A stretch of 64,000 bases of DNA, taken from contig JBBRTV010000010.1 of assembly GCA_038243995.1 (NCBI GenBank), positions 82,431 through 146,430 on the forward strand, read 5' to 3'. A program made the position numbers and the translations under genes. The DNA comes from Burkholderiales bacterium (GTDB lineage Bacteria > Pseudomonadota > Gammaproteobacteria > Burkholderiales > Burkholderiaceae_C). The notes below the pieces were generated by a model. The model did no database searches and was not told the origin of the DNA. It was given only the letters and a program-made list of their open reading frames with translations. Shown in pieces: positions 1-64,000 of this stretch; within the stretch, counting starts at the first letter, position 1; the number at the start of each line of letters is the position of its first letter.

Positions 1-683
1 ATCAGCCGCGTGCAGGCGTCGGCTTCGGCGCCGGGGCAGGCCGTGGCGAGCTTGCGCAGCAGCGGGGCGCGCTCGGCTGCGGGGACGAGCGCGGCCTCGT
101 CCGTGTCCCAGGAATAGAAGGCCAGCAGGCGCCAGTCGGTGCCGGGCAGCGGCTTGCCCGCGCGGGCGTCGGCCAGCACCTGGGCGACCGGGCGACCGCT
201 CGCGAGGCCGAGCTGCAGCACCTGCATCACCTGGGCGGCGTCGGCCTCGCCGGGCAGGCGCGTCAGTTCCTTGCCGTCCGGGCTGAACAGGATCAAGGTC
301 GGATATCCGACGACCTTGAAGTGGGTTCCCAGCTTCTGCGCGCCGGCTGCGTCGCCGTCGAGATGCACCGCGACGAAGCTCTTCGAGCGTTCGGCGAAGT
401 CCTGGCGATTGAACAGCGTGGCCTTCAGCTGGTTGCAGGGCGGGCACCACACGGCTCCCCAGTACAGCAGCACCGGCTTGTTCTCTGCGCGCGCGATCGC
501 GAAAACCTTGTCGATGTCGGCGTCGCTCGCCGCCTCCTGCCACGCGACGTTGGCGGAGGGCGCGCCGTCGGCGGCACGAGCTGGCGCGCCGAGGCTGGCC
601 AGGGTCGTCGCGAGCGCGAATGCCAGTGCGGACGTTGTCAGGCTGCGGCGGGGGTGTCCCGCGAAGGGCGACGTGCGGCTCAT
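1..683 (-). CDS. Exported thioredoxin-fold protein (3' end runs off the window)
   Basis: Not in the ORF track; I translated it manually: [10 protein letters not shown]...signal-like N-terminus...[28 protein letters not shown]...[12 protein letters not shown]. CxxC motif present; AGGAG RBS upstream of the ATG at 683. Confidence 0.85.
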
Positions 684-913
684 CGAATCGGCTCCTGGAG
701 TCGGTGGTTCGCCCTGGCCCGCTGTGCGCCTCATGGGCGCGGCGGGGCCGCAGGCGGATCGGCGCGGATGCGCAAACGCGTATTGTGCTGCGATCGGCCG
801 GCCGCGCGTTGCGGGCGCGTCATCGGGCGGGGTCCCGGGCGCCGGCCCGCGCTTCGATCGCGCGGCGACCGGGGCCGCGACGCGGCCGGCGCCGGCATCT
901 TGCGCAGGCAGGA

Positions 914-1657
914 TCAAGAGAGTGGGTCGAGGCCGTTCTGCGTCGGGCCGTCGCCGTCGTTCCGGTCGCCCAGGGCGCCTTGTGCGGGATCCTCGCCCGG
1001 CTCCGGCGTGGCGCGAGCCAGCGCCATCCAGGTGCCGAAGGGCAGGCGCAGGGCGCGGCGCGGCGCGGGACGCAACACGTCGAGCACGCCGTCGCGCTCG
1101 ATCATCACGCCGTAGTCTTCCGGCACGTCGCCGGCATCGCCGATGCCTTGCGCCAGCACATACCAGCATTCGCGGCCCATCTGGCGATAGGCCTCGCCCT
1201 TGGCGGGCCGGCGCAGGTCGCCGAGCAGGTCGCCGCGGCGCACCTTGATCTCGTGCACGACGGGATCGAGGTAGTCCTCGACCGTCGTGTGGCGCACCGA
1301 GAACAGGTCGGGCCGCGCGACCACCCACTGACCCGTTCCGGCGGCCGCGTCGCCGACCCGCACGCGCAGCGACAGCCCGCGCCACACGATGCGCCCGGCA
1401 CGCTGCATCGCCACGGCGACCCGACCGATCAGCGCCTCGTGCGCGTCGCGCGCGGCGCGGTTGCGCGCGAGCGTCTCTGCCAGCACCCGGATGCCGGCGT
1501 CGGTGACGCGCAAGGTCTCGCGCCCGTGACTGTCGCGCAGGCGCTCGACCCAACCGGCGCAGAGCAGCTCGACCTCGACCAGGTCCTGGCTCGGCCAGCC
1601 TGCGGAGCGCCAGATGGCCCGCAGGCGGCGGCGATGCAGTTCGGTCAGCGCGGTCAT
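914..1657 (-). CDS. Conserved hypothetical protein, PD-(D/E)XK/MmcB-like
   Basis: ARPDLFSV...[15 protein letters not shown]...[15 protein letters not shown] resembles the nuclease-fold E-x-K motif of MmcB-like proteins. Confidence 0.55.
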
Positions 1658-1786
1658 CGGGGAGGGGGCGTCGAGACGAGAAGGGGGCGGAGAGCGGCGG
1701 CAAGAGAAAAGTATCCGATTACTACCCGCTCACCGCGTGAGCTTCGAACAATGGGCCGTGTGAACTTTCAATCCAAGGAGACTTTC

Positions 1787-2365
1787 ATGGCGAAGAAGAT
1801 TCTGATGATCTGCGGCGATTTCGGCGAGGACTACGAGACGATGGTGCCGTTCCAGGCGCTGCAGGCCGTCGGCCACACGGTGCATGCGATCGCGCCCGAC
1901 AAGAAGGCGGGCGATTACGTGACGATGGCGATCCACGACTTCGACGGCGCCCAGACCTACAGCGAGAAGCCCGGCCACCGCTTCGTCCTGAACGCGGGCT
2001 TCGCGGAGACGAAGGCCGAAAACTACGACGCATTGGTGATTCCCGGCGGGCGCGCGCCCGAGTACCTGCGGATGCACGCGCGCGTCGTCGAGATGACCAG
2101 GCATTTCCTCGCGGCCGGCAAGCCGGTCGCCGCGGTCTGCCACGGCGCCCAGTTGCTGGCCGCCACCGGGCTCATCAAGGGCCGCCGCGTATCGGCCTAT
2201 CCCGCGTGCCAGGTCGAGGTCGAGCTCGCCGGTGCCGAATACGTGGGCATTCCGGTCGACCAGGCCATCACCGACGGCAACCTCGTCACCGCACCGGCGT
2301 GGCCGGCCCACCCGGCCTGGATCGCGCAATTCCTGGCCGTTCTCGGCACGAAGATCACCACGTAA
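1787..2365 (+). CDS. DJ-1/PfpI family protein (glyoxalase III/protease I-like)
   Basis: [32 protein letters not shown], nucleophile elbow [10 protein letters not shown]; AAGGAG RBS before the ATG at 1787. Confidence 0.92.
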
Positions 2366-2477
2366 ACCTGCGGTTTCGCGACTGGCGGCGCGGCTGGTGG
2401 CGGCGTACATTGCGGGCAGAGCCGCTGGTGTACAGGCGGCCTGCCGTCGGGCTGCCAGTCCGAACGAAGGAGACACG

Positions 2478-2909
2478 ATGTGTGAAATCTTCATCAGCGC
2501 CGACCCGGCCAGCTACGAGAGCCGGACGCGCTCGGTGCGGCTGCATGGCGTCGTCACGAGCATCCGGCTCGAGAACCTCTACTGGGACGTCCTCGAGCAG
2601 ATCGCTCGCCGCGACGCCATGAGCGTGGTGCAACTGATCGAAAAGCTCTACGACGAGCTGGTCGAGGCGCGCGGCGGCGTCGGGAACTTCACGTCTTTCC
2701 TGCGGGTCAGCGCCCTGCGCTACGAGGCGCTGGTCGCACAGGGGCGCATACCGGCCGATCTCAGGGTGCCGATCCGCTCGCTCGACCCGGGCGCGGTGCT
2801 GCACGAACTTCCGCAAGGCTGGGGCGCGCAGGAAGCTACCTTGAGCACCAACGGCGACAGCGCCCCGGCGCGGGCGCTGCAGCGCGCCCTCGCGCGCCTG
2901 CCGCACTGA
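2478..2909 (+). CDS. Ribbon-helix-helix domain protein
   Basis: RSVRLHGVVTSIRLENLYWDVLEQIA...NFTSFLRV is typical of RHH_4-type proteins found beside PfpI genes; AAGGAG RBS. Confidence 0.8.
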   Translation: MCEIFISADPASYESRTRSVRLHGVVTSIRLENLYWDVLEQIARRDAMSVVQLIEKLYDELVEARGGVGNFTSFLRVSALRYEALVAQGRIPADLRVPIRSLDPGAVLHELPQGWGAQEATLSTNGDSAPARALQRALARLPH

Positions 2910-3072
2910 GAAGCTGTGAACGAATCCGACATGCCCGCTCGTGCCGCCAAAACACGCCCGCTCGGCGTTCCAAATGCTCGCCGTAGCCCGAGCTACGGCT
3001 GTGCTTTGCGCCTCGAGCGGACGCGTCTTGACGACCCGCTCGGACACGCCGGATTCATTCACAGCTTCCGAG

Positions 3073-4059
3073 TCAGCCCAGCCTGAAGCGCCCAGGCGTC
3101 GCGTGCTCCCCGCACGGAGACGGCGCCTCGGCGCAGGTGGCCAGCGATACCGTGAGCATGTCGATGAAGGCGCGTGTCTTGGCGGGCATCAGGCGTCGAC
3201 CGGGGAACACCGCCCACGCCGTGGAATCCGGCGCACCCCAGCCGCGCAGGATGGGCACGAGCTCGCCGCGCTTCACGTACGGCTCCGCGAAAAAGTCATT
3301 GACGGCTGCCACGCCGGCGCCGTGGCGCGCGAGGCGGATCAACAGGTCGGGGGAGTTCGCGCACACGTGCCGGGGCGGCGTGATGCGCAGCGTGGCGGGG
3401 TCGGTCTCCGGGGCCAGCGTCCCGTCGGCGGCGCGCGGTGACAAGCTCCACGCCATCGCGTCACCCGCGCGCGTCAACAGCATCAACGCGGGCATCGACT
3501 GAAGCGCCTCCGGCGTGAGCGGCTCTCCGTGGTCGCGCAGCAGCGAAGGCGCCGCGAACAGCCCGGTCGAGAACACGGCGAGGCGGCGCGCGACGAGCTG
3601 GCTGTCGTCCGGTAGCGCCCCCATGCGGATCGCGAGGTCGAAGTTCTCGCCGATCAGGTCGACCCGGCGTGGCGACAGATCGATCTCCAGCAGGATCTCG
3701 GGATATTGCTGCACGAAGCCGGCGAGCGCCACCTCGAGCGCCACGCTGGCGAAATCGCCCGGCATCGAGACGCGCAGTCGACCGCTCGGCCGGGCCTGGC
3801 GTGACAGCGCGAAGGCCAGGGCCGCGTCGACCTCCTCGGACAGCACGCGCGCGTGATCGAGCACACCCTGGCCGAAGTCCGTGATCACGAGCTTGCGCGT
3901 GGTGCGCTGCAGCAGGCGCTCGCCGAGCCGCTTCTCGAGCGCGGCGATGCGGCGCGACACGGTCGACTTCGGCAACAGCACGCGCTCCGCGGCACGGCTG
4001 AAGCTACCCGATTCGGCTACGCGGGCGAACAACAGCAGGTCGTCGGCATCAGGACTCAT
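3073..4059 (-). CDS. LysR family transcriptional regulator
   Basis: N-terminal HTH FARVAESGSFSRAAERVLLPKSTVSRRIAALEKRLGERLLQRTTR; divergent from azoR-pirin. Confidence 0.95.
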   Translation of the reverse strand: MSPDADDLLLFARVAESGSFSRAAERVLLPKSTVSRRIAALEKRLGERLLQRTTRKLVITDFGQGVLDHARVLSEEVDAALAFALSRQARPSGRLRVSMPGDFASVALEVALAGFVQQYPEILLEIDLSPRRVDLIGENFDLAIRMGALPDDSQLVARRLAVFSTGLFAAPSLLRDHGEPLTPEALQSMPALMLLTRAGDAMAWSLSPRAADGTLAPETDPATLRITPPRHVCANSPDLLIRLARHGAGVAAVNDFFAEPYVKRGELVPILRGWGAPDSTAWAVFPGRRLMPAKTRAFIDMLTVSLATCAEAPSPCGEHATPGRFRLG

Positions 4060-4211
4060 CGGGCGGCTCCGGGATTCGGCAAGCGTACGGGTGATTCGAC
4101 GGCCTGACGACCTCCGGCGACAGCGCCGGGGTGCGGGGCGGGGGCTCGAATCATGGAATGGTGTGGTCGGTGAAGAAGTAGGGAGGGCGCCCTGGGGGCT
4201 GTGGGAGCCTG

Positions 4212-4235
4212 GATTGTTCCACTGATGGAACGATC
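4212..4235. promoter_or_regulatory. Putative LysR recognition palindrome
   Basis: GATTGTTCCA-CTGA-TGGAACGATC: 10-bp arms with one mismatch, lying between the divergent lysR and azoR. Confidence 0.6.
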
Positions 4236-4339
4236 ATATGCAATCTGATGACTTCTGGTGCCCATGCGTTGTCAATACATTGGAGTCATCGGAACACGGG
4301 TTCCGCCCTCCCCCAGACAACCGACCGAAGGACTCCATC

Positions 4340-4969
4340 ATGAACATCCTGCAAATCAACTCCAGCGCGCGCTCATGGGCCAATGGCCAGGGCTCGCAGT
4401 CGACCCGCCTGGCCAACGAGCTCGTCGAGCAGCTCCTTGCCGCGAATCCGAAGTCGGCGCTGACGGTGCGTGACCTGACCCGGAATCCGCACCCCGTGCT
4501 CGACGAGGCGACGCTGGGCGCCTTGTTCACGCCCGCGGAGCAGCGGTCTGCCGAACAGCTGGCTCGCGTGGCGCTGGACGATGCCCTGATCGCCGAGTTG
4601 CAGGCCGCGGACGTCGTCGTCATCGGAGTGCCTATGGTCAACTTCGGCGTGACGAGCCAGCTGAAGAACTGGATCGACGCCGTGGCCAAGGCGCGCGTCA
4701 CCTTCGCCTACACGGCGACCGGCCCGGTCGGGCTGCTGACCGGCAAGAAGGTCTATGCGGTGCTGACGCGCGGCGGCGTCCACCGCGACCAGCCGAGCGA
4801 CACCCAGGTGCCGTACCTGCGCACGATGCTGGGCTTCCTCGGAATGACGGATGTCGAGTTCATCTATGCGGAAGGCTTCGCGATGGGCCCCGAAGCCGAA
4901 GCGGCTGCGCTCGAGGCCGCCCGCAGCGAGATCGCACGCATCTCGGGCGTCGCGGTCGCCGCCGCCTGA
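4340..4969 (+). CDS. azoR: FMN-dependent NADH-azoreductase
   Basis: [11 protein letters not shown]...[61 protein letters not shown]. Confidence 0.93.
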
Positions 4970-5025
4970 TATTGCGCCTGTCCAGCCGGCGGGCGCCGTG
5001 CCTGCCTCTCCACGAGGAATCTTCC

Positions 5026-5940
5026 ATGTCCACGACCATGACCCTGACCGTTCCGACCACCGATGCCCTGGTGCGCAAGCCGCGCACGGTCGAGCGGCTG
5101 GTCGCCGGGCAGGCGACCAGCGACGGCGACGGCGTCAAGCTGACGCGGGTGCTGACGCAGGCGCTGCAACGCCGGCTCGATCCGTTCCTGATGCTCGACG
5201 CGTTCGGCTCCGACGATGCGGCCGACTACAGCGGCGGCTTTCCCGATCATCCGCACCGCGGTTTCGAGACGGTGACCTACATGATCGCCGGACGCATGCG
5301 CCATCGCGATTCCGCGGGCAACGAAGGCCTGCTGCAGAACGGCGGCGTGCAGTGGATGACCGCCGGGCGCGGCCTGATCCACAGCGAGTTGCCCGAGCAG
5401 GAAGAAGGCCGGATGGAAGGCTTCCAGCTGTGGCTTAACCTGCCGTCTGCGGAGAAGATGGGCGCGCCGGGCTATCGCGACATCGCGAACGACGAGATCC
5501 CCGAGCTGACCCTGCCGGGTGCGACCGTGCGCGTGATCGCAGGCGAGAGCCACGGCGTGGCCGGCGCCGTGCGCAAGGCCCACACCGAGCCTCTGTACCT
5601 CGACGTGCGACTCGCGCCGGGGGCGGCGTTCGAGCAGCCGATTCCGGCCGGGCACAACGCATTCGTCTATGTGTATCGGGGCGAGCTCGCGATCGACGAC
5701 GGCGCGGTGTCGATCCCGGTGCCGCGCCTGCGCATGGCCGTGCTTGCGAACAAGGCCGACAGCGACGGCGTGCGCTTGCAGGCCGGGGCCGACGGCGCCC
5801 GCGCGCTGCTGATCGCGGGCAAGCCGCTGAACGAGCCGATCGCCCAATACGGGCCCTTCGTGATGAACACGCAGGCGGAGATCTTCCAGGCCGTCGAGGA
5901 TTTTCGCGCAGGCAAGTTCGGCAAGCCGCCCGGACGCTGA
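5026..5940 (+). CDS. Pirin family protein
   Basis: LDPFLMLD, GFPDHPHRGFETVTY, GGVQWMTAGRGLIHSE, QLWLNLP, YGPFVMNT. Confidence 0.95.
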   Translation: MSTTMTLTVPTTDALVRKPRTVERLVAGQATSDGDGVKLTRVLTQALQRRLDPFLMLDAFGSDDAADYSGGFPDHPHRGFETVTYMIAGRMRHRDSAGNEGLLQNGGVQWMTAGRGLIHSELPEQEEGRMEGFQLWLNLPSAEKMGAPGYRDIANDEIPELTLPGATVRVIAGESHGVAGAVRKAHTEPLYLDVRLAPGAAFEQPIPAGHNAFVYVYRGELAIDDGAVSIPVPRLRMAVLANKADSDGVRLQAGADGARALLIAGKPLNEPIAQYGPFVMNTQAEIFQAVEDFRAGKFGKPPGR

Positions 5941-5989
5941 GCGGCCGGAGTCCGGGCGGCACAGCCTGGACCCCTGGCGCGGCACCAAC

Positions 5990-6015
5990 AAAAACGGCGC
6001 CCCGTGGGGCGCCGT
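5990..6015 (-). terminator. Intrinsic terminator for the DUF4397 gene
   Basis: ACGGCGCCCC-GT-GGGGCGCCGT hairpin preceded by an A-run, which reads as a U-tract on the minus strand. Confidence 0.65.
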
Positions 6016-6037
6016 CCTGTCGTGCAGACCTTGTCGC

Positions 6038-7321
6038 TCAGGACTCGGACGAGGCGAGGAAGAAATCCTGTACCGGGCTGACCGAGACGTCGATCACGAT
6101 CTCGGTGAAGATGCGACCGGCCTGCAAGACCTGCGGCAGCAGCGTCTTGATGGTGGACGCACCGTTCAGCACCTGGACGACGGACGCCGTGGTCTGGGGC
6201 TCCGACAGCTCCTTGTATGCCGACGCGGCCGCGAATCCGATGTTCGACGCGGCGAGGATCGAATTGACGGACATCGACAGCTCGTCGGCCGTGGCCAGGT
6301 TGATCAGTCGGAACTTCACGCCGGACGTGCCCACCGGCGCCGTATTGTCGTCCTCGAGCAATGACGAGGTGGCGTTGCCGCCGGCATCGTTGAAGACCAT
6401 CAGCGTGTAGTCGCCACCGGCGCTGAGCGTGCCGGCGGTGGCCAGCGTGACGCCGCCCACCTGGACCACCGGCGCCGCGCCGGTCGCCACGACGAAGTAT
6501 TCGGAATAGTTCGGCTGCGCAGCCGCCAGCACGCCGGCGACGGACACGGCGGTGCCGGCCGGGATCGCCGAGACCGCGCGCACGCGCGCCGTCAGGTTCG
6601 TGAAGCTGGTCGCCGTGCCCGTGGTGCCCTGCGTCAGGAAGATCGCATTGGCCAGGGTGCCGCTCTTGCCGGGGGTCAGGATGATGGTGACGATCTGCTG
6701 GTCGACGAACGCTACGGCGGCAGGCGTCTGGAAGCGGACATCGCTGACGCCCTTCGCGATGCTGTTCGCGCCGACCACCGTGAGGTAGTAGGAACCGGCC
6801 GTGATGCCGGCGAAGACGCTTTGCGACACCCCATTGATGCTGGAGGCGATCAGCGTCGCCACCGACAGGTCGGGCGTGGGCGACAGGTAGACGTCGACCG
6901 CGCCGATGTCGACCGACGTGTTCAACACGTTGATGTTCGCGTTGCCGGCGTCGGGCGCCGTGCTGCTCTCGGTGATCAGGAGGGAGCGCAACTCGTTGAG
7001 GAAGCCATAGGCCACCAGCGAGAAGCGACCGTCCTTGCCGATCGTGCGCGTGGAAGACGACACGCTGGTGACCGTGCCGCTGCTCGAGACGGTCAGCGCG
7101 GTGGTGACCGAGCCGGCCTGGACGGATTCGAACGGGCTGGTCTGGCCGTACGCCACGTCGGTGGTCGTGGCCTGGACTGCGTCGACCGAGAAGCCGAGAC
7201 TGGCGTAATCGACGCTCGCATTGACGAGGCGGACCGAGGCGTTGCCCGAGCCACCGCTGCCGCAACCGGCCAGCATCAAAGGCAGAGCGCCGCTCATTGC
7301 CAGGAACTCACGTTTTTTCAT
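6038..7321 (-). CDS. DUF4397-type lipoprotein
   Basis: Lipobox LAGC; repeated beta-sandwich modules (ASVRLVNAS, ANINVLNTSVDIGAVDVYL, VKFRLIN). Confidence 0.7.
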   Translation of the reverse strand: MKKREFLAMSGALPLMLAGCGSGGSGNASVRLVNASVDYASLGFSVDAVQATTTDVAYGQTSPFESVQAGSVTTALTVSSSGTVTSVSSSTRTIGKDGRFSLVAYGFLNELRSLLITESSTAPDAGNANINVLNTSVDIGAVDVYLSPTPDLSVATLIASSINGVSQSVFAGITAGSYYLTVVGANSIAKGVSDVRFQTPAAVAFVDQQIVTIILTPGKSGTLANAIFLTQGTTGTATSFTNLTARVRAVSAIPAGTAVSVAGVLAAAQPNYSEYFVVATGAAPVVQVGGVTLATAGTLSAGGDYTLMVFNDAGGNATSSLLEDDNTAPVGTSGVKFRLINLATADELSMSVNSILAASNIGFAAASAYKELSEPQTTASVVQVLNGASTIKTLLPQVLQAGRIFTEIVIDVSVSPVQDFFLASSES

Positions 7322-7454
7322 CGAATCTCCACTTTCCAGGCCGAGCGCCTGCCATCTGAATCCAACATTATGGGGCAGACGATGTTACCCAACTGTTGCC
7401 AGGGCACTGCGCCACCGCTGCAGAGCAGCCCATGCGGTGCGTGCGCAGCGGTGA

Positions 7455-9641
<2,187 letters not shown>

Positions 9642-10102
9642 CGCGCGGGGCAGCCGGGGCGCCGGCGGTGGGGATCCGCTGCCGGGATCGCCTGCGCGCG
9701 TTGTCCTTCGCGAGCGCTTCGGTGGCATGACCTCAGGGCCTGCCACCGGACATGCATCGACGCATTGACAAACACCAGGGGGTATCTGCCGGATCGAGGA
9801 TAGGCGCGCGGTGCGGCGCCGCCGAGAACGCGCGCTGGATGTGGCGGTTAGGCAGCCATCGGACCCGGTTGCGTGCGTCGGACGAGTCTTGCCCGTCGAG
9901 CGCCGGGCCTCGAGTCTAGGGGGTCGCGAGAGCGGCATTAGGGAGTGCTCACATCGTTGCGGACGCAGAGACTGCGGTCTCGCTCAGCCTGCGCATGCAA
10001 GGACGCAAGCAGGCTCGCGGCGAGCCGCAGAGGGTCACCCCCGAGGCTCGTCGCGTCGAGCGTGTGCACCACCGCTTTGCCACCATCTCCCAGGGATTCA
10101 TC

Positions 10103-11521
10103 ATGAACAACGCTACGCCCCTCTTCGCCCGTACTGTCATCGTCGGCGCGATCTCCGTCCTTCCTCTCCTGTGCTTCGCCGCGCCTCCGGTCGAGGCGAA
10201 CAACGTCATGACGCCGGGTGCGGAAGCGCCCGCACCGCTCGGGCTCCAGTCCGTCGTCCCGTATGTCGCGCCGTCGAACGTGTTCGTGCCGGAGAGCAGC
10301 AAGGCGCTCCGGCAGGACGCCGGCGTCCGTGCGCACACGAACTTCGTCGTCCACAATCCGGGCGGGATCCAGGCGCGCGCGCTGACGGACCTGAGGCAGC
10401 CGGAGCCGGAGGCCAACCCGGGGCCGAATGCGACCGCCGCGGAATATCCGGCTTCGTTGTCCTGCATCTACCGCATGGGGACGGTCTACGCGGGATGCGC
10501 GCCGACGAACAACGCGACCTACAACGCCCACGGCGGGGCACGGGCGATCGCGGTTGTCATCGCCTATGACAACCCGACCGTGCTGGCCGACCTGCAGTAC
10601 TTCAGCTCGTTCTTCGGTCTTCCCGCGCCGTCGTTCACCAAGGTCTACGCGAACGGCAACGGCCATTGCAGCACGCCGCCCTTCGATTCGGGCTGGGCGC
10701 TGGAATCCGCGCTCGACACACAGTGGGCGCATGCGATGGCGCCTTCCGCGAAGATCATCCTTGTAGAAGCCTGCTCGAACAGCTATGCCGACCTGATGTA
10801 TGCCGAACAGATCGCCGCGCAGCAGCTCCTGCCGTACGGCGGCGGGCAGGTCACGAACAGCTGGAGCAGCGGCGAGTTCAGCACCGAATCGACGGACTGG
10901 GACTGGGTCTTCCGCGCCAACTGGGCACCCGGCAAGCCCATCAGCTACATCTTCTCCGCAGGAGATGCGGGCCTGGGCGCCGAGTACCCCAGTTCGTCCC
11001 CGTGGGTCGTCTCGGCCGGCGGCACCACGATCAACCGCGACAGCGCGACCCTCGCCTTCCAGAGCGAAAGCTGCTGGGCCGGATCGGGCGGCGGCACCAG
11101 CCTCTACGAGACCTACAGCAACACGTTCGGCAGCGGCACCGGGCCGTGGACGAACTTCCAGTACCCGCTCTTCGGCGAGTCGGCGCGCCGCACGCCCGAC
11201 GTGTCCTTCGACGCGGATCCCGCCAGCGGCGCCTGGGTGCGCTATGCAAGCGGCTGGTACGTGGTCGGCGGGACGAGCCTGTCGGCGCCTGCGCTGGCCG
11301 GTATCTTCAACAACGCCGACAACCGGCTGGGCGTGGCGCCGTCGCCGGGGGGCTACTACACGAACGCCGAGAACAACCTGATGTACGCCGAACAGCTGAC
11401 GAACAGGGACTACACGGCGAACTTCTACGACGTGAAGACCGGCACCAACGGCGCGCCGGCGGCGACGGGCTGGGACTCGTGCACGGGCGTCGGCAGCCCG
11501 CGCGGCAGGGCGGGCAAGTAA
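10103..11521 (+). CDS. Secreted S53 (sedolisin/kumamolisin-like) serine peptidase
   Basis: Signal peptide; catalytic E/D in LESALDTQW, oxyanion SAGDAG, nucleophile GGTSLSAP, C-terminal Ca site GWDSCTGVGSP. Confidence 0.88.
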   Translation: MNNATPLFARTVIVGAISVLPLLCFAAPPVEANNVMTPGAEAPAPLGLQSVVPYVAPSNVFVPESSKALRQDAGVRAHTNFVVHNPGGIQARALTDLRQPEPEANPGPNATAAEYPASLSCIYRMGTVYAGCAPTNNATYNAHGGARAIAVVIAYDNPTVLADLQYFSSFFGLPAPSFTKVYANGNGHCSTPPFDSGWALESALDTQWAHAMAPSAKIILVEACSNSYADLMYAEQIAAQQLLPYGGGQVTNSWSSGEFSTESTDWDWVFRANWAPGKPISYIFSAGDAGLGAEYPSSSPWVVSAGGTTINRDSATLAFQSESCWAGSGGGTSLYETYSNTFGSGTGPWTNFQYPLFGESARRTPDVSFDADPASGAWVRYASGWYVVGGTSLSAPALAGIFNNADNRLGVAPSPGGYYTNAENNLMYAEQLTNRDYTANFYDVKTGTNGAPAATGWDSCTGVGSPRGRAGK

Positions 11522-11699
11522 GCCCGACCGCGGGTGCGTGCCCGACGCACCCGCGTTCCCACGTGCGCAGAGGCCCGGTTCGTCCGGGCCTCCTGTCGTC
11601 GATGACCGATTGCGACGGGCGGCGTGACCAGCCACCTCACGCTGGCCTCACACACGCCCGCTAGGATTGCTGCATTGCATCAATCCGACGACAAGACCC

Positions 11700-12404
11700 A
11701 TGGCGAGTAACGAACTTCACTGGATGTTCTGGGCGACGGTGACGCGCCTGGGCGAGGCACAGATCCTGCTGCCGGCCTTTCTCTGCGGCGCACTCTGGCT
11801 GGCGTTCGCGCGTCCCGCGGGCGCGCGCGGGCGGCGCGCTCTCGGCAGTCCGCACGCGCACGACCATCCGGCGCGCGGCGCAGCGTGGCGATGGGTCGCC
11901 GGGATCGCCGCCGCAACCGGTATCACCACCGCCAGCAAGATTGCTTTCCTGGGCTTCGGCATCGGCTCCGCGGCGCTCGACTTCACCGGCTTCTCCGGCC
12001 ACTCGATGTATGCGACAGCCATCCTGCCCGTGCTCGCCGCGATCGTCGGCGGGCGGCGCGGCGCGATCGCGGGCGGGTTGGTCGCGCTGCTCGTGATGCT
12101 GTCGCGCGTCGAGGTGAACGCGCATTCGTGGAGCGAGGCCTTGAGCGGCATGGTGCTCGGAGGTGCGGTTGCGTGGTCGACGCTGTCGCTCTACCTGGCG
12201 CATCCCGGCGCGGTGCGCGCGCCGTGGTGGTTGCCCGTGGCGCTGGCGATCTGGCTCACCGCGCTGCCCTGGGGCGCACCGCCTTCGCGTACGCACGACT
12301 TCGTGATCGCCCTGTCGCTCAAGCTCTCGGGTCGGACGCAGCCCTACACGCGGCACGAACTGCTGGCCGGGCTGATCGGCCCGCGCAGCGCCGAGGCGCT
12401 CTGA
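11700..12404 (+). CDS. PAP2 family membrane phosphatase
   Basis: Hydrophobic protein with SKIAF, FSGHSM and SRVEVNAHSWSE PAP2 motifs. Confidence 0.8.
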   Translation: MASNELHWMFWATVTRLGEAQILLPAFLCGALWLAFARPAGARGRRALGSPHAHDHPARGAAWRWVAGIAAATGITTASKIAFLGFGIGSAALDFTGFSGHSMYATAILPVLAAIVGGRRGAIAGGLVALLVMLSRVEVNAHSWSEALSGMVLGGAVAWSTLSLYLAHPGAVRAPWWLPVALAIWLTALPWGAPPSRTHDFVIALSLKLSGRTQPYTRHELLAGLIGPRSAEAL

Positions 12405-12414
12405 CCGATACGGC

Positions 12415-12999
12415 CTAACCGAAGGGCCTGACGCCAATCAACCAGGCGTGCGCGTGGAACGCGAAGGCGATCCACGCGACGATGCCGACGACCACCGTTA
12501 TCGCCGTGCGGGCGTTGCTCACCGGGCCTGTGGGGGCGACGTCGATGCCGGCGGAGCGGCGACGTCGCGCCGCCCGGAAGTCGAAGACGCTCCAGGCCAG
12601 GAAGCTGCCGAACAGCAAGACATCGGACAGCGTGCCGTTGGCGAGCAAGTGCGCGAGCGCCCAGACCTTGACGCCGAGAATCATGGGATCGTGCAGGCGC
12701 GCCTTGATGGCGTTGCCGGGTACGTAGGCTGCGACCAGCAGCACGAACGACGCGAGGGTCAGCAGGCCGGCCAGGTCGCGCGTCCAGCGGGGGGGCGACC
12801 ACAGCACGACCGGCTGCTGGCGTGCCTGCCCGAAGCCGACGACGATCAGCGCGAAACCGGCGATGGCGACCAGGGCGTAGAGGCCCTTCCACGTACCGAG
12901 GCCGCGCGTCGCGATGAAGCGCGTGCGCCAGGGGTCGGCCACGATCCGCACCGAGTGGACACCGAGGAACAGGAAAAGTCCGAGCAGGAGGGTCAGCAT
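12415..12999 (-). CDS. NnrU family membrane protein
   Basis: LGLFLFLGVHSVR...WKGLYALV...HDPMILGVKVWALAHLLANG...LFGSFLAWS. Confidence 0.88.
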   Translation of the reverse strand: MLTLLLGLFLFLGVHSVRIVADPWRTRFIATRGLGTWKGLYALVAIAGFALIVVGFGQARQQPVVLWSPPRWTRDLAGLLTLASFVLLVAAYVPGNAIKARLHDPMILGVKVWALAHLLANGTLSDVLLFGSFLAWSVFDFRAARRRRSAGIDVAPTGPVSNARTAITVVVGIVAWIAFAFHAHAWLIGVRPFG

Positions 13000-13070
13000 C
13001 GCCGCATCATGACGCCCGCGGGAAGCCGGCGCTATCCTCGTTGCCACTGTGTTCAACGACGATTCGATCC

Positions 13071-13565
13071 ATGTCTCAATCCACCGCACCCGCACCGGCC
13101 TCCCCCGCCAAGCGCTACTTCTGGGAAGACTTCACGCCCGGTCTCGTGATGCACCTCGGCAGCACGACCGTCGAGCGCGACGCGGTACTCGCGTTCGCCG
13201 CGCAGTTCGATCCCCAGCCCTTCCACCTCGACGATGCGGCCGCTGAAGCTTCGCTGTTCAAGAAGCTCGCCGCGAGCGGATGGCACACCTGCGCGATGAC
13301 GATGCGGCTCATGTGCGACGGCTACCTGAACGAGTCCGCGAGCCTGGGCTCGCCCGGGATCGACAACCTGCGCTGGCTCAAGCCGGTCTATCCGGGCGAC
13401 ACGCTGACGGCCGAGATGGTAGTCGTCGAGGCCCGCGAGATGAACAGCAAGCCGCATGTCGGACTGGTGTTGTCGCGCTGGCGTCTTTTCAACCAGGACG
13501 GGGTCGACGTGATGACCATGGAAGGCTGGGGCATGTTCGGCCTGCGTTCCCCGCGGATAAGCTGA
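13071..13565 (+). CDS. MaoC family dehydratase
   Basis: YFWEDF, FAAQFDPQPFHLD, LAASGWHT, LRWLKPVYPGDTL. Confidence 0.92.
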   Translation: MSQSTAPAPASPAKRYFWEDFTPGLVMHLGSTTVERDAVLAFAAQFDPQPFHLDDAAAEASLFKKLAASGWHTCAMTMRLMCDGYLNESASLGSPGIDNLRWLKPVYPGDTLTAEMVVVEAREMNSKPHVGLVLSRWRLFNQDGVDVMTMEGWGMFGLRSPRIS

Positions 13566-13769
13566 CAGGCCCATGCCCGCGTCCGCTTCGGCCGCGGAGC
13601 GATGACCAGCGTTGTCGGGAGCCAGGAGGATGCGGGGCCGGACGTAACTGGTATTACGACCGATCCCTCTCCCGACCGTCGCCGAATCGACTCGAAGCCG
13701 CGGGTTTCTGCCTAGGGGATTCCAGCTCGGGATGCCGATCTTCAGGGAGCCGGAGCGTGCGCTCGCGCG

Positions 13770-13798
13770 TTGACAGGTGCTTAATATGGTACTATAGT
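13770..13798 (+). promoter_or_regulatory. Sigma70 promoter of the nag operon
   Basis: TTGACA (13770-13775), 17-bp spacer, TATAGT (13793-13798). Confidence 0.8.
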
Positions 13799-13803
13799 GG
13801 TAT
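13787..13803 (+). promoter_or_regulatory. Putative NagQ operator (direct repeat)
   Basis: TGGTACTATAGTGGTAT overlapping the -10 box; the same pattern recurs at three other promoters. Confidence 0.7.
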
Positions 13804-13810
13804 CACACGT

Positions 13811-14728
13811 ATGAGCCACACCTGCTATCACCCCGCCTTCGAACAGGCCGACATCCGCTTCGCTCTCGGCGTCGACGGCGGCGGCACGGGCACCCGCGTA
13901 CGTATCTGGACGAGCGGCGGTGCGCTGATCGGCCATGGCGAGGCCGGTCCGTCCGCCCTCGCCCAGGGCATCCCGCAGGCGTGGACGCACATCGGCCAGG
14001 CGGTCCAGCGCGCCTTCGCGTCCGCCGGGCTGCCGCCGCCGTCGCCGATCCACTGCGTGCTGGGCCTCGGTCTTGCCGGTGCCGTGGCGCCTCATCTCGC
14101 GGCGGCCTTCTTCCGTGCCGCGCCCGACTATGCTTTGATCGTGCTCGAGACGGATTCGCGCACCGCGCTCATGGGCGCGCATGCCGGCGGGCCGGGCGCG
14201 ATCGTCGCCGTCGGAACGGGGGCCGTCGCAGAAGCGCTGCACGCCGACGGGCGCCGCGTGGCGGTCAGCGGCTGGGGATTCCCGGTCGGGGACGAGGGCA
14301 GCGGCGCCTGGCTGGGCCTGCGCGCGATGCAGCAGGCGCACCGCGCGCTCGACGGGCGGTCCGCCGCAGGAACGCTGGCGCGGGCCGTCTGGCGGCAGAC
14401 GAGCGATCGCCGGGACGCGCTGCTGGAATGGTGCTCGCGCGCCGGCCAGAACGACTACGCACAACTCGCGCCACTCGTCTTCGAGTGCGCGGACACCGAC
14501 GCCGCGGCGCAGGCGCTGGTGCTCGAACTTGCACAGGAAATCGAAGCCATGGCGCTTGCGCTGGATCCCGGGCTCCGCTTGCCCATCGTGCTGCTGGGCA
14601 GCATCGGCTTGCGGATGATCGATCGGCTGCCGGCCGCGTTGCGCGACCGCCTCGTCGAGGCGGCGGGCGATGCCGTCGACGGCGCGCACCGCCTGGTGCG
14701 CCAGCAGTTGAAGGAAGCCGTCACATGA
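13811..14728 (+). CDS. nagK: BadF/BadG-type N-acetylglucosamine kinase (NagK-II)
   Basis: LGVDGGGTGTR, GLGLAG, VAVGTGAV, VSGWGFPVGDEGSGAWLG; first gene of the nag operon. Confidence 0.8.
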   Translation: MSHTCYHPAFEQADIRFALGVDGGGTGTRVRIWTSGGALIGHGEAGPSALAQGIPQAWTHIGQAVQRAFASAGLPPPSPIHCVLGLGLAGAVAPHLAAAFFRAAPDYALIVLETDSRTALMGAHAGGPGAIVAVGTGAVAEALHADGRRVAVSGWGFPVGDEGSGAWLGLRAMQQAHRALDGRSAAGTLARAVWRQTSDRRDALLEWCSRAGQNDYAQLAPLVFECADTDAAAQALVLELAQEIEAMALALDPGLRLPIVLLGSIGLRMIDRLPAALRDRLVEAAGDAVDGAHRLVRQQLKEAVT

Positions 14729-15858
14729 CGTCTCCCGATACGAAGATCACAGGGAACGTGCTGACGCCGCAGGGCTTCGTCCGCGGCACGCTGGCGATCG
14801 TCGGCGGCCGCATCGCCGCCATCGAGGGCCGCCCGGTCAGCGAGGGCGAGGCGCGCGATGGCGCCGGCCCGCTGATCCTGCCCGGCTTCATCGACCTGCA
14901 TGTTCACGGCGGCGGCGGCTACGACACGATGGAGGGCGGCCCTGCCGTGACCGAGATCGCGCGCCTGCATGCGCGCCACGGCACCACCTCGATGCTCGCC
15001 ACGACGATGACCGCGCCGATGGGCGACATCGTCGCAGCGATGGCCGCGATGAGCGCATCCTGCCGCGCTCACCGGGCGGGCGGCGCGCACGTGATGGGTG
15101 TGCATCTCGAAGGCCCGTACATCAACCCGGGCGCGCTCGGGGCGCAACCCGATTTCGCACGTCCTGCGTCGGTCGACGAGGTGAAGGCGCTGCACGCGAT
15201 CGCGCCCATCCGCCTGATCACGCTCGCGCCCGAGTTGCCCGGCAACCTCGAATTGATCGCACCGCTGCGCGCGGCCGGCTTCCATGTGCAGATCGGCCAC
15301 AGCGCTGGCACGTACGAGGACGGCGTCGCGGCGTTGCAGCGCGGCGCAACCGGCTTCACGCACCTGTTCAACGCGATGAGCCCGTTCAGGCACCGCGAGC
15401 CCGGCATCGCCGGCGCGGCGCTGGCACATGCGCGCTACGCCGAGATCATTCCCGACCTGCTGCACGTGCATCCCGGCGCGATCCGCGCGGCGCTGCGCGC
15501 GATCCCGTGCCTCTACTGCGTCACCGATTCGACGGCCGCCGCCGGCATGCCCGACGGCGACTACAACCTCGGCAGCCACCGGGTCACCAAGTGTCTGGGC
15601 GGAGTCCGGCTGGCGGACGGCACGCTCGCCGGCAGCACGCTGACCATGGACCAGGCCCTGCGCAATCTCGTGGGCCTCGGCCTGGGCATGGAGGACGCGT
15701 CGCGGCGCGTCTCCACCCATGCCGCCGATTTCCTCGGGCTCACCGATCGCGGACGCCTGCTGGTCGGGGCGCGTGCCGACCTGGTCGTGCTCGACGCCGC
15801 TCTCCAACTGACCCGGGTGATCGTGCAAGGAGACGCCATTGACCTCACGGATGTTTGA
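14725..15858 (+). CDS. nagA: N-acetylglucosamine-6-phosphate deacetylase
   Basis: PGFIDLHVHGGGG, GVHLEGPYI, TLAPE, FTHLFNAM, VTDS, LAGSTLTM; ATGA overlap with nagK. Confidence 0.95.
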   Translation: MTSPDTKITGNVLTPQGFVRGTLAIVGGRIAAIEGRPVSEGEARDGAGPLILPGFIDLHVHGGGGYDTMEGGPAVTEIARLHARHGTTSMLATTMTAPMGDIVAAMAAMSASCRAHRAGGAHVMGVHLEGPYINPGALGAQPDFARPASVDEVKALHAIAPIRLITLAPELPGNLELIAPLRAAGFHVQIGHSAGTYEDGVAALQRGATGFTHLFNAMSPFRHREPGIAGAALAHARYAEIIPDLLHVHPGAIRAALRAIPCLYCVTDSTAAAGMPDGDYNLGSHRVTKCLGGVRLADGTLAGSTLTMDQALRNLVGLGLGMEDASRRVSTHAADFLGLTDRGRLLVGARADLVVLDAALQLTRVIVQGDAIDLTDV

Positions 15859-16861
15859 CGAAGCGAGGGAGGCTCCGGCCGCCGTCGCCCGCCTGATGGC
15901 GGCCGACCTGGCCGCCTACGTCTCGCTCGGAGAGCAGTTGCGTGCTGATCCGCCGCGCTCCGCCCTGACCGTCGCGCGCGGCAGCTCCGACCACGCGGCG
16001 CACTACATGGCCTATCTCGTGATGGCACGCCTCGGGCGGCTCGTCACGTCGCTGCCGATGTCGCTCGTCACGCTGCACCAGTCGCAGCTGAATTGCGACG
16101 GCCTCGCCGCGTGGGCCTTCTCGCAATCCGGCCAGAGCCCCGACCTGATCGCGCCGATGCGCTTCTTCCGCGACGGCGGCGCGCGCACAGTCGCCGTGGT
16201 CAACGATGCTGGCTCGCCTCTCGCCGCGGCGGCGCAATGGGTCCTGCCGCTGCACGCGGGCGCCGAGACCAGCGTCGCCGCGACGAAGAGCTACATCGCG
16301 CAACTCGTGGCCGGCGCGCGCATCGTCGCGCACTGGCAGGACGACAGGACGCTGCTCGCGGCGCTGCAGGCGCTGCCGGGGGGGCTGGAGCGCGCGGCGT
16401 GCGCCGACTGGCAGCCGCTGGTCGACGCACTGGTCGACGCGGACAGACTGTTCGTCATCGGCCGCGGCCACAGCCTCGCGATCGCGATGGAGGCGGCGCT
16501 GAAGTTCAAGGAGGTCTGCGGCATCCAGGCCGAGGCGTTCTCGGGCGCCGAGGTCAGGCACGGCCCGATGGCGCTGATCGAGGAGGGCTACCCGCTGCTG
16601 GTGTTCGCCCCGCGCGGCCCGGCGCAGGCCGGGCTGCTCGCGCTCGCCGAGGACATGCGGCGCCGCGGCGCGCGCGTGCTGGTCGCGGCGCCGGTGGGCA
16701 CGCCCGGCGCGGAGTTGCCGCTGGTGGTCGCAGGCCATGAAGATCTCGATCCGATCTGCGCGATCCAGAGCTACTACCTCGCCGTGGAGGCGCTGGCGCG
16801 GGCGCGCGGACTGGATCCGGACCAGCCGCGCCACCTGAACAAGGTCACGCTCACCCATTGA
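15839..16861 (+). CDS. nagB: SIS-domain glucosamine-6-phosphate deaminase (NagB-II)
   Basis: ARGSSDHAA, SQSGQSPD, AGAETSVAATKSYI, EAALKFKE, EVRHGPMA, PDQPRHLNKVT. Start is TTG 15839 or ATG 15851. Confidence 0.88.
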   Translation: MTSRMFDEAREAPAAVARLMAADLAAYVSLGEQLRADPPRSALTVARGSSDHAAHYMAYLVMARLGRLVTSLPMSLVTLHQSQLNCDGLAAWAFSQSGQSPDLIAPMRFFRDGGARTVAVVNDAGSPLAAAAQWVLPLHAGAETSVAATKSYIAQLVAGARIVAHWQDDRTLLAALQALPGGLERAACADWQPLVDALVDADRLFVIGRGHSLAIAMEAALKFKEVCGIQAEAFSGAEVRHGPMALIEEGYPLLVFAPRGPAQAGLLALAEDMRRRGARVLVAAPVGTPGAELPLVVAGHEDLDPICAIQSYYLAVEALARARGLDPDQPRHLNKVTLTH

Positions 16862-18420
16862 GCCAACTGCAGACTCCGAAAGCCGAAACGACGATCCCCA
16901 TGAGCGCTGCCACCGACCTCTTCCACCCCGGCCATCTGGTGATGGTCGACATCCCCGGTACATCGCTCGACGCGGCGTCCGCCGACTTCCTGCGCCGCCA
17001 TCACGTCCGCGCGATCTGCCTGTTCCGGCGCAACCTCGGCACCGAGGCCGAGGTGCGCCAGTTGACGAGCGACCTGCGCGAGCTCATGGGCCCGCATTCG
17101 CTGATCGGCATCGACCAGGAAGGCGGCTCGGTCGTGCGTGCGACCTTCCTGCCGCAGGCCCCGGCCGCGATGGCGCTCGGCGCGAGCGACGACGAGGCCT
17201 TGTGCGAAGCGGTCGGCGCGGCCGTGGCGCGCGGCTTGCGCAGCCTGGGCATCAACTGGAACTTCGCCCCGGTGCTCGACGTCAACAACAATCCGGCGAA
17301 TCCGGTGATCGCGGAACGCAGCTTCGGCGAAGATCCGGACACGGTGGCGCGCCTGGCCGGCGCGTGGATGCGCGGCTCGCTGCGCGAAGGCGTCGCGTGT
17401 TGCGTGAAGCACTTTCCCGGGCACGGCGACACGCATGTCGACTCGCACCATGCGCTGCCGACGGTCGACAAGTCGCTCGCGCAGCTCGAGGCGCTCGAAC
17501 TGATCCCGTTCCGCGCTCTCGCGCACGGCCCGAGCGCCGCGCCGGCGATGATGACGGCGCACATCGTCTACCCGCAGATAGACCCGCACCACCCGGCGAC
17601 ACTGTCACGCCCCATCCTCACCGGGCTGCTGCGCGAGTCCATCGGCTACGACGGCGTCGTCCTCACCGATGCGCTGTTCATGAAAGCGATCTACGAGCGC
17701 TACGGCCATGCCCTGGGCGCCGTGATGGCGTTGCAGGCCGGCGCGGACATGCCGCTCGCGCAGGGCAGCCTCGCCGAACAGGGCGCAGCCGTGCAGGCGA
17801 TCGAGGCCGCGCTGTATCAGGGCGACCTGCTGGCGGCCGACGTGAAACGCGCCGAAGCGCGACTGGTCGCGCTCGCAGCGGCCTACCCCGTTTCGCCGCG
17901 CACCTACGACGCCGGGCAACGCGAAGCCGACGAAGCGCTGGTGCGCGCCGCCTGGGCGCGCGGCCTGACCGCGTTCGACGGCGCCGGCAGGCCCGCGCGT
18001 CCGCCCGCGCGCGGCGCCGCGCTGCGCGTGGTCACGCAGGCGAGCGTCGACTGCGACGGCGTCTCGGAGGCCGGCCTGCCGGCCGAGGGCGTGGAGGCCT
18101 TGTTCGTCGCCTTCGACGACGTGGAATTCGTTCGCGTGGTCGACCTGCGCACCATCGATGCCGCGACCTTCCCGAACGACGGCCGCATCAACGTGCTCGT
18201 CTCCAACCATCGCACGCGCTACGCCGCAGGCGCGGCCGCGGCGCGTCCCGATCTCCACCTCGCGCTGTGGAATCCCTTCCAGCTCCTCGACATCGCGGCC
18301 CCCGCGATCGTCACCTGGGGCTATGCGGACGGCGCCCTCGCCGCGGCGCAGGCGTGGCTGGAAGGGCGCGCCGAGGCGACCGGCAGGAGTCCGGTGAAAC
18401 TCTCTCCCCGCGCCGCCTGA
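16858..18420 (+). CDS. nagZ: GH3 beta-N-acetylhexosaminidase
   Basis: IGIDQEGGSV, NFAPVLDVN, ERSFG, KHFPGHGDTHVDSH, VLTDAL; no signal peptide. Start is TTG 16858 or ATG 16900. Confidence 0.92.
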   Translation: MSQLQTPKAETTIPMSAATDLFHPGHLVMVDIPGTSLDAASADFLRRHHVRAICLFRRNLGTEAEVRQLTSDLRELMGPHSLIGIDQEGGSVVRATFLPQAPAAMALGASDDEALCEAVGAAVARGLRSLGINWNFAPVLDVNNNPANPVIAERSFGEDPDTVARLAGAWMRGSLREGVACCVKHFPGHGDTHVDSHHALPTVDKSLAQLEALELIPFRALAHGPSAAPAMMTAHIVYPQIDPHHPATLSRPILTGLLRESIGYDGVVLTDALFMKAIYERYGHALGAVMALQAGADMPLAQGSLAEQGAAVQAIEAALYQGDLLAADVKRAEARLVALAAAYPVSPRTYDAGQREADEALVRAAWARGLTAFDGAGRPARPPARGAALRVVTQASVDCDGVSEAGLPAEGVEALFVAFDDVEFVRVVDLRTIDAATFPNDGRINVLVSNHRTRYAAGAAAARPDLHLALWNPFQLLDIAAPAIVTWGYADGALAAAQAWLEGRAEATGRSPVKLSPRAA

Positions 18421-18484
18421 ACGCGGTCGTGCGCCGCTCGAACCCTGCTACCCCACCCGTCCCGCCGCCAGGAAAGAGACCTCC

Positions 18485-19858
18485 GTGCACAGTGACCCCG
18501 TCCTGATGGCCCCCGCCCCCGCTGCATCCGATGCGGCTGGCTCGCTGCACCGGCGCTCGCCGATCACGTGGGTGCCGACGCTCTATTTCGCCCAGGGCGT
18601 GCCGTTCTTCGTCGTGATGGCGATCGCGACGCTGCTGTTCAAGGACCTCGGCGTCGCCAACTCCGACGTCACGCGCTGGACCAACCTGCTGGGCCTCGCG
18701 TGGGCGATCAAGCCGCTGTGGAGCCCGTTCCTCGAGGCCGTCCCCAGCAAGAAGCTGCTGGTCGTGATCTTCCAGCTCGTCGGCGCGGCCACGCTGGGGC
18801 TCGTCGCGCTCGCGCTGGCCGTTCCGCACAGCGTGTCGCTGGTGCTGGGCATCCTCGCGTTCACCGCGATCGCTTCCGCAACGCACGACATCGCCTCCGA
18901 CGGCCTCTACATCGCGAGCCTCACCGACAAGCTGCAGGCCGAATACGCGGGTTGGCAGGGCGCATTCTTCAACGCCGCGCGCCTGTTCGCGCGCGGCGGG
19001 GTGCTGGTGCTGGTGGGGTATCTGGAGAAGACGATGGAGGCCGCGCATGCGTGGAGCGGCGTCTTCGTGCTGCTCGCGGTGGTCATGGCCGCGCTCGCGG
19101 CCTACCACGCGTGGGCGCTGCCCGACACGCGCAGCCGCGTGGCGCCGGCAAGCGACGTGGGGCACATCGTCCGCACGCTCGGCGAAGTGATGCTCGACTT
19201 CTTCGGCAAGCCCGGGATCTGGTTCGCGATCACCTTCATCATCCTGTTTCGCGCGGGTGAAGGCCAGATCCAGTCGGTCGGTCCGCTGTTCCTGCGCGAC
19301 GCGCGCGAGGTCGGCGGCCTCGGGTTGACGACCGACCAGATCGGCGTCGTCTACGGCACCGCCGCGACGATCGCCTTCGTCCTGGGAAGCGTGGCCGGCG
19401 GCTACTTCACCGCGTGGCTGGGCCTGCGCCGGTCCATGGCGTGGCTGGTGCTGGCGATGAACCTGCCCAACCTCGTCTACTGGTGGCTGAGCGTCGCCCG
19501 GCCTAGCGACATGAACCTGATCGCGGCGGGCCTGTCGCTCGAGATGTTCGGCTACGGGTTCGGATTCGTCGGCATCATCCTGTTCATCATGCAGGTCGTC
19601 GCGAAGGGGCGCTTCACCACGGCGCACTACGCGCTCGGCACCGGCGTCATGCAGCTCGGCTTCATCCTGTCGGGCACCTGGAGCGGCGCGATCCAGACGT
19701 GGCTCGGCTACCAGCACTTCTTCCTGTGGGTGCTCGCGTGCGCGGTGCCGGTGCTCGTGCTCTCGTTCTTCCTGCCGCACCACGAAGCGCCCATGCCGCC
19801 CATCGACGACGCGGCGGTCCGCGCCGCCTCGTCCACCGCCGACGGCCAGGCCGCATGA
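18485..19858 (+). CDS. AmpG-like MFS transporter
   Basis: WVPTLYFAQGVPF, AWAIKPLWSPF, SATHDIASDGLYI, TTAHYALGTG; about 12 hydrophobic segments. Confidence 0.85.
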   Translation: MHSDPVLMAPAPAASDAAGSLHRRSPITWVPTLYFAQGVPFFVVMAIATLLFKDLGVANSDVTRWTNLLGLAWAIKPLWSPFLEAVPSKKLLVVIFQLVGAATLGLVALALAVPHSVSLVLGILAFTAIASATHDIASDGLYIASLTDKLQAEYAGWQGAFFNAARLFARGGVLVLVGYLEKTMEAAHAWSGVFVLLAVVMAALAAYHAWALPDTRSRVAPASDVGHIVRTLGEVMLDFFGKPGIWFAITFIILFRAGEGQIQSVGPLFLRDAREVGGLGLTTDQIGVVYGTAATIAFVLGSVAGGYFTAWLGLRRSMAWLVLAMNLPNLVYWWLSVARPSDMNLIAAGLSLEMFGYGFGFVGIILFIMQVVAKGRFTTAHYALGTGVMQLGFILSGTWSGAIQTWLGYQHFFLWVLACAVPVLVLSFFLPHHEAPMPPIDDAAVRAASSTADGQAA

Positions 19859-20808
19859 GGCTGTTTCCGGTTGCGCACCGGGCGCGCGTGGGGGCGTCGC
19901 TGGCCGGCGTGCTTGCCGCGGCCCTCGGCGTCGCCCGGGCCGCCGAGATCCCCGGCGCCGACGCGGCGCAAGGCGTTTTCTTCGACGACTTCAGCTATGC
20001 CCGGACGAGCGACCTCGGCGCCGGCGGCTGGCAGATGCGTACCGTCGACGGCCACCCCGGGCTGCCCGGCGGCCGCTTCGCGGCCGATGCGATCTCACTG
20101 CTCGACGATCCCGGGCAGCCCGGCAACCGTGTCTTGCGCATGACCGCCAGCACCGACGGCACCGGGCCCGGCACCGTGCAGGCGCAGCTGTGCCACCAGC
20201 GCAAGTACCTGGCGGGCACTTACGCCGCGCGCATTCGTTTCAGCGATGCGCCGCGCTCCGGCGCCGACGGCGATCCAGTGGTCGAGTCGTTCTACGCCGT
20301 CGCGCCGCTCGCGCATGCGTTCGATCCCGACTTCAGCGAGGTCGACTGGGAATACCTGCCCAACGGCGGCTGGGGCAGCGACGAGACGCGGCTGTATGGC
20401 GTCTCGTGGCAGACGGTGCGGATCGAGCCTTGGGAGTCGCACAACTCCGCGCACGAGGAATTCGGCTCGTTCGACGGCTGGCACGTGCTGCTGATGCAGG
20501 TCGCGCAGGGCGCGGTGCGCGAGTTCGTCGACGGCCGGCTCGTGGCGGTGCACGGCGGGCGCAATGTCCCGGTCGTACCCATGTCCATCGCCTTCAACGT
20601 GTGGTTCTCGACCGCGGGGCTGCTTCCCCCCGGGGTCGTCCCGCGCGTCTACGACGAAGACATCGACTGGGTGTTTCATGCGCGCGACGTCGTGCTGAGT
20701 CCGGTCGACGTCGACGCCGCGGTGCGGACGCTGCGCGGCGCCCGCACCGCGAGTATCGATTCCGTTCCTCCTGCAAATCCCCCGCTGCCCGCCCGCTGCG
20801 AATTCTGA
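19855..20808 (+). CDS. Exported GH16-like glycoside hydrolase
   Basis: Signal peptide (...GVARA/AE); FFDDFSY, GTYAARIRF, catalytic-type E-x-D-x-E motif (FSEVDWEYLPNGGWG), MSIAFNVWF. Confidence 0.72.
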   Translation: MRLFPVAHRARVGASLAGVLAAALGVARAAEIPGADAAQGVFFDDFSYARTSDLGAGGWQMRTVDGHPGLPGGRFAADAISLLDDPGQPGNRVLRMTASTDGTGPGTVQAQLCHQRKYLAGTYAARIRFSDAPRSGADGDPVVESFYAVAPLAHAFDPDFSEVDWEYLPNGGWGSDETRLYGVSWQTVRIEPWESHNSAHEEFGSFDGWHVLLMQVAQGAVREFVDGRLVAVHGGRNVPVVPMSIAFNVWFSTAGLLPPGVVPRVYDEDIDWVFHARDVVLSPVDVDAAVRTLRGARTASIDSVPPANPPLPARCEF

Positions 20809-20903
20809 CGACAGGATGACCCGCTGCCACCCCGCCTTCGAGGCGATCGCCGTATCGACGCGGTCCGGCCGTTCCCGACACCTCATTCCATCGGACAAGT
20901 GAC

Positions 20904-22007
20904 ATGGCAAGCCTCCTCCTGAAGCAGCTTCGCAAGACCTACGACGGCGGCACCGAGATCATCAAAGGCGTGGACCTGGAGATCCGCGACGGCGAATTCA
21001 TGGTCTTCGTCGGACCGTCCGGCTGCGGCAAGTCCACGTTGCTGCGCATGATCGCGGGCCTGGAGGAGATCACCGACGGCGACCTCCACATCGGCGACCG
21101 CTGCGTCAACGAGGTGGCGCCCTCCGATCGCGGCGTCGCCATGGTGTTCCAGAGCTACGCGCTCTATCCGCACATGACCGTGGCCGAGAACATGGGCTTC
21201 GCATTGAAGCTCGCGAAGCATTCGAAGGCCGAGGTCGCCGCCGCGGTGGGCCGCGCGGCCGAGATCCTGCAGATCAACCATCTGCTCGATCGCCGGCCGA
21301 AGGCGCTCTCGGGAGGCCAGCGCCAGCGCGTCGCGATCGGCCGCGCGATCGTGCGCCAGCCCAAGGTCTTCCTGTTCGACGAACCGCTCTCGAACCTCGA
21401 TGCGGCGCTACGCGTGCAGATGCGCACCGAGCTCGCGCGGCTGCACCGCGAACTGGGCACGACCATGATCTACGTGACGCACGATCAGGTCGAAGCGATG
21501 ACCCTGGGCCAGCGCATCGCCGTGTTCGAGGCGGGCCGCATCGCCCAGGTCGGAGTGCCGATGGACCTGTACGACCGCCCCGCCAATCTGTTCGTCGCGG
21601 GATTTCTCGGCTCGCCGAAGATGAACCTGGTGCCGGTGACGGTGAGTGCGAACGATGCAGACGGTCTGCGCGTGCGCAGTCGTGTCGGACCCGGCGAATT
21701 CACGCTCGCGGCGGCAGCGGGTGGACCCGCGGTGGGCGAGCTCGCGACGCTCGGCTTCCGGCCCGACCAGGTCGAACTGGCGGTCGCCGGCTCCGGCGGG
21801 CTCGAGGGCCGGGTCGACCTGGTCGAGCGGCTCGGCGACGCGACGCTGGTGCACCTGAGCTGCGCTGGCCAGGGTGCGCCCATCGTCGTGCGCCTGCCCG
21901 GCCACGTCGCCCCGCTCGCGCCTGGAAGCGTCGTCGCGCTGCGCCCCGATCTCGCGCGCAGCCGCCTGTTCGACAGTGGCGGCGAGGCGTTCACGTTGAG
22001 CGCTTGA
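20904..22007 (+). CDS. Carbohydrate ABC transporter ATPase (MalK/MsmX-type)
   Basis: Walker A GPSGCGKS, signature LSGGQRQRVAIGRA, FLFDEPLSNLDA, YVTHDQ, C-terminal OB domain. Confidence 0.95.
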   Translation: MASLLLKQLRKTYDGGTEIIKGVDLEIRDGEFMVFVGPSGCGKSTLLRMIAGLEEITDGDLHIGDRCVNEVAPSDRGVAMVFQSYALYPHMTVAENMGFALKLAKHSKAEVAAAVGRAAEILQINHLLDRRPKALSGGQRQRVAIGRAIVRQPKVFLFDEPLSNLDAALRVQMRTELARLHRELGTTMIYVTHDQVEAMTLGQRIAVFEAGRIAQVGVPMDLYDRPANLFVAGFLGSPKMNLVPVTVSANDADGLRVRSRVGPGEFTLAAAAGGPAVGELATLGFRPDQVELAVAGSGGLEGRVDLVERLGDATLVHLSCAGQGAPIVVRLPGHVAPLAPGSVVALRPDLARSRLFDSGGEAFTLSA

Positions 22008-22085
22008 AGAAAGCAAGCCTGCGGGCGCTCGCGGCGCGGGGAGGCCTCCGGTCGGCGGGGCCGCCGCGCGGCCCGACCTTGCGCG

Positions 22086-23390
22086 CTAACCGGCTGCCGC
22101 CGTCGACGCGGCGGCGGGTGCAGGCGAGGTCTGCATCTGCGACTGCGCCAGCAGCCCCCAGACATGCGCAAGCGATCCCAGGCCGCCCGACGCCGTGATG
22201 GCCTGGAACGTCTTCAAGGCGTCGGCACTGCGTCCGGCGCGCAACTGCGCCATGCCCAGATGCAGGCGCGCTTCGTCGGCAAATTTCAATCCGCCGCGGG
22301 CGACACCCTGTTCCAGCAGATCGACGCCGTGCGCCGCGTTGCCGTCCATGGTGTCGAGCAGGCCGAGGGTGACCAGCGCGTTGCCGTCTTTGGCGGCCTT
22401 CGCCGCCGCTTCGTTGGCGGTGGCCTGGGCGCGGTCCTGCGCAGCGGCCCGCATGGACGATTCGCCCAGCTTCTTCGCTTCGACCAGATCGGCGCCGGCG
22501 AACGCGTTCTTGGCCATGCCCTCGTCGATCACCCGCTTCGCCTCCGCCGGAAAGCCGGCGCGCAGCGCGAGCGCGCCGTAGCTCAGGCGTTCGCTGTCGG
22601 CGACCTGGCCGAAGGCGGCGGCCTTGAGGCGGTACACATCGACGTACAGGCGGTCGGTGAGCTTCTCCACATGCGCCGCGCGCGAGATCAGGTCTTTCCA
22701 GTACTCCGGCTTCGGATAGCCGACGGCCAGGCGCTCGATCGTCTTCTCGTAGCCGGCGTCGTCGTTGGACTGCGTCTGCGAGCTCGCCAGCAGGCGCAGC
22801 GTCTTCTCGTTCGGCTTCTGGCCGGCCGCGTATTGCGCATCGACCTGGGCCTGGAACGCCTTGGAGGCGGCCGCGTAGTCCTTGGTCATGTACAACGTCT
22901 GCGGGAGCAGGTCGCGGATCTGCGCGTCGTTGCCGCCGGCGTCGATGTAGCGCTGCATCCAGACGGCGGCCTTGGCGTACTGCTTGTCGCTGTAGAGGAT
23001 CTCGGAGAGCGCCTTCATGATCAACACCCGGTCGCTCGCGGGCAGTTGATCGGAAGCCAGGACGACCTCGAAGTCCTTGGCCGCGTTCACGAGATCGCCC
23101 GTGGCGTACTCGGCCGGCGCGCGCACGCGCTTCACCAGATAGGCCTCGAACGGCGAGAGGTTGCCGACCGCTTCGGCTTCGTTGAGTTTCGCCAGCGCCT
23201 CGGTGCCCTTGTTGGCCTTCATCAGGTCCTGGGCTTCGGTGAAAGGCTTGCCGAACTCCGGCCGCACGGCGTTGGCGGGCTGGGAGGCGGCGACGGCCGG
23301 GGCCGCCGCTGCGGCTCCGGCGGAGGCGACGCCGCCCATTCCCGCGGCGAGGATCAGCGCCAGCACGGCGCGCGAGGGTTTTGCTCTCAT
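22086..23390 (-). CDS. Exported tetratricopeptide-repeat protein
   Basis: Signal peptide, all-helical TPR-like repeats (YAKAAVWMQRY, YPKPEYWKDL, EARLHLGMAQLRAG). Confidence 0.75.
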   Translation of the reverse strand: MRAKPSRAVLALILAAGMGGVASAGAAAAAPAVAASQPANAVRPEFGKPFTEAQDLMKANKGTEALAKLNEAEAVGNLSPFEAYLVKRVRAPAEYATGDLVNAAKDFEVVLASDQLPASDRVLIMKALSEILYSDKQYAKAAVWMQRYIDAGGNDAQIRDLLPQTLYMTKDYAAASKAFQAQVDAQYAAGQKPNEKTLRLLASSQTQSNDDAGYEKTIERLAVGYPKPEYWKDLISRAAHVEKLTDRLYVDVYRLKAAAFGQVADSERLSYGALALRAGFPAEAKRVIDEGMAKNAFAGADLVEAKKLGESSMRAAAQDRAQATANEAAAKAAKDGNALVTLGLLDTMDGNAAHGVDLLEQGVARGGLKFADEARLHLGMAQLRAGRSADALKTFQAITASGGLGSLAHVWGLLAQSQMQTSPAPAAASTAAAG

Positions 23391-23658
23391 GTCAGTCCCA
23401 GGGGGTCATGCGCCGTAAGATGAAGTGGATAACGTCGGTGCGCGCGGGCGGCGCCCCACGCGACTGAAAGTGGCGGTATTGTCAGGGAATTGCACGCCTG
23501 CGCAGCGAGTGCCCACCACAGGGGCTCCGAGGGATGGTGTCGACATGTGTCGGCCGGCCGGACGCTGTCCAAGGAACTCCACCGGCCGGATCGTGTCCGG
23601 CTCGATCCTCGGGCAACCCACGAGGCAGGGCGCGTGCCCGCGCCGCGCCTGCGCGACC

Positions 23659-24399
23659 TCAGGACGCGTTCAGTTCGGCGACGAAGTCGTAGGTGTCGCC
23701 GCGGTAGATCGATTGCGAGAGCTCGATCGCCCGCCCGTCGCGCAAATAACCCAGTCGTTCGACCAGCAGGCCGGCGTCGCCGACCTTGGCCTCGAGCAGG
23801 CGGGCCTGCTCTTGGTTGAGCAGCAGCGCGCGCAGTCGCTGAAGTGCGCGCACCGGCCGATTGCCAGCTTGCTCCAGGGCGTCGTACAACGAGTTGTCCA
23901 CCGCTTCGAGCGACGGCAGCGCCGCCGCGGAAAGCGTCGCATATTCGAGCGCCATCGGCGCGTCGTCGGCGTAGCGCAAGCGGTCGAAGCGATAGACCAG
24001 CGAGCCCGGACTCAACGCCAGCTTGAGCGATTCCTCCGGCGTGACCGTGCCGTTCGATTTCTTGAGCCAGACGCTGCGCGGCGTGCGGCCGCGGGCGCGC
24101 ATGTCTTCCGAGAACGAGGTCAGCTTGGCGAAGTTCTTGTCGATGCGTGTCGAGACGAAGTTGCCCGAGCCCTGGCGCTGTTCGAGGAAGCCCTCGTCGG
24201 CCAGGCCCTGGATCGCCTTGCGCACCGTGATCCGGGAGACGCCCAGGTCGGCGGCCAGCTGGCGCTCGGACGGCAGGGCATCGTCCGGGCCGAGCACCCG
24301 CTTCTCGATCGCCTCGCGCAATGCGCGCTGCAATTGCTGGTACAGCGGCTGGCTGCCTTCTGGATCGAGCGTGTTCAGGAGTTGTGCGAGGGCGCTCAT
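23659..24399 (-). CDS. nagQ: GntR/HutC family regulator of GlcNAc utilisation
   Basis: PLYQQL...LPSERQLAADLGVSRITVRKAI...QGSGNFV plus a UTRA domain; embedded in the nag locus; GGAG RBS. Confidence 0.8.
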   Translation of the reverse strand: MSALAQLLNTLDPEGSQPLYQQLQRALREAIEKRVLGPDDALPSERQLAADLGVSRITVRKAIQGLADEGFLEQRQGSGNFVSTRIDKNFAKLTSFSEDMRARGRTPRSVWLKKSNGTVTPEESLKLALSPGSLVYRFDRLRYADDAPMALEYATLSAAALPSLEAVDNSLYDALEQAGNRPVRALQRLRALLLNQEQARLLEAKVGDAGLLVERLGYLRDGRAIELSQSIYRGDTYDFVAELNAS

Positions 24400-24533
24400 C
24401 TGCGAGGCTCCTTCGGGCGGCCGTGCGTGCGAATCATGCATCCCCTTGTTCATGTAGTCGATGAAGCTGCAAGCAAGCGCTGTGGCGCATGCGTTCGGGC
24501 GGCGGTCGAGGCGCGCGCGCAGCGGCCACGAGC

Positions 24534-24550
24534 ATACCACTCAGGCACCA
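24534..24550 (-). promoter_or_regulatory. Putative NagQ autoregulatory operator
   Basis: Minus strand TGGTGCCTGAGTGGTAT, overlapping an extended -10-like TGGTATGCT. Confidence 0.6.
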
Positions 24551-24678
24551 AATCGCGTTCGGGTGCACCCCCGTTGCCGTTCCAGGCACCTTTGCCGTGC
24601 GCAGGGCGGATTCGCAAGTGAAACGCCGGTGAAGAGATTGATGCGGGAGGGCCGTATGAGGGTAAACGGGGAGCTAGC

Positions 24679-24705
24679 CGGTCTACAGTGGTTGTACAGT
24701 GGTAC
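24679..24705 (+). promoter_or_regulatory. Putative NagQ operator upstream of TBDR1
   Basis: CGGTCTACAG-TGGTTGTACAG-TGGTAC: three tandem units, containing a TACAGT -10-like hexamer. Confidence 0.65.
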
Positions 24706-24833
24706 TACTCTGTCGCATACCATGTTCAGCAGCCCGAGGGTGCACCGTCCGCCCGACAGAGAGACGGCCCGACCCAACCCCCAACCGGCCGCGTTTCCTG
24801 CAAGGAATGCTGCCATCCGAAATGAGGAGCCCC

Positions 24834-27563
24834 ATGAAGACGAAACTCACGCCCATTGCCGCCGCCGCTGCGGTCGCGCTTGCCGGAGCCGTGGCGCCCG
24901 CATTCGCGCAGTCGGCCGCCGCACCGGCTTCCGCCGCCTCCGATGCGGCCGGCAGCGTGCAGCGCGTCGAGGTGACCGGCATCCGGGGCTCGTTGCAACA
25001 GTCGCTCAACCAGAAGCGCAATGCCGAGACGCACGTCGAGGTCATCACGGCCGAGGACATCGGCAAGCTGCCGGACAAGAACGTCGCGGATTCGCTCCAG
25101 CATGTGCCGGGCGTCAACATCAGCTCGGCGGGCGCCAACGAAGGCGGCTTCGACGAGAGCGACCGCGTCAGCATGCGCGGCACCAGTCCCAGCTTGACGC
25201 AGACCCTGATCAACGGCCACCAGGTCGCGTCGGGCGACTGGTTCGTGCTCGACCAGACGACCACTGTCGGCCGCAGCGTCAGCTACACCCTCCTCCCCAC
25301 GGAAGTAGTGGGCAGCGTCGTCGTGCACAAGTCGTCGCAGGCAAGCCTCGTCGAAGGCGGCGTAGCCGGCTCGGTGGACATCATCACGCGCAAGCCGCTG
25401 GATTTCAAGAAGCAGCTCACGCTCCAGGCGAGCGTCGGCGCGGTCTACGCCGACCTGCCGAGCAAGACGGATCCTCAGCTCAGCGGCCTCCTGAACTGGA
25501 AGAACGCCGCCGGCACCTTCGGCGTGTTGCTGCAGGCCTTCTCCGAGACGCGCCACCTGCGCCGCGACGGCGTCGAGGAACTCGGCTACGAACAGATCAA
25601 GGCGGGCAGCCCGATGGCGCTCGCGCACCCGGACCTGTCCAACGTCTGGTATCCGACGGCCATGGGCTCGGCGCTGTTCGAGCAGGAGCGCAAGCGCACA
25701 GGCGGACTGATCGACTTCCAGTTCAAGCCGAACACCGACACGACGCTCGATTTCAACGGCTTCTATTCGAAGCTCGAAGCGTCGAACTTCAACCGCAACT
25801 ACCTGCTGTGGGGCACGCACTTCATCAATCAGGGCCAGGGCCAGGCGCCCGACGCGGGCTACGTCGTGCGCAACGGCACGCTGGTCTCGGCCAGCTTCGC
25901 CAACGACGGCACCACCCAGCACGGCATCTACGACCAGATCTCGCGTCCGGGCGAAGGCTCGGAGACGAAGTACTTCGATTTCGACGGCGATTTCCGCCTC
26001 TCCGGCAAGCTCAAGGTCGCCACCAAGATCGGCGTGTCCAAGGGCATCGGCTTCACCCCGACGCAGGACGTGATGGAGTTCGACATCAAGGGCACCGGCG
26101 CGCAATACGCGCTGAACGGCGTGAATTCCGCGCCCAGCTTCTCGCTGCCCGGCGGCAACGACTCAGCCCCCAACTCGAACACGGCCCTCGACTGGATCTT
26201 CGGCGACGAGAACACCAAGGTGGCGGACAGCGAGAACTGGCAGCAGATCGACGGCGACTACGCGCTCGACTGGGGCCCGCTGGTCGGCCTGAAGTTCGGC
26301 GCCCGCGCGACCAGCCACAAGCGCGACGCGCTCCACATCGTCGCCCAGGGCCCGCACAACAACGCCGCCGGACAGAGTCCCTTCGACCAGGCCAACTGGC
26401 CGTCCACCTTCCAGAACTACCCCGGCGACTTCGGCTCCAGCCTCGGCGGCTCCTTCCCCACCAACGTCTGGTACTACTCGCCCGCGCAACTGGCCGCGTT
26501 CGATGCGCAGTTCACCAACCGCGACCCGATCACCCGCGAGTACTACCCGCACGAATTCGCGCTGCGCGAAAGCACGACGGCAGGCTACGTCCAGGGCAAC
26601 CTCGAGGGCGACAAGTGGTCGGGCGACTTCGGCGTGCGCCTCGTCAACACCGGCGAGCACGTGCTGACCTTCCAGCCCGCGCAGGCCAGCACGCCGGGCG
26701 CGCTGACGAACTCGGCGTTCGGCCCCTTCGTCCCGGTCACGACCAACCACAGCTACAACGACATCCTGCCCAGCGGCAACCTGAAGTTCGAGCTCACGAA
26801 GACCGTGGTCGCGCGCCTGGCCGCCTCGCGCACGATGACGCGCCCCGACTATTCGGCCATCGCGGGCACCGTGAACCTGACGCCCCCGGCCGTCGCTGGC
26901 GGACAAGGCACCGGCAGTGGCGGCAACCCCGACCTGAAGCCGATCACGTCGAACAATGCGGACGTCTCGCTCGAGTGGTACTTCGCGGATCGCGCGCTGT
27001 TGTCGGCCAGCGCGTTCTACATGGATCTCACGAGCTACGTCGGCCTGGGCCAGGTGAACAAGACCTACATCACCTACGACCAAAACAACCCGAACGGCGC
27101 GCCGGTCGACTACGTGCTGACGGTGCCGGTCAACAGCAGCGGCAAGGTCAAGGGCCTGGAATTCGGCTACGAGCAGCCGCTGTTCGGCAACTTCGGCGTG
27201 AATGCGAACTTCACCTACGCGGACGCCCACGAGACAGGCGGCGGCCCGCTGGTCGGCGCTTCCAAGACCACGTACAACCTCGGCGCCTTCTTCGAGAACG
27301 ACGTGTTCGGCGCGCACTTGTCGTGGAACCACCGGTCGTCGTTCTACAGCGGCCTGGATCGCGCGACCGCCTTCTACCAGGCGCCGGTGGGCGACCTGAC
27401 CGCGTCGATGAGCGCGAAGGTGGGCAAGTTCGTGACGATCCGGGTCGACGCGCGCAACCTCAACAACCCGAAGCTGAAGTACTACGCGCTGAATACCGAC
27501 CAGCCGCGCTCGATCTACCAGAACGGGCGCCAGTACTACCTCACGGCGAGCGTCGAGTATTGA
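24834..27563 (+). CDS. TonB-dependent receptor 1 (carbohydrate-type)
   Basis: Signal peptide, VEVTGIRGSL TonB-box region, plug AEDIGKLPDKNVADSLQHVPGV, GNPDLKP, C-terminal GRQYYLTASVEY. Confidence 0.95.
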   Translation: MKTKLTPIAAAAAVALAGAVAPAFAQSAAAPASAASDAAGSVQRVEVTGIRGSLQQSLNQKRNAETHVEVITAEDIGKLPDKNVADSLQHVPGVNISSAGANEGGFDESDRVSMRGTSPSLTQTLINGHQVASGDWFVLDQTTTVGRSVSYTLLPTEVVGSVVVHKSSQASLVEGGVAGSVDIITRKPLDFKKQLTLQASVGAVYADLPSKTDPQLSGLLNWKNAAGTFGVLLQAFSETRHLRRDGVEELGYEQIKAGSPMALAHPDLSNVWYPTAMGSALFEQERKRTGGLIDFQFKPNTDTTLDFNGFYSKLEASNFNRNYLLWGTHFINQGQGQAPDAGYVVRNGTLVSASFANDGTTQHGIYDQISRPGEGSETKYFDFDGDFRLSGKLKVATKIGVSKGIGFTPTQDVMEFDIKGTGAQYALNGVNSAPSFSLPGGNDSAPNSNTALDWIFGDENTKVADSENWQQIDGDYALDWGPLVGLKFGARATSHKRDALHIVAQGPHNNAAGQSPFDQANWPSTFQNYPGDFGSSLGGSFPTNVWYYSPAQLAAFDAQFTNRDPITREYYPHEFALRESTTAGYVQGNLEGDKWSGDFGVRLVNTGEHVLTFQPAQASTPGALTNSAFGPFVPVTTNHSYNDILPSGNLKFELTKTVVARLAASRTMTRPDYSAIAGTVNLTPPAVAGGQGTGSGGNPDLKPITSNNADVSLEWYFADRALLSASAFYMDLTSYVGLGQVNKTYITYDQNNPNGAPVDYVLTVPVNSSGKVKGLEFGYEQPLFGNFGVNANFTYADAHETGGGPLVGASKTTYNLGAFFENDVFGAHLSWNHRSSFYSGLDRATAFYQAPVGDLTASMSAKVGKFVTIRVDARNLNNPKLKYYALNTDQPRSIYQNGRQYYLTASVEY

Positions 27564-27570
27564 GCACGCG

Positions 27571-27606
27571 CTGGAAGTCGCGCGGGCTGGCCCGCGCGAC
27601 TTCCAG
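27571..27606. terminator. Perfect 16-bp hairpin between TBDR1 and the convergent MCP gene
   Basis: CTGGAAGTCGCGCGGG-CTGG-CCCGCGCGACTTCCAG; no U-tract, so it may instead be an mRNA stabiliser. Confidence 0.55.
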
Positions 27607-27731
27607 GCGCACATGCTTGACCGGCGACCTGGAACGCGATCTCGCCGCCTGCCTTGCGGGAAGGTGCGACGGTTCCGCCCTCGCCTGGCCTTGCGTCAGT
27701 GGAGCGCCGCTTCCATCGGCGTGAGCGCCAT

Positions 27732-29510
27732 TCAGAAGGTTTCCCAGCTGTCGGCGCCGGTCTTCGGAATGGCGGTGCCCAAGGAGCGCGGCACCCCGGC
27801 CACTGGCGGCGATGCAGCCGCAGGCTTGGCCTTGGGGTGGAGACGGGAACCGTTCGCAGCCCGGTTCGGGCCCCGGCCATCGACCGCAGCCGCTTTGGCA
27901 GCGACCGGGGCGTCATGGGTGCCTGACCTGGTGTGGACGCCGTCGCCCAGCTTGAACACGCCGACCACTTCGGCCAAATTTGCTGCCTGGTGCTTCAGGC
28001 TCTCCGCCGCCGCGGCGCTCTCCTCGACCAGCGCCGCGTTTTGCTGTGTCACCTGGTCCAGCTGCGTGACGGCATCGCCGACCTGGCTGATGCCGGTAGC
28101 CTGTTCCTTGCTGGCGCTGGAGATTTCGCTGATGAGCTGGCTGACGCGCTGAACCTGCGAGACGATTTCGGTCATCGACGCGCCCGCATCATTGACTTGG
28201 CGCGCGCCCATCTCGACCTTCTCGACGCTGGCGCTGATCAGCAACTTGATTTCCTTGGCCGCCTCGGCCGAGCGTCCGGCCAGGTTGCGCACCTCGCTGG
28301 CGACCACCGCGAAGCCGCGACCTTGCTCGCCGGCCCGGGCAGCCTCGACCGCTGCATTCAAGGCCAGGATGTTGGTCTGGAAAGCGATGCCGTCGATGAC
28401 GCCGATGATGTCGGCGATCTTCTTCGACGACGCGGCGATGTCCTGCATGGTGTCGACCACGGTACCGACCATCTCACCGCCCTTGACCGCAGCGGCCGAG
28501 GCGCTGGCAGCGAGTTGGTTGGCCTGGCCGGCGGTATCGGCACTGGCCTTGACGGTGCCCGAAAGTTGTTCCATCGACGCGGCCGTCTGCTGCAAGTTGC
28601 TGGCCTGCTCTTCGGTGCGCTGGCTGAGGTCGGCGTTGCCAGTGGCGATCTGCGCCGAACCGGTGGCAATGCTGTCGCTGCTGTTTCGCACCTGGCCGAC
28701 GATCCTGTACAGACTCGCTTGCATGGCGCCGAGCGATGCCAGTACGCTGCCAGCGGGGGCGCCGGCTGTTCCGTCCACCGGGCTCAGGTCGCCTTCGGCA
28801 ACGCGCTGCGCGATGCTGCCCAGTTCACCGGGCTCGGCACCGAGGGCACGGGTCAAGCTGCGCGTGATCAAGATGCCGGCAGTCACGGCAGCGGTCAGTG
28901 CGACCAGGCAGGCGGCAATCAGCAGGTTCCTCTGCATCGCGTACGCGGCGGCGGCCGCGTCGGTGGACTCGACAGCGCGACCCTCGGTGAAGGCCTGGTA
29001 TTCATCGGAGGCCTTGATGAGTGCGGCAAGCAGCGGGCGACACTCGGTGTTCATCTTGTTGATCGCCTCGTCGCGCTTGCCGTCGTTCGCGAACTTCACG
29101 ATGGCCAGTGCCACGGGCCCGTAGTCCTTTTCGACCTTGGCGATCGCTTCCAGCAGGGTCCGCGCCCGTTCCGGCAAATTCGTGGCCTCGGCGACCATCT
29201 TGTTCAGCTTGCCCAGGTTCTGCTGAACATCCTCATGCGCCTTGACGACAGCAGCGTTTTCCGTTGCCAGATCCTCGGGCTTGCTGACCAGCACGAGATT
29301 TCTCGCCGCGATCGCGCGGCGGTCGACGGCCGCGCGCACGCTTGCCGCGGTCAAGGCACGTGCATTGATGCCGTGAACGTAGTCGACGAATTGCTCGTTG
29401 GAGTCAGCCAACGATTTCAAGGACAACCCGGCCACAAGCAAAACGAGGGCCGCAAGGCCTCCGAACGCCAGAGTCAGCTTGCCGCGCACTGTCATGTTGT
29501 TGAATTTCAT
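27732..29510 (-). CDS. Methyl-accepting chemotaxis protein (two TM, four-helix-bundle-type sensor)
   Basis: IDGIAFQTNILALNAAVEAARAGEQGRGFAVVASEVRNLA; C-terminal pentapeptide SWETF. Confidence 0.95.
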   Translation of the reverse strand: MKFNNMTVRGKLTLAFGGLAALVLLVAGLSLKSLADSNEQFVDYVHGINARALTAASVRAAVDRRAIAARNLVLVSKPEDLATENAAVVKAHEDVQQNLGKLNKMVAEATNLPERARTLLEAIAKVEKDYGPVALAIVKFANDGKRDEAINKMNTECRPLLAALIKASDEYQAFTEGRAVESTDAAAAAYAMQRNLLIAACLVALTAAVTAGILITRSLTRALGAEPGELGSIAQRVAEGDLSPVDGTAGAPAGSVLASLGAMQASLYRIVGQVRNSSDSIATGSAQIATGNADLSQRTEEQASNLQQTAASMEQLSGTVKASADTAGQANQLAASASAAAVKGGEMVGTVVDTMQDIAASSKKIADIIGVIDGIAFQTNILALNAAVEAARAGEQGRGFAVVASEVRNLAGRSAEAAKEIKLLISASVEKVEMGARQVNDAGASMTEIVSQVQRVSQLISEISSASKEQATGISQVGDAVTQLDQVTQQNAALVEESAAAAESLKHQAANLAEVVGVFKLGDGVHTRSGTHDAPVAAKAAAVDGRGPNRAANGSRLHPKAKPAAASPPVAGVPRSLGTAIPKTGADSWETF

Positions 29511-29572
29511 GTAATCCCAATGAGGAAATTCTAAAGCGCGATCACAAATGCGCTTCGCGATGAGTTGTCTGG

Positions 29573-29599
29573 TAATCGGCGGCTGAACCCGGGACTTGA
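29573..29599 (-). promoter_or_regulatory. Sigma28 (FliA) promoter of the MCP gene
   Basis: Minus strand TCAAG-N14-GCCGATTA, 63 bp upstream of the ATG. Confidence 0.75.
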
Positions 29600-29740
29600 G
29601 CTCCAGGTCAGGACCAATCCAGGGATGAGCCTGGAGCGTGCTGGAGTCGACTCGGAAACGGTGGCGAGCATGGATGTTCGCTTCCACCGGCCGCATCGGA
29701 ATTCGAGGTCAGTGAAAACCATCGATGTGGATGAGATGGC

Positions 29741-29757
29741 TGGTCGTATAGTGGTAT
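29741..29757 (+). promoter_or_regulatory. Putative NagQ operator upstream of TBDR2
   Basis: TGGTCGTATAGTGGTAT containing a TATAGT -10 hexamer. Confidence 0.7.
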
Positions 29758-29758
29758 T

Positions 29759-29777
29759 AAATCAACTCATTTGATTT
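29759..29777 (+). promoter_or_regulatory. Second operator (putative ROK site) upstream of TBDR2
   Basis: AAATCAA-CTCAT-TTGATTT palindrome containing the ATTTGATT core. Confidence 0.5.
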
Positions 29778-29791
29778 TAGAAAGCCGCGAC

Positions 29792-32593
29792 ATGATCCTC
29801 CAGCCTCAACCGCTCGCCGCCGCTGCGGCTCTCGTCCTGCTCGGCACCTGCGTTCCGGCGCAGGTACTGGCCCAGGCTGCCGCTGCGCGGGCGGCCGCGG
29901 CCGCGGCGACGGCTCCGGCCGCGACGCCGGCGTCCGCAGCCGCGGCGGACGAACTCCAGCACGTCGAGGTCACCGGCCTGCGCGCCTCGCTCGAGCAATC
30001 GCTCGCCAAGAAGCGCAACGCCGATTCCGTCATCGAGGTCGTGACCGCCGACGACATCGGCAAGCTCCCCGACAAGAACGTCGCCGATGCGATCCAGCGC
30101 GTGCCGGGCGTCAATATCGCGTCGTCGGCGGGCGGGGAAGGCGGCTTCTCCGAGAACGACCGCGTGAGCATCCGTGGCACCAGCCCCAGCCTGACGCAGA
30201 CGCTGATCAACGGGCATGCCGTCGCCTCCGGCGACTGGTTCATCCTCGACCAGCAGGGCGTGGTGGGACGCAGCGTCAGCTATTCGCTGCTGCCGTCGGA
30301 GATCGTCAAGTCGGTGACCGTTGCCAAGAGCCAGACCGCCGACCTGCCCGAAGGTGGCGTCGCGGGCTCGGTGAACATCGAGACGCGCCGTCCGCTCGAC
30401 TTCAGCAAGGCGCTCACCGTCGAACTCGCCGCGCAGGCGATCTACGCCGACCTCGCCAGGCGCACCGACCCGCAGTTCAACGGGCTGCTCAACTGGAAGA
30501 ACGAGGCCGGCACCCTCGGCGTCCTGTTGCAGGCGTTCTCCGAAACCCGACACGAGCGCCGCGACGGCCAGGAGACGTTCGGCTACGGCACCATAGACCC
30601 CGGCAGCGCCGCGGCGGTCGCCCACCCCGACCTGGCGAACGTGCTCGTGCCCTACGGCGTCAACTCGGCCTTGTTCGAGCAGACGCGCAAGCGCACCGGC
30701 GGACTGGTCGACCTGGAACTCAAGCCGAACAGCCAGCTCACGCTCGACCTGAACGGCTTCTATTCCCGCCTGAACGCGAGCAACTACAACCGCAGCTTCT
30801 ACAGCACGCCGGCCAGCCTCGTGATCGCGGCGGTTCCCGACAGCTACACCGTGCGCAACAACACGCTGGTGGCCGCGAATTTCTCTCCCGCGGCGGTGGC
30901 CGCCGGCATCGCCGCGACGACCGATCCGGGCGCGCTGTTCCAGGCGGTGCCGGCCGAGGTCGACCAGCTCTATCGCCCGAACGAGGGCGCCGAGACGTAC
31001 TACGGCGACTTGAGCGCCAGGTACCGGGCGACGGACAGCCTCACGATCACGACCAACCTCGGCTACACGCACGGCGTCGGCAAGACGCCCAACGAATACG
31101 GCTACTCGGCGGGCATCGGCCTGGACGGCACGGTCGGCATGAACTACGCGCTGCACGGCATGGGGGCCGCCGACCTCGCGCTCCCGGGCGCCGACGTGGC
31201 GAACTTCGGCACGTCGGCGTTCACCGAAGGCGGCGCGCACGACCAGGTGTTCACGTACGACAGCGAGAAATATGGCGGCGTGGACGCCGAGCTCGCGCTC
31301 GACCACGGCATCTGGGAGTCGGCCAGGTTCGGCGCGCGTTACGTAGAGCACAGCCGCCGCACGGCCTGGCCCGTCAACGACAGCTGCCAGGGCCCGGACA
31401 ATGCGGCGAATCCCGGCCCGTGCGACTTCTCGTACGGTGCGCCACGGCCGGCCTGGACTCCCGGCCACGTCTATCCCGGCAACTTCGGATCGGGTTTCGG
31501 CGGCGGCCCGGGGTCCCTGAAGAACGTGTGGCAGCTCGCGCCGTCGGACGTGGAGACGTGGGTGAAGCAGTACGCAAGCAACGGCGGCTTCGCCAGCACC
31601 GAGAACTGGCCCGCAGAATTCAGCGTGCGCGAAAGGGACACGGCTGCCTACGGCATGGTCAACCTCGCCGGCGACCGCTGGCGGGGCAACGTCGGCCTGC
31701 GCGTGGTGTCGACGCACCAGATGTCGATTTCCAACCTGTCGACGGGCGACGCGGATCCGGGCGGCAACTCGCATGGGCTCTACACGCCGACGCTCGTGGA
31801 CCACACGTTCACCGACCTGCTGCCGAGCGCCAACTTCAGGTTCGACCTGGGCAAGGACCTCGTGACGCGCGTCGCCGTCGCGCGCACGATGGCGCGCGCC
31901 GACTACAGCGCGCTGGCGACGGCGGTCTCGCTCGATGACACGCTGCACACCGGCAGTGGCGGCAACCCCAACCTGAAGCCCGTGCGCTCGACCAACTACG
32001 ACGCCACGCTCGAGTGGTACTTCGCGCCCAAGTCGCTGCTCTCGGCCGGCGTGTTCTACATGGACATCTCGTCCTACGTCGACTACGGTTCGGCTCCGGC
32101 CACCTACACCGACACCACCCACGGGGGCCACCCGGCGGTCTACGACATCACGTCGCCCGTGAACATCGCCGCGACCAACAAGGGCATCGAGCTGGGCTAC
32201 CAGCAGGCGCTGTGGTGGAACCTGGGCGTGGTCGCGAACTACACGTACACCGACGGCAAGACGGCGTCGGGCGCGGAGATGGTGGGCAACTCGAAGAACA
32301 CCTGCAACCTCGAGGCCTACTTCGACAACGACGTGCTGAGTGCCCGCCTCGCGTACACGTATCGCTCCAGCTTCCTGGCGGGCCTGAACTCCAGCTTCGC
32401 CCAGCACGAGGACGGCGTCGGCGAGCTGGCCGCATCGATGGCCTACAAGTTCAGCAAGAACCTCACGTTCACGTTCGACGCGCTCAACCTCAACAACCCC
32501 ACGTTGAAGTACTACGGCGAGAACAGGAGCCAGATGGAAGCGCTCTATACCAGCGGCCGCCAGTTCTACCTGGGCGTGCGCGTGTCGCTCTGA
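29792..32593 (+). CDS. TonB-dependent receptor 2
   Basis: Signal peptide, VEVTGLRASL, ADDIGKLPDKNVADAIQRVPGV, GNPNLKP, GRQFYLGVRVSL. Confidence 0.95.
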   Translation: MILQPQPLAAAAALVLLGTCVPAQVLAQAAAARAAAAAATAPAATPASAAAADELQHVEVTGLRASLEQSLAKKRNADSVIEVVTADDIGKLPDKNVADAIQRVPGVNIASSAGGEGGFSENDRVSIRGTSPSLTQTLINGHAVASGDWFILDQQGVVGRSVSYSLLPSEIVKSVTVAKSQTADLPEGGVAGSVNIETRRPLDFSKALTVELAAQAIYADLARRTDPQFNGLLNWKNEAGTLGVLLQAFSETRHERRDGQETFGYGTIDPGSAAAVAHPDLANVLVPYGVNSALFEQTRKRTGGLVDLELKPNSQLTLDLNGFYSRLNASNYNRSFYSTPASLVIAAVPDSYTVRNNTLVAANFSPAAVAAGIAATTDPGALFQAVPAEVDQLYRPNEGAETYYGDLSARYRATDSLTITTNLGYTHGVGKTPNEYGYSAGIGLDGTVGMNYALHGMGAADLALPGADVANFGTSAFTEGGAHDQVFTYDSEKYGGVDAELALDHGIWESARFGARYVEHSRRTAWPVNDSCQGPDNAANPGPCDFSYGAPRPAWTPGHVYPGNFGSGFGGGPGSLKNVWQLAPSDVETWVKQYASNGGFASTENWPAEFSVRERDTAAYGMVNLAGDRWRGNVGLRVVSTHQMSISNLSTGDADPGGNSHGLYTPTLVDHTFTDLLPSANFRFDLGKDLVTRVAVARTMARADYSALATAVSLDDTLHTGSGGNPNLKPVRSTNYDATLEWYFAPKSLLSAGVFYMDISSYVDYGSAPATYTDTTHGGHPAVYDITSPVNIAATNKGIELGYQQALWWNLGVVANYTYTDGKTASGAEMVGNSKNTCNLEAYFDNDVLSARLAYTYRSSFLAGLNSSFAQHEDGVGELAASMAYKFSKNLTFTFDALNLNNPTLKYYGENRSQMEALYTSGRQFYLGVRVSL

Positions 32594-32660
32594 CGCCGAC
32601 GCGGCCCCGCCGCATCGATGCCGAAGAGACTGGAATATCCTGCCCTGCCCGATCGCCGGC

Positions 32661-33977
32661 TCAGTGCAGGTCGCCAGGTTCCGGCTCGCCTCCCCCGGCA
32701 TGGATGTGGCGGCTCGCGCGGCGCGTGGCGATGGTCACCAGCACGACCAGCACCGGCACGCTGGCGCCCACGACGAGATCGGGGTTCAGGCCGATGCCGA
32801 TGCTCTTGAGCCCCTTGGCCGCATAGCCGACCAGTCCGGCGGCGTAGTACACGATGGCGGCGACGGAGAGGCCTTCGACGGTCTGCTGCAGTCGCAACTG
32901 CAACTTCGCGCGCCGATCCATCGACGCCAGCAAGGCCTGGTTCTGGCGTTCGCGGGCGATGTCGACCCGCGTGAGCAGCAAGCCGCTCGCGCGCGCGACC
33001 CGTTCGGACAGGGCGTGGAGGCGTTCCGCGACGGCCGCGCAGGTGGCGATGGCCGGCGTGAACCGGCGCGCCATGAATTCCTCGATGGGCTGGACGCCGG
33101 GCAGGCGGCGCTCGCGCAGTTCGTCGATCCGCGCGCGCACCAGGTCGCCGTACGCGCGACAGGCGCTGAAGCGGAACTGGCTGCCCGCCAATCCGCTCTC
33201 GACCTGGGCCGCCAGGTCGGTGAGCCGATGGAGGAGCGCCTCGTCGTCCCGCGAGTCCTCGGCGATCGCGGCGGTGATGGAGGCGAGGGCCGCCTCCAGC
33301 GTCGCGAGCCGGGCCGATTGCTGGTGGGCGATGGGCAAGGCCAGCAAGGCCATCATCCGGTAGGTCTCGATCTCCAGCAGGCGCTGCATCATCCGGCCCG
33401 TCTGGCGTACGGTGAACCCCGCGTCGACCAGGAGAAAGCGCGAGTAGCCGTCGGCATGGATCCGGAAGTCGGTGTAGGCCGCGCCCGCCCCGTCCCCCAC
33501 TTCGCCGCCCGCCACGACGTTGCCGTCGAAATGCGCAGCGATGAAGTCGGCGTCGCAAGTCGCCGGCGCGGCGATCACCTTGCAGTGGGTCGCGACCAGC
33601 GTGCGCCCGGGAATCGCGGCCAGCCAGCCGGGAGGCAATCGCATCACGGGCGGCTCGCTGAACGGCGCGGGGCTGAGCCCGGCGAGCCTGAACGTGTAGC
33701 CCGAGAACTCGCTGTGGCGCTCCCACCGCACGTGCAGTTCGCCGAGCCGCACGCTGAAATGGTTGGACGACGCGTCGGGCGGCTCGACGCCGAAACCCGC
33801 GCACAGGGCGGCGAGGTGCTCGAGCTCGCGTGCCCGGTCGTCCGGGGCGATCAGCACCGCCAGGAAGCTCGCGCGAGACGGCGTCGCGATCGCTTCGGAG
33901 GGGCGCGCATGCACCTCGCCGGCGAGCAGCGAGCGCAGGGGATGTTGGCAGGCCAGGAGTGGCGATTCAGGAAGCAT
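32661..33977 (-). CDS. DUF3422 family membrane-anchored protein
   Basis: GEVHARP, RWERHSEFSGYTF, GRMMQRLLEIETYRMMALLALP, LRLQQTVEGLSVAAIVYY. Confidence 0.85.
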   Translation of the reverse strand: MLPESPLLACQHPLRSLLAGEVHARPSEAIATPSRASFLAVLIAPDDRARELEHLAALCAGFGVEPPDASSNHFSVRLGELHVRWERHSEFSGYTFRLAGLSPAPFSEPPVMRLPPGWLAAIPGRTLVATHCKVIAAPATCDADFIAAHFDGNVVAGGEVGDGAGAAYTDFRIHADGYSRFLLVDAGFTVRQTGRMMQRLLEIETYRMMALLALPIAHQQSARLATLEAALASITAAIAEDSRDDEALLHRLTDLAAQVESGLAGSQFRFSACRAYGDLVRARIDELRERRLPGVQPIEEFMARRFTPAIATCAAVAERLHALSERVARASGLLLTRVDIARERQNQALLASMDRRAKLQLRLQQTVEGLSVAAIVYYAAGLVGYAAKGLKSIGIGLNPDLVVGASVPVLVVLVTIATRRASRHIHAGGGEPEPGDLH

Positions 33978-34178
33978 GGGTGGCCTTCGGTCCGCGTGCG
34001 GACGCCGGCGATGCGCGCCGTCGGCTGCGACCGGGTGTCGCCCCCGAAATGTAGGGCGCTTCGGGGCCCGGAGGCAACGTACACCGGCGCCGGCGTGCCG
34101 ACCCGGGCGCGGCGCGCTGGCGCGAAGCGAGGCACACTCTGGAGGCAACGAGTCGTTGCGTCGACCGAGAACCCGCAC

Positions 34179-34610
34179 ATGCCCTCCCGCAACATCACGC
34201 GAAGAAGCGCCGCGATCCTGGTGGCCAGCCTGCCCGTCGGGCGCTTCGCGTTCGCCGCCCGCGAGGGCGTGGAGATCAGGTTCGTGATCAAGCGCGAACA
34301 GCGCCAGCCCTCGGGGGCCATCGCGGAGCGCCGCTTCGAGAACGCCATGCTGATGGCGTCGGGTGAGACGATGGAAGTCGACTTTCGCGACGAATATCGC
34401 ATCCGCATGACGACGACGATCGCCGGGGCGTCCGCCAACGTCAAGCTCCAGGTGTGGGACAACCACGAGACGGGCACACGCGCCGATGCCGGCCAAGCCA
34501 TGACGAGCGTTCCCCTGGACGGGGAGACGACGCTGACGCTGCTCAAGTCGGACAACGTCCATTATCCGATCGTCCTGAAGGCGACGCGCCGCGCGCTCTC
34601 CACCCGCTGA
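34179..34610 (+). CDS. Hypothetical exported protein (143 aa)
   Basis: N-terminus MPSRNITRRSAAILVASL...FAFA resembles a signal peptide; beta-rich body; no family recognised. Confidence 0.5.
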   Translation: MPSRNITRRSAAILVASLPVGRFAFAAREGVEIRFVIKREQRQPSGAIAERRFENAMLMASGETMEVDFRDEYRIRMTTTIAGASANVKLQVWDNHETGTRADAGQAMTSVPLDGETTLTLLKSDNVHYPIVLKATRRALSTR

Positions 34611-34615
34611 GGACG

Positions 34616-34650
34616 AAAAAATCCGGTCGACACCCCGAAGCGTCGACCGG
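34616..34650 (-). terminator. Intrinsic terminator (probably for the GH8 gene)
   Basis: A-run followed by CCGGTCGAC-N10-GTCGACCGG. Confidence 0.55.
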
Positions 34651-34770
34651 CTCGCAATGCCCAAGGGAATTGGGCTCGCCCGAAATCGAATTCCGGCAGC
34701 GTCGCCTGCAGCCGCAGGATCGCCTCTCCAGGGCGCCCTAACCCCTGCGCGCGGCGGCGGCGTCAGTGCG

Positions 34771-36189
34771 TCAAGGCGTCCACCAGTTGCCCGACACGGT
34801 GATCAGCACCTGCATGCGGATCGTGTCGCCGTAGTAGTCGTTGGTGGTGCCGTAGTCGCCGCCGGTGATCGAGGTCCACAGGCTGTTGAGCCAGGCCTGG
34901 CCGGCGGAGCCGCCGAGCATCGCGTCGACGGCCATCGGCGCCGTGAACGCCAGGTCGTCGTAGCTCACGTACGACTTCCCGTTGGTACCGTTCTTGATGT
35001 AGTAGCCCGCGCGCACCTTGTTGGGCGTGCCCCCGGTCAGGCCCCGGATCCACGACGCGGTTTTCACCTGCGTCGCCTGCATGTCGGTCTTGCCGTTGGC
35101 AATGTAGGACATCGACAGGCGCCACGGCGTGCGGCAGGCGTTGTAGTCGAAGTCGCCGTCGTGCTTCGTCTCGAGATAGGTGCCCGGGACCGGCACGAAG
35201 TTCGAGCCCGAGAGCACCATGAAGTCAGGGAGGATGCCGGTCGCGCCGCTGCCGTGCGCGTACTGGTAGTTCACGATCGTCGAGACCTCGTTGTAGACGT
35301 TGTTCCACTTCGAGGTGTTGGCCGTGTCGTATTTCGCGAACGCGATGAAGTGATCCGTCATGTAGTCCGACGGGCGCGTGTGGTTCTCGTCGCTGGTCGT
35401 GCCGTGTGCCCAGTCGCCGGCGGTCAGGTTCCAGTGGGTCTGGTTGACGTCCCAGGTCAGGATGTCGTGGAGGATGGCGAGCGCCGCGGCCTTGTAATCG
35501 ATGCTGCCCGAGGAGCCCCACTGCTGGTCGGCGACCAGCAGGCCGTAGGCGATGTCGAGGTCGCCGTCGGTCGCCGAATCGGCGCCCTCGACGTTCTTCA
35601 TCGTGCCGCCCGACAGCGACTGCTTCCACGCCATCAGGTGCGGGCCGTTGGTGCTGTAGTGCTTCGTGTAATAGCCGTACATCGCATCGAACGTCGACTG
35701 GTCGGCCATGTACGCGGAAATCACCATGCCGTAGCCGTGCGCCTCGGAGACGGTGTTGTTGCCGCTGTCGTACTTGACCCAGGTTCCCTGTCCGCCGCTG
35801 GTGCGCAGGTAGGTCGTCTTCCAGCTCGCATAGAGGCTCTGCACCTTCGCGTCCATCGTCGATTGCGAGACGTTGGTCGGCTTGATGACGCCGCTCGTGT
35901 AGGTGGTGTGGTGCGGGAACGGCTTCGTGGCGGCCAGCGGCACCGTGGCCAGGGGCTCGGCGACAGCGCCGGCGAGCGCGGCGCTGTCGGATTCGGTCGT
36001 CGCCGACTCGATGCCCATGGATCGCGCATCGCCCGCAGGCGCGCGGGCGTGCGTGGCGCGCACGCCGACGCTCGCCGACTGGGGCGTCGTGACGGGGGCG
36101 ACCGGCGTGCTGTCCGCGCCGCCGCCGCAGGCCGCCAGCAAGGCAGCCGTCACGAGCGACAACGGAAATCCCATCTGTCTCGTCTTCAT
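34771..36189 (-). CDS. GH8 chitosanase/lichenase-type lipoprotein
   Basis: Lipobox LAAC; KPFP...GVIKP, VSEAHGYGM, DSATDGDLDIAYGLL, TRPSD, TGILPDF, YNACRTPWR, VSGNWW.P match Bacillus GH8 chitosanases from recall; AGGAG RBS. Confidence 0.85.
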   Translation of the reverse strand: MKTRQMGFPLSLVTAALLAACGGGADSTPVAPVTTPQSASVGVRATHARAPAGDARSMGIESATTESDSAALAGAVAEPLATVPLAATKPFPHHTTYTSGVIKPTNVSQSTMDAKVQSLYASWKTTYLRTSGGQGTWVKYDSGNNTVSEAHGYGMVISAYMADQSTFDAMYGYYTKHYSTNGPHLMAWKQSLSGGTMKNVEGADSATDGDLDIAYGLLVADQQWGSSGSIDYKAAALAILHDILTWDVNQTHWNLTAGDWAHGTTSDENHTRPSDYMTDHFIAFAKYDTANTSKWNNVYNEVSTIVNYQYAHGSGATGILPDFMVLSGSNFVPVPGTYLETKHDGDFDYNACRTPWRLSMSYIANGKTDMQATQVKTASWIRGLTGGTPNKVRAGYYIKNGTNGKSYVSYDDLAFTAPMAVDAMLGGSAGQAWLNSLWTSITGGDYGTTNDYYGDTIRMQVLITVSGNWWTP

Positions 36190-36207
36190 CGATATCTCCT
36201 CGAGTTC

Positions 36208-36215
36208 AATCAAAT
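36208..36215 (-). promoter_or_regulatory. ATTTGATT motif upstream of the GH8 gene
   Basis: Plus strand AATCAAAT, 18 bp upstream of the start codon. Confidence 0.45.
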
Positions 36216-36399
36216 CGGAATCGCATCGGGCAGCGCCCGCGATGGGGCGCCGCGCGTCTGGCCGGTTGTTCTGCGCAGAGTGGATCGATCTCCTTGGGAC
36301 GGGCGGGGCTTCGTTCAACACCCTCGCCGTGCGCGATTGCAGCGCGCAGGCGGGAACGAGCGGGACGTGTGTCGCGGGTCGACGGGCGCGCGGGGCCGG

Positions 36400-37626
36400 T
36401 CACGCATGCGCGTCGACCTTCAGCAGCACGCCCAGGTTGGGATTGAGTTCGTCGAAGATCGGCAGCGCGGCGGCACCGAGCGCGGCGGTGTCGTGGCCCG
36501 CCAACCCCGCGATGACGCGCGGCGTCTGGCGATTGCGGCGCGCGGCCACGGAGGTGTGGAGCGGCTCGAGGCGCTCGATCAGCAGCGCGAGCACCGACGA
36601 CGGCAGGAAGCCCCCGATGACGATCGCCTCGGCGTCCAGCAGCGACTCGAGGATGTTGACGGCCTGGCGCAGGCGCTGCGCCGCCTCGTCGAGCCAGGCA
36701 TCGAGGCGCGCGCGCGCCACGGGGCTCGGATCGAGCAGCATCTGCGGGCTGGCGTGCGCGATGTCGCCCAGCTCGAGCGCCTCGTAGGCCGCCTGCAACG
36801 AAACGTAGCGCTCCAGGCAGCCCCGGTTGCCGCACGGGCAGGGGCGGCCGTCCGGCACCACGATCATGTGCCCGATCTCGCCCGCGTTGTGGCCCGAGCC
36901 CTTGTACAGGTGGCCGTCGTGGAACATGCCGGCGCCGAGGCCCGTGCCGATGAACAGGTAGGTGAAGCTGCGGAAGGTGCGCGCGACGCCGTGCAGGCGT
37001 TCGCCGATCGCCGCGGCGGTGGCGTCGTTCTCCATGATCACCGGCAAGCCGATCGCCTGGCCGATCTGCTGCGCGATCGACAGGTCTTGCCAGCCCGGCA
37101 GGGCCGTGGGGCCGACTGCGCTGAGACCTTCGACGTCGAACGGGCCCGGCACTGCGAGGCCCACGCCCAGCACGCGGCTCCATTCGACGTCCGACGACTT
37201 CTTCAGCGTTTCGACCACGTCGCGCACCAGCGGCAGCGCCTGCGCCGGCGTCGGATGATCGACCGCCAGCGTGCAGCGACCGCGCACCTTTCCCGAGAGG
37301 TCGACCACGACCGCCACCATCGTGCGCTGGTCGATCTGCAATCCGATCGAATAGGCGCCGTCCGGATTGATGACGAACGGCGTCGCCGGCTGCCCGCGCG
37401 TGCCGCGCTCGGGCTCAAGCGCATTCAGGAAGCCGAGCTTCTGCAGCTCGCTGGCGATGTTGGAGATCGTCTGCGGGGTCAATGCCGTCAAGCGGGCGAT
37501 GTCGGCCCGGGTCAGTCGGCCGTGCAGGCGAATGGCCTCCATCACCACGCGCCGGTTGTGCGAACGCGCGAATTCGAGGTTGGTGCCGGACAGGCTGGCG
37601 ACGGGAGGCATGTTCACCGGAGGCAT
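36400..37626 (-). CDS. ROK family transcriptional repressor
   Basis: HTH TRADIARLTALTPQTISNI, MENDATAAAIGE, GTGLGAG, GEIGHM...CPCGNRGCLE. Start is 37626 or 37611. Confidence 0.93.
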   Translation of the reverse strand: MPPVNMPPVASLSGTNLEFARSHNRRVVMEAIRLHGRLTRADIARLTALTPQTISNIASELQKLGFLNALEPERGTRGQPATPFVINPDGAYSIGLQIDQRTMVAVVVDLSGKVRGRCTLAVDHPTPAQALPLVRDVVETLKKSSDVEWSRVLGVGLAVPGPFDVEGLSAVGPTALPGWQDLSIAQQIGQAIGLPVIMENDATAAAIGERLHGVARTFRSFTYLFIGTGLGAGMFHDGHLYKGSGHNAGEIGHMIVVPDGRPCPCGNRGCLERYVSLQAAYEALELGDIAHASPQMLLDPSPVARARLDAWLDEAAQRLRQAVNILESLLDAEAIVIGGFLPSSVLALLIERLEPLHTSVAARRNRQTPRVIAGLAGHDTAALGAAALPIFDELNPNLGVLLKVDAHA

Positions 37627-37647
37627 GGCGATTGAAGGCGATTGCAG

Positions 37648-37670
37648 TTTATTAAAATAATCAAATTGAA
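37648..37670 (-). promoter_or_regulatory. Putative ROK autoregulatory site
   Basis: Minus strand TTCAATTTGATTATTTTAATAAA, a very AT-rich island upstream of the ROK gene. Confidence 0.5.
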
Positions 37671-37911
37671 GTAATACTCGCGAACCCTGAGCGGGGGCGT
37701 TGGCAGGCTGAACCGCGCTTGCCCGATAGCCGCCACGCGCCGGCGCACGACGCACCCGACGTCGATTGGAACTGGCCGCGTCCGGTGTCGCCGGCCGCCG
37801 CACTGTGCCCTCTGACGGCGGCGTTGCGCGCCTTCATTGTGACGTCGATGGGGGGAACGCCGTTGTCATCCGCAGCGATGACGCCGGGTGTAAACCCTCT
37901 CCGTCGGGAAC

Positions 37912-37964
37912 TTGACCACCCGGGCCCTCGTTCTGATAATGAAAACAATTTGATTTAAACCAAA
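37912..37964 (+). promoter_or_regulatory. Sigma70 promoter and putative ROK operator of the ABC operon
   Basis: TTGACC-17 bp-GATAAT, then AAAACAA-T-TTGATTT (imperfect palindrome, 37942-37956) followed by AAACCAAA. Confidence 0.65.
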
Positions 37965-37967
37965 CCG

Positions 37968-39350
37968 ATGACCTGCCTGGATTTCTCGTTGTCCGCGGCC
38001 TGCTCCCGCCCCGCTCCGCCCCGCGCATTTCGTGCCGGGACGCCGGGCGCCGCTGCGCGGCTGCTGGCGGCAGCCTTCCTGGCCACGGCGACGTGCACGA
38101 ACGCTGGCGCCACCGAATTGACGATGTGGGTCATGCCGGTGACGACCAACGCCGCGCACGACATCCCCGCGCTGATCGCCCCCTGGCTCGCCCTCCACCG
38201 GGACGTCACGCTCAAGCTGACCGTGCTGGACTGGGAGTCCGGCTGGAACAAGATCACCGCGGCAGCGGCCTCGCGCCGCGGCCCCGACCTGCTCGAACTC
38301 GGCACCACGTGGATGCCGGCGATCGCGGCGATGGGCGGCCTCGAGCCGCTCAGCGCGGCGCAGCTGGCGCAGGTCGACAACGGCGCGGCCTACTTCCCCG
38401 AATTGTGGAAGACGACGCAGATCTTCGGCCGCAAGGGCGTGTACGGGCTGCCCTGGTACGCCGACGTCCGTGCGGCCTACTACCGCACCGACGCCTTCCG
38501 CCAGGCCGGCGTCGACCCGCAGCAGGCCTTCGCCACGTGGGAAAGCTTCCATGCGGCGCTGAAGAAGATCGACGGCCAGGTCGTCGGCGGCAGGAAGATC
38601 CACGCGCTCGCCTATGCCGGCAAGAACGACTGGAACGTCGTCCACAATCTCGCGCCCTGGATCTGGAACGCGGGTGGCGATGTGCTCACCGCCGATGCGA
38701 AGCATTCCGCGCTGGACACGCCGCAGGCGCTGAGCGCGATCGACTTCTACTCGTCGCTCGCGGTGGAAGGGCTCGTGCCATCCAACGCGCTCGAGAAGGA
38801 TTCCGACATCCTCGAAGGCGCCTTCGTCGGTGGCGACTACGGCGTGATCTTTTCCGGATCCTGGCTGATACGCCGCATCTTCGAGGCGCCCAAGGGCTCG
38901 CCGGTGCAGGGCAATTTCGACGTCGCGCCCTATCCCGCGGGGGCACACGGCCACGCGACATTCTTCGGCGGCTCCAATCTGGCGATCTTCAAGGGCTCGC
39001 GGCACAAGGCCGAAGCCTGGGAGCTGCTGAAATACCTCGGCGCGAAGCCGGCGCAGATCGCGCTGACGCGGATGTCGTCGATGATGCCGACGCGCCCCGA
39101 CGCCGCCGCCGATGCGGCGCTCACCCCGCGCCATCCTGCCTACGCGAAGCTCGCCGCGATCGCCGTCGACGGCCGCGCGTATCCGCCGATCCCGGCGTGG
39201 GGGCCGCTCGAGACGGTCTACACAAAGCACCTGGGGCAGCTCGCGGAGCTGTCGTCGGGCATCTCCGGCCCCTACAGCTTCGCGGCGATGAAGGCCCTGA
39301 TCGCCGGCACGGTCATCGAAGCCGACAAGGTGCTGGAGGAGGCGAATTGA
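37968..39350 (+). CDS. Carbohydrate ABC transporter solute-binding protein
   Basis: GPDLLELGTTW, YGLPWYADVR, FFGGSNLAIFKGS, EAWELLKYL; start codon uncertain. Confidence 0.9.
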   Translation: MTCLDFSLSAACSRPAPPRAFRAGTPGAAARLLAAAFLATATCTNAGATELTMWVMPVTTNAAHDIPALIAPWLALHRDVTLKLTVLDWESGWNKITAAAASRRGPDLLELGTTWMPAIAAMGGLEPLSAAQLAQVDNGAAYFPELWKTTQIFGRKGVYGLPWYADVRAAYYRTDAFRQAGVDPQQAFATWESFHAALKKIDGQVVGGRKIHALAYAGKNDWNVVHNLAPWIWNAGGDVLTADAKHSALDTPQALSAIDFYSSLAVEGLVPSNALEKDSDILEGAFVGGDYGVIFSGSWLIRRIFEAPKGSPVQGNFDVAPYPAGAHGHATFFGGSNLAIFKGSRHKAEAWELLKYLGAKPAQIALTRMSSMMPTRPDAAADAALTPRHPAYAKLAAIAVDGRAYPPIPAWGPLETVYTKHLGQLAELSSGISGPYSFAAMKALIAGTVIEADKVLEEAN

Positions 39351-40393
39351 CCGCCCCCGCGACCTGGGCCGCGGACGAGCGACCGCTACTCGGGGTCGCC
39401 GGCGGCGCCGCCGCGAGCGATCCGGCGGCGCCGCCGGCGCAGGGCCGCCCCGACCCTGCGCGCCGTCCCGCGCGCAGGAAGCGCTTCGACGCCTTCCCGT
39501 GGCTGCTGCTGGCGCCGGCCGCCACGATGATGCTGCTGGTCAACCTGGTGCCTGTCGTCCAGGGCTTTCGCATGTCTTTGCGCAAGCTCAACCAGTACAC
39601 GCTGAACCAGTTCCTCGATGCGCCCTTCGTCGGCCTGCGCAACTACCGCGGCGTACTGTTCGACGCCGACAATCCGGTGCACAGCGGCATGCTGCTCGCG
39701 CTGCGCAACACCGGGCTGTACTCGCTGCTGGTGACGGCCTGCGCCGTCTCGCTCGGGCTGGCCGTGGCGCTCCTCCTGAATCGCGACTTTCCCGGCAAGG
39801 CGGCCGCGCGCACGCTGCTGATGTTGCCCTGGGTCGTGCCGACCTACGTCGTCGGCACGCTGTGGGGCTTCATGTGGCAGCGCGACGAGGGCATCATCAA
39901 CCACGTGCTCGTCGATGTGTTGCACCTGATGGACCACAAGCCCTTCTGGCTGATCGGCAGCAACACCTTCTTCGCGATCGTCATCCCCACGGTCTGGCGC
40001 GCCTGGCCGGTGCTGATGCTGATCTTCCTCGCGGCGCTGCAGTCCGTGCCGGAGGAACTGTACGAGGCCGCGAAGCTCGACGGCGCGAACGCGTGGCAGC
40101 GCTTCCGCAACATCACGTTGCCCATGCTGAAGCCGGTGATCGTGATCCAGGTGATGTTCCAGGTCATCGACAACATCTACTCGTACAACATCGTCGCGAT
40201 GATGTTCGGCAAGGGCGCGGGCTACCCGGGCGAATGGGGTGACCTGCTGATGCCGCTGCTGACGCGCCAGAGCTTCAGCTACTGGCGCTTCGGCGAGGGC
40301 GCGGCGGTCTCGTTCGTGATGATGGCCGTCATGCTGGTGTTCGTCGGCGTGTGGATGCGCGCGTTCCGCAGGAGCATGACCGATGGCGCATGA
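39347..40393 (+). CDS. Carbohydrate ABC transporter permease
   Basis: FVGLRNY, RTLLMLPWVVP, EELYEAAKLDGANAWQRFRNITLPMLKP (EAA loop); TTG start overlapping the SBP stop. Confidence 0.92.
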   Translation: MTAPATWAADERPLLGVAGGAAASDPAAPPAQGRPDPARRPARRKRFDAFPWLLLAPAATMMLLVNLVPVVQGFRMSLRKLNQYTLNQFLDAPFVGLRNYRGVLFDADNPVHSGMLLALRNTGLYSLLVTACAVSLGLAVALLLNRDFPGKAAARTLLMLPWVVPTYVVGTLWGFMWQRDEGIINHVLVDVLHLMDHKPFWLIGSNTFFAIVIPTVWRAWPVLMLIFLAALQSVPEELYEAAKLDGANAWQRFRNITLPMLKPVIVIQVMFQVIDNIYSYNIVAMMFGKGAGYPGEWGDLLMPLLTRQSFSYWRFGEGAAVSFVMMAVMLVFVGVWMRAFRRSMTDGA

Positions 40394-41321
40394 CCGCCCA
40401 CGGCTCCCGGCGGCTGCGGCCCCCGGGATGCGCTCGTCCGGCCCGGGGCGGCCCGGCGCTCGCCCGCGCAAGCGCTCCTCGCGCAAGGCATGGAACCAGC
40501 GTGCCCTGAACGCGCTCACCTGGGCCATCGTCGCGCTCACGCTGTCGCCCGTGGCGTTCATGGTCTACGCCTCGCTGTCCGACTACAACGACATCGCGGC
40601 CGGCGCGCTGGTGCATGCCGCCTTCACGCCGCACTGGTCGAACTACCGCGAAATGTGGGTCAACGTCGACTTCCTCTCGTTCCTGCGCAACAGCCTGATC
40701 ATCTGCGGCCTCACGACGGTGATCTCGACCTTCCTGGCCAGCCTCGCCGCCTATGCCCTTGCGCGCTTCCGCTTCCGCGGCAACCACGCGTTCAGTGTCG
40801 CGGTGAGCACGACGCAGGTGATCCCCGGCATGCTGTTCTTCCTGCCGCTGTACATGCTCTACATCCAGCTCGACGACGCCGGGCTCCCCATGATGAACAC
40901 GTACCACGGGATGATCTTCCTGTACTGCGCGATGTTCACGCCGGCGAGCATCTGGATCATGCGCGGCTTCTTCGTCTCGATTCCGCGCGACCTCGAGGAC
41001 GCCGCCGTGATCGACGGCTGCTCGCGCTTCGGCGCCTTCATCCGCATCGTGCTGCCGATCAGCGCGCCCGGCATCATCGCGACGGCTTCTTTCGTGTTCC
41101 TGCTGGCGTGGGACGAGGTCTTTTTCGCGTGGGTGCTCACCTCGTCGCCCGACGTGCAGACGGTGCCGGTCGGCCTGCGTCTCTACATGGGCCAGCACGC
41201 GACCCGCTACGACCTGATGATGGCCGCCGCCGTCGTCAGCGTGATTCCCGTGCTGCTGACGTTCTTCGCCTCCCAGCGCTGGTTCATCAAGGGACTGGCA
41301 GCCGGCGCGGTCAAGGGATGA
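40383..41321 (+). CDS. Carbohydrate ABC transporter permease
   Basis: LRNSLII, YALARFRFRG, IPRDLEDAAVIDGCSRFGAFIRIVLP, RYDLMMAAA. Confidence 0.92.
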   Translation: MAHDRPRLPAAAAPGMRSSGPGRPGARPRKRSSRKAWNQRALNALTWAIVALTLSPVAFMVYASLSDYNDIAAGALVHAAFTPHWSNYREMWVNVDFLSFLRNSLIICGLTTVISTFLASLAAYALARFRFRGNHAFSVAVSTTQVIPGMLFFLPLYMLYIQLDDAGLPMMNTYHGMIFLYCAMFTPASIWIMRGFFVSIPRDLEDAAVIDGCSRFGAFIRIVLPISAPGIIATASFVFLLAWDEVFFAWVLTSSPDVQTVPVGLRLYMGQHATRYDLMMAAAVVSVIPVLLTFFASQRWFIKGLAAGAVKG

Positions 41322-41328
41322 CGACCCC

Positions 41329-42471
41329 ATGGACGCCCCCGACCGAGCCGATTCCGTCGACGCCCATCGCGACGACGTCGTCGATGCGCACGTCCCGAAC
41401 ACCAACACTGCGCCCGCTGCCATCGCAGCCCGCGCGCCCGAACCGCGCTCCATGACGACTTCCATTTCAACGAGAGCGCCCGCGACGGGCCCCCTTCCCG
41501 CGCTGCCGACCGCCCCGCGCGTGCTCGCCTTCGACATCGGCGGCACGTGGGTCAAGATCGGCGTCGTCGATGCCACGGGTGCCGTGTTGCATGTCGAACA
41601 GCTGGCGACGCAGAGCGTGCCCGACGGCAAGGCCCTGCTGGCGCGACTGCTGACGATCGCCCGGCCCCTGGTCGCGAGCTGGGCGCCCGTCGGCGTCGCG
41701 TTCTCCACCCTGGGCATCATCGACCCGCGCGAAGGTCGTCTCGTCGGTGCCGTCGAGGCGATCGAAGGCTATTTCGGCCAGTCGCCAAAGGCGTCCTTCG
41801 AAAGCGCGTTCGGGCTGCCGGTCGTGGTCGAGAACGACGGCAACTGCGTCGCCCTCGCCGAGGGCTGGACGGGGTCCGCCGTAGGCCTGAAGCACTACAT
41901 CGCGCTCACGCTGGGCACCGGCATCGGCGGCGGGATCGTGATCGACGGTCGCCTCTACCGCGGCGCCAACGGCGCGGCCGGCGAATGGGGCTACATGCTG
42001 GTGGAGGGCAAGGTATGGGAAGACCACGCCTCGCCACGCGGACTCGCCGCGGCGGCCGAGCGCGCGCGCCCCGGCTGCGGCTACGACGCCGCGGCGGTCT
42101 TCGCCGCGCGCGACGCCGGGGACGACGTCATGCGCGGGGTGCTCGCGCAGTGGTTCGCGCTGCTCGCCACCGGCCTGGCGAACCTGCTGTTCGCGTTCAA
42201 TCCGGCGCGCGTCATCATCGGCGGCGGCATTACCGCGCGCGGCCCGGACTTGCTACAGGAATTGCGCGCCGAGATGCGGCTGCGGCTGCGGCCCGATTTC
42301 TACCGGATGTGCGACATCGTGCTGGCCAGCGCCGGCAACCAGGCCGGCCTGCTCGGCGCCGCGCGACGCTGGCTGGACGAACTCGGCGGCGCGAACGCGC
42401 CCGCGTCGCCCGCCACCCCCTTGTCCCCGCCGCCGGCGGACCGCGCGCCGTCGCCATCCGCTTCCGCCTGA
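41329..42471 (+). CDS. ROK family sugar kinase (candidate glucosamine or glucosaminide kinase)
   Basis: FDIGGT, VENDGNCVALAE, LGTGIGGGI, GAAGEWGYM; no HTH. Start is 41329 or 41452. Confidence 0.85.
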   Translation: MDAPDRADSVDAHRDDVVDAHVPNTNTAPAAIAARAPEPRSMTTSISTRAPATGPLPALPTAPRVLAFDIGGTWVKIGVVDATGAVLHVEQLATQSVPDGKALLARLLTIARPLVASWAPVGVAFSTLGIIDPREGRLVGAVEAIEGYFGQSPKASFESAFGLPVVVENDGNCVALAEGWTGSAVGLKHYIALTLGTGIGGGIVIDGRLYRGANGAAGEWGYMLVEGKVWEDHASPRGLAAAAERARPGCGYDAAAVFAARDAGDDVMRGVLAQWFALLATGLANLLFAFNPARVIIGGGITARGPDLLQELRAEMRLRLRPDFYRMCDIVLASAGNQAGLLGAARRWLDELGGANAPASPATPLSPPPADRAPSPSASA

Positions 42472-42476
42472 TCGCC

Positions 42477-44207
42477 ATGCAAGTCCTGCTCAATCATGTC
42501 GGGTTCCGGCCCGCTTCGCCCAAGCGGGCTTTCGTGCAGCATGACGAGCCCGTCGCCGCGCAAGGCTTTTCGGTCGTCGACGCGCGCACGCGCCGCGTCG
42601 TCCACACCGGATCGCTGCAGCCGCTCCAGCCCGCCGCGGGCTGGCAGGGCCGCCACTTCGCCGCCGTCGACCTCGACGCGCTGACGACCCCGGGCACCTA
42701 CTACGTGATGCTCGACGGTGCCTGGCCGCCGGTGCTGTCGCAGAACTTCGCGATCGGCGAGACGCTGTTCGGCAGCCAGATGCTGTCGGACATCGTCCAC
42801 TACTTCAAGTCACAGCGCTGCACGGGCCGGTTCGACGCCGCCGACCGCAGCGCGCCGCTGTTCGACACGCGCGCGCCGCGCGACGTGCACGGCGGCTGGT
42901 ACGACGCCTCCGGCGACTGCTCGAAGTACCTGTCTCACCTGTCGTACGCGAACTTCATGAATCCGCAGCAGACGCCGCTGGTCACCTGGACGCTGCTGGC
43001 CGGCCGCGACCGCCTTCCCGCGCAGTCCACGTGGCTCGACGAGCGCATCGTCGACGAGGCGCTGCACGGCGCCGACTTCCTGGTGCGCATGCAGGCGCCC
43101 GAAGGCTTCTTCTACACGACGGTGTTCGACAAGTGGAGCAAGGACGAGCACCAGCGCGAGATCTGTTCCTACGCGACACAGAAGGGCATCAAGTCGGCCG
43201 ACTACCAGGCCGGCTTCCGCCAGGGTGGCGGCCTCGCGATCGCCGCGCTCGCCCGCGCCAGCGGCCTGTCGCGCGACGGCGAGTTCACGCGCGCCGACTA
43301 TCTCGACCGCGCGGCGCGCGCCTTCGACGTGCTCGAGACGCGCAATGTCGATTTCGTCGACGACCATCAGGAGAACCTGATCGACGACTACTGCGCACTG
43401 CTGGGCGCCAGCGAGCTCTGCGCCCGCACGGGCGACGCGCGCTGGCGCGACGCGTCCGCGCGGCGTGCGCACCGCATCGTCGCGCAGCAGGATGCGCAGG
43501 GCTTCTTCTGGTGCGACCGCGCCCGCACGCGCAGCTTCTTCCACGCCAGCGATGCCGGCCTGCCCTGCATCGCGCTGATGCGCTTCCTCGAGTGCGTTCC
43601 CGACACCGACCTCGCTCCCGCGATCCGCGGCACCCTGTTGCGCGCCTTGCGCTTCGAGCTCGAGATCACGCACGGTGGTGGCGCCGGCGCGAACCCGCTC
43701 GGGTATCCGCGCCAGTACGTCGTCATGCCCGGGCGGGCGCCGTCCACGCAGTTCTTCGTGCCGCACGACAATGAAAGCGGCTACTGGTGGCAAGGCGAGA
43801 ACGCCCGCCTGGGCTCGCTCGCGACCGCCGCGCGCGCCGCCGCCGGGCTGCATCTCGCCGATGCCTCGTTCGACGCCACCCTCGACGCTCATGCCGACGG
43901 GATCCTCGACTGGATCTTCGGCGCCAACCCGTTCGACACCTGCATGCTGCAGGGCTGGGGCCACGACCCGCCGCGCTACGAGCCCGGGTTCTGGAACGCC
44001 GCCGGAGGCGTCTGCAACGGCATCACGTCCGGACTGGACGACGAACGAGACATCGATTTCCGCAAGCCTGAAGAGACCGTGCCCATGCACTCGTGGCGCT
44101 GGACCGAGCAGTGGATCCCTCATGCGGCGTGGCTGTACTGCGCGCTCGCACACGGGCTCACCACGCCGCAGACGCCGCACCCCCCCTTTGTCGCGGACAC
44201 GCGCTGA
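42477..44207 (+). CDS. GH9 exo-beta-D-glucosaminidase-like enzyme (Vibrio VC0615/Photobacterium type), cytoplasmic
   Basis: MQVLLNHVGF, GGWYDASGDCSKYLSHLSYANFMNPQQTP, AGFRQGGG, HDNESGYWWQGENARL, NGITSG, WRWTEQWIPH; no signal peptide. Confidence 0.85.
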   Translation: MQVLLNHVGFRPASPKRAFVQHDEPVAAQGFSVVDARTRRVVHTGSLQPLQPAAGWQGRHFAAVDLDALTTPGTYYVMLDGAWPPVLSQNFAIGETLFGSQMLSDIVHYFKSQRCTGRFDAADRSAPLFDTRAPRDVHGGWYDASGDCSKYLSHLSYANFMNPQQTPLVTWTLLAGRDRLPAQSTWLDERIVDEALHGADFLVRMQAPEGFFYTTVFDKWSKDEHQREICSYATQKGIKSADYQAGFRQGGGLAIAALARASGLSRDGEFTRADYLDRAARAFDVLETRNVDFVDDHQENLIDDYCALLGASELCARTGDARWRDASARRAHRIVAQQDAQGFFWCDRARTRSFFHASDAGLPCIALMRFLECVPDTDLAPAIRGTLLRALRFELEITHGGGAGANPLGYPRQYVVMPGRAPSTQFFVPHDNESGYWWQGENARLGSLATAARAAAGLHLADASFDATLDAHADGILDWIFGANPFDTCMLQGWGHDPPRYEPGFWNAAGGVCNGITSGLDDERDIDFRKPEETVPMHSWRWTEQWIPHAAWLYCALAHGLTTPQTPHPPFVADTR

Positions 44208-44246
44208 CCCCGCAGCGCCGAAGACGCAAGCCTCGAGGCCTCGCTC

Positions 44247-47036
44247 ATGAACTTCAGACTCGAACCCCTGGCATCCGCGGCGGCGGTGTTGCTGTCGGGC
44301 GCGCTCGCGCCCGCCCAGGCGCAGGACGCGCCCGCTCCGCCGACGTCGCAACCCGGCGCCGCCGCCACGCCCCCCGACGTCCAGGTCGTCGAGGTCAAGG
44401 GCATCCGCGCCTCCTACGCCTCGTCGCTGGGCAGCAAGAAGAGCGCCGATTCGCTCGTCGAGGTCGTCACGGCGGAAGACGTCGGCAAGCTGCCGGCGAA
44501 GAACGTCGCCGATACCGTGCAACGCCTGCCGGGCGTGAACATCAGCTCCAATTCGGGCGGCGACGGCGCCTTCGCCGATGCCAACCGCGTGAGCATCCGC
44601 GGCACCGCCCCGTCGCTGACGCAGACGCTCGTCAACGGCCACAGCGTGGGCAGTGCCGACTGGTTCATCGCGAACCAGGGCGTCAACGGGGGCGCTTCCG
44701 GCCGCAGCGTCAGCTACGACCTGCTGCCGTCGGAGATCGTCGGCAAGGTCACGGTCTACAAGGCCTCGCAGGCCGACCTGATCGAGGGCGGCGCGACGGG
44801 CTCGGTCGACATCGAAACCCGCTCGCCGCTGAGCCTGGCCAAGTCCTTGACGCTCGACGGCACGATCGAGGCGGCCTACAGCACCTCGACCCGCAAGGTC
44901 GACCCCCAGCTCAGCGGCCTGGTCGGCTGGAAGAACGACGCCAAGACGATGGGCGTGATCCTGCAGGTGTTCTCGGAGAAGCGCCACGACCGGCGCGACG
45001 GCCAGGAATTCCTCGGCTACGACACGATCTCGCTGCAAGGCATCGCCGACGGGCTGGGCGTCGACAAGTCCACGTTCCCGGCGAACGCCGCGGGCCTCGA
45101 GGGCGTGACCTACGCCAACAATGTCAATGCCACGCTGCTCGAGATGACGATGGAGCGCAAGGGCGGCCTCGTCGACCTCGAACTCAAGCCCACGAGCGCA
45201 CTGCGGATCGACTTCAACGGCTTCTATTCCAAGGTGACGGAAACCAACCAGGACTCGAGCCTCGAGACCGAGCAGACCGCGTTGATCAACTCGGGCATCT
45301 TTCCCGACTCCTACAAGGTCGCCAACGGCCTGCTCACCCAGGCGACCTGGAACCAGGCGACGATGCCCGACTACGCGTCGACCGGCGCCTACCAGGCCGA
45401 CTACGACAAGTACTACCGCCCCGGCGAGAATGCGCGCGTCTACTACGCCGACCTCGACGTCGACTTCGCGGCCTCCGACAAGCTGCGCCTGAGCGGCAAG
45501 CTCGGCAAGACCCAGGCCGTCGGCGCGACGCCGAACGAATACGCCTACGTGACCAACGTCGGCAACGCCGGCCTGAGCTACCAGATGAACGGCCTGCACA
45601 CGCCCGCGGACGTCTCGTTTCCCACCTTCCCGAACACGGCCAACTTCAACGATCCGCACCTCTTCCTCGCGTACGACGGCTTGAACAAGGTGAAGTCGAC
45701 CGACCAGGAGACTTACCTGCAGGGCGACGCCGAATTCGCCGTCGAGAGCGGCGTGCTGGATGCGATCAAGGTCGGCGCCCGCATCACGAGCCACCAGCGC
45801 AGCGTGCTCGACTACTACAACGACGGGTGCTTCGCGCAGCCAGCCGATGCCACGTTCACGCAGTGCAACGGCCTTGCCGCCTGGCACGGCGAGATCGAGA
45901 ATCGCTATGGCCAGGGCCTGGGGGGCGGCCCCGGTTTCCTGCATGACATCTGGCAGCTCAGCCCCGGCGCGATCGCCGACTACGTCAACGCACCGGGCAA
46001 CCTGCCGGCGACGTCGATACCCTATTCGTGGCCCAGCAGCTTCGTCGTCAACGAGAAGACGACGGCGCTCTACGGCATGGCCAAGCTCGCGGGCGAGCGC
46101 TGGAAGGGCAACGCCGGGCTGCGCGTCGTGCGCACGCGCCAGGAGGCGAACTACAACGAGGGCGCCGACGCCGCCGCGCCCGGGGACACGATCTACGCCG
46201 ATCCGCACAACGGCGACTACATCCGCGTGCAGACGAGCAAGACCTACACCGACCTGCTGCCGAGCGCGAACCTGAGCTATGAATTCACGCGCAACCTGGT
46301 CGGCCGCTTCTCGGCGGCGCGCACGATGACGCGGGCGGACTACACCGACCTGGCGGGCGCCGTGAGCCTGAACGGCCAGAACGGCACAGGCTCCGGCGGC
46401 AACCCCCGGCTCAAGCCGGTGCGCTCCAGCAACTTCGATGCGTCGCTGGAGTGGTACTTCGCGCCGCAGTCGCTGTTCGAGGTCGGCGTGTTCTACATGG
46501 ACCTGACCTCGTACATCGGCTACGGCCAGACGACCGTCACCGCCCCCAACCTGCAGCAGGGCATCCCGACGCCGACGTTCGACTACGCCGTGGCGGTGCC
46601 GGTCAACGACAAGGGCACCAACAAGGGCTTCGAGATCGCCTGGCAGCAGCCGGTCGGCGCGGGCTTCGGCCTCGACTTGAACTACACCTTCGCGCGCGGT
46701 CGCGATTCGAACGGCGCTCCGCTCGCGGGCTCGTCGAAGAACACGTACAACGCGCAGGCCTGGTTCGAGAACGACGTCTTCAACGCGCGCCTGATCTACA
46801 GCTACCGGTCGGACTTCCTGACGGGCATCGTCAGCACGCTGCCGCAGTACGTCGCCGGCGCGGGCGACGTCTCTGCCTCGATCAACGTCAAGCTGACGCA
46901 CCAGCTGTCGCTGTCCTTCGACGCGAAGAACCTCACGGGCGAGCTCGCGCGCCAGTACGTCGAGCGCAAGGACATGCCGTCGGCGATCTACAACAACGGC
47001 AAGCAGTACTACCTGGGCTTGAAGTACTCGATGTGA
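44247..47036 (+). CDS. TonB-dependent receptor 3
   Basis: Signal peptide, VEVKGIRASY, AEDVGKLPAKNVADTVQRLPGV, GNPRLKP, GKQYYLGLKYSM. Confidence 0.95.
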   Translation: MNFRLEPLASAAAVLLSGALAPAQAQDAPAPPTSQPGAAATPPDVQVVEVKGIRASYASSLGSKKSADSLVEVVTAEDVGKLPAKNVADTVQRLPGVNISSNSGGDGAFADANRVSIRGTAPSLTQTLVNGHSVGSADWFIANQGVNGGASGRSVSYDLLPSEIVGKVTVYKASQADLIEGGATGSVDIETRSPLSLAKSLTLDGTIEAAYSTSTRKVDPQLSGLVGWKNDAKTMGVILQVFSEKRHDRRDGQEFLGYDTISLQGIADGLGVDKSTFPANAAGLEGVTYANNVNATLLEMTMERKGGLVDLELKPTSALRIDFNGFYSKVTETNQDSSLETEQTALINSGIFPDSYKVANGLLTQATWNQATMPDYASTGAYQADYDKYYRPGENARVYYADLDVDFAASDKLRLSGKLGKTQAVGATPNEYAYVTNVGNAGLSYQMNGLHTPADVSFPTFPNTANFNDPHLFLAYDGLNKVKSTDQETYLQGDAEFAVESGVLDAIKVGARITSHQRSVLDYYNDGCFAQPADATFTQCNGLAAWHGEIENRYGQGLGGGPGFLHDIWQLSPGAIADYVNAPGNLPATSIPYSWPSSFVVNEKTTALYGMAKLAGERWKGNAGLRVVRTRQEANYNEGADAAAPGDTIYADPHNGDYIRVQTSKTYTDLLPSANLSYEFTRNLVGRFSAARTMTRADYTDLAGAVSLNGQNGTGSGGNPRLKPVRSSNFDASLEWYFAPQSLFEVGVFYMDLTSYIGYGQTTVTAPNLQQGIPTPTFDYAVAVPVNDKGTNKGFEIAWQQPVGAGFGLDLNYTFARGRDSNGAPLAGSSKNTYNAQAWFENDVFNARLIYSYRSDFLTGIVSTLPQYVAGAGDVSASINVKLTHQLSLSFDAKNLTGELARQYVERKDMPSAIYNNGKQYYLGLKYSM

Positions 47037-47244
47037 GCGGCGCTCCGGGGTCGTCCCGAACGGCCACCGGAATCTCCTGCGCACGCAGCCGCCCAGGCCG
47101 GTCGTGCGACGGTTTATGGCGGGCTGCGATCTTCCAGGTGGCACAAGGGCGGGCCTGGCGCCTGGATCCGTTGCAGCGGGGTCGACAGCCCGCCACCCAT
47201 TTTGCGCGCATCTGGTTACATCCACGCATCGAACGACAAGCATC

Positions 47245-48453
47245 TTGATCACGACCCTCACGCGCCAACGCATCCTGTCGATCGACGCCCTGCGCGGGCT
47301 GACGATCCTCGTCATGGTCTTCGTCAACCAGCTCGCGGGTGTCAGCGGCGTGCCGCAGTGGGCGCGCCACATGAAGGCCGATGCCGACGCGATGAGTTTC
47401 GTCGACGTCGTCTTCCCGGCTTTCCTGTTCATCGTGGGGATGGCTATCCCGTTCGCGCTCGACCAGCGCATCGCGCGCGGAGACGACGGCGGCGCGCTGC
47501 AGCGCCATGTGCTCGGCCGCACGGCCGGCCTGGTCGTGCTCGGCCTGTTCATGGTCAACGCCGAAGACGGCTTCAACGCCGCGTTCATGCCGTGGTCGAT
47601 ATCGGCCTGGTCGCTGGCGCTGTACGGCTGCGTGTTCCTCGTCTGGGGTGTCTACGGATCGCGCGAACCCGGTGGCCTGAACGTGTGGCGTACCGTGGGC
47701 ATGCTCGGCTTGCTGGTCCTGGCCGACGCCTGGCACGGCGGCGCCGACGGCACGCGCTGGGTGACGCATCAGTGGTGGGGCATTCTCGGCCTGATCGGCT
47801 GGTCGTACCTGATCGCCGCGACGGTCTACCTCGGCTGCGGAGGCCGTCTCGGGGGCCTGTTCGTCGCGATCGCGGGCTGCATCGGGTTCTACGCCGCGGC
47901 GCATGCCATCGCCGTGCCGCCGCATTCCGCCTGGGCCGATCTTCTCGACGAGCGCGGCATGGTCTGCGAGACCTCGCTCACCCTGCTGGGCATCGTGACC
48001 ACCCTGATCTTCTTCGGCGAGCGGCGCGCCCCGGGGCAAGCGGAGCGCGCGACGCTGCGCCAGCGCTTCCTCCAGGCGTTGGCGCTGGTCGGCGCGCTCG
48101 TGGTCGCCGGCGCCCTGTTGCGTCCGCTCTACACGATCTCGAAGATCTACGGGTCGCCGACCTGGTGCCTCTACTCGGGCGCGATCTGCATCACGTCGTT
48201 CGCCGCCCTGACCTGGCTGATCGACGTGCGACGCCATGCCGGCTGGGTGCGGCTGGTCGCTCCGGCCGCGGCGAATCCGCTGCTCGCCTACCTGATTCCG
48301 TTCGTGGTCGAGGCGGCGCTCGGCGTATTCCACGTCGCGCTGCCGGACGTCCTGGAGCACGGCGCGGCCGGCGTCGCTTTCAGCGCGGCGTTTGCCGTTC
48401 TCGTGCTGGGCATGACGGCGCTGGCCGCGCGCCGCGTGCGCCTGCAGCTCTGA
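47245..48453 (+). CDS. nagX: NagX/DUF5009 membrane protein (HGSNAT-like acyltransferase family)
   Basis: RILSIDALRGLTILVMVFVN, DVVFPAFLFIVGMAIPF, WWGILGLIGWSY, ISKIYGSPTW, ANPLLAY; TTG start uncertain. Confidence 0.75.
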   Translation: MITTLTRQRILSIDALRGLTILVMVFVNQLAGVSGVPQWARHMKADADAMSFVDVVFPAFLFIVGMAIPFALDQRIARGDDGGALQRHVLGRTAGLVVLGLFMVNAEDGFNAAFMPWSISAWSLALYGCVFLVWGVYGSREPGGLNVWRTVGMLGLLVLADAWHGGADGTRWVTHQWWGILGLIGWSYLIAATVYLGCGGRLGGLFVAIAGCIGFYAAAHAIAVPPHSAWADLLDERGMVCETSLTLLGIVTTLIFFGERRAPGQAERATLRQRFLQALALVGALVVAGALLRPLYTISKIYGSPTWCLYSGAICITSFAALTWLIDVRRHAGWVRLVAPAAANPLLAYLIPFVVEAALGVFHVALPDVLEHGAAGVAFSAAFAVLVLGMTALAARRVRLQL

Positions 48454-48693
48454 GAAGCGTCGAACCCGTCGGTCCGGGCTCGAAGGGGTGAATCAGGCGA
48501 AAGCGGGTGCTCGGAGCGCGCCCAGGGCGGCGCTGCCCGCCGCGGCGTCTCGCGCAACCGTCGGTTCGTGCCTTCCTGCCCGGTTTCCGGGTTGCCGCCC
48601 GGCTGCCTTCTGCGCATACTCACCAGCACAAGTCGACGACATGGGGCGCAGACAACCCCGCAACCCGGGCGCCTCGCGCCTCGAAGGTGATGA

Positions 48694-50037
48694 ATGTTCA
48701 ATCTCAGGCGCCGGACCGACCCACCCGCTGAATCGACACGCGAGGCGGCACGCGCCGCACCCGACTACGCGAACGCGATCCGATCCATCGCTGCGCAGGC
48801 GGGCGAACTCGGGCGCGGCGCCGCGGAACTCGACGGCGTGATCGAGGACGTCGTCGCCTCCAGCGGTCGCCAGGTCGCGGAAATCGGCCAGCTCGTGTCC
48901 GACATGGATGCGATGGTGGAGTCCAACCGCGCGATCGGCGCCAGCAGCGGGGCCGGGCGCACCGCCGTCGGGCAGGCGCGCGACGCGGTGGCGCACGTGG
49001 GCGAAGGCGTCCTGGGCGTCGTGACGTCGTTGCGCGACGTCGCCCGCGCCGCTGCCGACATCACGCAGATCGCGCTGCAGACGCGCCTGGTCGCGTTCAA
49101 TGCCACTGTCGAGGCCAAGCGCGCCGGCGAGGCGGGGGCGGGCTTCGCCGTGGTGGCCGAGGCCGTCAAGGACCTGGCCTCCAAGGTCGAGCAGTCGTCC
49201 AAGCTGATCATGGCGACCGTCACGCAGCTCGACGCCCGCATCGACATCCTCGCCGCTTCCATCACCGACAACCCCGGCGCTGCCCAGCACAGCCCCTTCC
49301 ACACCGCGCTGTCGCAGGTCGAGGCCAGCGTCAACGAGATCGCGGCCGCCACGCAGCGCAACCTCGTCAGTTGCGAAGCAGTGACGCGCGAGGTCAATGC
49401 GATGTCGACTTCCCTGGCCGCGAATGCCGATGCCCTGAAGCGCGTCAACGCCAACACCCGCCGCTTCCTGCAGGCCTCCGAGACCCTCATCGAGATCACG
49501 AACGATTGCGACGCCGTCACCGCCGACTCGCCGTTCATCGACGCCGTGCAGGACGGCGCCGCCCGGCTGTCGGCGGCGCTGGAGGCCGCGGTGGCGACGG
49601 GCCGCATCACCATGGCCGACCTGTTCGACGAGCACTACCAGCCCGTGGCCGGCAGCAACCCGCCGCAGGTGCTCACCCGTTTCGTCGCTCTCACCGATGC
49701 CGTGTTCCCCGAGGTGCAGGAGCCGCTGCTGGCATTCGATCCCAAGGTCGTCTTTTGTGCCGCGGTCGACCGCAACGGCTACCTGCCGACGCACAACGCC
49801 AAGTTCTCCCGCCAGCAGGGCGCCGATCCGGTGTGGAACGCGGCGCATGCGCGCAACCGGCGAATCTTCAACGACCGCACCGGCCTCGCCGCCGGTCGCA
49901 ACGAGCGCCGCTTCCTGCTGCAGACCTACCGCCGCGACATGGGCGGCGGCCAGCGCGTGTTGATGAAAGACCTGTCGGCGCCTATCACGGTCCAGGGTCG
50001 GCACTGGGGCGCGCTCAGGCTGGCCTATTCGTTCTGA
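48694..50037 (+). CDS. Soluble methyl-accepting chemotaxis protein with C-terminal sensor-like domain
   Basis: [37 protein letters not shown]; no TM segment; C-terminal [10 protein letters not shown]...RNRRIFND...HWGALRLAY. Confidence 0.88.
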
Positions 50038-50117
50038 CACGGGTCCTGCACGCCCGACGGGGGCGTGTCGCGACCTGGCGCCCGCTCCGGCCTTCGGACG
50101 CAGCGAACCAGTTGTTC

Positions 50118-51497
50118 TCAGGCCGGGACGCCCTGGACTTCGATCGCTTGGCAGCGCACCCGGTTGCGCCCCGCATCCTTGGCGGCGTACAGGGCGCGGT
50201 CCGCTGCCTGGAGCAGCCGCGCGGGCGAGCTTGCGCCCGCATCCCGCATGCCCGCCACGCCGATGCTGACGGTCACCGGCGCACTCCCGCTGCCGGCTAC
50301 CCGCAACCGCAGCGCCTCGACCTCGCGCCGGATACGTTCCGCGACGCCGCACGCGCCGGCGATGTCACAGGCGGGCAATACGACCACGAACTCCTCGCCG
50401 CCGTAGCGCGCTACCAGGTCGCCCGGTCGCAATCCCGCGGCGACGATCGCCGCGACGATCGCGCAGAGGCAGGCATCGCCCGCCGGATGGCCGTAGCGGT
50501 CGTTGTAGTCCTTGAACAGGTCGACGTCGATGAGCAGCAGCGCCAGCTGCGCTGCTTCGTCAAGATCGCCTTGGCCGGCATCGGTGCCGCGCTGCAGTGC
50601 GCGGAGCGCGCGTTCATGTTCGATCTGCAGTACTTCGTCGAAGTGGCGGCGGTTGTAGGCCCCGGTGAGCCCGTCTTCGATCGCGAGTCGGCGCATCGAA
50701 GCATCGGCAGCCTGTAGCTGGGTCGCCATGTCCTTGAGGGCGAGCAGCAAGAGGCCGGGCTCGTCGTCGGAGGCGCGGGGCAGCGACGCGTCGAAGTCGC
50801 CGTTGCCGATCGCTGCCGCGAAATGCACGGCCTGTCGCAGCGGGGTCGTGATGCCGACAGTGAGGCGCCAGGCGATGAGCGCCGCCAGCAGCACGGCTGA
50901 TGCGGAGACGATTTCGATGGCCGCGTCGACGCGTTCGGCGCGCGCGCTGAAGCCCTCGATTTCCGCGGCAACGCGCCGACTCTGGAGGTCGGAGAGCCGA
51001 TCGAGTGCGAGCAGCCAGCGGGCGTGCACCGGCGAGACGCTCCGGCTCAGCGTCCGCGCAGCCATGCCGGGGTTGAAGCCGACAACGCTGCTGCGCACCG
51101 AATCGAAGACGGCATCGAGCTGGTGATCCCAGGCGTCCGTCTCCGCGGCCAGCGCCAGCTCTTCCGCCGTGACCACCGTCGCGGCGAAGCGGAACGCGAC
51201 GGCGCGGTAGGCGGCGATCGCGACGTCGATCTGGTGCATGTCGGCCAGCGCGCTGTCGATGTCGTTGGCAAGCCCGAGCCGCTGCCCCAGGCGCTCCTGC
51301 TGCTGGAGCACCTGGCGCATGGTGCCGATGTCGGTCATGCGCGTGTTGGACATCTCCATCATCCGCAACAGCGCCTGCCGCGAATCGCGCGAGCTCGACA
51401 CGGCCAGCCACGCGATCGCGATCATCAACGACAGGATGACGGCGAAGCAGAGGCCGAGGCGCGGGCCGAGGCGCAGATGACGCGGCGACAAGTTCAT
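50118..51497 (-). CDS. Membrane diguanylate cyclase (periplasmic sensor, HAMP, GGDEF)
   Basis: DGLTGAYNRRHF, LIDVDLFKDYNDRYGHPAGD, I-site RPGD, active site GGEEF. Confidence 0.92.
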   Translation of the reverse strand: MNLSPRHLRLGPRLGLCFAVILSLMIAIAWLAVSSSRDSRQALLRMMEMSNTRMTDIGTMRQVLQQQERLGQRLGLANDIDSALADMHQIDVAIAAYRAVAFRFAATVVTAEELALAAETDAWDHQLDAVFDSVRSSVVGFNPGMAARTLSRSVSPVHARWLLALDRLSDLQSRRVAAEIEGFSARAERVDAAIEIVSASAVLLAALIAWRLTVGITTPLRQAVHFAAAIGNGDFDASLPRASDDEPGLLLLALKDMATQLQAADASMRRLAIEDGLTGAYNRRHFDEVLQIEHERALRALQRGTDAGQGDLDEAAQLALLLIDVDLFKDYNDRYGHPAGDACLCAIVAAIVAAGLRPGDLVARYGGEEFVVVLPACDIAGACGVAERIRREVEALRLRVAGSGSAPVTVSIGVAGMRDAGASSPARLLQAADRALYAAKDAGRNRVRCQAIEVQGVPA

Positions 51498-51743
51498 GCG
51501 GAGGAGCCCGGCGGACGGCGATGGGACTCGGCGGCGGCGGGCAGGCGAGATCGGATCGATCCCTTCTCGATATCGGCGCCTGACGTGCGCGGTGAAGGAG
51601 CAACGCACCGAAATCGTGCACTCCTCTGCGCGACTGTCGCTCCAAACTGACAGAACGGTCATCTTTCGGACAGCGTGAGAGTACCGGGGCGGGCCTAGAG
51701 TGCGGGTGTGATCCTCGTACCGAAGTCCGTCTTCGCCCCCGCC

Positions 51744-53189
51744 ATGGCATTTCGCGCCCGCTTCGTCGCTGCGGCGGCGGCGGTAGTGCTTGGCGCCTGC
51801 GCCGCCGGGCCCGAGTACGTGCGCCCAGCGGTCGACCTGCCCTCCGCCTACAAGGAGGCCGGCAACTGGAAGACGGCCGAGCCGCGCACCGTCGAGAGCC
51901 GGCCCTGGTGGCGGGCCTACGGCGACCCGGCGCTGGACGCCCTCATGCAGGACGCCGAGGCCGCGAACCAGAACCTGCGCCAGGCCGAGGCCCAGTACCG
52001 CGAAGCGCGCGCGATCGCCGACGCGGTGCGCGCGGGACTGTGGCCGGGCGTGGGCCTGGACGCGGGCGTCACGCGCGCGCGCACGAACGCAGCGGGCGTG
52101 CGGATCGGCAATGCCGAAAGCCTCGCGCTAGCGGCCACCTGGGAGCCCGACCTGTGGGGAAGCGTGCGGCGCAGCATCGAGTCGGGCGATGCCGGCGCGC
52201 AGGCGAGCGCGGACGATCTCGCCGCCGTCCGCCTGAGCATCCAGGCCGCGCTCGCACAGGACTACCTGGAGTTGCGCATCCTCGACCAGCAGCGCGCGCT
52301 GTACGCATCCACCGCCGAGGCCTACACGCGCGCCCTCGCGCTGACGCAGGCGCAGCATGCCGCTGGCGTGGCCCTGTTGTCGGACGTCGCGCTCGCGCGC
52401 AGCCAGCTCGCGACCGCGCAGGCCCAGGCCGTCGATCTCGACGCCCAGCGCGCGCAGCTCGAGCATGCGATCGCGGTCCTCACTGGCCGCGCCCCGGCGC
52501 AGTTCGACCTGCCGCCGGCGACAGCCGCCAGGCCGTTCGACGGGCTGCTGCCGGCGACGCCGACCGGACTGCCGTCGGAGCTGCTCGAGCGGCGTCCGGA
52601 CATCGCTGCCGCCGAACGCCGCGTGGCGCTCGCCAACGCCAACATCGGCGTGGCCCGCGCGGCGTATTTTCCGCAGCTGACCCTGAGTGCCGCCGGCGGC
52701 TTCAATGCCGCGGCGCTGGCCGGGCTGTTCGATACGCCCGGCCGGGTCTGGTCGCTCGGCGCCGCGCTCGCGCAGACGGTGTTCGACGGTGGCCTGCGCC
52801 GCGCACACGACGCCCAGGCCGTCGCTGCCTACGACATTGCTGTGGCCCAGTACAAGCAGACGGTGCTGACCGGTTTCCAGCAGGTCGAGGACAAGCTCGC
52901 GACGCTGCGCCTCCTGGATAGTGAAGCCGACCTGCAGGCGCAGGCCGTGGAAGCCGCGCAACTGGCCGAACGCCTCGCGCTCAGCCAGTACCGCGCCGGC
53001 ACGGCCAGCTACCTGGGCGTCGTCACCGCGCAAACCTTGTCGCTGGGCAACCAGCGCATCGCCGTGCAGTTGCGCGGTCGCCAGCTCGCCGCCAGCGTCG
53101 GCCTGGTCACCGCCACGGGAGGTGGCTGGGACGCCGCCGCCCGCGCCGACGCCGTCGCGCCCGCCCCGACGCATGAGCCCAAGACATGA
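51744..53189 (+). CDS. RND efflux outer-membrane lipoprotein (NodT family)
   Basis: Lipobox LGAC, WEPDLWG, PSELLERRPDIAAAERR; start is 51744 or 51708. Confidence 0.92.
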   Translation: MAFRARFVAAAAAVVLGACAAGPEYVRPAVDLPSAYKEAGNWKTAEPRTVESRPWWRAYGDPALDALMQDAEAANQNLRQAEAQYREARAIADAVRAGLWPGVGLDAGVTRARTNAAGVRIGNAESLALAATWEPDLWGSVRRSIESGDAGAQASADDLAAVRLSIQAALAQDYLELRILDQQRALYASTAEAYTRALALTQAQHAAGVALLSDVALARSQLATAQAQAVDLDAQRAQLEHAIAVLTGRAPAQFDLPPATAARPFDGLLPATPTGLPSELLERRPDIAAAERRVALANANIGVARAAYFPQLTLSAAGGFNAAALAGLFDTPGRVWSLGAALAQTVFDGGLRRAHDAQAVAAYDIAVAQYKQTVLTGFQQVEDKLATLRLLDSEADLQAQAVEAAQLAERLALSQYRAGTASYLGVVTAQTLSLGNQRIAVQLRGRQLAASVGLVTATGGGWDAAARADAVAPAPTHEPKT

Positions 53190-54406
53190 ACACGACCCGC
53201 CTTACTCACCGCGCCCGCTGGGCCCTTGCCGCCGCCGTGGCTGTCCTGGCCGGCACCGGCCTGTGGGCGCTGGCCCACCGCGGCGCCGAGGCCGCCGAGA
53301 CCCGGAAATCCACCGCCGCCCTCGCCGTCGCGGTCGCCGTGACGACGACGACAGTCAAGGCGGAGGACGTGCCGCTCTACCGGCCCGGCATCGGCTCGGT
53401 CACGCCAGCGGCCACGGTGACGGTCAAGGCCCGCATCGACGGCCAGCTCGACCAGGTCGGGTTCTCCGAAGGCCAGGACGTCAAGGCCGGACAGGTGCTG
53501 GCGCGCATCGATCCGCGCACGCTGCAGGCGCAGCTCATGCAGGTGCAGGCGCTGCGCGCGCGCGACCAGGCCCAGGCGGCGAACGCGCGTGCCGACCTGC
53601 AGCGCTACACGACGCTGCTGGCGCAGGACGCCGCGACCCGGCAGCAGGTCGACACCCAGAAGGCCCTGGTCGCGCAACTCGACGCCACCGTCCGCACCGA
53701 CGACGCGCAGGTCAACTACGCGCAGGTGCAGCTCGGCTTCACGACCATCACCGCGCCCATCGGCGGGCGGGTGGGTGCGCGGCTGGTCGACCCCGGCAAC
53801 ATCGTGCACGCGGCGGACGCCGGCGGGCTGGTCGTCATCAACCAGATCGATCCGGTCTCGGTCGTGTTCACGCTGCCCGAGGACGCCGTGCAGGACATCA
53901 ACCAGGCCCAGGACACCAGCCGCCAGCCGCTGGCGGTGCAGGCCTTCGCGCGCGAAGGCAACGCGCTGCTCGGCACGGGCAAGCTGACGCTGCTCAACAA
54001 CCAGATCGACGCGGCCACCGGCACCGTCCAGCTCAAGGCCAGCTTCCCGAACCCGCGGCGCCGGCTCTGGCCGGGCCAGTTCGTCAATGTGCGGCTTGTG
54101 CTGGGCATCCGTCGGCAGTCGCTCACCGTGCCCTCCGGCGTCGTCCAGCGCTCTCAGGCGGGCTTGTTCGCCTATGTGGTCGAGCCGGACGGCAAGACCG
54201 TACGGAGCCGGCCGATCTCCGTGTTGCAGATCGAGGACGGCGTCGCGGTGATCGACAAGGGGCTGGCGGCCGGCGAGCGCGTCGTCGTCGACGGGCAATA
54301 CAAGCTCAAGCCGGGCGCGCGCATCCTCGAGACGGCCCGCGCCGCATCCGCGCCCGCGAGCGCGACTGCGACCGTCGCCACGGCAGGCACCGGGGCCCGC
54401 CCGTGA
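53186..54406 (+). CDS. RND periplasmic adaptor (MdtA-like)
   Basis: VKARIDGQL...GQVLARIDPR, ITAPIGGRVG, LWPGQFVNV. Confidence 0.92.
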   Translation: MNTTRLTHRARWALAAAVAVLAGTGLWALAHRGAEAAETRKSTAALAVAVAVTTTTVKAEDVPLYRPGIGSVTPAATVTVKARIDGQLDQVGFSEGQDVKAGQVLARIDPRTLQAQLMQVQALRARDQAQAANARADLQRYTTLLAQDAATRQQVDTQKALVAQLDATVRTDDAQVNYAQVQLGFTTITAPIGGRVGARLVDPGNIVHAADAGGLVVINQIDPVSVVFTLPEDAVQDINQAQDTSRQPLAVQAFAREGNALLGTGKLTLLNNQIDAATGTVQLKASFPNPRRRLWPGQFVNVRLVLGIRRQSLTVPSGVVQRSQAGLFAYVVEPDGKTVRSRPISVLQIEDGVAVIDKGLAAGERVVVDGQYKLKPGARILETARAASAPASATATVATAGTGARP

Positions 54407-57400
54407 GCATCTCGACCGCTTTCATCAAGCGCCCCATCGGCACCACGCTGCTGGCGTTGGCCATCCTGCTCGTCGGCGTGGCGGTGTTCCCGTTGCTCCC
54501 GGTCGCGCCGCTGCCGCAAGTCGATTTCCCCACGATCCAGGTCTCGGCGAACCTGCCCGGGGCGAGTCCCGAGACCATGGCCTCGAACGTCGCCCAGCCG
54601 CTGGAGCGCCAGTTCTCGCTCATCGCCGGCCTGAGCCAGATGACCTCGACCAACGGCATCGGCTCGTCGCAGATCACCCTGCAGTTCGACCTGGATCGAC
54701 CGATCGACGCGGCGGCCCTCGACGTCCAGGCCGCGATCAACGCATCGAGTGGCCAGTTGCCGCCGAACCTGCCGAACCCGCCCACCTTCCGCAAGGTGAA
54801 TCCGGCGGACTCGCCCATCATGCTGCTGACGGTGCAGTCGAAGACCTTGCCGCTGATCGAGGTCAACGACTTCGCGGACAACATCCTCGCGCAGCAGATC
54901 TCGCAGATCTCGGGGGTGGGCCTGGTGCGCATCGGCGGCGCACAGAAGCCGGCGGTCCGCATCCAGGTCGATCCGGCCCGGCTGGCCGCGCTCGGCATCA
55001 GCCTGGAGGACATCCGCGGCGTCATCGCGACCATGTCGGTCAATCAGCCCAAGGGCACGATCGACGGCGCCACGCAGAGCTTCACGGTCTACACCAATGA
55101 CCAGCTGCTCAAGGCCGCGCCGTGGAACGACGTCGTGCTGGCGTACAGGAACGGTGCGCCGATCCGCGTGCGGGACGTCGGCGTGGCGATCGATGCGCCC
55201 GAGGACAACAAGGTCGCCGCCTGGGCCTACGCCGGCGCGGCCGCGCCCGACAGCGGCATCCAGGACGGGCGCGGGATGATCCTCGTGATCACCAAGCAGC
55301 CCGGCGCCAACGTGATCGACACGGTCGACCGCATCCAGGCCGCGCTGCCGCGCCTCGAGGCCTCGATCCCGCCGACGGTGGAGGTCAATACGCTGATCGA
55401 CCGGACGCAGACCATCCGCGCCTCCGTGCACGACGTCGAATTCACGCTGATGCTCACGATCGCGCTCGTCGTGATGGTGATCTTCATCTTCCTGCGCAAC
55501 GTGGCCGCCACGCTGATTCCAAGCGCGACCGTGCCGCTGGCACTGGCCGGCACCGCGGCCATCATGTACCTCGTGGGGTACAGCCTGGACAACCTGTCCC
55601 TGATGGCGCTGACCATCGCGGTCGGCTTCGTCGTCGACGACGCGATCGTGATGCTCGAGAACATCTACCGCCACGTCGAAGAAGGCATGAGCCCGATGGA
55701 CGCCGCGATCAAGGGCGCCGGGGAGATCGGCTTCACCATCATCTCGATCTCGGTCTCGCTGGTCGCCGTTTTCATCCCGTTGCTGCTGATGGGCGGCATC
55801 GTCGGCCGGCTGTTTCGCGAGTTCGCGGTGACGGTGACGCTGACCATCGCCGTCTCGGTGGTGATCTCGCTGACCCTCACGCCGATGCTCTGCTCGCGTT
55901 TCCTCAAGAATGAGCACGCACGCAAGCATGGCTATCTTCACGAGCTGTTCGAGCGCGGGTTCGATCGCCTGCAGGACGGCTACAAGAGGGGCCTCGAGAG
56001 GGTGCTGCGCCATCAGTTCGCCACGCTGATGGTGTTCCTCGCGACGCTCGCGGCGACCGTCGCGCTGTTCGTCGTCATCCCGAAGGGCTTCTTCCCGCAG
56101 CAGGACACCGGCTTCATCTTCGGCAACGCGCAGACGTCGCAAGACTCGTCGTTCGAGGGGATGAACCGGCGCATGCTGCAATTCGCCGACATCGTGCGCC
56201 AGGATCCGGACGTTACCGGCCTGGGGATGTTCGGCAACTCGTCGCAGTTCAACACCGGCAACTTCTTCATCGCGCTCAAGCCCAAGGACCAGGGCCGCGC
56301 CCTGAGCGCCGACCAGATCATCGCGCGACTGCGGCCGAAGCTCGCCGCCGTCGAGGGGGCGTCCCTGCTGATGCAGGCCGGGCAGGACATCAACGTCGGC
56401 GGACGCCTGGCGCGCACGCAGTATCAGTACACGCTCACCGACGCCAACCTCGCCGAGCTCAACGAATGGTCGCCCAAGCTGCTGGCGCGCTTCGCGCAGC
56501 TGCCGCAACTCACCGACGTGGCCTCCGACCTCCAGAATGCGGCCACGACGGCCTCGCTGACGATAGACCGCGACCGTGCCGCGAGTTTCGGGATCTCGCC
56601 GGCCGCGATCGACTCGACGATCTACGACGCGATCGGCCAGCGCCAGGTCAGCCAGTTCTTCACGCAGATCAACAGCTACCACGTGGTGCTCGAAGTCACG
56701 CCGAAGCTGCAGGCTGATCCGTCGCTGTTCGGCAAGCTCTACCTGACCTCGCCGCTCACGGGCGAGCAGGTACCCCTGTCGACGTTCGTGAAAGTCGACA
56801 CGACGAAGACGGCCTACCTGTCGATCAGCCACCAGAGCCAGTTCCCGGCCGTGACGCTGTCGTTCAACCTGGCGCCCGGAGTGGCCCTGGGCGAGGCCGT
56901 CGCGGCGATCGACAAGGCGCAGGCGGACATGGCCCTGCCGCAGGCGCTCACGGGCTCGTTCCAGGGCTCGGCGCAGGCCTTCCAGGACTCGCTGCACAGC
57001 CAGCCCTACCTGATCGCGGCCGCGCTGGTCGCGGTCTACATCGTCCTGGGCCTGCTCTACGAGAGCTTCATCCACCCGCTGACCATCCTCTCGACGCTGC
57101 CCTCGGCCGGCGTCGGGGCGCTGCTGATCCTGATGGCAGGCGGCTACGACCTCACCGTGATCGCGCTGATCGGAATCATCCTGCTGATCGGCATCGTGAA
57201 GAAGAACGGCATCATGATGGTCGACTTCGCGTTGACCGCCGAACGCGAGCAGGGCATGGCGCCGCAGGAAGCCATCTACCGCGCCTGCCTGCTGCGCTTC
57301 CGCCCGATCATGATGACGACGATGTGCGCACTGCTCAGCGGCCTGCCGCTGATGCTCGGCCACGGGGCCGGCTCCGAACTGCGGCGCCCGCTGGGCTACG

Positions 57401-57576
57401 CGATGGTCGGCGGGCTGGTGATGTCGCAGGCGCTGACGCTGTTCACGACGCCGGTGGTATACCTCTACCTCGATAGTGCCCACTACTGGTTCGAGGCGCG
57501 GCGGGCTGCCCGCAAAGCGCGCAAGACAGCGCAGCTCGAGGGCGCCCCGCCCGCGGTCGCGACCGACGCGCCCTGA
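54403..57576 (+). CDS. RND efflux permease (MdtB/C-like, HAE1)
   Basis: [48 protein letters not shown]; GTG start overlapping the adaptor stop. Confidence 0.95.
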
Positions 57577-57610
57577 ACCCGCCGGCGCACAGCCCCCTGC
57601 GAACCGCCCC

Positions 57611-58297
57611 ATGAAGCTGCTGATCGTCGAAGACGAGCTCAAGACCGCCGAGTACCTGCGCAAAGGCCTGGCCGAACAGGGCTGTGCCGTCGACGTGGCG
57701 CACGACGGGATCGACGGCCAGCACCTCGCGCTGACGCACGACTACGACGTGATCGTGCTCGACGCCATGCTGCCCGGGCTCGACGGCTTCGCGCTGCTGC
57801 GCGCGCTGCGTCTCGTGAAGCAGACCCCGGTCATCATGCTCACCGCGCGCGATTCGATCGAGGATCGGGTGCGCGGGCTCCACGACGGCGCCGACGACTA
57901 TCTCGTCAAGCCGTTCTCGTTCCTCGAACTCCTGGCACGGCTGCAGGCGCTGCAACGGCGCGGACGCAGCCAGGAGCCGTCGCAACTGCGGATCGCCAAC
58001 CTGCATGTCGACCTGATCGCACGCAAGGCAACGCGCGGCGGCACGCGCATCGATCTCACGGCCAAGGAATTCGCCCTGCTGGCCGTGCTCGCGCGTCGCC
58101 AGGGCGAGATTCTCTCGAAGACGGCGATCGCGGAACTCGTGTGGGACATGTCCTTCGACAGCAACACCAACGTCGTCGAGGTCGCCATCAAGCGCCTGCG
58201 CGCCAAGATCGATGCGCCGTTCGCCCCCAAGCTCCTGCACACCCTGCGCGGCATGGGTTACGTGCTGGAGCCGCGCGACGAGGAGGCCGCCTCATGA
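57611..58297 (+). CDS. CusR/CzcR-type response regulator
   Basis: [57 protein letters not shown]. Confidence 0.93.
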
Positions 58298-59685
58298 AGC
58301 GGTCGATCACCACCCGGCTGGTTCTCATGTTCGCGTTCGGCGTGCTGGCGACCTTCGCCCTGTTAGGCGCCGCGCTGTACGGCGTGCTCGAGCGCGAACT
58401 GGCGCGCCACCAGGCCGACGACCTCAACACCAACCTGCAGAACCTGCGTTATTCGATCGAGCGCTTCGGTACGCTGGATCGATGGGCGCGCATCCAGTCC
58501 AAGATGGACACGCTCACGCCCGGCGACGGCAGCGTGCGCTTCTGGGTGCTGAGCGACGACCCGCGCTTCCAGTACGGCAAGGGACTCGATCAGATCGAGC
58601 GCATCAGCCAGGAGCCCGATGGTCGCGGTACCCTCGTGTTGCCACCGCGCTCGCAGTCGTTCCGCACCCTGTCGATGCGCATCGCACCGCTCGCGGAGCG
58701 CCCCGCGGTGCGCCTGATCGTCGGCGTCGACACCGCGCCGTACGAACATACCCTGCACGCGTTCCTGATCGCGTTGACGCTGCTGTCGCTGGGCGCGATG
58801 GCGCTGGTGATGCTGCTCGGCTACTGGATCGCGCGCATCGGCCTGCGGCCGCTCCAGCAACTTTCGCTGGAGGCCCAGGCGCTGCGGCCGAAGACGCTGT
58901 CGCAACGCCTGCACGTGGATCGCCTGCCGGTCGAACTGGAAGACCTGACGGTGGCCTTCAACGGCGCCCTGGGCCGGCTCGAGGAGGCCTACCAGCAGCT
59001 CGAGGCTTTCAATGCCGATGTCGCGCATGAATTGCGCACGCCGCTGGCCAACATGATCGGTGGCACCCAGGTTGCATTGTCGCGTCCGCGCAGCGCGGCG
59101 GAGTTCCAGGACACTCTGCAGTCGAACCTGGAGGAGATGGAGCGGCTGCGCTCTATCGTCAACGACATGCTGTTCCTTGCCCGCGCCGACCAGGGCGAAG
59201 CCGCGACGGGCCTGTCGGAGGCGGGCGTCGCGCACGAGGTGGAGATGACCATCGAGTTCTTCGAGCCGCTGCTCGACGAGACCGGCATGACGGTGGCCCT
59301 CGAGGGCGAGCTGGCCGCGCGGGCGACGATGAGCGTCGCGCTGTTTCGTCGTGCGCTCTCCAACCTGTTGCAGAACGCGATCGAGCATTCGGCCCCGGGC
59401 GCCCGCCTGGCCGTGACCATCAACCGGCGCCTCGGCGCGATCTGGATCGACGTGTCGAATCCGGGCCCGGCCATCGCCGGCATGCACCTGCCGCGGTTGT
59501 TCGACCGCTTCTACCGCGTCGACGTCTCGCGCCACGACGCTGGCGAGCGACATGGCAACGGACTGGGCCTGGCGATCGTGAAGGCGGTGGCGAACATGCA
59601 CGGCGGCGCGGTCGAGGCACGCAGCGGCGAGGGGGTCACCACGGTGGCGTTCAGTGTGCCGGGCGCACCCGCACGCGAGGGCTAG
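58294..59685 (+). CDS. CusS/CzcS-type sensor histidine kinase
   Basis: Two TM segments, [37 protein letters not shown]. Confidence 0.93.
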
Positions 59686-59686
59686 C

Positions 59687-59721
59687 GGGGTTGGTGGGGG
59701 TTGGTAGGGGGTTGGTAGGGG
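59687..59721 (+). repeat. G-rich tandem repeat (about 11-bp unit GGGGGTTGGTA, three copies)
   Basis: GGGG-TTGGT-GGGGG-TTGGTA-GGGGG-TTGGTA-GGGG between convergent genes. Confidence 0.8.
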
Positions 59722-59728
59722 TCGCACG

Positions 59729-60169
59729 TCACGGACGCTCGTCGCCGCCGCCGCCTGCAGACAGGGGCGCGGTGCCGGCATCGGGTGCGGGCACGGACGT
59801 GCGCGCCGCGGTGTCGACGATGAATCGGCCGCCGCGCTCGTTCTCGACCAGCAGCGTGCCGTCGGCCTGCAGCGTCATTGCGCGGAAGAACACATCCTGG
59901 ACATCGCCCTCCATCGAGGGATCGCGCTGGTTGTCGTAGACCTTCAGCGCCCACAGCCGTTCGCTGCTGGCTGCGTCCACGGCGGCCAGGTAACCGCCCA
60001 TCTGGCCGAATCCTTCGACCAGGCCGTTGCGCACCTGCTCGTAGCGAATGGGCGAAATGCTGATTGGCGGGACGACCGGCGAGGGCCCCCGGCTGGCTCG
60101 CAAGGGTGCGGCGCTGCTTCCTGGAGGCGTCGACGCACGGCGATGGGCGCGGCTCGATTCGATAGGCAT
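59729..60169 (-). CDS. Conserved hypothetical protein (146 aa)
   Basis: GGAG RBS; IRYEQ...GQMGGYLAAVD...RLWALKVYDNQRDPSMEGDVQDVFF...LLVENERGGRF reads as a real beta-rich protein. It lies within the longer tracked ORF 59729-60862. Confidence 0.7.
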   Translation of the reverse strand: MPIESSRAHRRASTPPGSSAAPLRASRGPSPVVPPISISPIRYEQVRNGLVEGFGQMGGYLAAVDAASSERLWALKVYDNQRDPSMEGDVQDVFFRAMTLQADGTLLVENERGGRFIVDTAARTSVPAPDAGTAPLSAGGGGDERP

Positions 60170-60192
60170 GGGATTGTCTCCGTGAGGGGATG

Positions 60193-61227
60193 TCAGCGCG
60201 AGAGCGCGGTGCGGATCGTGCTGTCGGGAATCGCGCCGCTGCAGTCGGCACAGAACCAGGCCCAGCTGTCGGCGTTCTCGATCGCCTTCGCGACACCGAG
60301 CCGGGCCGGTGCGATTCCGCCCGCCGACTCGTAGGCGTGATCCTCGGTTCCGAGCTCGAGGTGGGTGAGTTCGTGGATGACGATCCGGGTCCAGTTCGCG
60401 AGACCCGTCAGCGTGTTGTACCTGCCGAAGAAGTTGCGTTCGATATAGACGACGTCCAGTTCGTCGTCCCACACCGCGGCCTCGTAGTCGTTCAGGTCGG
60501 CGCGGTGGCGCAGCGGAACCAGGTCGGCGTAGACGAGACAGCCCGACATCAGCTTGACGGCGATCTTCTTGAGCCCCGCGTCGAGCGTGCCCGCGATCGA
60601 AAGCAGATCGCAGGCCTGGCATTCGGCGTCGGCGAACCAGCGGGCGATCCTCGCGGCGTGGGCGCTGGCCTGCGGATCGCCCGCCACGATCATGGCCTTG
60701 TGCACCCACCGCAGAGCCATCTGGGATGCATTTCCCAGATGCTTGCGCTGCTCCCTGTCGAACTGTTCGCACGGATCGGTGAGCTTGAGGCTCGCCGCCG
60801 CCGCGTCGCCCTTGAGCGCTTCGTGCGGCCAGTCGGGGAAGACGGTGGGCGTTGCGAGGCACCAGACGCGGTGGGCCCCGAAGCGGCGCAGCAGGTACGT
60901 GTGCCGCAGCACCTTCAACGCGCCCAGCCGCTGCGCGACCTCCGGCGTGATGGTGGCGGCCGCAGCGCTCATGCCGGGGCCGCGGCCGGGCGCGTGCCCG
61001 GCCGCCCGGAGCATCGTCGCGGCCTCGCCGGCGCCCTGCAGATCGGCCTGGATCAGTGCCGCGCGCAGGTCATCCACGACCCGCGCCTCGCCAATGGCGA
61101 AACCTTCGACATCCACGAACTTGCGTGCACGTTCGACGATGGCCTGCCAGGGCTTGTCCCCGCAGAAGTCTCGGCTCGCCAGGCCCACCCGCATGTTGTC
61201 GTAGGCGGCGGTGAAATTCGTCGGCAT
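60193..61227 (-). CDS. M35 (aspzincin)-like zinc metallopeptidase without signal peptide
   Basis: IHELTH + GTEDHAY + NADSWAWF, matching the HExxH + GTxD M35 signature. Confidence 0.8.
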   Translation of the reverse strand: MPTNFTAAYDNMRVGLASRDFCGDKPWQAIVERARKFVDVEGFAIGEARVVDDLRAALIQADLQGAGEAATMLRAAGHAPGRGPGMSAAAATITPEVAQRLGALKVLRHTYLLRRFGAHRVWCLATPTVFPDWPHEALKGDAAAASLKLTDPCEQFDREQRKHLGNASQMALRWVHKAMIVAGDPQASAHAARIARWFADAECQACDLLSIAGTLDAGLKKIAVKLMSGCLVYADLVPLRHRADLNDYEAAVWDDELDVVYIERNFFGRYNTLTGLANWTRIVIHELTHLELGTEDHAYESAGGIAPARLGVAKAIENADSWAWFCADCSGAIPDSTIRTALSR

Positions 61228-61403
61228 CGCGCTGTCCTTGTGTAGTCAAGATGCAGTGGATGCTAAGGACGAGGCGGCGCGCAGCCGGTGGAAAACGCGC
61301 CGGTTTCCGGTTGCGATGGCAGCGGTCGCCGATTGATGCCCGGGTCGGCGCGCCGCATGCGCCGCCCGCGATGCCAAAGCCCCGCCTTGACGGCGCGCCC
61401 CGC

Positions 61404-63167
61404 TCAGAAGCCCGACGCCGCGCCGTTGGGATTGCGCGGATCCGAGTACCCGTAAAACCCGGTCGGCGTGATCTCGATGGTCTGGGTGCGCCCCATCGCC
61501 GGCTGCTCGACGACCTTGTAGCCCATCGCGGCGAGCAGCGCCGTCGTGTCGGCGTTGAGGCCCTTCTCGACGCGCAGTTCGTCGGGCTGCCACTGGTGAT
61601 GGATGCGTACGGCGCTGCCTGCCTCGGCCGGATTCATGCCGAAGTCGATCATGTCGACGATCGTCTGCAACGTCGTCGTGATGATGCGCGCGCCGCCCGG
61701 GCTGCCGGTCGCCAGCCAGGGCTTGCCGTCCTTGAGCACGATCGTGGGCGACATCGAACTGAGCGGACGCTTCATGGCTTGCACGGCGTTCGCGTCGCCG
61801 CCGACCAGTCCGTAGGCGTTGGGCACGCCGGGCTTGACGGAGAAGTCGTCCATCTCGTTGTTCAGCAGGATCCCGGTGCCCCGGGCGACGATGCCGGAGC
61901 CGAAACTGGTGTTGAGCGTGTAGGTGACGCTCACGACGTTGCCCCGCGCGTCGGCGATCGTGAACTGAGTCGTCTGGTCGCTCTCGTAGGGCTGCGGCCT
62001 GCCGGGGCGGATCATCGACGACGGCGTCGCCTTCAATGGATCGATCTTCCTGGCCAGCTCCCGGGCGTAGGCCGGGGAGGTCAGGCCCTTGACGGGGACA
62101 CGCACGAAGTCGGGGTCGCCGAGGTACTCGGAGCGGTCGGCGTAGGCGAGCTTCATCGCCTCGGCTTCAGCGTGGATGGTCCGGGCGCTGTTGTGCCCCC
62201 AGTCCTTGAGCGGGAAGTTCGACAGGATGTTGAGGATCTGCACGATATGGACGCCGCCCGAGCTCGGCGGCGGCATCGAGACGATCTGGTAGCCGCGGTA
62301 GTCGCCCCTGACCGGCTCGCGCTCGACGACCTTGTAGCTCTTCAGGTCGGCGGCCGTGATGAGGCCGTCGTGAGCCTTCGCCTCGGCGACGATCGCATTG
62401 CCGATGGAGCCGTCGTAGAACGCCCGCGCGCCGTCGCGGCTGATGAGGCGCATGCTCCGGCCGAGATCGGGATTGCGCAGGACATCGCCAGTGCGAAGCG
62501 GCTTGCCGTCCTTGAAGAAGATCCTGCGCGAATCGACCCATGCGCCCAGGTGCTGTTGCTCGGCATCGAGCGTGACGGCCAGTTGCTCGTCGACCGCGAA
62601 GCCCTTCTCGGCCAGCGCGACCGCGGGCGCGATCAGCTCGGCGCGTCGTCGCGTGCCGTAGTGCTCCAGCGCATACATCATGCCGGCCACGGTGCCCGGC
62701 ACGCCGATCGCCGCCTGCGTGAACAGCGACTTGTCGGCGATCACGTTGCCCTTGGCGTCGAGGTACATGTTGCGCGTCGCGGCCGCCGGCGCCGTCTCGC
62801 GGAAGTCGATCGCGGTGTCCTTGCCGCTCCTGGCGTCGTGCAGGAGCATGAAGCCGCCGCCGCCGAGGTTGCCGGCGTTGGGCAGCGTCGCCGCGAGCGC
62901 GAACGCGGTCGCGACCGCGGCGTCGACGGCGTTGCCACCTCTGCGCAGCACGTCGCGGCCGACTTCGGACGCCAGCAGACTCTCCGATGCGACCATTCCG
63001 TGCAGAGCATGGACGGGATGGAAGATCTCGTTGGTCAGGTCGTAGCGCACGACGCCGGTCGACCCCTGCGCGGCGCCGGATGCCGGCAGCGCGAGCAGTA
63101 CGGCCAGGAGGGCGGCGGCCGACAGCGCCGAACGCGAGCGCAGTGCGGGAATTCTGTTCGAAGGCAT
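61404..63167 (-). CDS. ggt: Gamma-glutamyltransferase
   Basis: Signal peptide, GGNAVDAAVA, AGNLGGGGF, IDFRE, PPPSSGG, PYESDQTT, LNNEMDDF, RPLSSMSPT, GSPGGARI. Confidence 0.95.
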   Translation of the reverse strand: MPSNRIPALRSRSALSAAALLAVLLALPASGAAQGSTGVVRYDLTNEIFHPVHALHGMVASESLLASEVGRDVLRRGGNAVDAAVATAFALAATLPNAGNLGGGGFMLLHDARSGKDTAIDFRETAPAAATRNMYLDAKGNVIADKSLFTQAAIGVPGTVAGMMYALEHYGTRRRAELIAPAVALAEKGFAVDEQLAVTLDAEQQHLGAWVDSRRIFFKDGKPLRTGDVLRNPDLGRSMRLISRDGARAFYDGSIGNAIVAEAKAHDGLITAADLKSYKVVEREPVRGDYRGYQIVSMPPPSSGGVHIVQILNILSNFPLKDWGHNSARTIHAEAEAMKLAYADRSEYLGDPDFVRVPVKGLTSPAYARELARKIDPLKATPSSMIRPGRPQPYESDQTTQFTIADARGNVVSVTYTLNTSFGSGIVARGTGILLNNEMDDFSVKPGVPNAYGLVGGDANAVQAMKRPLSSMSPTIVLKDGKPWLATGSPGGARIITTTLQTIVDMIDFGMNPAEAGSAVRIHHQWQPDELRVEKGLNADTTALLAAMGYKVVEQPAMGRTQTIEITPTGFYGYSDPRNPNGAASGF

Positions 63168-63306
63168 GGGCAGGCGGATCCTCGTAGGGCGGGGCAACTG
63201 TGGCCGCCATGGTAGATCCACCCCGCCTGCGCGCACCGTGCCTCCCCGGCGGCCCGTGGTGCAATACGGGCATTCGATGTCCCCCTACCTCCGGAGCAAC
63301 CCAGCC

Positions 63307-64000
63307 ATGTCGAAACGTCTGCCTCGCCTGCTCGCCGTCGCGGCCGCCATCGGTGCCGCCGCCAGCGCGATGTTCACTTCTCCCGGGGCGCAGGCCGCTG
63401 CGCCGGAGCCCAAGGTGCTCAACATCTACAACTGGTCGGACTACATCGCCGACGACACGCTGAAGGGCTTCGAGAAAGAGACCGGCATCAAGGTCAACTA
63501 CGACAACTACGACACCAACGAGGTGCTGCACGGCAAGCTGCTGGCCGGCAAGACGGGCTACGACATCGTCGTGCCGAGCGCGCACTTCGCGAAGATGCAG
63601 ATCGAGGCCGGCCTGTTCCAGAAGCTCGACCGCAGCAAGCTCGGCAACTGGGGCAACCTCGATCCCGAACTGCTCAAGCTGATGGCCAAGGTCGACCCCG
63701 GCAACCAGTACCTCGTCGACTGGCTGTGGGGCTTCATCACCGTGGGCATCAACACCGGCAAGGTCAGGCAGGCGCTGGGCGGCATGCCCCTGCCCGCCAA
63801 TCCCTGGTCGCTGGTCTTCGATCCGAAGTACGCCGACAAGCTCAAGAGCTGCGGCATCAGCTTCCTCGACTCGCCATCCGAAGTGCTGCCCATCGCGCTC
63901 GGCTACGTCGGCAAGCCGGCCTACAGCGGCAAAGCGGCCGACTATGCCGTGGCCGAGGCGATGTTGAAGAAGGTGCGCCCGGACATCTCGCGCTTCTCGT
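63307..64000 (+). CDS. potF: Polyamine ABC transporter binding protein (PotF/SpuD-like; runs off the window)
   Basis: Translated manually: MSKRLPRLLA...VLNIYNWSDYIADDTLKGFEKETGIKVNYDNYDTNE...GYDIVVPS. Confidence 0.85.
   Translation, partial: MSKRLPRLLAVAAAIGAAASAMFTSPGAQAAAPEPKVLNIYNWSDYIADDTLKGFEKETGIKVNYDNYDTNEVLHGKLLAGKTGYDIVVPSAHFAKMQIEAGLFQKLDRSKLGNWGNLDPELLKLMAKVDPGNQYLVDWLWGFITVGINTGKVRQALGGMPLPANPWSLVFDPKYADKLKSCGISFLDSPSEVLPIALGYVGKPAYSGKAADYAVAEAMLKKVRPDISRFS

Follow-up and report, generated by a model that had tools for sequence, protein, structure and literature searches.

A putative 25-bp ROK-family operator at three promoters of a predicted chitosan-oligosaccharide locus in a Burkholderiales bacterium

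The AT-rich word ATTTGATT recurs in a Burkholderiales genome upstream of a TonB-dependent receptor gene (TBDR2), a GH8 gene, a ROK-family regulator gene (rok) and an ABC transporter operon, and the question is whether it is the operator through which the regulator controls these four units, as a preliminary description of the locus had proposed. An exact search of the window, the whole stretch of 64,000 nucleotides analysed here, returned the four copies at the positions and on the strands reported earlier and none elsewhere (Table 1); dinucleotide shuffles of the window hold 0.21 copies on average, with at least four in 0 of 100. The word occurs 24 times in the genome (6.04 Mb, 68.8% GC; exact count), and no other AT-rich 8-mer matches the tightness of its clustering. 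Indeed, among the 1023 such 8-mers, defined as containing at most one G or C, it is the sole one with four copies within any 8.2-kb span of the genome and the only one with more than two copies in the window. All copies (4/4) lie on the sense strand of their downstream gene and close to its start codon, as proposed, the gaps being 12-32 nt. The ABC copy is located 7 nt 3' of a sigma-70-like promoter, where the imperfect palindrome AAAACAA-T-TTGATTT pointed out earlier was found as well. As a marker of a local regulon, the 8-mer holds up.

The predicted cis-element is larger, an AT-rich quasi-palindrome of 25 bp made of the 10-bp arms ATTAAATCAA and TTGATTTAAT around a 5-bp spacer, of which the 8-mer is a fragment. 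Three of the four copies are nested in such a unit (ATTAAATCAA-N5-TTGATTTAAT), at TBDR2, the ROK gene and the ABC operon. These sites score 36.4, 42.2 and 32.1 bits, respectively, with a matrix that was trained on other genomes and cannot count as independent of the orthologous sites in the window, and they rank second, first and third genome-wide, the best one standing 24-48 nt upstream of the rok ATG. With the larger matrix, which gives the three sites 42, 36 and 32 bits, the next-best site of the genome reaches 22.6 bits and 6 Mb of random sequence at the genome's GC content at most 15 bits. The matrix scans predict three full operators in the whole genome, and reveal no further regulon member above 23 bits elsewhere in it; neither the nag cluster nor the MalK-like ATPase gene has an operator in these scans. 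The operators overlap or abut the predicted sigma-70 -10 box or the predicted transcription start at all three promoters. On these promoter predictions, the rok operator is placed between the -35 and -10 hexamers, the second of which it includes, the ABC operator extends from the -10 box to about +13, and the TBDR2 operator spans about -4 to +21. Both hexamers of the ABC promoter are conserved among relatives with a variable spacer, and the -35 hexamer of rok reads TTCGCG in the window and TTGACG or TTGTCG in aligned relatives.

Table 1. Features of the locus, in window coordinates; operators, promoters and operon membership are predictions.
Feature	Position	Strand	Remarks
Motif 2 at TBDR2	29712-29723	+	GTGAAAACCATC; 44 nt upstream of operator start
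NagQ-type direct repeat	29741-29757	+	TGGTCGT-ATAG-TGGTAT(T); overlaps TBDR2 -10 box; this genome only
TBDR2 -10 box (predicted)	29747-29752	+	TATAGT (relatives TATGAT), 3 nt upstream of operator; CGTATgAT conserved in alignment
TBDR2 operator (predicted), 25 bp	29756-29780	+	ATTAAATCAA-CTCAT-TTGATTTTAG; holds 8-mer copy 1
8-mer copy 1	29769-29776	+	15 nt to TBDR2 ATG (29792)
TBDR2, TonB-dependent receptor	29792-32593	+	Pfam Plug and beta-barrel; carbohydrate type, NCBIfam TIGR01782, 586 bits
Putative ancestral rok intrinsic terminator, now 3' of GH8	34623-34650	-	12-bp stem, then T-run
GH8 (chitosanase/glucanase subgroup)	34771-36189	-	Pfam GH8; apparently inserted into rok transcription unit
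8-mer copy 2, lone half-site TTGATTGAAC	36208-36215	-	18 nt to GH8 ATG (36189); 8 nt upstream of GH8 Shine-Dalgarno sequence
ROK-family regulator (rok)	36400-37626	-	408 aa; Pfam
ROK-gene operator (predicted), 25 bp	37651-37675	-	ROK sense ATTACTTCAA-TTTGA-TTATTTTAAT; holds 8-mer copy 3
rok promoter (predicted)	37657-37684	-	-35 at 37679-37684, 16-nt spacer, -10 GATTAT at 37657-37662 inside operator
8-mer copy 3	37659-37666	-	32 nt to ROK ATG (37626)
Motif 2 at ABC	37888-37899	+	GTGTAAACCCTC; 47 nt upstream of operator start
ABC-operon promoter (predicted)	37912-37940	+	TTGACC, 17 nt, GATAAT; 10/12 consensus positions
ABC-operon operator (predicted), 25 bp	37935-37959	+	GATAATGAAA-ACAAT-TTGATTTAAA; holds 8-mer copy 4
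8-mer copy 4	37948-37955	+	12 nt to SBP ATG (37968)
ABC operon (predicted)	37968-48453	+	Pfam; short gene gaps; gene order same in relatives
SBP	37968-39350	+	Pfam, predicted operon
Permeases	about 39440 to 40393; 40383-41321	+	Pfam, predicted operon
ROK kinase	41329-42471	+	Pfam, predicted operon
GH9, exo-glucosaminidase type	about 42477 to 44207	+	PDB 3h7l, 6gdt, 5dgq at E 1e-152 to 1e-164
TBDR1	44247-47036	+	Pfam, predicted operon
HGSNAT-like acetyltransferase	47104-48453	+	possibly in predicted operon

The intergenic DNA has diverged across about ten related genomes (mean column identity in the alignments 46-57%), yet the operator blocks of the rok, ABC and TBDR2 promoters are invariant. 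The conserved blocks are palindromic and 24-41 bp long; the rok operator forms an invariant island in 12 genomes, and the TBDR2 block does not vary in 8 aligned genomes. The conservation includes two genomes in which a non-orthologous TBDR follows the site. The ABC operator of the relatives reads GATAATGCAAACAAATTGATTTAAC, with AAATTGATT and not AATTTGATT, and one relative carries AAATTGATT at its rok site as well. What is conserved is therefore not the 8-mer in its exact form. Within the 25-bp unit, the 8-mer falls on positions 14-21 in the TBDR2 and ABC sites but on positions 10-17 in the ROK site, and since these registers differ, the shared sense orientation is a by-product of a self-similar palindrome.

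The regulator encoded at the locus has the N-terminal winged helix-turn-helix (HTH) followed by a sugar-binding ROK domain that characterizes the family (on the long ROK ORF, Pfam ROK 143.6 bits and matches to HTH_24, MarR_2 and HTH_Crp_2 at residues 82-126), and its closest solved structures are the ROK regulators 7rhe, 3bp8 and 1z6r. The NCBIfam equivalogs NagC (99 bits, cut-off 650) and Mlc (115.5 bits, cut-off 530) are not reached. Members of its orthogroup occur in a single genus of Burkholderiales, in another family of that order and in some Pseudomonas. The recognition helix LT.QT(I/V)SNI.SEL is conserved in the orthologues of G237, a genome of that other family, and of Pseudomonas. The linker after the HTH, in which a glycine/arginine motif contributes to operator recognition by ROK proteins (PMC4288165), reads ERGTRGQPATP in the window, RGQP being kept in the same orthologues.

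The motif accompanies these orthologues. In G237, whose ROK protein is 57% identical, the perfect palindrome ATTAAATCAACTTGATTGATTTAAT stands upstream of rok, between this gene and an operon with ABC transporter, SIS deaminase-like and ROK kinase genes. In five Pseudomonas genomes (53-55% identity), ATTAATTCAACTTGATTTAATTAAT takes the corresponding place between rok and an operon with APC permease, ROK kinase and NagB-II-like SIS genes. For each of four alphaproteobacterial homologues outside the training set, the 21-kb locus has its top match no more than about 135 bp upstream of the point where the ROK match begins. In silico, an own-gene operator is also present upstream of ROK orthologues in three other lineages. 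Using a matrix built from the G237 and Pseudomonas sites only, the rok, TBDR2 and ABC sites of the window rank first, second and fourth genome-wide. Because the motif follows ROK orthologues into lineages with different targets, it is assigned to the adjacent ROK regulator, and the palindrome is most likely the site of this ROK-family repressor. The attribution made in the preliminary description is upheld in this respect, as is the tie between TBDR2 and the regulator, the TBDR2 promoter bearing a full operator.

The geometry of the arms is less sharply defined, their symmetry at the rok and ABC sites being only 6-7/10. Since the site resembles itself when shifted by 4 bp, the rok, ABC, Pseudomonas and G237 sites can also be read in a 21-bp frame (10-1-10). 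As a general description, a 21-bp palindrome with the core TCAA-N-TTGA was rejected, as it fails at TBDR2 (5/10 symmetric) and at the Dankookia homologue. The two frames are distinguished solely by TBDR2 and one alphaproteobacterial site, and 10-5-10 matches every site equally well or better. The 10-5-10 geometry is provisional, and an unlikely further reading is that the operator tolerates both arm spacings, 10-1-10 and 10-5-10.

Other readings of these sites have to be weighed against a ROK operator. That the oriented 8-mer itself is the recognition unit, with four equivalent copies separately controlling four units including GH8, would agree with four exact sense-strand copies close to start codons and with a GH8 arm hardly expected by chance. 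It is nonetheless very unlikely given AAATTGATT in the relatives, the length and palindromy of the conserved blocks and the varying registers; moreover, the GH8 copy lacks a second arm, and GH8 is a recent insertion, with TTGATT absent from the 10 kb around its orthologues elsewhere. Binding of the AT-rich palindromes by a non-ROK protein, such as Fur, an H-NS-like silencer or another global factor, is a still more improbable reading. TonB-dependent receptors are classic Fur targets, the ABC site matches 13/19 positions of the classical Fur box consensus GATAATGATAATCATTATC (counted by hand), and nucleoid proteins are drawn to AT-rich DNA in a 69% GC genome; however, three sites in 6 Mb contrast with the dozens of a Fur regulon, the receptors are of the carbohydrate type (TIGR01782), the motif accompanies ROK orthologues to loci without any TBDR, and base-by-base invariance points to a sequence-specific factor. 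Least credible of all is the idea that the conserved blocks are core promoter only (-10 boxes and UP-like elements) and that their shared words are a chance AT-rich similarity. All three sites do overlap or adjoin predicted -10 boxes, but at three different offsets, while the palindromic pattern is common to non-homologous promoters and distant taxa and the matrix scores are far above random expectation. An RNA-level element in 5' leaders, prompted by the sense orientation near start codons, was discarded as well, the sites being palindromic DNA at promoters; no Rfam match was obtained for 29000-38500 at E up to 1.

The GH8 copy differs from the other three. As a full operator, its best 25-bp frame scores -4.2 bits, with one arm only. 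Alignments with relatives indicate an insertion of GH8 after the ROK stop codon and before the ancestral rok terminator. Indeed, the ROK stop codon of relatives is immediately followed by a sequence that shares 88-92% identity with the terminator and 3' flank now located behind GH8, and no terminator-like site was found between rok and GH8. GH8 is missing from 13/13 other genomes of the same genus and from the relatives' loci, and orthologues occur in just 2 of 150 other family genomes sampled, both without a ROK orthologue and without TTGATT within 10 kb. Because of its insertion before the rok terminator, GH8 is probably co-transcribed with the regulator gene. The tie between GH8 and the ROK regulator claimed earlier thus stands, but not on the motif: GH8 is linked to the regulator through insertion into the rok transcription unit. 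Likewise, of the four units said to be controlled through the motif, TBDR2, ROK and ABC carry full operators and GH8 a lone half-site. A role of this half-site as an auxiliary site, by weak or cooperative binding or as a roadblock within the region of the rok-GH8 transcript that would add a layer of control over GH8, is unlikely but conceivable. Its arm alone scores 12.8 bits, on a par with the weaker arms found in full operators (12.0 and 9.8), with 0.007 such arms expected in 210 bp, and it stands directly before the GH8 ribosome-binding site; against this, the partner arm is missing at either spacing, and the DNA between rok and GH8 is 69% GC with no recognisable promoter.

Taken together with the probable rok-GH8 co-transcription, the palindromic operators likely define a local regulon consisting of the ROK gene, the ABC operon and TBDR2, with GH8 joined via the rok transcript. 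In the mechanism that we infer from these sites, a ROK dimer or tetramer would occupy the three operators and block RNA polymerase, and an amino-sugar effector, probably GlcN, (GlcN)n or GlcN-6-P, would release it. Release would induce the regulator itself (autoregulation), the operon for the SBP, two permeases, ROK kinase, GH9 exo-glucosaminidase and TBDR1, and TBDR2, whereas GH8 would most likely be controlled from the rok operator. An amino-sugar theme emerges from the exo-glucosaminidase subgroup of the GH9, the proximity of GH8 to chitosanases (closest solved structures 5xd0 and the chitosanases 1v5c and 7cju) and the SIS deaminase-like genes of orthologous operons. By homology alone, the substrate of the locus would be chitosan oligosaccharides. 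The start codon of TBDR2 has been corrected to 29792.

Besides the operators, a second motif, GTGwAAACCmTC (motif 2), has two copies in the genome, both at this locus and conserved in relatives. The distance from motif 2 start to operator start is 43-47 bp, which corresponds to about five helical turns from centre to centre. Since motif 2 is conserved at two of the three promoters, control there is more complex than by a single repressor. It was rejected as a degenerate operator arm (arm scores of 4.5 and -7.5 bits) and as the -35 element of an ECF-type or divergent promoter, the spacing being unsuitable and the divergent MCP gene being absent in relatives. Bipartite control of the ABC and TBDR2 promoters, in which ROK or a ROK-dependent partner would touch motif 2 in addition to the ROK operator, is quite unlikely; if true, this contact could form a loop or bend in the DNA or toggle the promoters between repression and activation, a use of the operator not described for ROK regulators. 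The window also holds two matches to the NagQ-type pattern (motif from PMC4494728) against 0 expected, one at TBDR2 and the second at the nag-cluster promoter (13787-13803).

The nearest known system appears to be CsnR/csnREFGHK of Streptomyces lividans/coelicolor, in which the ROK repressor CsnR controls chitosanase and chitosan-oligosaccharide uptake genes and its binding is relieved by chitosan oligomers, most strongly by (GlcN)2 (PMC6097792, PMC3048496). Both systems include a ROK repressor (a predicted one here) whose own gene is preceded by a site (autoregulation being predicted here), palindromic operators at promoters, no more than about three boxes in a genome, a cluster of ABC transporter (SBP and two permeases), glycosidase and sugar kinase genes, a chitosanase gene in the regulon (here GH8, by homology) and a separate regulator for chitin/GlcNAc genes (DasR in Streptomyces, the NagQ-type repeat here). 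They differ in the operator, since the 13-bp CsnR box AGGAAANTTTCCT contrasts with the 25-bp AT-rich 10-5-10 palindrome and is absent from the locus promoters, its two 2-mismatch matches in the window lying at 1776 and 45706. They also differ in the Gram-negative layout with two TonB-dependent receptors, in the glycosidase (GH9 versus GH4) and chitosanase (GH8 versus GH46) and in the position of the regulator gene, divergent from the transporter operon here and first in the operon in the CsnR system.

NagC/Mlc of Escherichia coli share with the present system the winged helix-turn-helix, the linker with its G/R motif and the ROK domain, as well as long AT-rich quasi-palindromic operators (23 bp in NagC/Mlc) overlapping promoters (PMC4288165) and a function in amino-sugar metabolism. 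The window protein, however, is far under both equivalog cut-offs, and its predicted regulon is local with three sites. Moreover, the only invariant positions of NagC/Mlc operators are TT/AA at +/-5,6 (PMC4288165), whereas the sites here have T,C at -6,-5 and G,A at +5,+6 (25-bp frame), and the arm polarity is AAAT...ATTT versus TTT...AAA. In comparative-genomic reconstructions of ROK regulators of sugar-utilisation loci, for example in Thermotogae (PMC3553997), a palindrome conserved upstream of the regulator and of transport/hydrolase neighbours likewise delimits a local regulon, with another lineage, motif and substrate.

That ROK repressors act on sugar-utilisation promoters through palindromic operators is well known, and this locus is a fresh example of the principle. 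A testable operator and a three-site regulon are now proposed for an uncharacterised ROK regulator orthogroup, and deletion of the regulator or operator mutations should relieve repression of the genes for chitosan degradation and uptake. The locus suggests that the CsnR chitosan system of Streptomyces has a counterpart on the Gram-negative side, with TonB-dependent outer-membrane uptake in addition. It also suggests how an acquired hydrolase gene, GH8, could be brought under existing control by insertion between the regulator's stop codon and terminator, a capture for which the evolution of a new operator would be unneeded.

The preliminary description had claimed four copies of the 8-mer ATTTGATT, before TBDR2, GH8, rok (the gene of the ROK-family regulator) and the divergent ABC operon. 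Exactly these four are present in the window, with the same coordinates and strands, compared with a mean of 0.21 copies in shuffled versions of the window, where four are never reached. The genome-wide string count proposed as a check gives 24 copies in total (genome of 6.04 Mb, 68.8% GC; the window is C10:82431-146430). Among all 1023 AT-rich 8-mers, none but ATTTGATT reaches four copies within 8.2 kb at any place in the genome, so the clustering survives the choice of a word made after seeing the sequence.

Loci with ROK orthologues were compared from 11 close relatives (Scleromatobacter humisilvae and MAGs, 92-95% identity) and five Pseudomonas (52-55% identity), together with more distant alphaproteobacterial homologues. 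In the alignment of the rok-ABC divergent region (A1), mean column identity is poor (46%) and two invariant islands stand inside, namely GGGTTGnCGAGcATTACTTCAATTTGATTATgTTAATAnACT before rok and CTTGACC-N17-GATAATGCAAACAAATTGATTTAAC before the ABC operon. Upstream of TBDR2, the block ATTAAATCAACTCATTTGATTTGA is near-invariant across eight genomes, with a single substitution in one relative. In two of the eight (relatives' loci L005 and L011), the gene that follows shares only 28-35% identity with TBDR2; a different receptor gene stands behind a retained control region. The ABC site of the relatives reads AAATTGATT, so the conserved unit is not the exact 8-mer.

In G237, a genome from another Burkholderiales family, the orthologue (57% identical) is preceded by a perfect palindrome, ATTAAATCAA-CTTGA-TTGATTTAAT, and the Pseudomonas site is ATTAATTCAA-CTTGA-TTTAATTAAT. 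One frame, consisting of two 10-bp arms with 5 bp between them, accommodates every site. A 21-bp frame (10-1-10) fits several sites equally well, but neither TBDR2 nor the Dankookia homologue conforms to it, which makes 10-5-10 the preferred, not the proven, geometry. The 8-mer spans operator positions 14-21 at TBDR2 and ABC versus 10-17 at rok. The palindrome resembles itself when shifted by 4 bp (TTGA-TTGA, AAAT-AAAT), and the recurrence and apparent orientation of the 8-mer are side effects of this. The regulon first proposed is largely right, with the operator being a 25-bp palindrome present at three sites and not the 8-mer.

Features of the locus and of the nag cluster (gene assignments from Pfam, NCBIfam and PDB)
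Feature	Coordinates	Strand	Remarks
GlcNAc (nag) cluster	13812-22007		BadF-type kinase, NagA-like amidohydrolase, SIS NagB-II-like, GH3, MFS transporter, MalK-like ATPase
SIS NagB-II-like gene (nag cluster)	15839-16861		53% identical to SIS gene of Pseudomonas ROK-linked operon
MalK-like ABC ATPase (nag cluster)	20904-22007
MCP (chemotaxis receptor)	27732-29696	-
TBDR2 operator	29756-29780		10-5-10 frame
TBDR2	29792-32593	+	carbohydrate-type TIGR01782
DUF3422	32661 to about 33950	-
rok terminator	34623-34650		now after GH8
GH8	34771-36189	-	nearest structures: 5xd0 (glucanase); 1v5c, 7cju (chitosanases)
ROK regulator	36400-37626	-	winged HTH
rok operator	37651-37675		10-5-10 frame
ABC operator	37935-37959		10-5-10 frame
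SBP	37968-39350	+
Two permeases	to 40393; 40383-41321	+
ROK kinase	41329-42471	+	without HTH
GH9	about 42477-44207	+	exo-beta-glucosaminidase subgroup; 3h7l, 6gdt, 5dgq; E 1e-152 to 1e-164
TBDR1	44247-47036	+
HGSNAT-like membrane acetyltransferase	47104-48453	+	HGSNAT/DUF5009 domains; directly 3' of TBDR1

The palindrome accompanies the regulator into lineages where rok has other neighbouring target genes, i.e., an ABC ATPase, an SBP, two permeases, a SIS gene and a ROK kinase in G237, and an APC permease, a ROK kinase and a NagB-II-like SIS gene in Pseudomonas. A matrix built from the G237 and Pseudomonas sites alone ranks the rok site 1st, TBDR2 2nd and ABC 4th when every position in the 6-Mb genome is scored. 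With a larger matrix trained on other genomes, they reach 42.2, 36.4 and 32.1 bits, respectively; the next best position scores 22.6 bits, and random sequence with the GC content of the genome gets to 15 bits. The same three sites occur in every relative with enough sequence, and the matrix scan of these loci revealed none beyond them. For four alphaproteobacterial homologues outside the training set, the top match of each 21-kb locus lies at most about 135 bp 5' of the start of the ROK match. Across the orthologues sharing the motif, both the recognition helix and the RGQP linker are conserved. Both differ in the alphaproteobacterial homologues, which have site variants of the AATAAAT type.

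The ABC operator starts with the -10 box of a predicted promoter matching 10/12 positions of the consensus, of which both hexamers are conserved and the spacer is not. The rok operator is placed between a predicted TTGACG/TTGTCG-type -35 and a predicted GATTAT -10 box, the -10 standing inside the operator, and the TBDR2 operator starts 2-3 nt past a predicted -10 box that is conserved (TATGAT/TATAGT). Each of these positions would lie inside the RNA polymerase footprint, which fits a regulator acting as a repressor with negative autoregulation, as described for NagC, Mlc and CsnR (PMC4288165, PMC6097792). The probable effector would be GlcN, its oligomers or GlcN-6-P, judging from the SIS deaminase-like genes of orthologous operons, the exo-glucosaminidase-type GH9 and the ROK kinase.

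The tie of GH8 to the regulator via the motif does not stand. In its best 25-bp frame, the GH8 copy scores -4.2 bits, in a genome where more than 1200 positions exceed 0, and it is not an operator. One arm only is found there (TTGATTGAAC, 12.8 bits), which is improbable by chance (0.007 expected in the 210-bp spacer). The linkage comes instead from an operon insertion. Indeed, the relatives' loci have no GH8, rok there being directly next to TBDR2 in convergent orientation, and none of the 13 other genomes of the genus has it. The 3' flank of about 78 nt that directly follows the rok stop codon in relatives, terminator included, is found in the window after GH8 (34611-34688, 88-92% identity), and no terminator-like site occurs between rok and GH8. 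GH8 and its 210-bp leader were thus inserted after the rok stop codon but ahead of the rok terminator, and GH8 is most likely co-transcribed with rok.

DUF3422 and the MCP gene are both missing from the relatives' loci. In L002, L004, L006 and L007, the stretch from the rok terminator to the TBDR2 stop codon, where the window has DUF3422, contains a conserved segment of about 300 nt with the block CACCAATGTACTACCAG and a strong hairpin, GAGGTGAGCCGAGAGACGCGGCTCACCTC; this segment could encode a small RNA or act as a bidirectional terminator. A small inverted repeat, TTCTCGGGC-CAGAATG, is common to L002-L010 in the middle of the rok-ABC intergenic region (A1 columns about 280-300) and missing in the window.

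A further motif (motif 2, GTGwAAACCmTC) has only two copies in the 6-Mb genome, 29712-29723 and 37888-37899, starting 44 bp upstream of the TBDR2 operator and 47 bp upstream of the ABC operator; the rok promoter has no copy. Relatives conserve the motif, and same-genus genomes carry 0-3 copies, all those placeable against a known rok position being at this locus. Motif 2 does not score as an operator arm and may be an activator site. In L005 (10790-10990) and L011 (6020-6220), it forms a cassette with a -10 box and the operator before the 28-35%-identical TonB-dependent receptor. Two NagQ-type direct repeats (TGGTnnT-N4-TGGTAT) occur in the window versus 0 expected. One (13787-13803) is located at the nag-cluster promoter (TTGACA, about 17 nt, TATAGT, roughly 13772-13800), and the other, of the same form (29741-29757), overlaps the TBDR2 -10 box in this genome only, relatives being without it. 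The latter hints at an extra GlcNAc-dependent control of TBDR2 in this genome; no GntR-family gene was located among the scanned ORFs. The chitosan ABC operon is without an ATPase gene of its own. The HGSNAT-like ORF may be its last gene, and the product may act on glucosamine residues.

The protein is a ROK regulator that is neither NagC nor Mlc, as it scores far under the equivalog cut-offs and its operator is without the invariant TT/AA at +/-5,6. Functionally and in layout, the nearest system is CsnR of Streptomyces with csnREFGHK and csnA, which combines a ROK repressor with genes for an ABC transporter, a glycosidase, a kinase and a chitosanase; each genome has three to four boxes, and the effector is (GlcN)2 (PMC6097792). 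The CsnR box AGGAAANTTTCCT is absent here, and this Gram-negative locus has two TonB-dependent receptors in addition. A limited literature search found no description of this operator or orthogroup. The locus is a solid, unsurprising addition to ROK repressor/operator systems. Through co-transcription with rok, GH8 would come under control of the rok operator while having no operator itself.

Follow-up and report, generated by a model that had tools for sequence, protein, structure and literature searches.

The window analysed here, 64,000 nucleotides of DNA from a soil or freshwater Burkholderiales bacterium with a genome of 6.0 Mb, carries between 29792 and 48453 a set of glycosidase, transport, kinase and regulatory genes. 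With their control elements and the next gene downstream, they are as follows.

29741-29756, NagQ-type repeat, followed at 29759-29777 (+) by the palindrome AAATCAACTCATTTGATTT, 5' of TBDR2
29792-32593, +, TBDR2 (TIGR01782, 586 bits)
32661-~34000, -, DUF3422 membrane protein, not named in the initial annotation
34623-34650, strong terminator after the GH8 gene
34771-36189, -, GH8 outer-membrane lipoprotein with a long linker (Pfam; subfamily with 5XD0 and ChoK)
36400-37626, -, transcription regulator of the ROK family, wHTH domain at the N-terminus (Pfam, NCBIfam)
37650-37677, strand not set, conserved operator block, core TCAAATTGA, before the ROK regulator gene
37912-37958, +, promoter TTGACC-17-GATAAT directly followed by the operator AAACAATTTGATTTAA, for the SBP operon
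37968-39350, +, family-1 solute-binding protein, SBP (Pfam)
39386-40393, +, ABC permease 1 (Pfam)
40383-41321, +, ABC permease 2 (Pfam)
41329-42471, +, sugar kinase of the ROK family, lacking an HTH domain (Pfam, NCBIfam)
42477-44207, +, cytoplasmic GH9 of the exo-beta-glucosaminidase/glucosidase clade (CelD_N and GH9 domains)
44247-47036, +, TBDR3 (TIGR01782, 559 bits)
47104-48453, +, NagX, HGSNAT-like membrane protein (DUF5009/HGSNAT; Pfam; PMC9007349)
48694-50037, +, methyl-accepting chemotaxis protein (MCP), 3' of NagX (Pfam)

Each gene that the initial annotation had named was found by Pfam and NCBIfam, in an order slightly unlike the one it described. It had also listed two TBDRs besides TBDR3; TBDR2 and TBDR3 do lie in this range, but the first TBDR lies outside, just upstream. 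The GH8 protein has the lipobox L-A-A-C and then a linker of ~85 residues, and the GH9 protein has no signal peptide. The real start of the ROK kinase is probably later than annotated, near residue 42 of its open reading frame, and the probable start of NagX is near 47245; His at residue 89 of the NagX frame (47368-47370) aligns with His297 of HGSNAT, the catalytic histidine. No terminator-like site was seen inside the divergent operon from SBP to NagX. The MCP gene at 48694-50037 is kept downstream of NagX in relatives (81-83% identical in L001, L004, L005 and L036), and its membership of the system is uncertain.

Upstream lies an island of nag genes.

13826-14728, +, nagK, BadF/BcrA-type N-acetylglucosamine kinase, first in the nag operon (NagK_SO3507, E 1e-48, below the curated cut-off)
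14725-15858, +, nagA, GlcNAc-6-P deacetylase (TIGR00221, 256 bits, above cut-off)
15839-16861, +, nagB-II, SIS-type GlcN-6-P deaminase (Pfam SIS; NagB_SO3506, E 1e-79)
16858-18420, +, NagZ-like GH3 beta-N-acetylhexosaminidase (Pfam GH3; PRK05337, 214 bits, above cut-off)
18485-19858, +, AmpG-family MFS permease (Pfam, NCBIfam)
19864-20808, +, divergent GH16-like protein, secreted, ExDxE motif invariant
20904-22007, +, MalK/MsiK-type ABC ATPase (Pfam, NCBIfam)
23659-24402, -, NagQ-like GntR/UTRA (HutC-type) regulator (Pfam; NagQ-type direct repeats nearby)
24689-24704, NagQ-type box of TBDR1
24831-27563, +, TBDR1 (TIGR01782, 576 bits), beside the nagK-nagA-nagB-II-GH3-MFS operon
27732, a further MCP, which, like the DUF3422 protein, is not conserved in relatives

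No permease gene accompanies the MsiK-type ATPase gene in its operon, and the permeases of the SBP operon, 17 kb away, have no ATPase; in related loci an ATPase gene lies between permease 2 and GH9. The orphan ATPase probably powers the distant importer. The glucosamine pathway is predicted to exit through the product of nagB-II.

Two kinds of candidate operator mark the promoters. NagQ-type TGGTA direct repeats, a motif taken from PMC4494728, lie 5' of nagK, TBDR1 and TBDR2. A TCAA-N-TTGA palindrome occurs at the ROK and SBP promoters, the latter a 10/12 match to sigma-70, and a spaced variant lies 5' of TBDR2, where its adjacency to the NagQ-type repeat links the locus to the nag regulon. 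The operator footprints are kept while the surrounding intergenic DNA has diverged. The TBDR2-upstream palindrome persists in L005 and L038, and the block before the regulator gene also precedes a ROK-GH9 pair in Chromobacterium. The ROK regulator itself is 94-95% identical in L001, L005 and L038. These motifs suggest pairings of the ROK regulator with the palindromes and of the NagQ-like regulator with the repeats.

The arrangement recurs. Contigs L086 and L087 and a 41-kb JGI contig have the same gene order, GH8-ROK-ABC-GH9-TBDR, with GH8 66-77% identical in metagenome contigs of this order. The arrangement is also present in MAG loci L001, L005 and L038; the closest MAG loci, L001 and L005, lack GH8 and carry a Cupin_8 gene instead. 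The host is a betaproteobacterium, as had been thought probable: its nearest GH9 relatives (72-79% identical, mostly 76-78%) come from MAGs that bear the labels Burkholderiaceae, Betaproteobacteria, Burkholderiales or Vitreoscilla. In Ideonella, GH8-NagX-TBDR, with NagX and TBDR genes overlapping by 4 bp, is divergent from SBP-permease-permease-MsiK-GH9. This version was built independently, making two separate juxtapositions of GH8 with TBDR/ABC/GH9 genes, one in the clade of the window and one in Ideonella.

These genes form a conserved unit. Their clustering is not chance because the arrangement recurs, because GH8, GH9, NagX and SBP are each single-copy in the genome, and because the three TBDRs are mutual closest paralogues (42-48% identity; next closest 25%). 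It could still be argued that GH8, NagX and the TBDRs are functionally uncoupled from the ROK/ABC/GH9 operon and adjoin it fortuitously, as the missing GH8 of L001 and L005 and the lack of conservation of DUF3422 and the MCP at 27732 would allow. We regard this as very improbable, given the recurrent order at the GH8 identities above, the independent arrangement in Ideonella and the operator motifs common to the promoters.

It is less straightforward to say which polymer the locus serves. The initial annotation had likened the GH9 to Vibrio and Photobacterium exo-beta-glucosaminidases, and its membership of that clade was confirmed by full-length matches to VP2484, VC0615 and PBPRA0520 (E 1e-152 to 1e-164). 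The VC0615/PBPRA0520 clade prefers GlcN oligomers at least 10-fold over cello-oligomers (PMC6096475). Because this preference has no known structural basis, the specificity of the GH9 cannot be read from its sequence. Every informative context sampled for the clade involves amino sugars: the chitin operons of Vibrio, as described in the literature; a spirochaete ROK-SBP-permease-permease-GH9-GH20 arrangement; ROK-GH9 pairs in chitin-associated genera of Chitinibacteraceae; and Burkholderiales loci carrying NagX or NagQ. Loci of Acidothermaceae and Actinomycetota (L037, L024) are uninformative. In five bacteria, genetic evidence shows that glucosamine use requires NagX (PMC9007349); here it shares an operon with GH9, and its retention of the HGSNAT catalytic histidine also counts for a glucosamine substrate. 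NagX also lies within an ordinary nag operon in Paucibacter, so that it marks amino-sugar metabolism generally rather than chitosan specifically. The surrounding genes all handle amino sugars, which counts for a glucosamine substrate.

Several components nevertheless point elsewhere. The GH8, assigned at the outset to a chitosanase-or-lichenase type, shares 49% identity with BGlc8H of Paenibacillus (5XD0), and the chitosanase ChoK is a far weaker match (E 1e-50). Cel8Pa, 95.6% identical to BGlc8H, is mainly a beta-1,3-1,4/1,4-glucanase, with 24.5 IU/mg on barley beta-glucan versus 1.4 IU/mg on chitosan (~6% relative activity); the closest characterised kin is in the main a beta-glucanase. Further out, GH8 homologues occur as orphan genes in Ramlibacter, Methylocella and Nanopelagicales. 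At 43% identity, a Thermus beta-glucoside-binding protein matches the SBP, which is also close to CbpB, a binder of cellodextrins; chitin-oligosaccharide binders are remote (E 1e-6). The best family model for the ROK kinase, below its cut-off, is the beta-glucoside kinase BglK. With the hydrolysis of cello-oligomers by VC0615 and PBPRA0520 and a GH16-like gene in the island, these features would fit a beta-glucan or cellodextrin locus, in which GH8 is an endo-beta-1,4/1,3-1,4-glucanase, the TBDRs and ABC transporter import cello- or mixed-linkage oligomers, GH9 is an exo-beta-glucosidase and the ROK protein is a gluco- or beta-glucoside kinase; adjacency to NagX and the nag genes would then be coincidental or reflect a shared fungal-wall diet. 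We consider this an unlikely reading, if the most serious competitor. It leaves unexplained the co-operonic NagX in two independent arrangements and the NagQ-type box of TBDR2, it runs counter to the GlcN preference of the GH9 clade, cellulases or GH1/GH3 beta-glucosidases occur in 0 sampled GH9 contexts, and there is no phospho-beta-glucosidase to follow a BglK-type kinase.

An intermediate case would be dual specificity for fungal walls, with enzymes and transporter taking GlcN- and Glc-containing beta-1,4 oligomers, including chitin/chitosan-glucan hetero-oligomers, alongside the GH16-like enzyme and the nag operon. Bifunctional enzymes are documented in this GH8 subfamily and in the GH9 clade, and GH16-like, GH8, GH3 and GH9 genes lie under two interlinked regulators in one island; but no evidence is specific to this idea, which is hard to tell from the other two and which we judge improbable.

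Literature searches found no published description of such a locus, in keeping with the initial annotation, but its parts resemble known systems. First, the GH9 loci of Vibrio and Photobacterium (VC0615, VP2484, PBPRA0520), chitobiose operons whose GH9 is 45-48% identical to ours in Vibrio, share a cytoplasmic CelD_N-GH9 enzyme matched over its full length, an immediately adjacent sugar kinase gene and an upstream ABC importer. The window kinase is ROK-type, however, unlike the BadF-type GlcN kinase GspK; the SBP here is of another family than the Vibrio chitobiose-binding protein; and the locus adds TBDRs, a GH8 endo-enzyme and NagX and is without chitobiose phosphorylase. Second, the csnR-K system of Streptomyces comprises the ROK repressor CsnR, the ABC importer CsnEFG, CsnH and the kinase CsnK. 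The window appears to follow a like logic, with a ROK repressor gene that precedes or diverges from those for an ABC importer, glycosidase and ROK kinase and a co-controlled secreted endo-chitosanase, and the resemblance would be one of logic alone. Here GH8 stands in for GH46 as the endo-enzyme, GH9 is the exo-enzyme, and the Gram-negative host, unlike Streptomyces, needs TBDRs as well as an enzyme in the form of an outer-membrane lipoprotein. ABC import of GlcN oligomers is documented in PMC4663542. Third, the CUT/Nag regulons of Xanthomonas, Shewanella and Caulobacter share TIGR01782 'Xanth-Caul' TBDRs, a NagQ-like GntR regulator with TGGTA repeats, SO3507-type NagK, SO3506-type NagB-II and NagX. 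Those systems take GlcNAc and chitin oligomers via NagP, whereas the window adds the ROK-controlled ABC/GH9/kinase branch and GH8. Fourth, Paenibacillus BGlc8H/Cel8Pa and Bacillus ChoK share the GH8 fold and the SEAHGYG and DSATDGDLDIAY motifs, but the window enzyme sits in a Gram-negative envelope as a lipoprotein with a long linker. Finally, many motif blocks are common to the SBP and the Thermus thermophilus beta-glucoside-binding protein (7C63 series). This protein and C. thermocellum CbpB belong to beta-glucoside or cellodextrin operons, whereas the window SBP is encoded in an amino-sugar island, together with GH9 and NagX.

As had been noted, the window contains no GH18 or GH19 chitinase in a Pfam scan of its GC3-supported open reading frames; one clear GH18 gene lies elsewhere in the genome, on contig C52. 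The architecture first proposed for a pathway from chitosan to GlcN-6-P and NagB-II (tethered endo-enzyme, TBDRs, ABC importer, cytoplasmic exo-GH9, ROK kinase, neighbouring NagB-II) is supported, with chitosan as the probable substrate. In this pathway, the GH8 lipoprotein, anchored in the outer membrane by its linker, would cleave polymer to oligomers that the paralogous TBDRs bring into the periplasm, and the SBP and two permeases, energized by MsiK, would move them to the cytoplasm. There GH9 would release GlcN units from the non-reducing end, the adjacent ROK kinase would form GlcN-6-P, and NagB-II would yield fructose-6-P. In a parallel branch, NagX may acetylate periplasmic GlcN or oligomer-end GlcN with cytoplasmic acetyl-CoA, its product feeding the classical nagK/nagA route. 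The ROK regulator would act on the TCAA-N-TTGA operators of the SBP promoter and of its own promoter, which would also serve GH8, and the NagQ-like regulator would govern the nag operon, TBDR1 and TBDR2. We put at roughly 60% the probability that this conserved locus within the nag island scavenges oligosaccharides by TonB-dependent uptake and under ROK repression, with chitosan or partly deacetylated chito-oligomers as its substrate. Fungal walls are one example of where the most likely substrate, chitosan or partly deacetylated chitin, could come from.

The G+C content of the window is about 69%, so genes were chosen by third-position GC and then identified with Pfam and NCBIfam models. Every gene named in the initial annotation, which had proposed a TonB-dependent, ROK-regulated chitosan/glucosamine utilization locus at 29792-48453, was found, together with a DUF3422 membrane protein absent from it.

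Genes of the locus (coordinates, strand, product)
29792-32593, +, TonB-dependent receptor TBDR2
32661-~34000, -, DUF3422 membrane protein (Pfam E 3e-161)
34771-36189, -, GH8
36400-37626, -, ROK regulator with wHTH
37968-39350, +, solute-binding protein (SBP)
39386-40393, +, permease 1
40383-41321, +, permease 2
41329-42471, +, ROK kinase without HTH
42477-44207, +, GH9 (CelD_N plus GH9, without signal peptide)
44247-47036, +, TonB-dependent receptor TBDR3
47104-48453, +, NagX-like protein (DUF5009/HGSNAT_cat)
48694-50037, +, methyl-accepting chemotaxis protein (MCP)

The stretch from the SBP gene to NagX is free of terminator-like sites, and a 12-bp hairpin with a T-tract lies 3' of GH8. The 6.0-Mb genome has one copy each of GH8, GH9, NagX and the SBP. 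The three receptors, TBDR1 (24831-27563), TBDR2 and TBDR3, all belong to TIGR01782 and are mutually closest paralogues (42-48% identity; next in the genome, 25%). As previously noted, no GH18 or GH19 domain occurs among the GC3-supported ORFs scanned in the window. The host genome has one clear GH18, on a different contig; GH46, GH20 and LPMO10 gave no matches in that genome, nor did GH19, in a search that had no positive control and so carries no weight.

Receptor, inner-membrane transporter, degradative enzymes and regulator are thus clustered as in the carbohydrate utilization (CUT) loci of Proteobacteria. The earlier label "PUL/CUT-style" holds in its second half only: all genes adjoining the three receptors were identified and none is SusD-like, so that, lacking a SusC/SusD pair and residing in a member of the Burkholderiales, the locus is not a Bacteroidota PUL. 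Its parts have several known counterparts. The CsnR-K system of Streptomyces likewise combines a ROK repressor, an ABC importer, a glycosidase and a kinase, and the proposed "CsnR-like logic" is apt in that sense, although the likeness is one of functional logic only. The Vibrio chitobiose operon shares the GH9-plus-kinase step, and the Nag regulons and CUT loci of Xanthomonas and Shewanella share NagQ (a GntR-type regulator of nag genes), NagX, NagB-II and TIGR01782 receptors. The locus is a CUT locus and Nag regulon of the proteobacterial kind, with an added ROK-controlled branch (GH8, ABC importer, GH9 and kinase); it is coherent and conserved, but not surprising in principle.

The closest relatives of the GH9 (72-79% identical, mostly 76-78%) are in metagenome-assembled genomes (MAGs) labelled Burkholderiaceae, Betaproteobacteria, Burkholderiales or Vitreoscilla, in agreement with the betaproteobacterial host suspected at the outset. 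Next in line, at 51-59%, are homologues from Silvimonas, Deefgea, Chitiniphilus, Chitinibacter, Jeongeupia, Chromobacterium, Ideonella, Piscinibacter and Oxalobacteraceae, and the Vibrio and Photobacterium enzymes follow at 45-48%. Gene order recurs as well. The closest MAG loci (L001, L005 and L038) have the ROK regulator and then SBP-permease-permease-ROK kinase-GH9-TBDR-NagX-MCP, with regulators 94-95% identical to that of the window. In two metagenome contigs, whose GH8 proteins are 77% and 66% identical, GH8 lies directly 3' of the ROK regulator, and this pair is divergent from SBP-permease-permease-ROK-GH9-TBDR. A 41-kb contig is syntenic with the window over the flavin oxidoreductase, nag operon, ATPase, TPR protein, GntR regulator, two receptors and GH9 operon. 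Ideonella carries a compact, independently arranged version among unrelated flanking genes, with GH8, NagX and a receptor on one strand (the latter two genes overlapping by 4 bp), divergent from SBP-permease-permease-MsiK-GH9. That the genes are merely adjacent, without forming a system, we regard as very improbable. The module is rare: among 301 sampled genomes of the order, 9 have its GH9, and among 201 sampled genera of the family, 4 do. Close homologues of the locus genes are common in soil and freshwater metagenomes.

In L001 and L005, the TBDR2 orthologue and the ROK regulator are not separated by DUF3422 or by GH8; L001 has a Cupin_8 gene in that slot. A paralogue of DUF3422, 58% identical, is on host contig C25. 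Two MCPs flank the locus. The one 3' of NagX has counterparts 81-83% identical in four related loci, and this conservation suggests a chemotactic response to the substrate; the other, at 27732-29510 (-), is not conserved. DUF3422 and this second MCP were considered as parts of the system and rejected because they are not kept in the syntenic contigs. A 143-aa ORF of coding-like composition at 34179-34610 (+), between DUF3422 and GH8, matches no family and shares with GH8 a bidirectional hairpin terminator (34623-34650). Farther away, a 508-aa ORF at 9995-11521 (+) has a strong coding signal (GC3 0.89) and no Pfam match even at E 10.

The surroundings of the locus form an amino-sugar island. 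Its upstream genes begin with nagK (SO3507 type), nagA and nagB-II (SO3506 type), and continue with a GH3 beta-N-acetylhexosaminidase, an AmpG-family MFS permease, a secreted protein of ~314 residues and a MalK/MsiK-type ATPase; on the opposite strand follow a secreted TPR-like protein and a GntR/UTRA regulator, and then TBDR1 and an MCP. The ~314-residue protein (19864-20808, +), between the permease and MsiK, has no Pfam or NCBIfam match, but a profile of 20 homologues weakly matches GH16 1,3-1,4-beta-glucanases in the PDB (E 0.02-0.07). It has an invariant S-E-x-D-x-E motif (E159, D161, E163) and more than 2000 homologues, several of which, 60-65% identical, are named "GH16 protein" by NCBI; in Paucibacter its gene is flanked by those for the MFS permease and NagX. 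Such a divergent GH16-like enzyme as a constant component of nag operons seems not to have been characterized before. The alanine-rich TPR-like protein (22086-23390, -; 434 aa) is kept beside the GntR regulator, with a 40% identical counterpart in the Ideonella locus L026 and another in the 41-kb contig.

The island may also complete the importer. The ABC operon is missing its ATPase gene, the nag operon has an ATPase gene with no permease genes to go with it, and in other genomes MsiK occupies the exact slot of the window's ROK kinase; for these reasons the nag-operon MsiK (20904-22007) would be the energy source for the SBP-permease system. Among related loci (L013, L022, L030 and L093), MsiK is found in the slot after permease 2 and before GH9, and NagX is in the nag operon (Paucibacter), whereas in the window clade the ROK kinase takes the MsiK slot, MsiK ends the nag operon and NagX stands behind TBDR3. 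The three genes appear to have swapped places.

Two sets of regulatory signals were recognized. First, the four exact copies of the 8-mer AATCAAAT in the 64 kb all lie in promoter regions of this locus, namely those of TBDR2, GH8, the ROK regulator and the SBP. With one mismatch allowed, the window has 8 copies against 7 expected, which is no enrichment, and weight was given only to exact copies and conserved footprints. Aligned with three relatives, the ROK/SBP intergenic region has diverged except for two islands: TATTAAMATAATCAAATTGAAGTAAT, adjoining the regulator gene, and TTGACC-17-GATAAT followed directly by AAACAAWTTGATTTAA, which coincides with the sole strong sigma-70-like match in the region. 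The TCAA-N-TTGA core is also present 5' of the regulator gene in another relative (L086) and of the Chromobacterium ROK-GH9 pair, and L005 and L038 keep the palindrome AAATCAACTCATTTGATTT that precedes TBDR2. GH8 has only a half-site as its own operator and is probably co-transcribed with the ROK regulator. A genome-wide search for AATCAA-N-TTGATT gave 23 matches at up to two mismatches, mostly unremarkable, with no clear further regulon members. Second, the GntR regulator is of HutC type, with GntR and UTRA domains (Pfam), and exact copies of TGGTNNTANAGTGGTA stand upstream of nagK, TBDR1 and TBDR2, where 0.01 chance matches are expected. The published NagQ motif consists of direct repeats of TGGTATT (PMC4494728), and regulator type and repeats of this kind 5' of the targets together identify a putative NagQ regulon. 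Since TBDR2 has both this repeat and a ROK-type operator, it seems to answer to both regulators.

What the locus imports is less clear than that it is a system. The GH9 matches PDB entries 3H7L, 6GDT and 5DGQ over residues 1-557 (E 2e-164 to 2e-152) and aligns in full length with VP2484, VC0615 and PBPRA0520 of Vibrio and Photobacterium, sharing their N-terminal Ig/Fn3-like and (alpha/alpha)6 domains (Pfam CelD_N plus GH9). At the motif level, the catalytic Asp/Asp (DAGD-type) and C-terminal Glu are found in GGWYDASGD and WRW-EQWIPH, aligned to VP2484 (residue roles from PMC6096475). Those three enzymes act in exo mode, leave (GlcNAc)2 uncut and hydrolyze (GlcN)n much faster than cello-oligomers. 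Reading specificity from active-site residues was abandoned because the structural papers offer no rationale for the GlcN preference. Adjacency of a kinase gene to GH9 in the window, in Chitinibacteraceae and in Vibrio suggests that the ROK kinase phosphorylates the monomer that GH9 would release, with NagB-II at hand next door. NagX contains the HGSNAT catalytic domain (Pfam HGSNAT_cat, DUF5009), and its histidine at ORF residue 89 aligns with the acetyl-carrying His297 of HGSNAT (PMC9007349). Fitness data from five bacteria show that NagX is needed for growth on glucosamine, and it has been proposed to be a transmembrane acetyl-CoA:GlcN acetyltransferase (PMC9007349). As the last gene of the nag operon in Paucibacter, NagX marks amino-sugar metabolism broadly.

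Other components point toward beta-glucan or cellodextrins. The GH8 is a member of its family by Pfam, with the SE(A/G)(H/Q)GYG proton-donor motif aligned, but it is nearest to Paenibacillus BGlc8H (5XD0; 49% identity, E 7e-103), the match to the Bacillus chitosanase ChoK (1V5C, E 1e-50) being far weaker. Cel8Pa, 95.6% identical to BGlc8H, prefers barley beta-glucan (24.5 IU/mg, versus 17.9 on lichenan and 1.4 on chitosan), so the nearest characterized homologue is mainly a beta-glucanase and a minor chitosanase. The SBP has 43% identity with a Thermus beta-glucoside-binding protein and is a near relative of CbpB, a binder of cellodextrins G2-G5, and the best family model for the kinase is BglK, though well below its cut-off (NCBIfam). 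Against a beta-glucan locus, the sampled GH9 contexts contain no cellulases or beta-glucosidases, and the GH9 clade has the preference for (GlcN)n described here; we consider this alternative possible but distinctly the weaker. GlcN and Glc oligomers are nearly equal in shape, and for that reason the BGlc8H, SBP and BglK similarities fit either substrate. A truly dual fungal-wall locus, handling both, seems unlikely.

Gene context of GH8 was rejected as a substrate test, its more distant homologues being orphan genes. Linkage to the locus is limited to the lipoprotein clade, at identities of at least 65%, all of whose members have the lipobox (MKTRQMGFPLSLVTAALLAAC-GGG at the N terminus) and the ~85-residue alanine/proline-rich linker after it; more distant homologues have ordinary signal peptides.

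A Spirochaetales MAG (L052, 5550-13527) has a compact ROK-SBP-permease-permease-GH9-GH20 operon, which may be a Gram-negative chito-oligomer module lacking a receptor. Taken together, the GH9 clade, NagX, the placement of ATPase and kinase, and this spirochaete parallel favour GlcN-containing oligomers, from chitosan or partly deacetylated chitin, as the predicted substrate, at a probability of roughly 0.6. The initial proposal of a chitosan locus thus stands as to architecture, GH9 clade and NagX, and is qualified as to substrate, where GH8, SBP and kinase are nearest to beta-glucan-type proteins.

If GlcN oligomers are the substrate, two parallel routes can be envisaged. In one, ABC import would be followed by GH9 and then a ROK GlcN kinase; in the other, NagX would re-acetylate the sugar in the periplasm. 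A previously undescribed ROK repressor acting on a TCAA-N-TTGA operator, cross-wired to NagQ, would control the locus. We give about even odds that the whole, rare and patchy in Burkholderiales, would be the first proteobacterial TonB-dependent system dedicated to chitosan or partly deacetylated chito-oligomers. The expectation that such a locus had not been characterized was borne out to the extent that the full-text literature, with most subscription journals outside its coverage, yielded no description of a TBDR-linked chitosan locus.

Work on chitosan assimilation in bacteria was scarce as of a 2015 review (PMC4663542), and the process is poorly studied beyond Streptomyces and Bacillus. 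Were beta-glucan the substrate, the locus would be a fairly ordinary CUT system. If it does serve chitosan, it would reveal how a polycationic polymer passes both membranes of a Gram-negative cell, assign NagX to a definite pathway step and provide a biological role for the GH9 exo-glucosaminidase clade outside Vibrio. The specificity of the lipoprotein GH8 and of the TBDR/SBP set would be of biotechnological interest, and the locus would aid the interpretation of soil and freshwater metagenomes.
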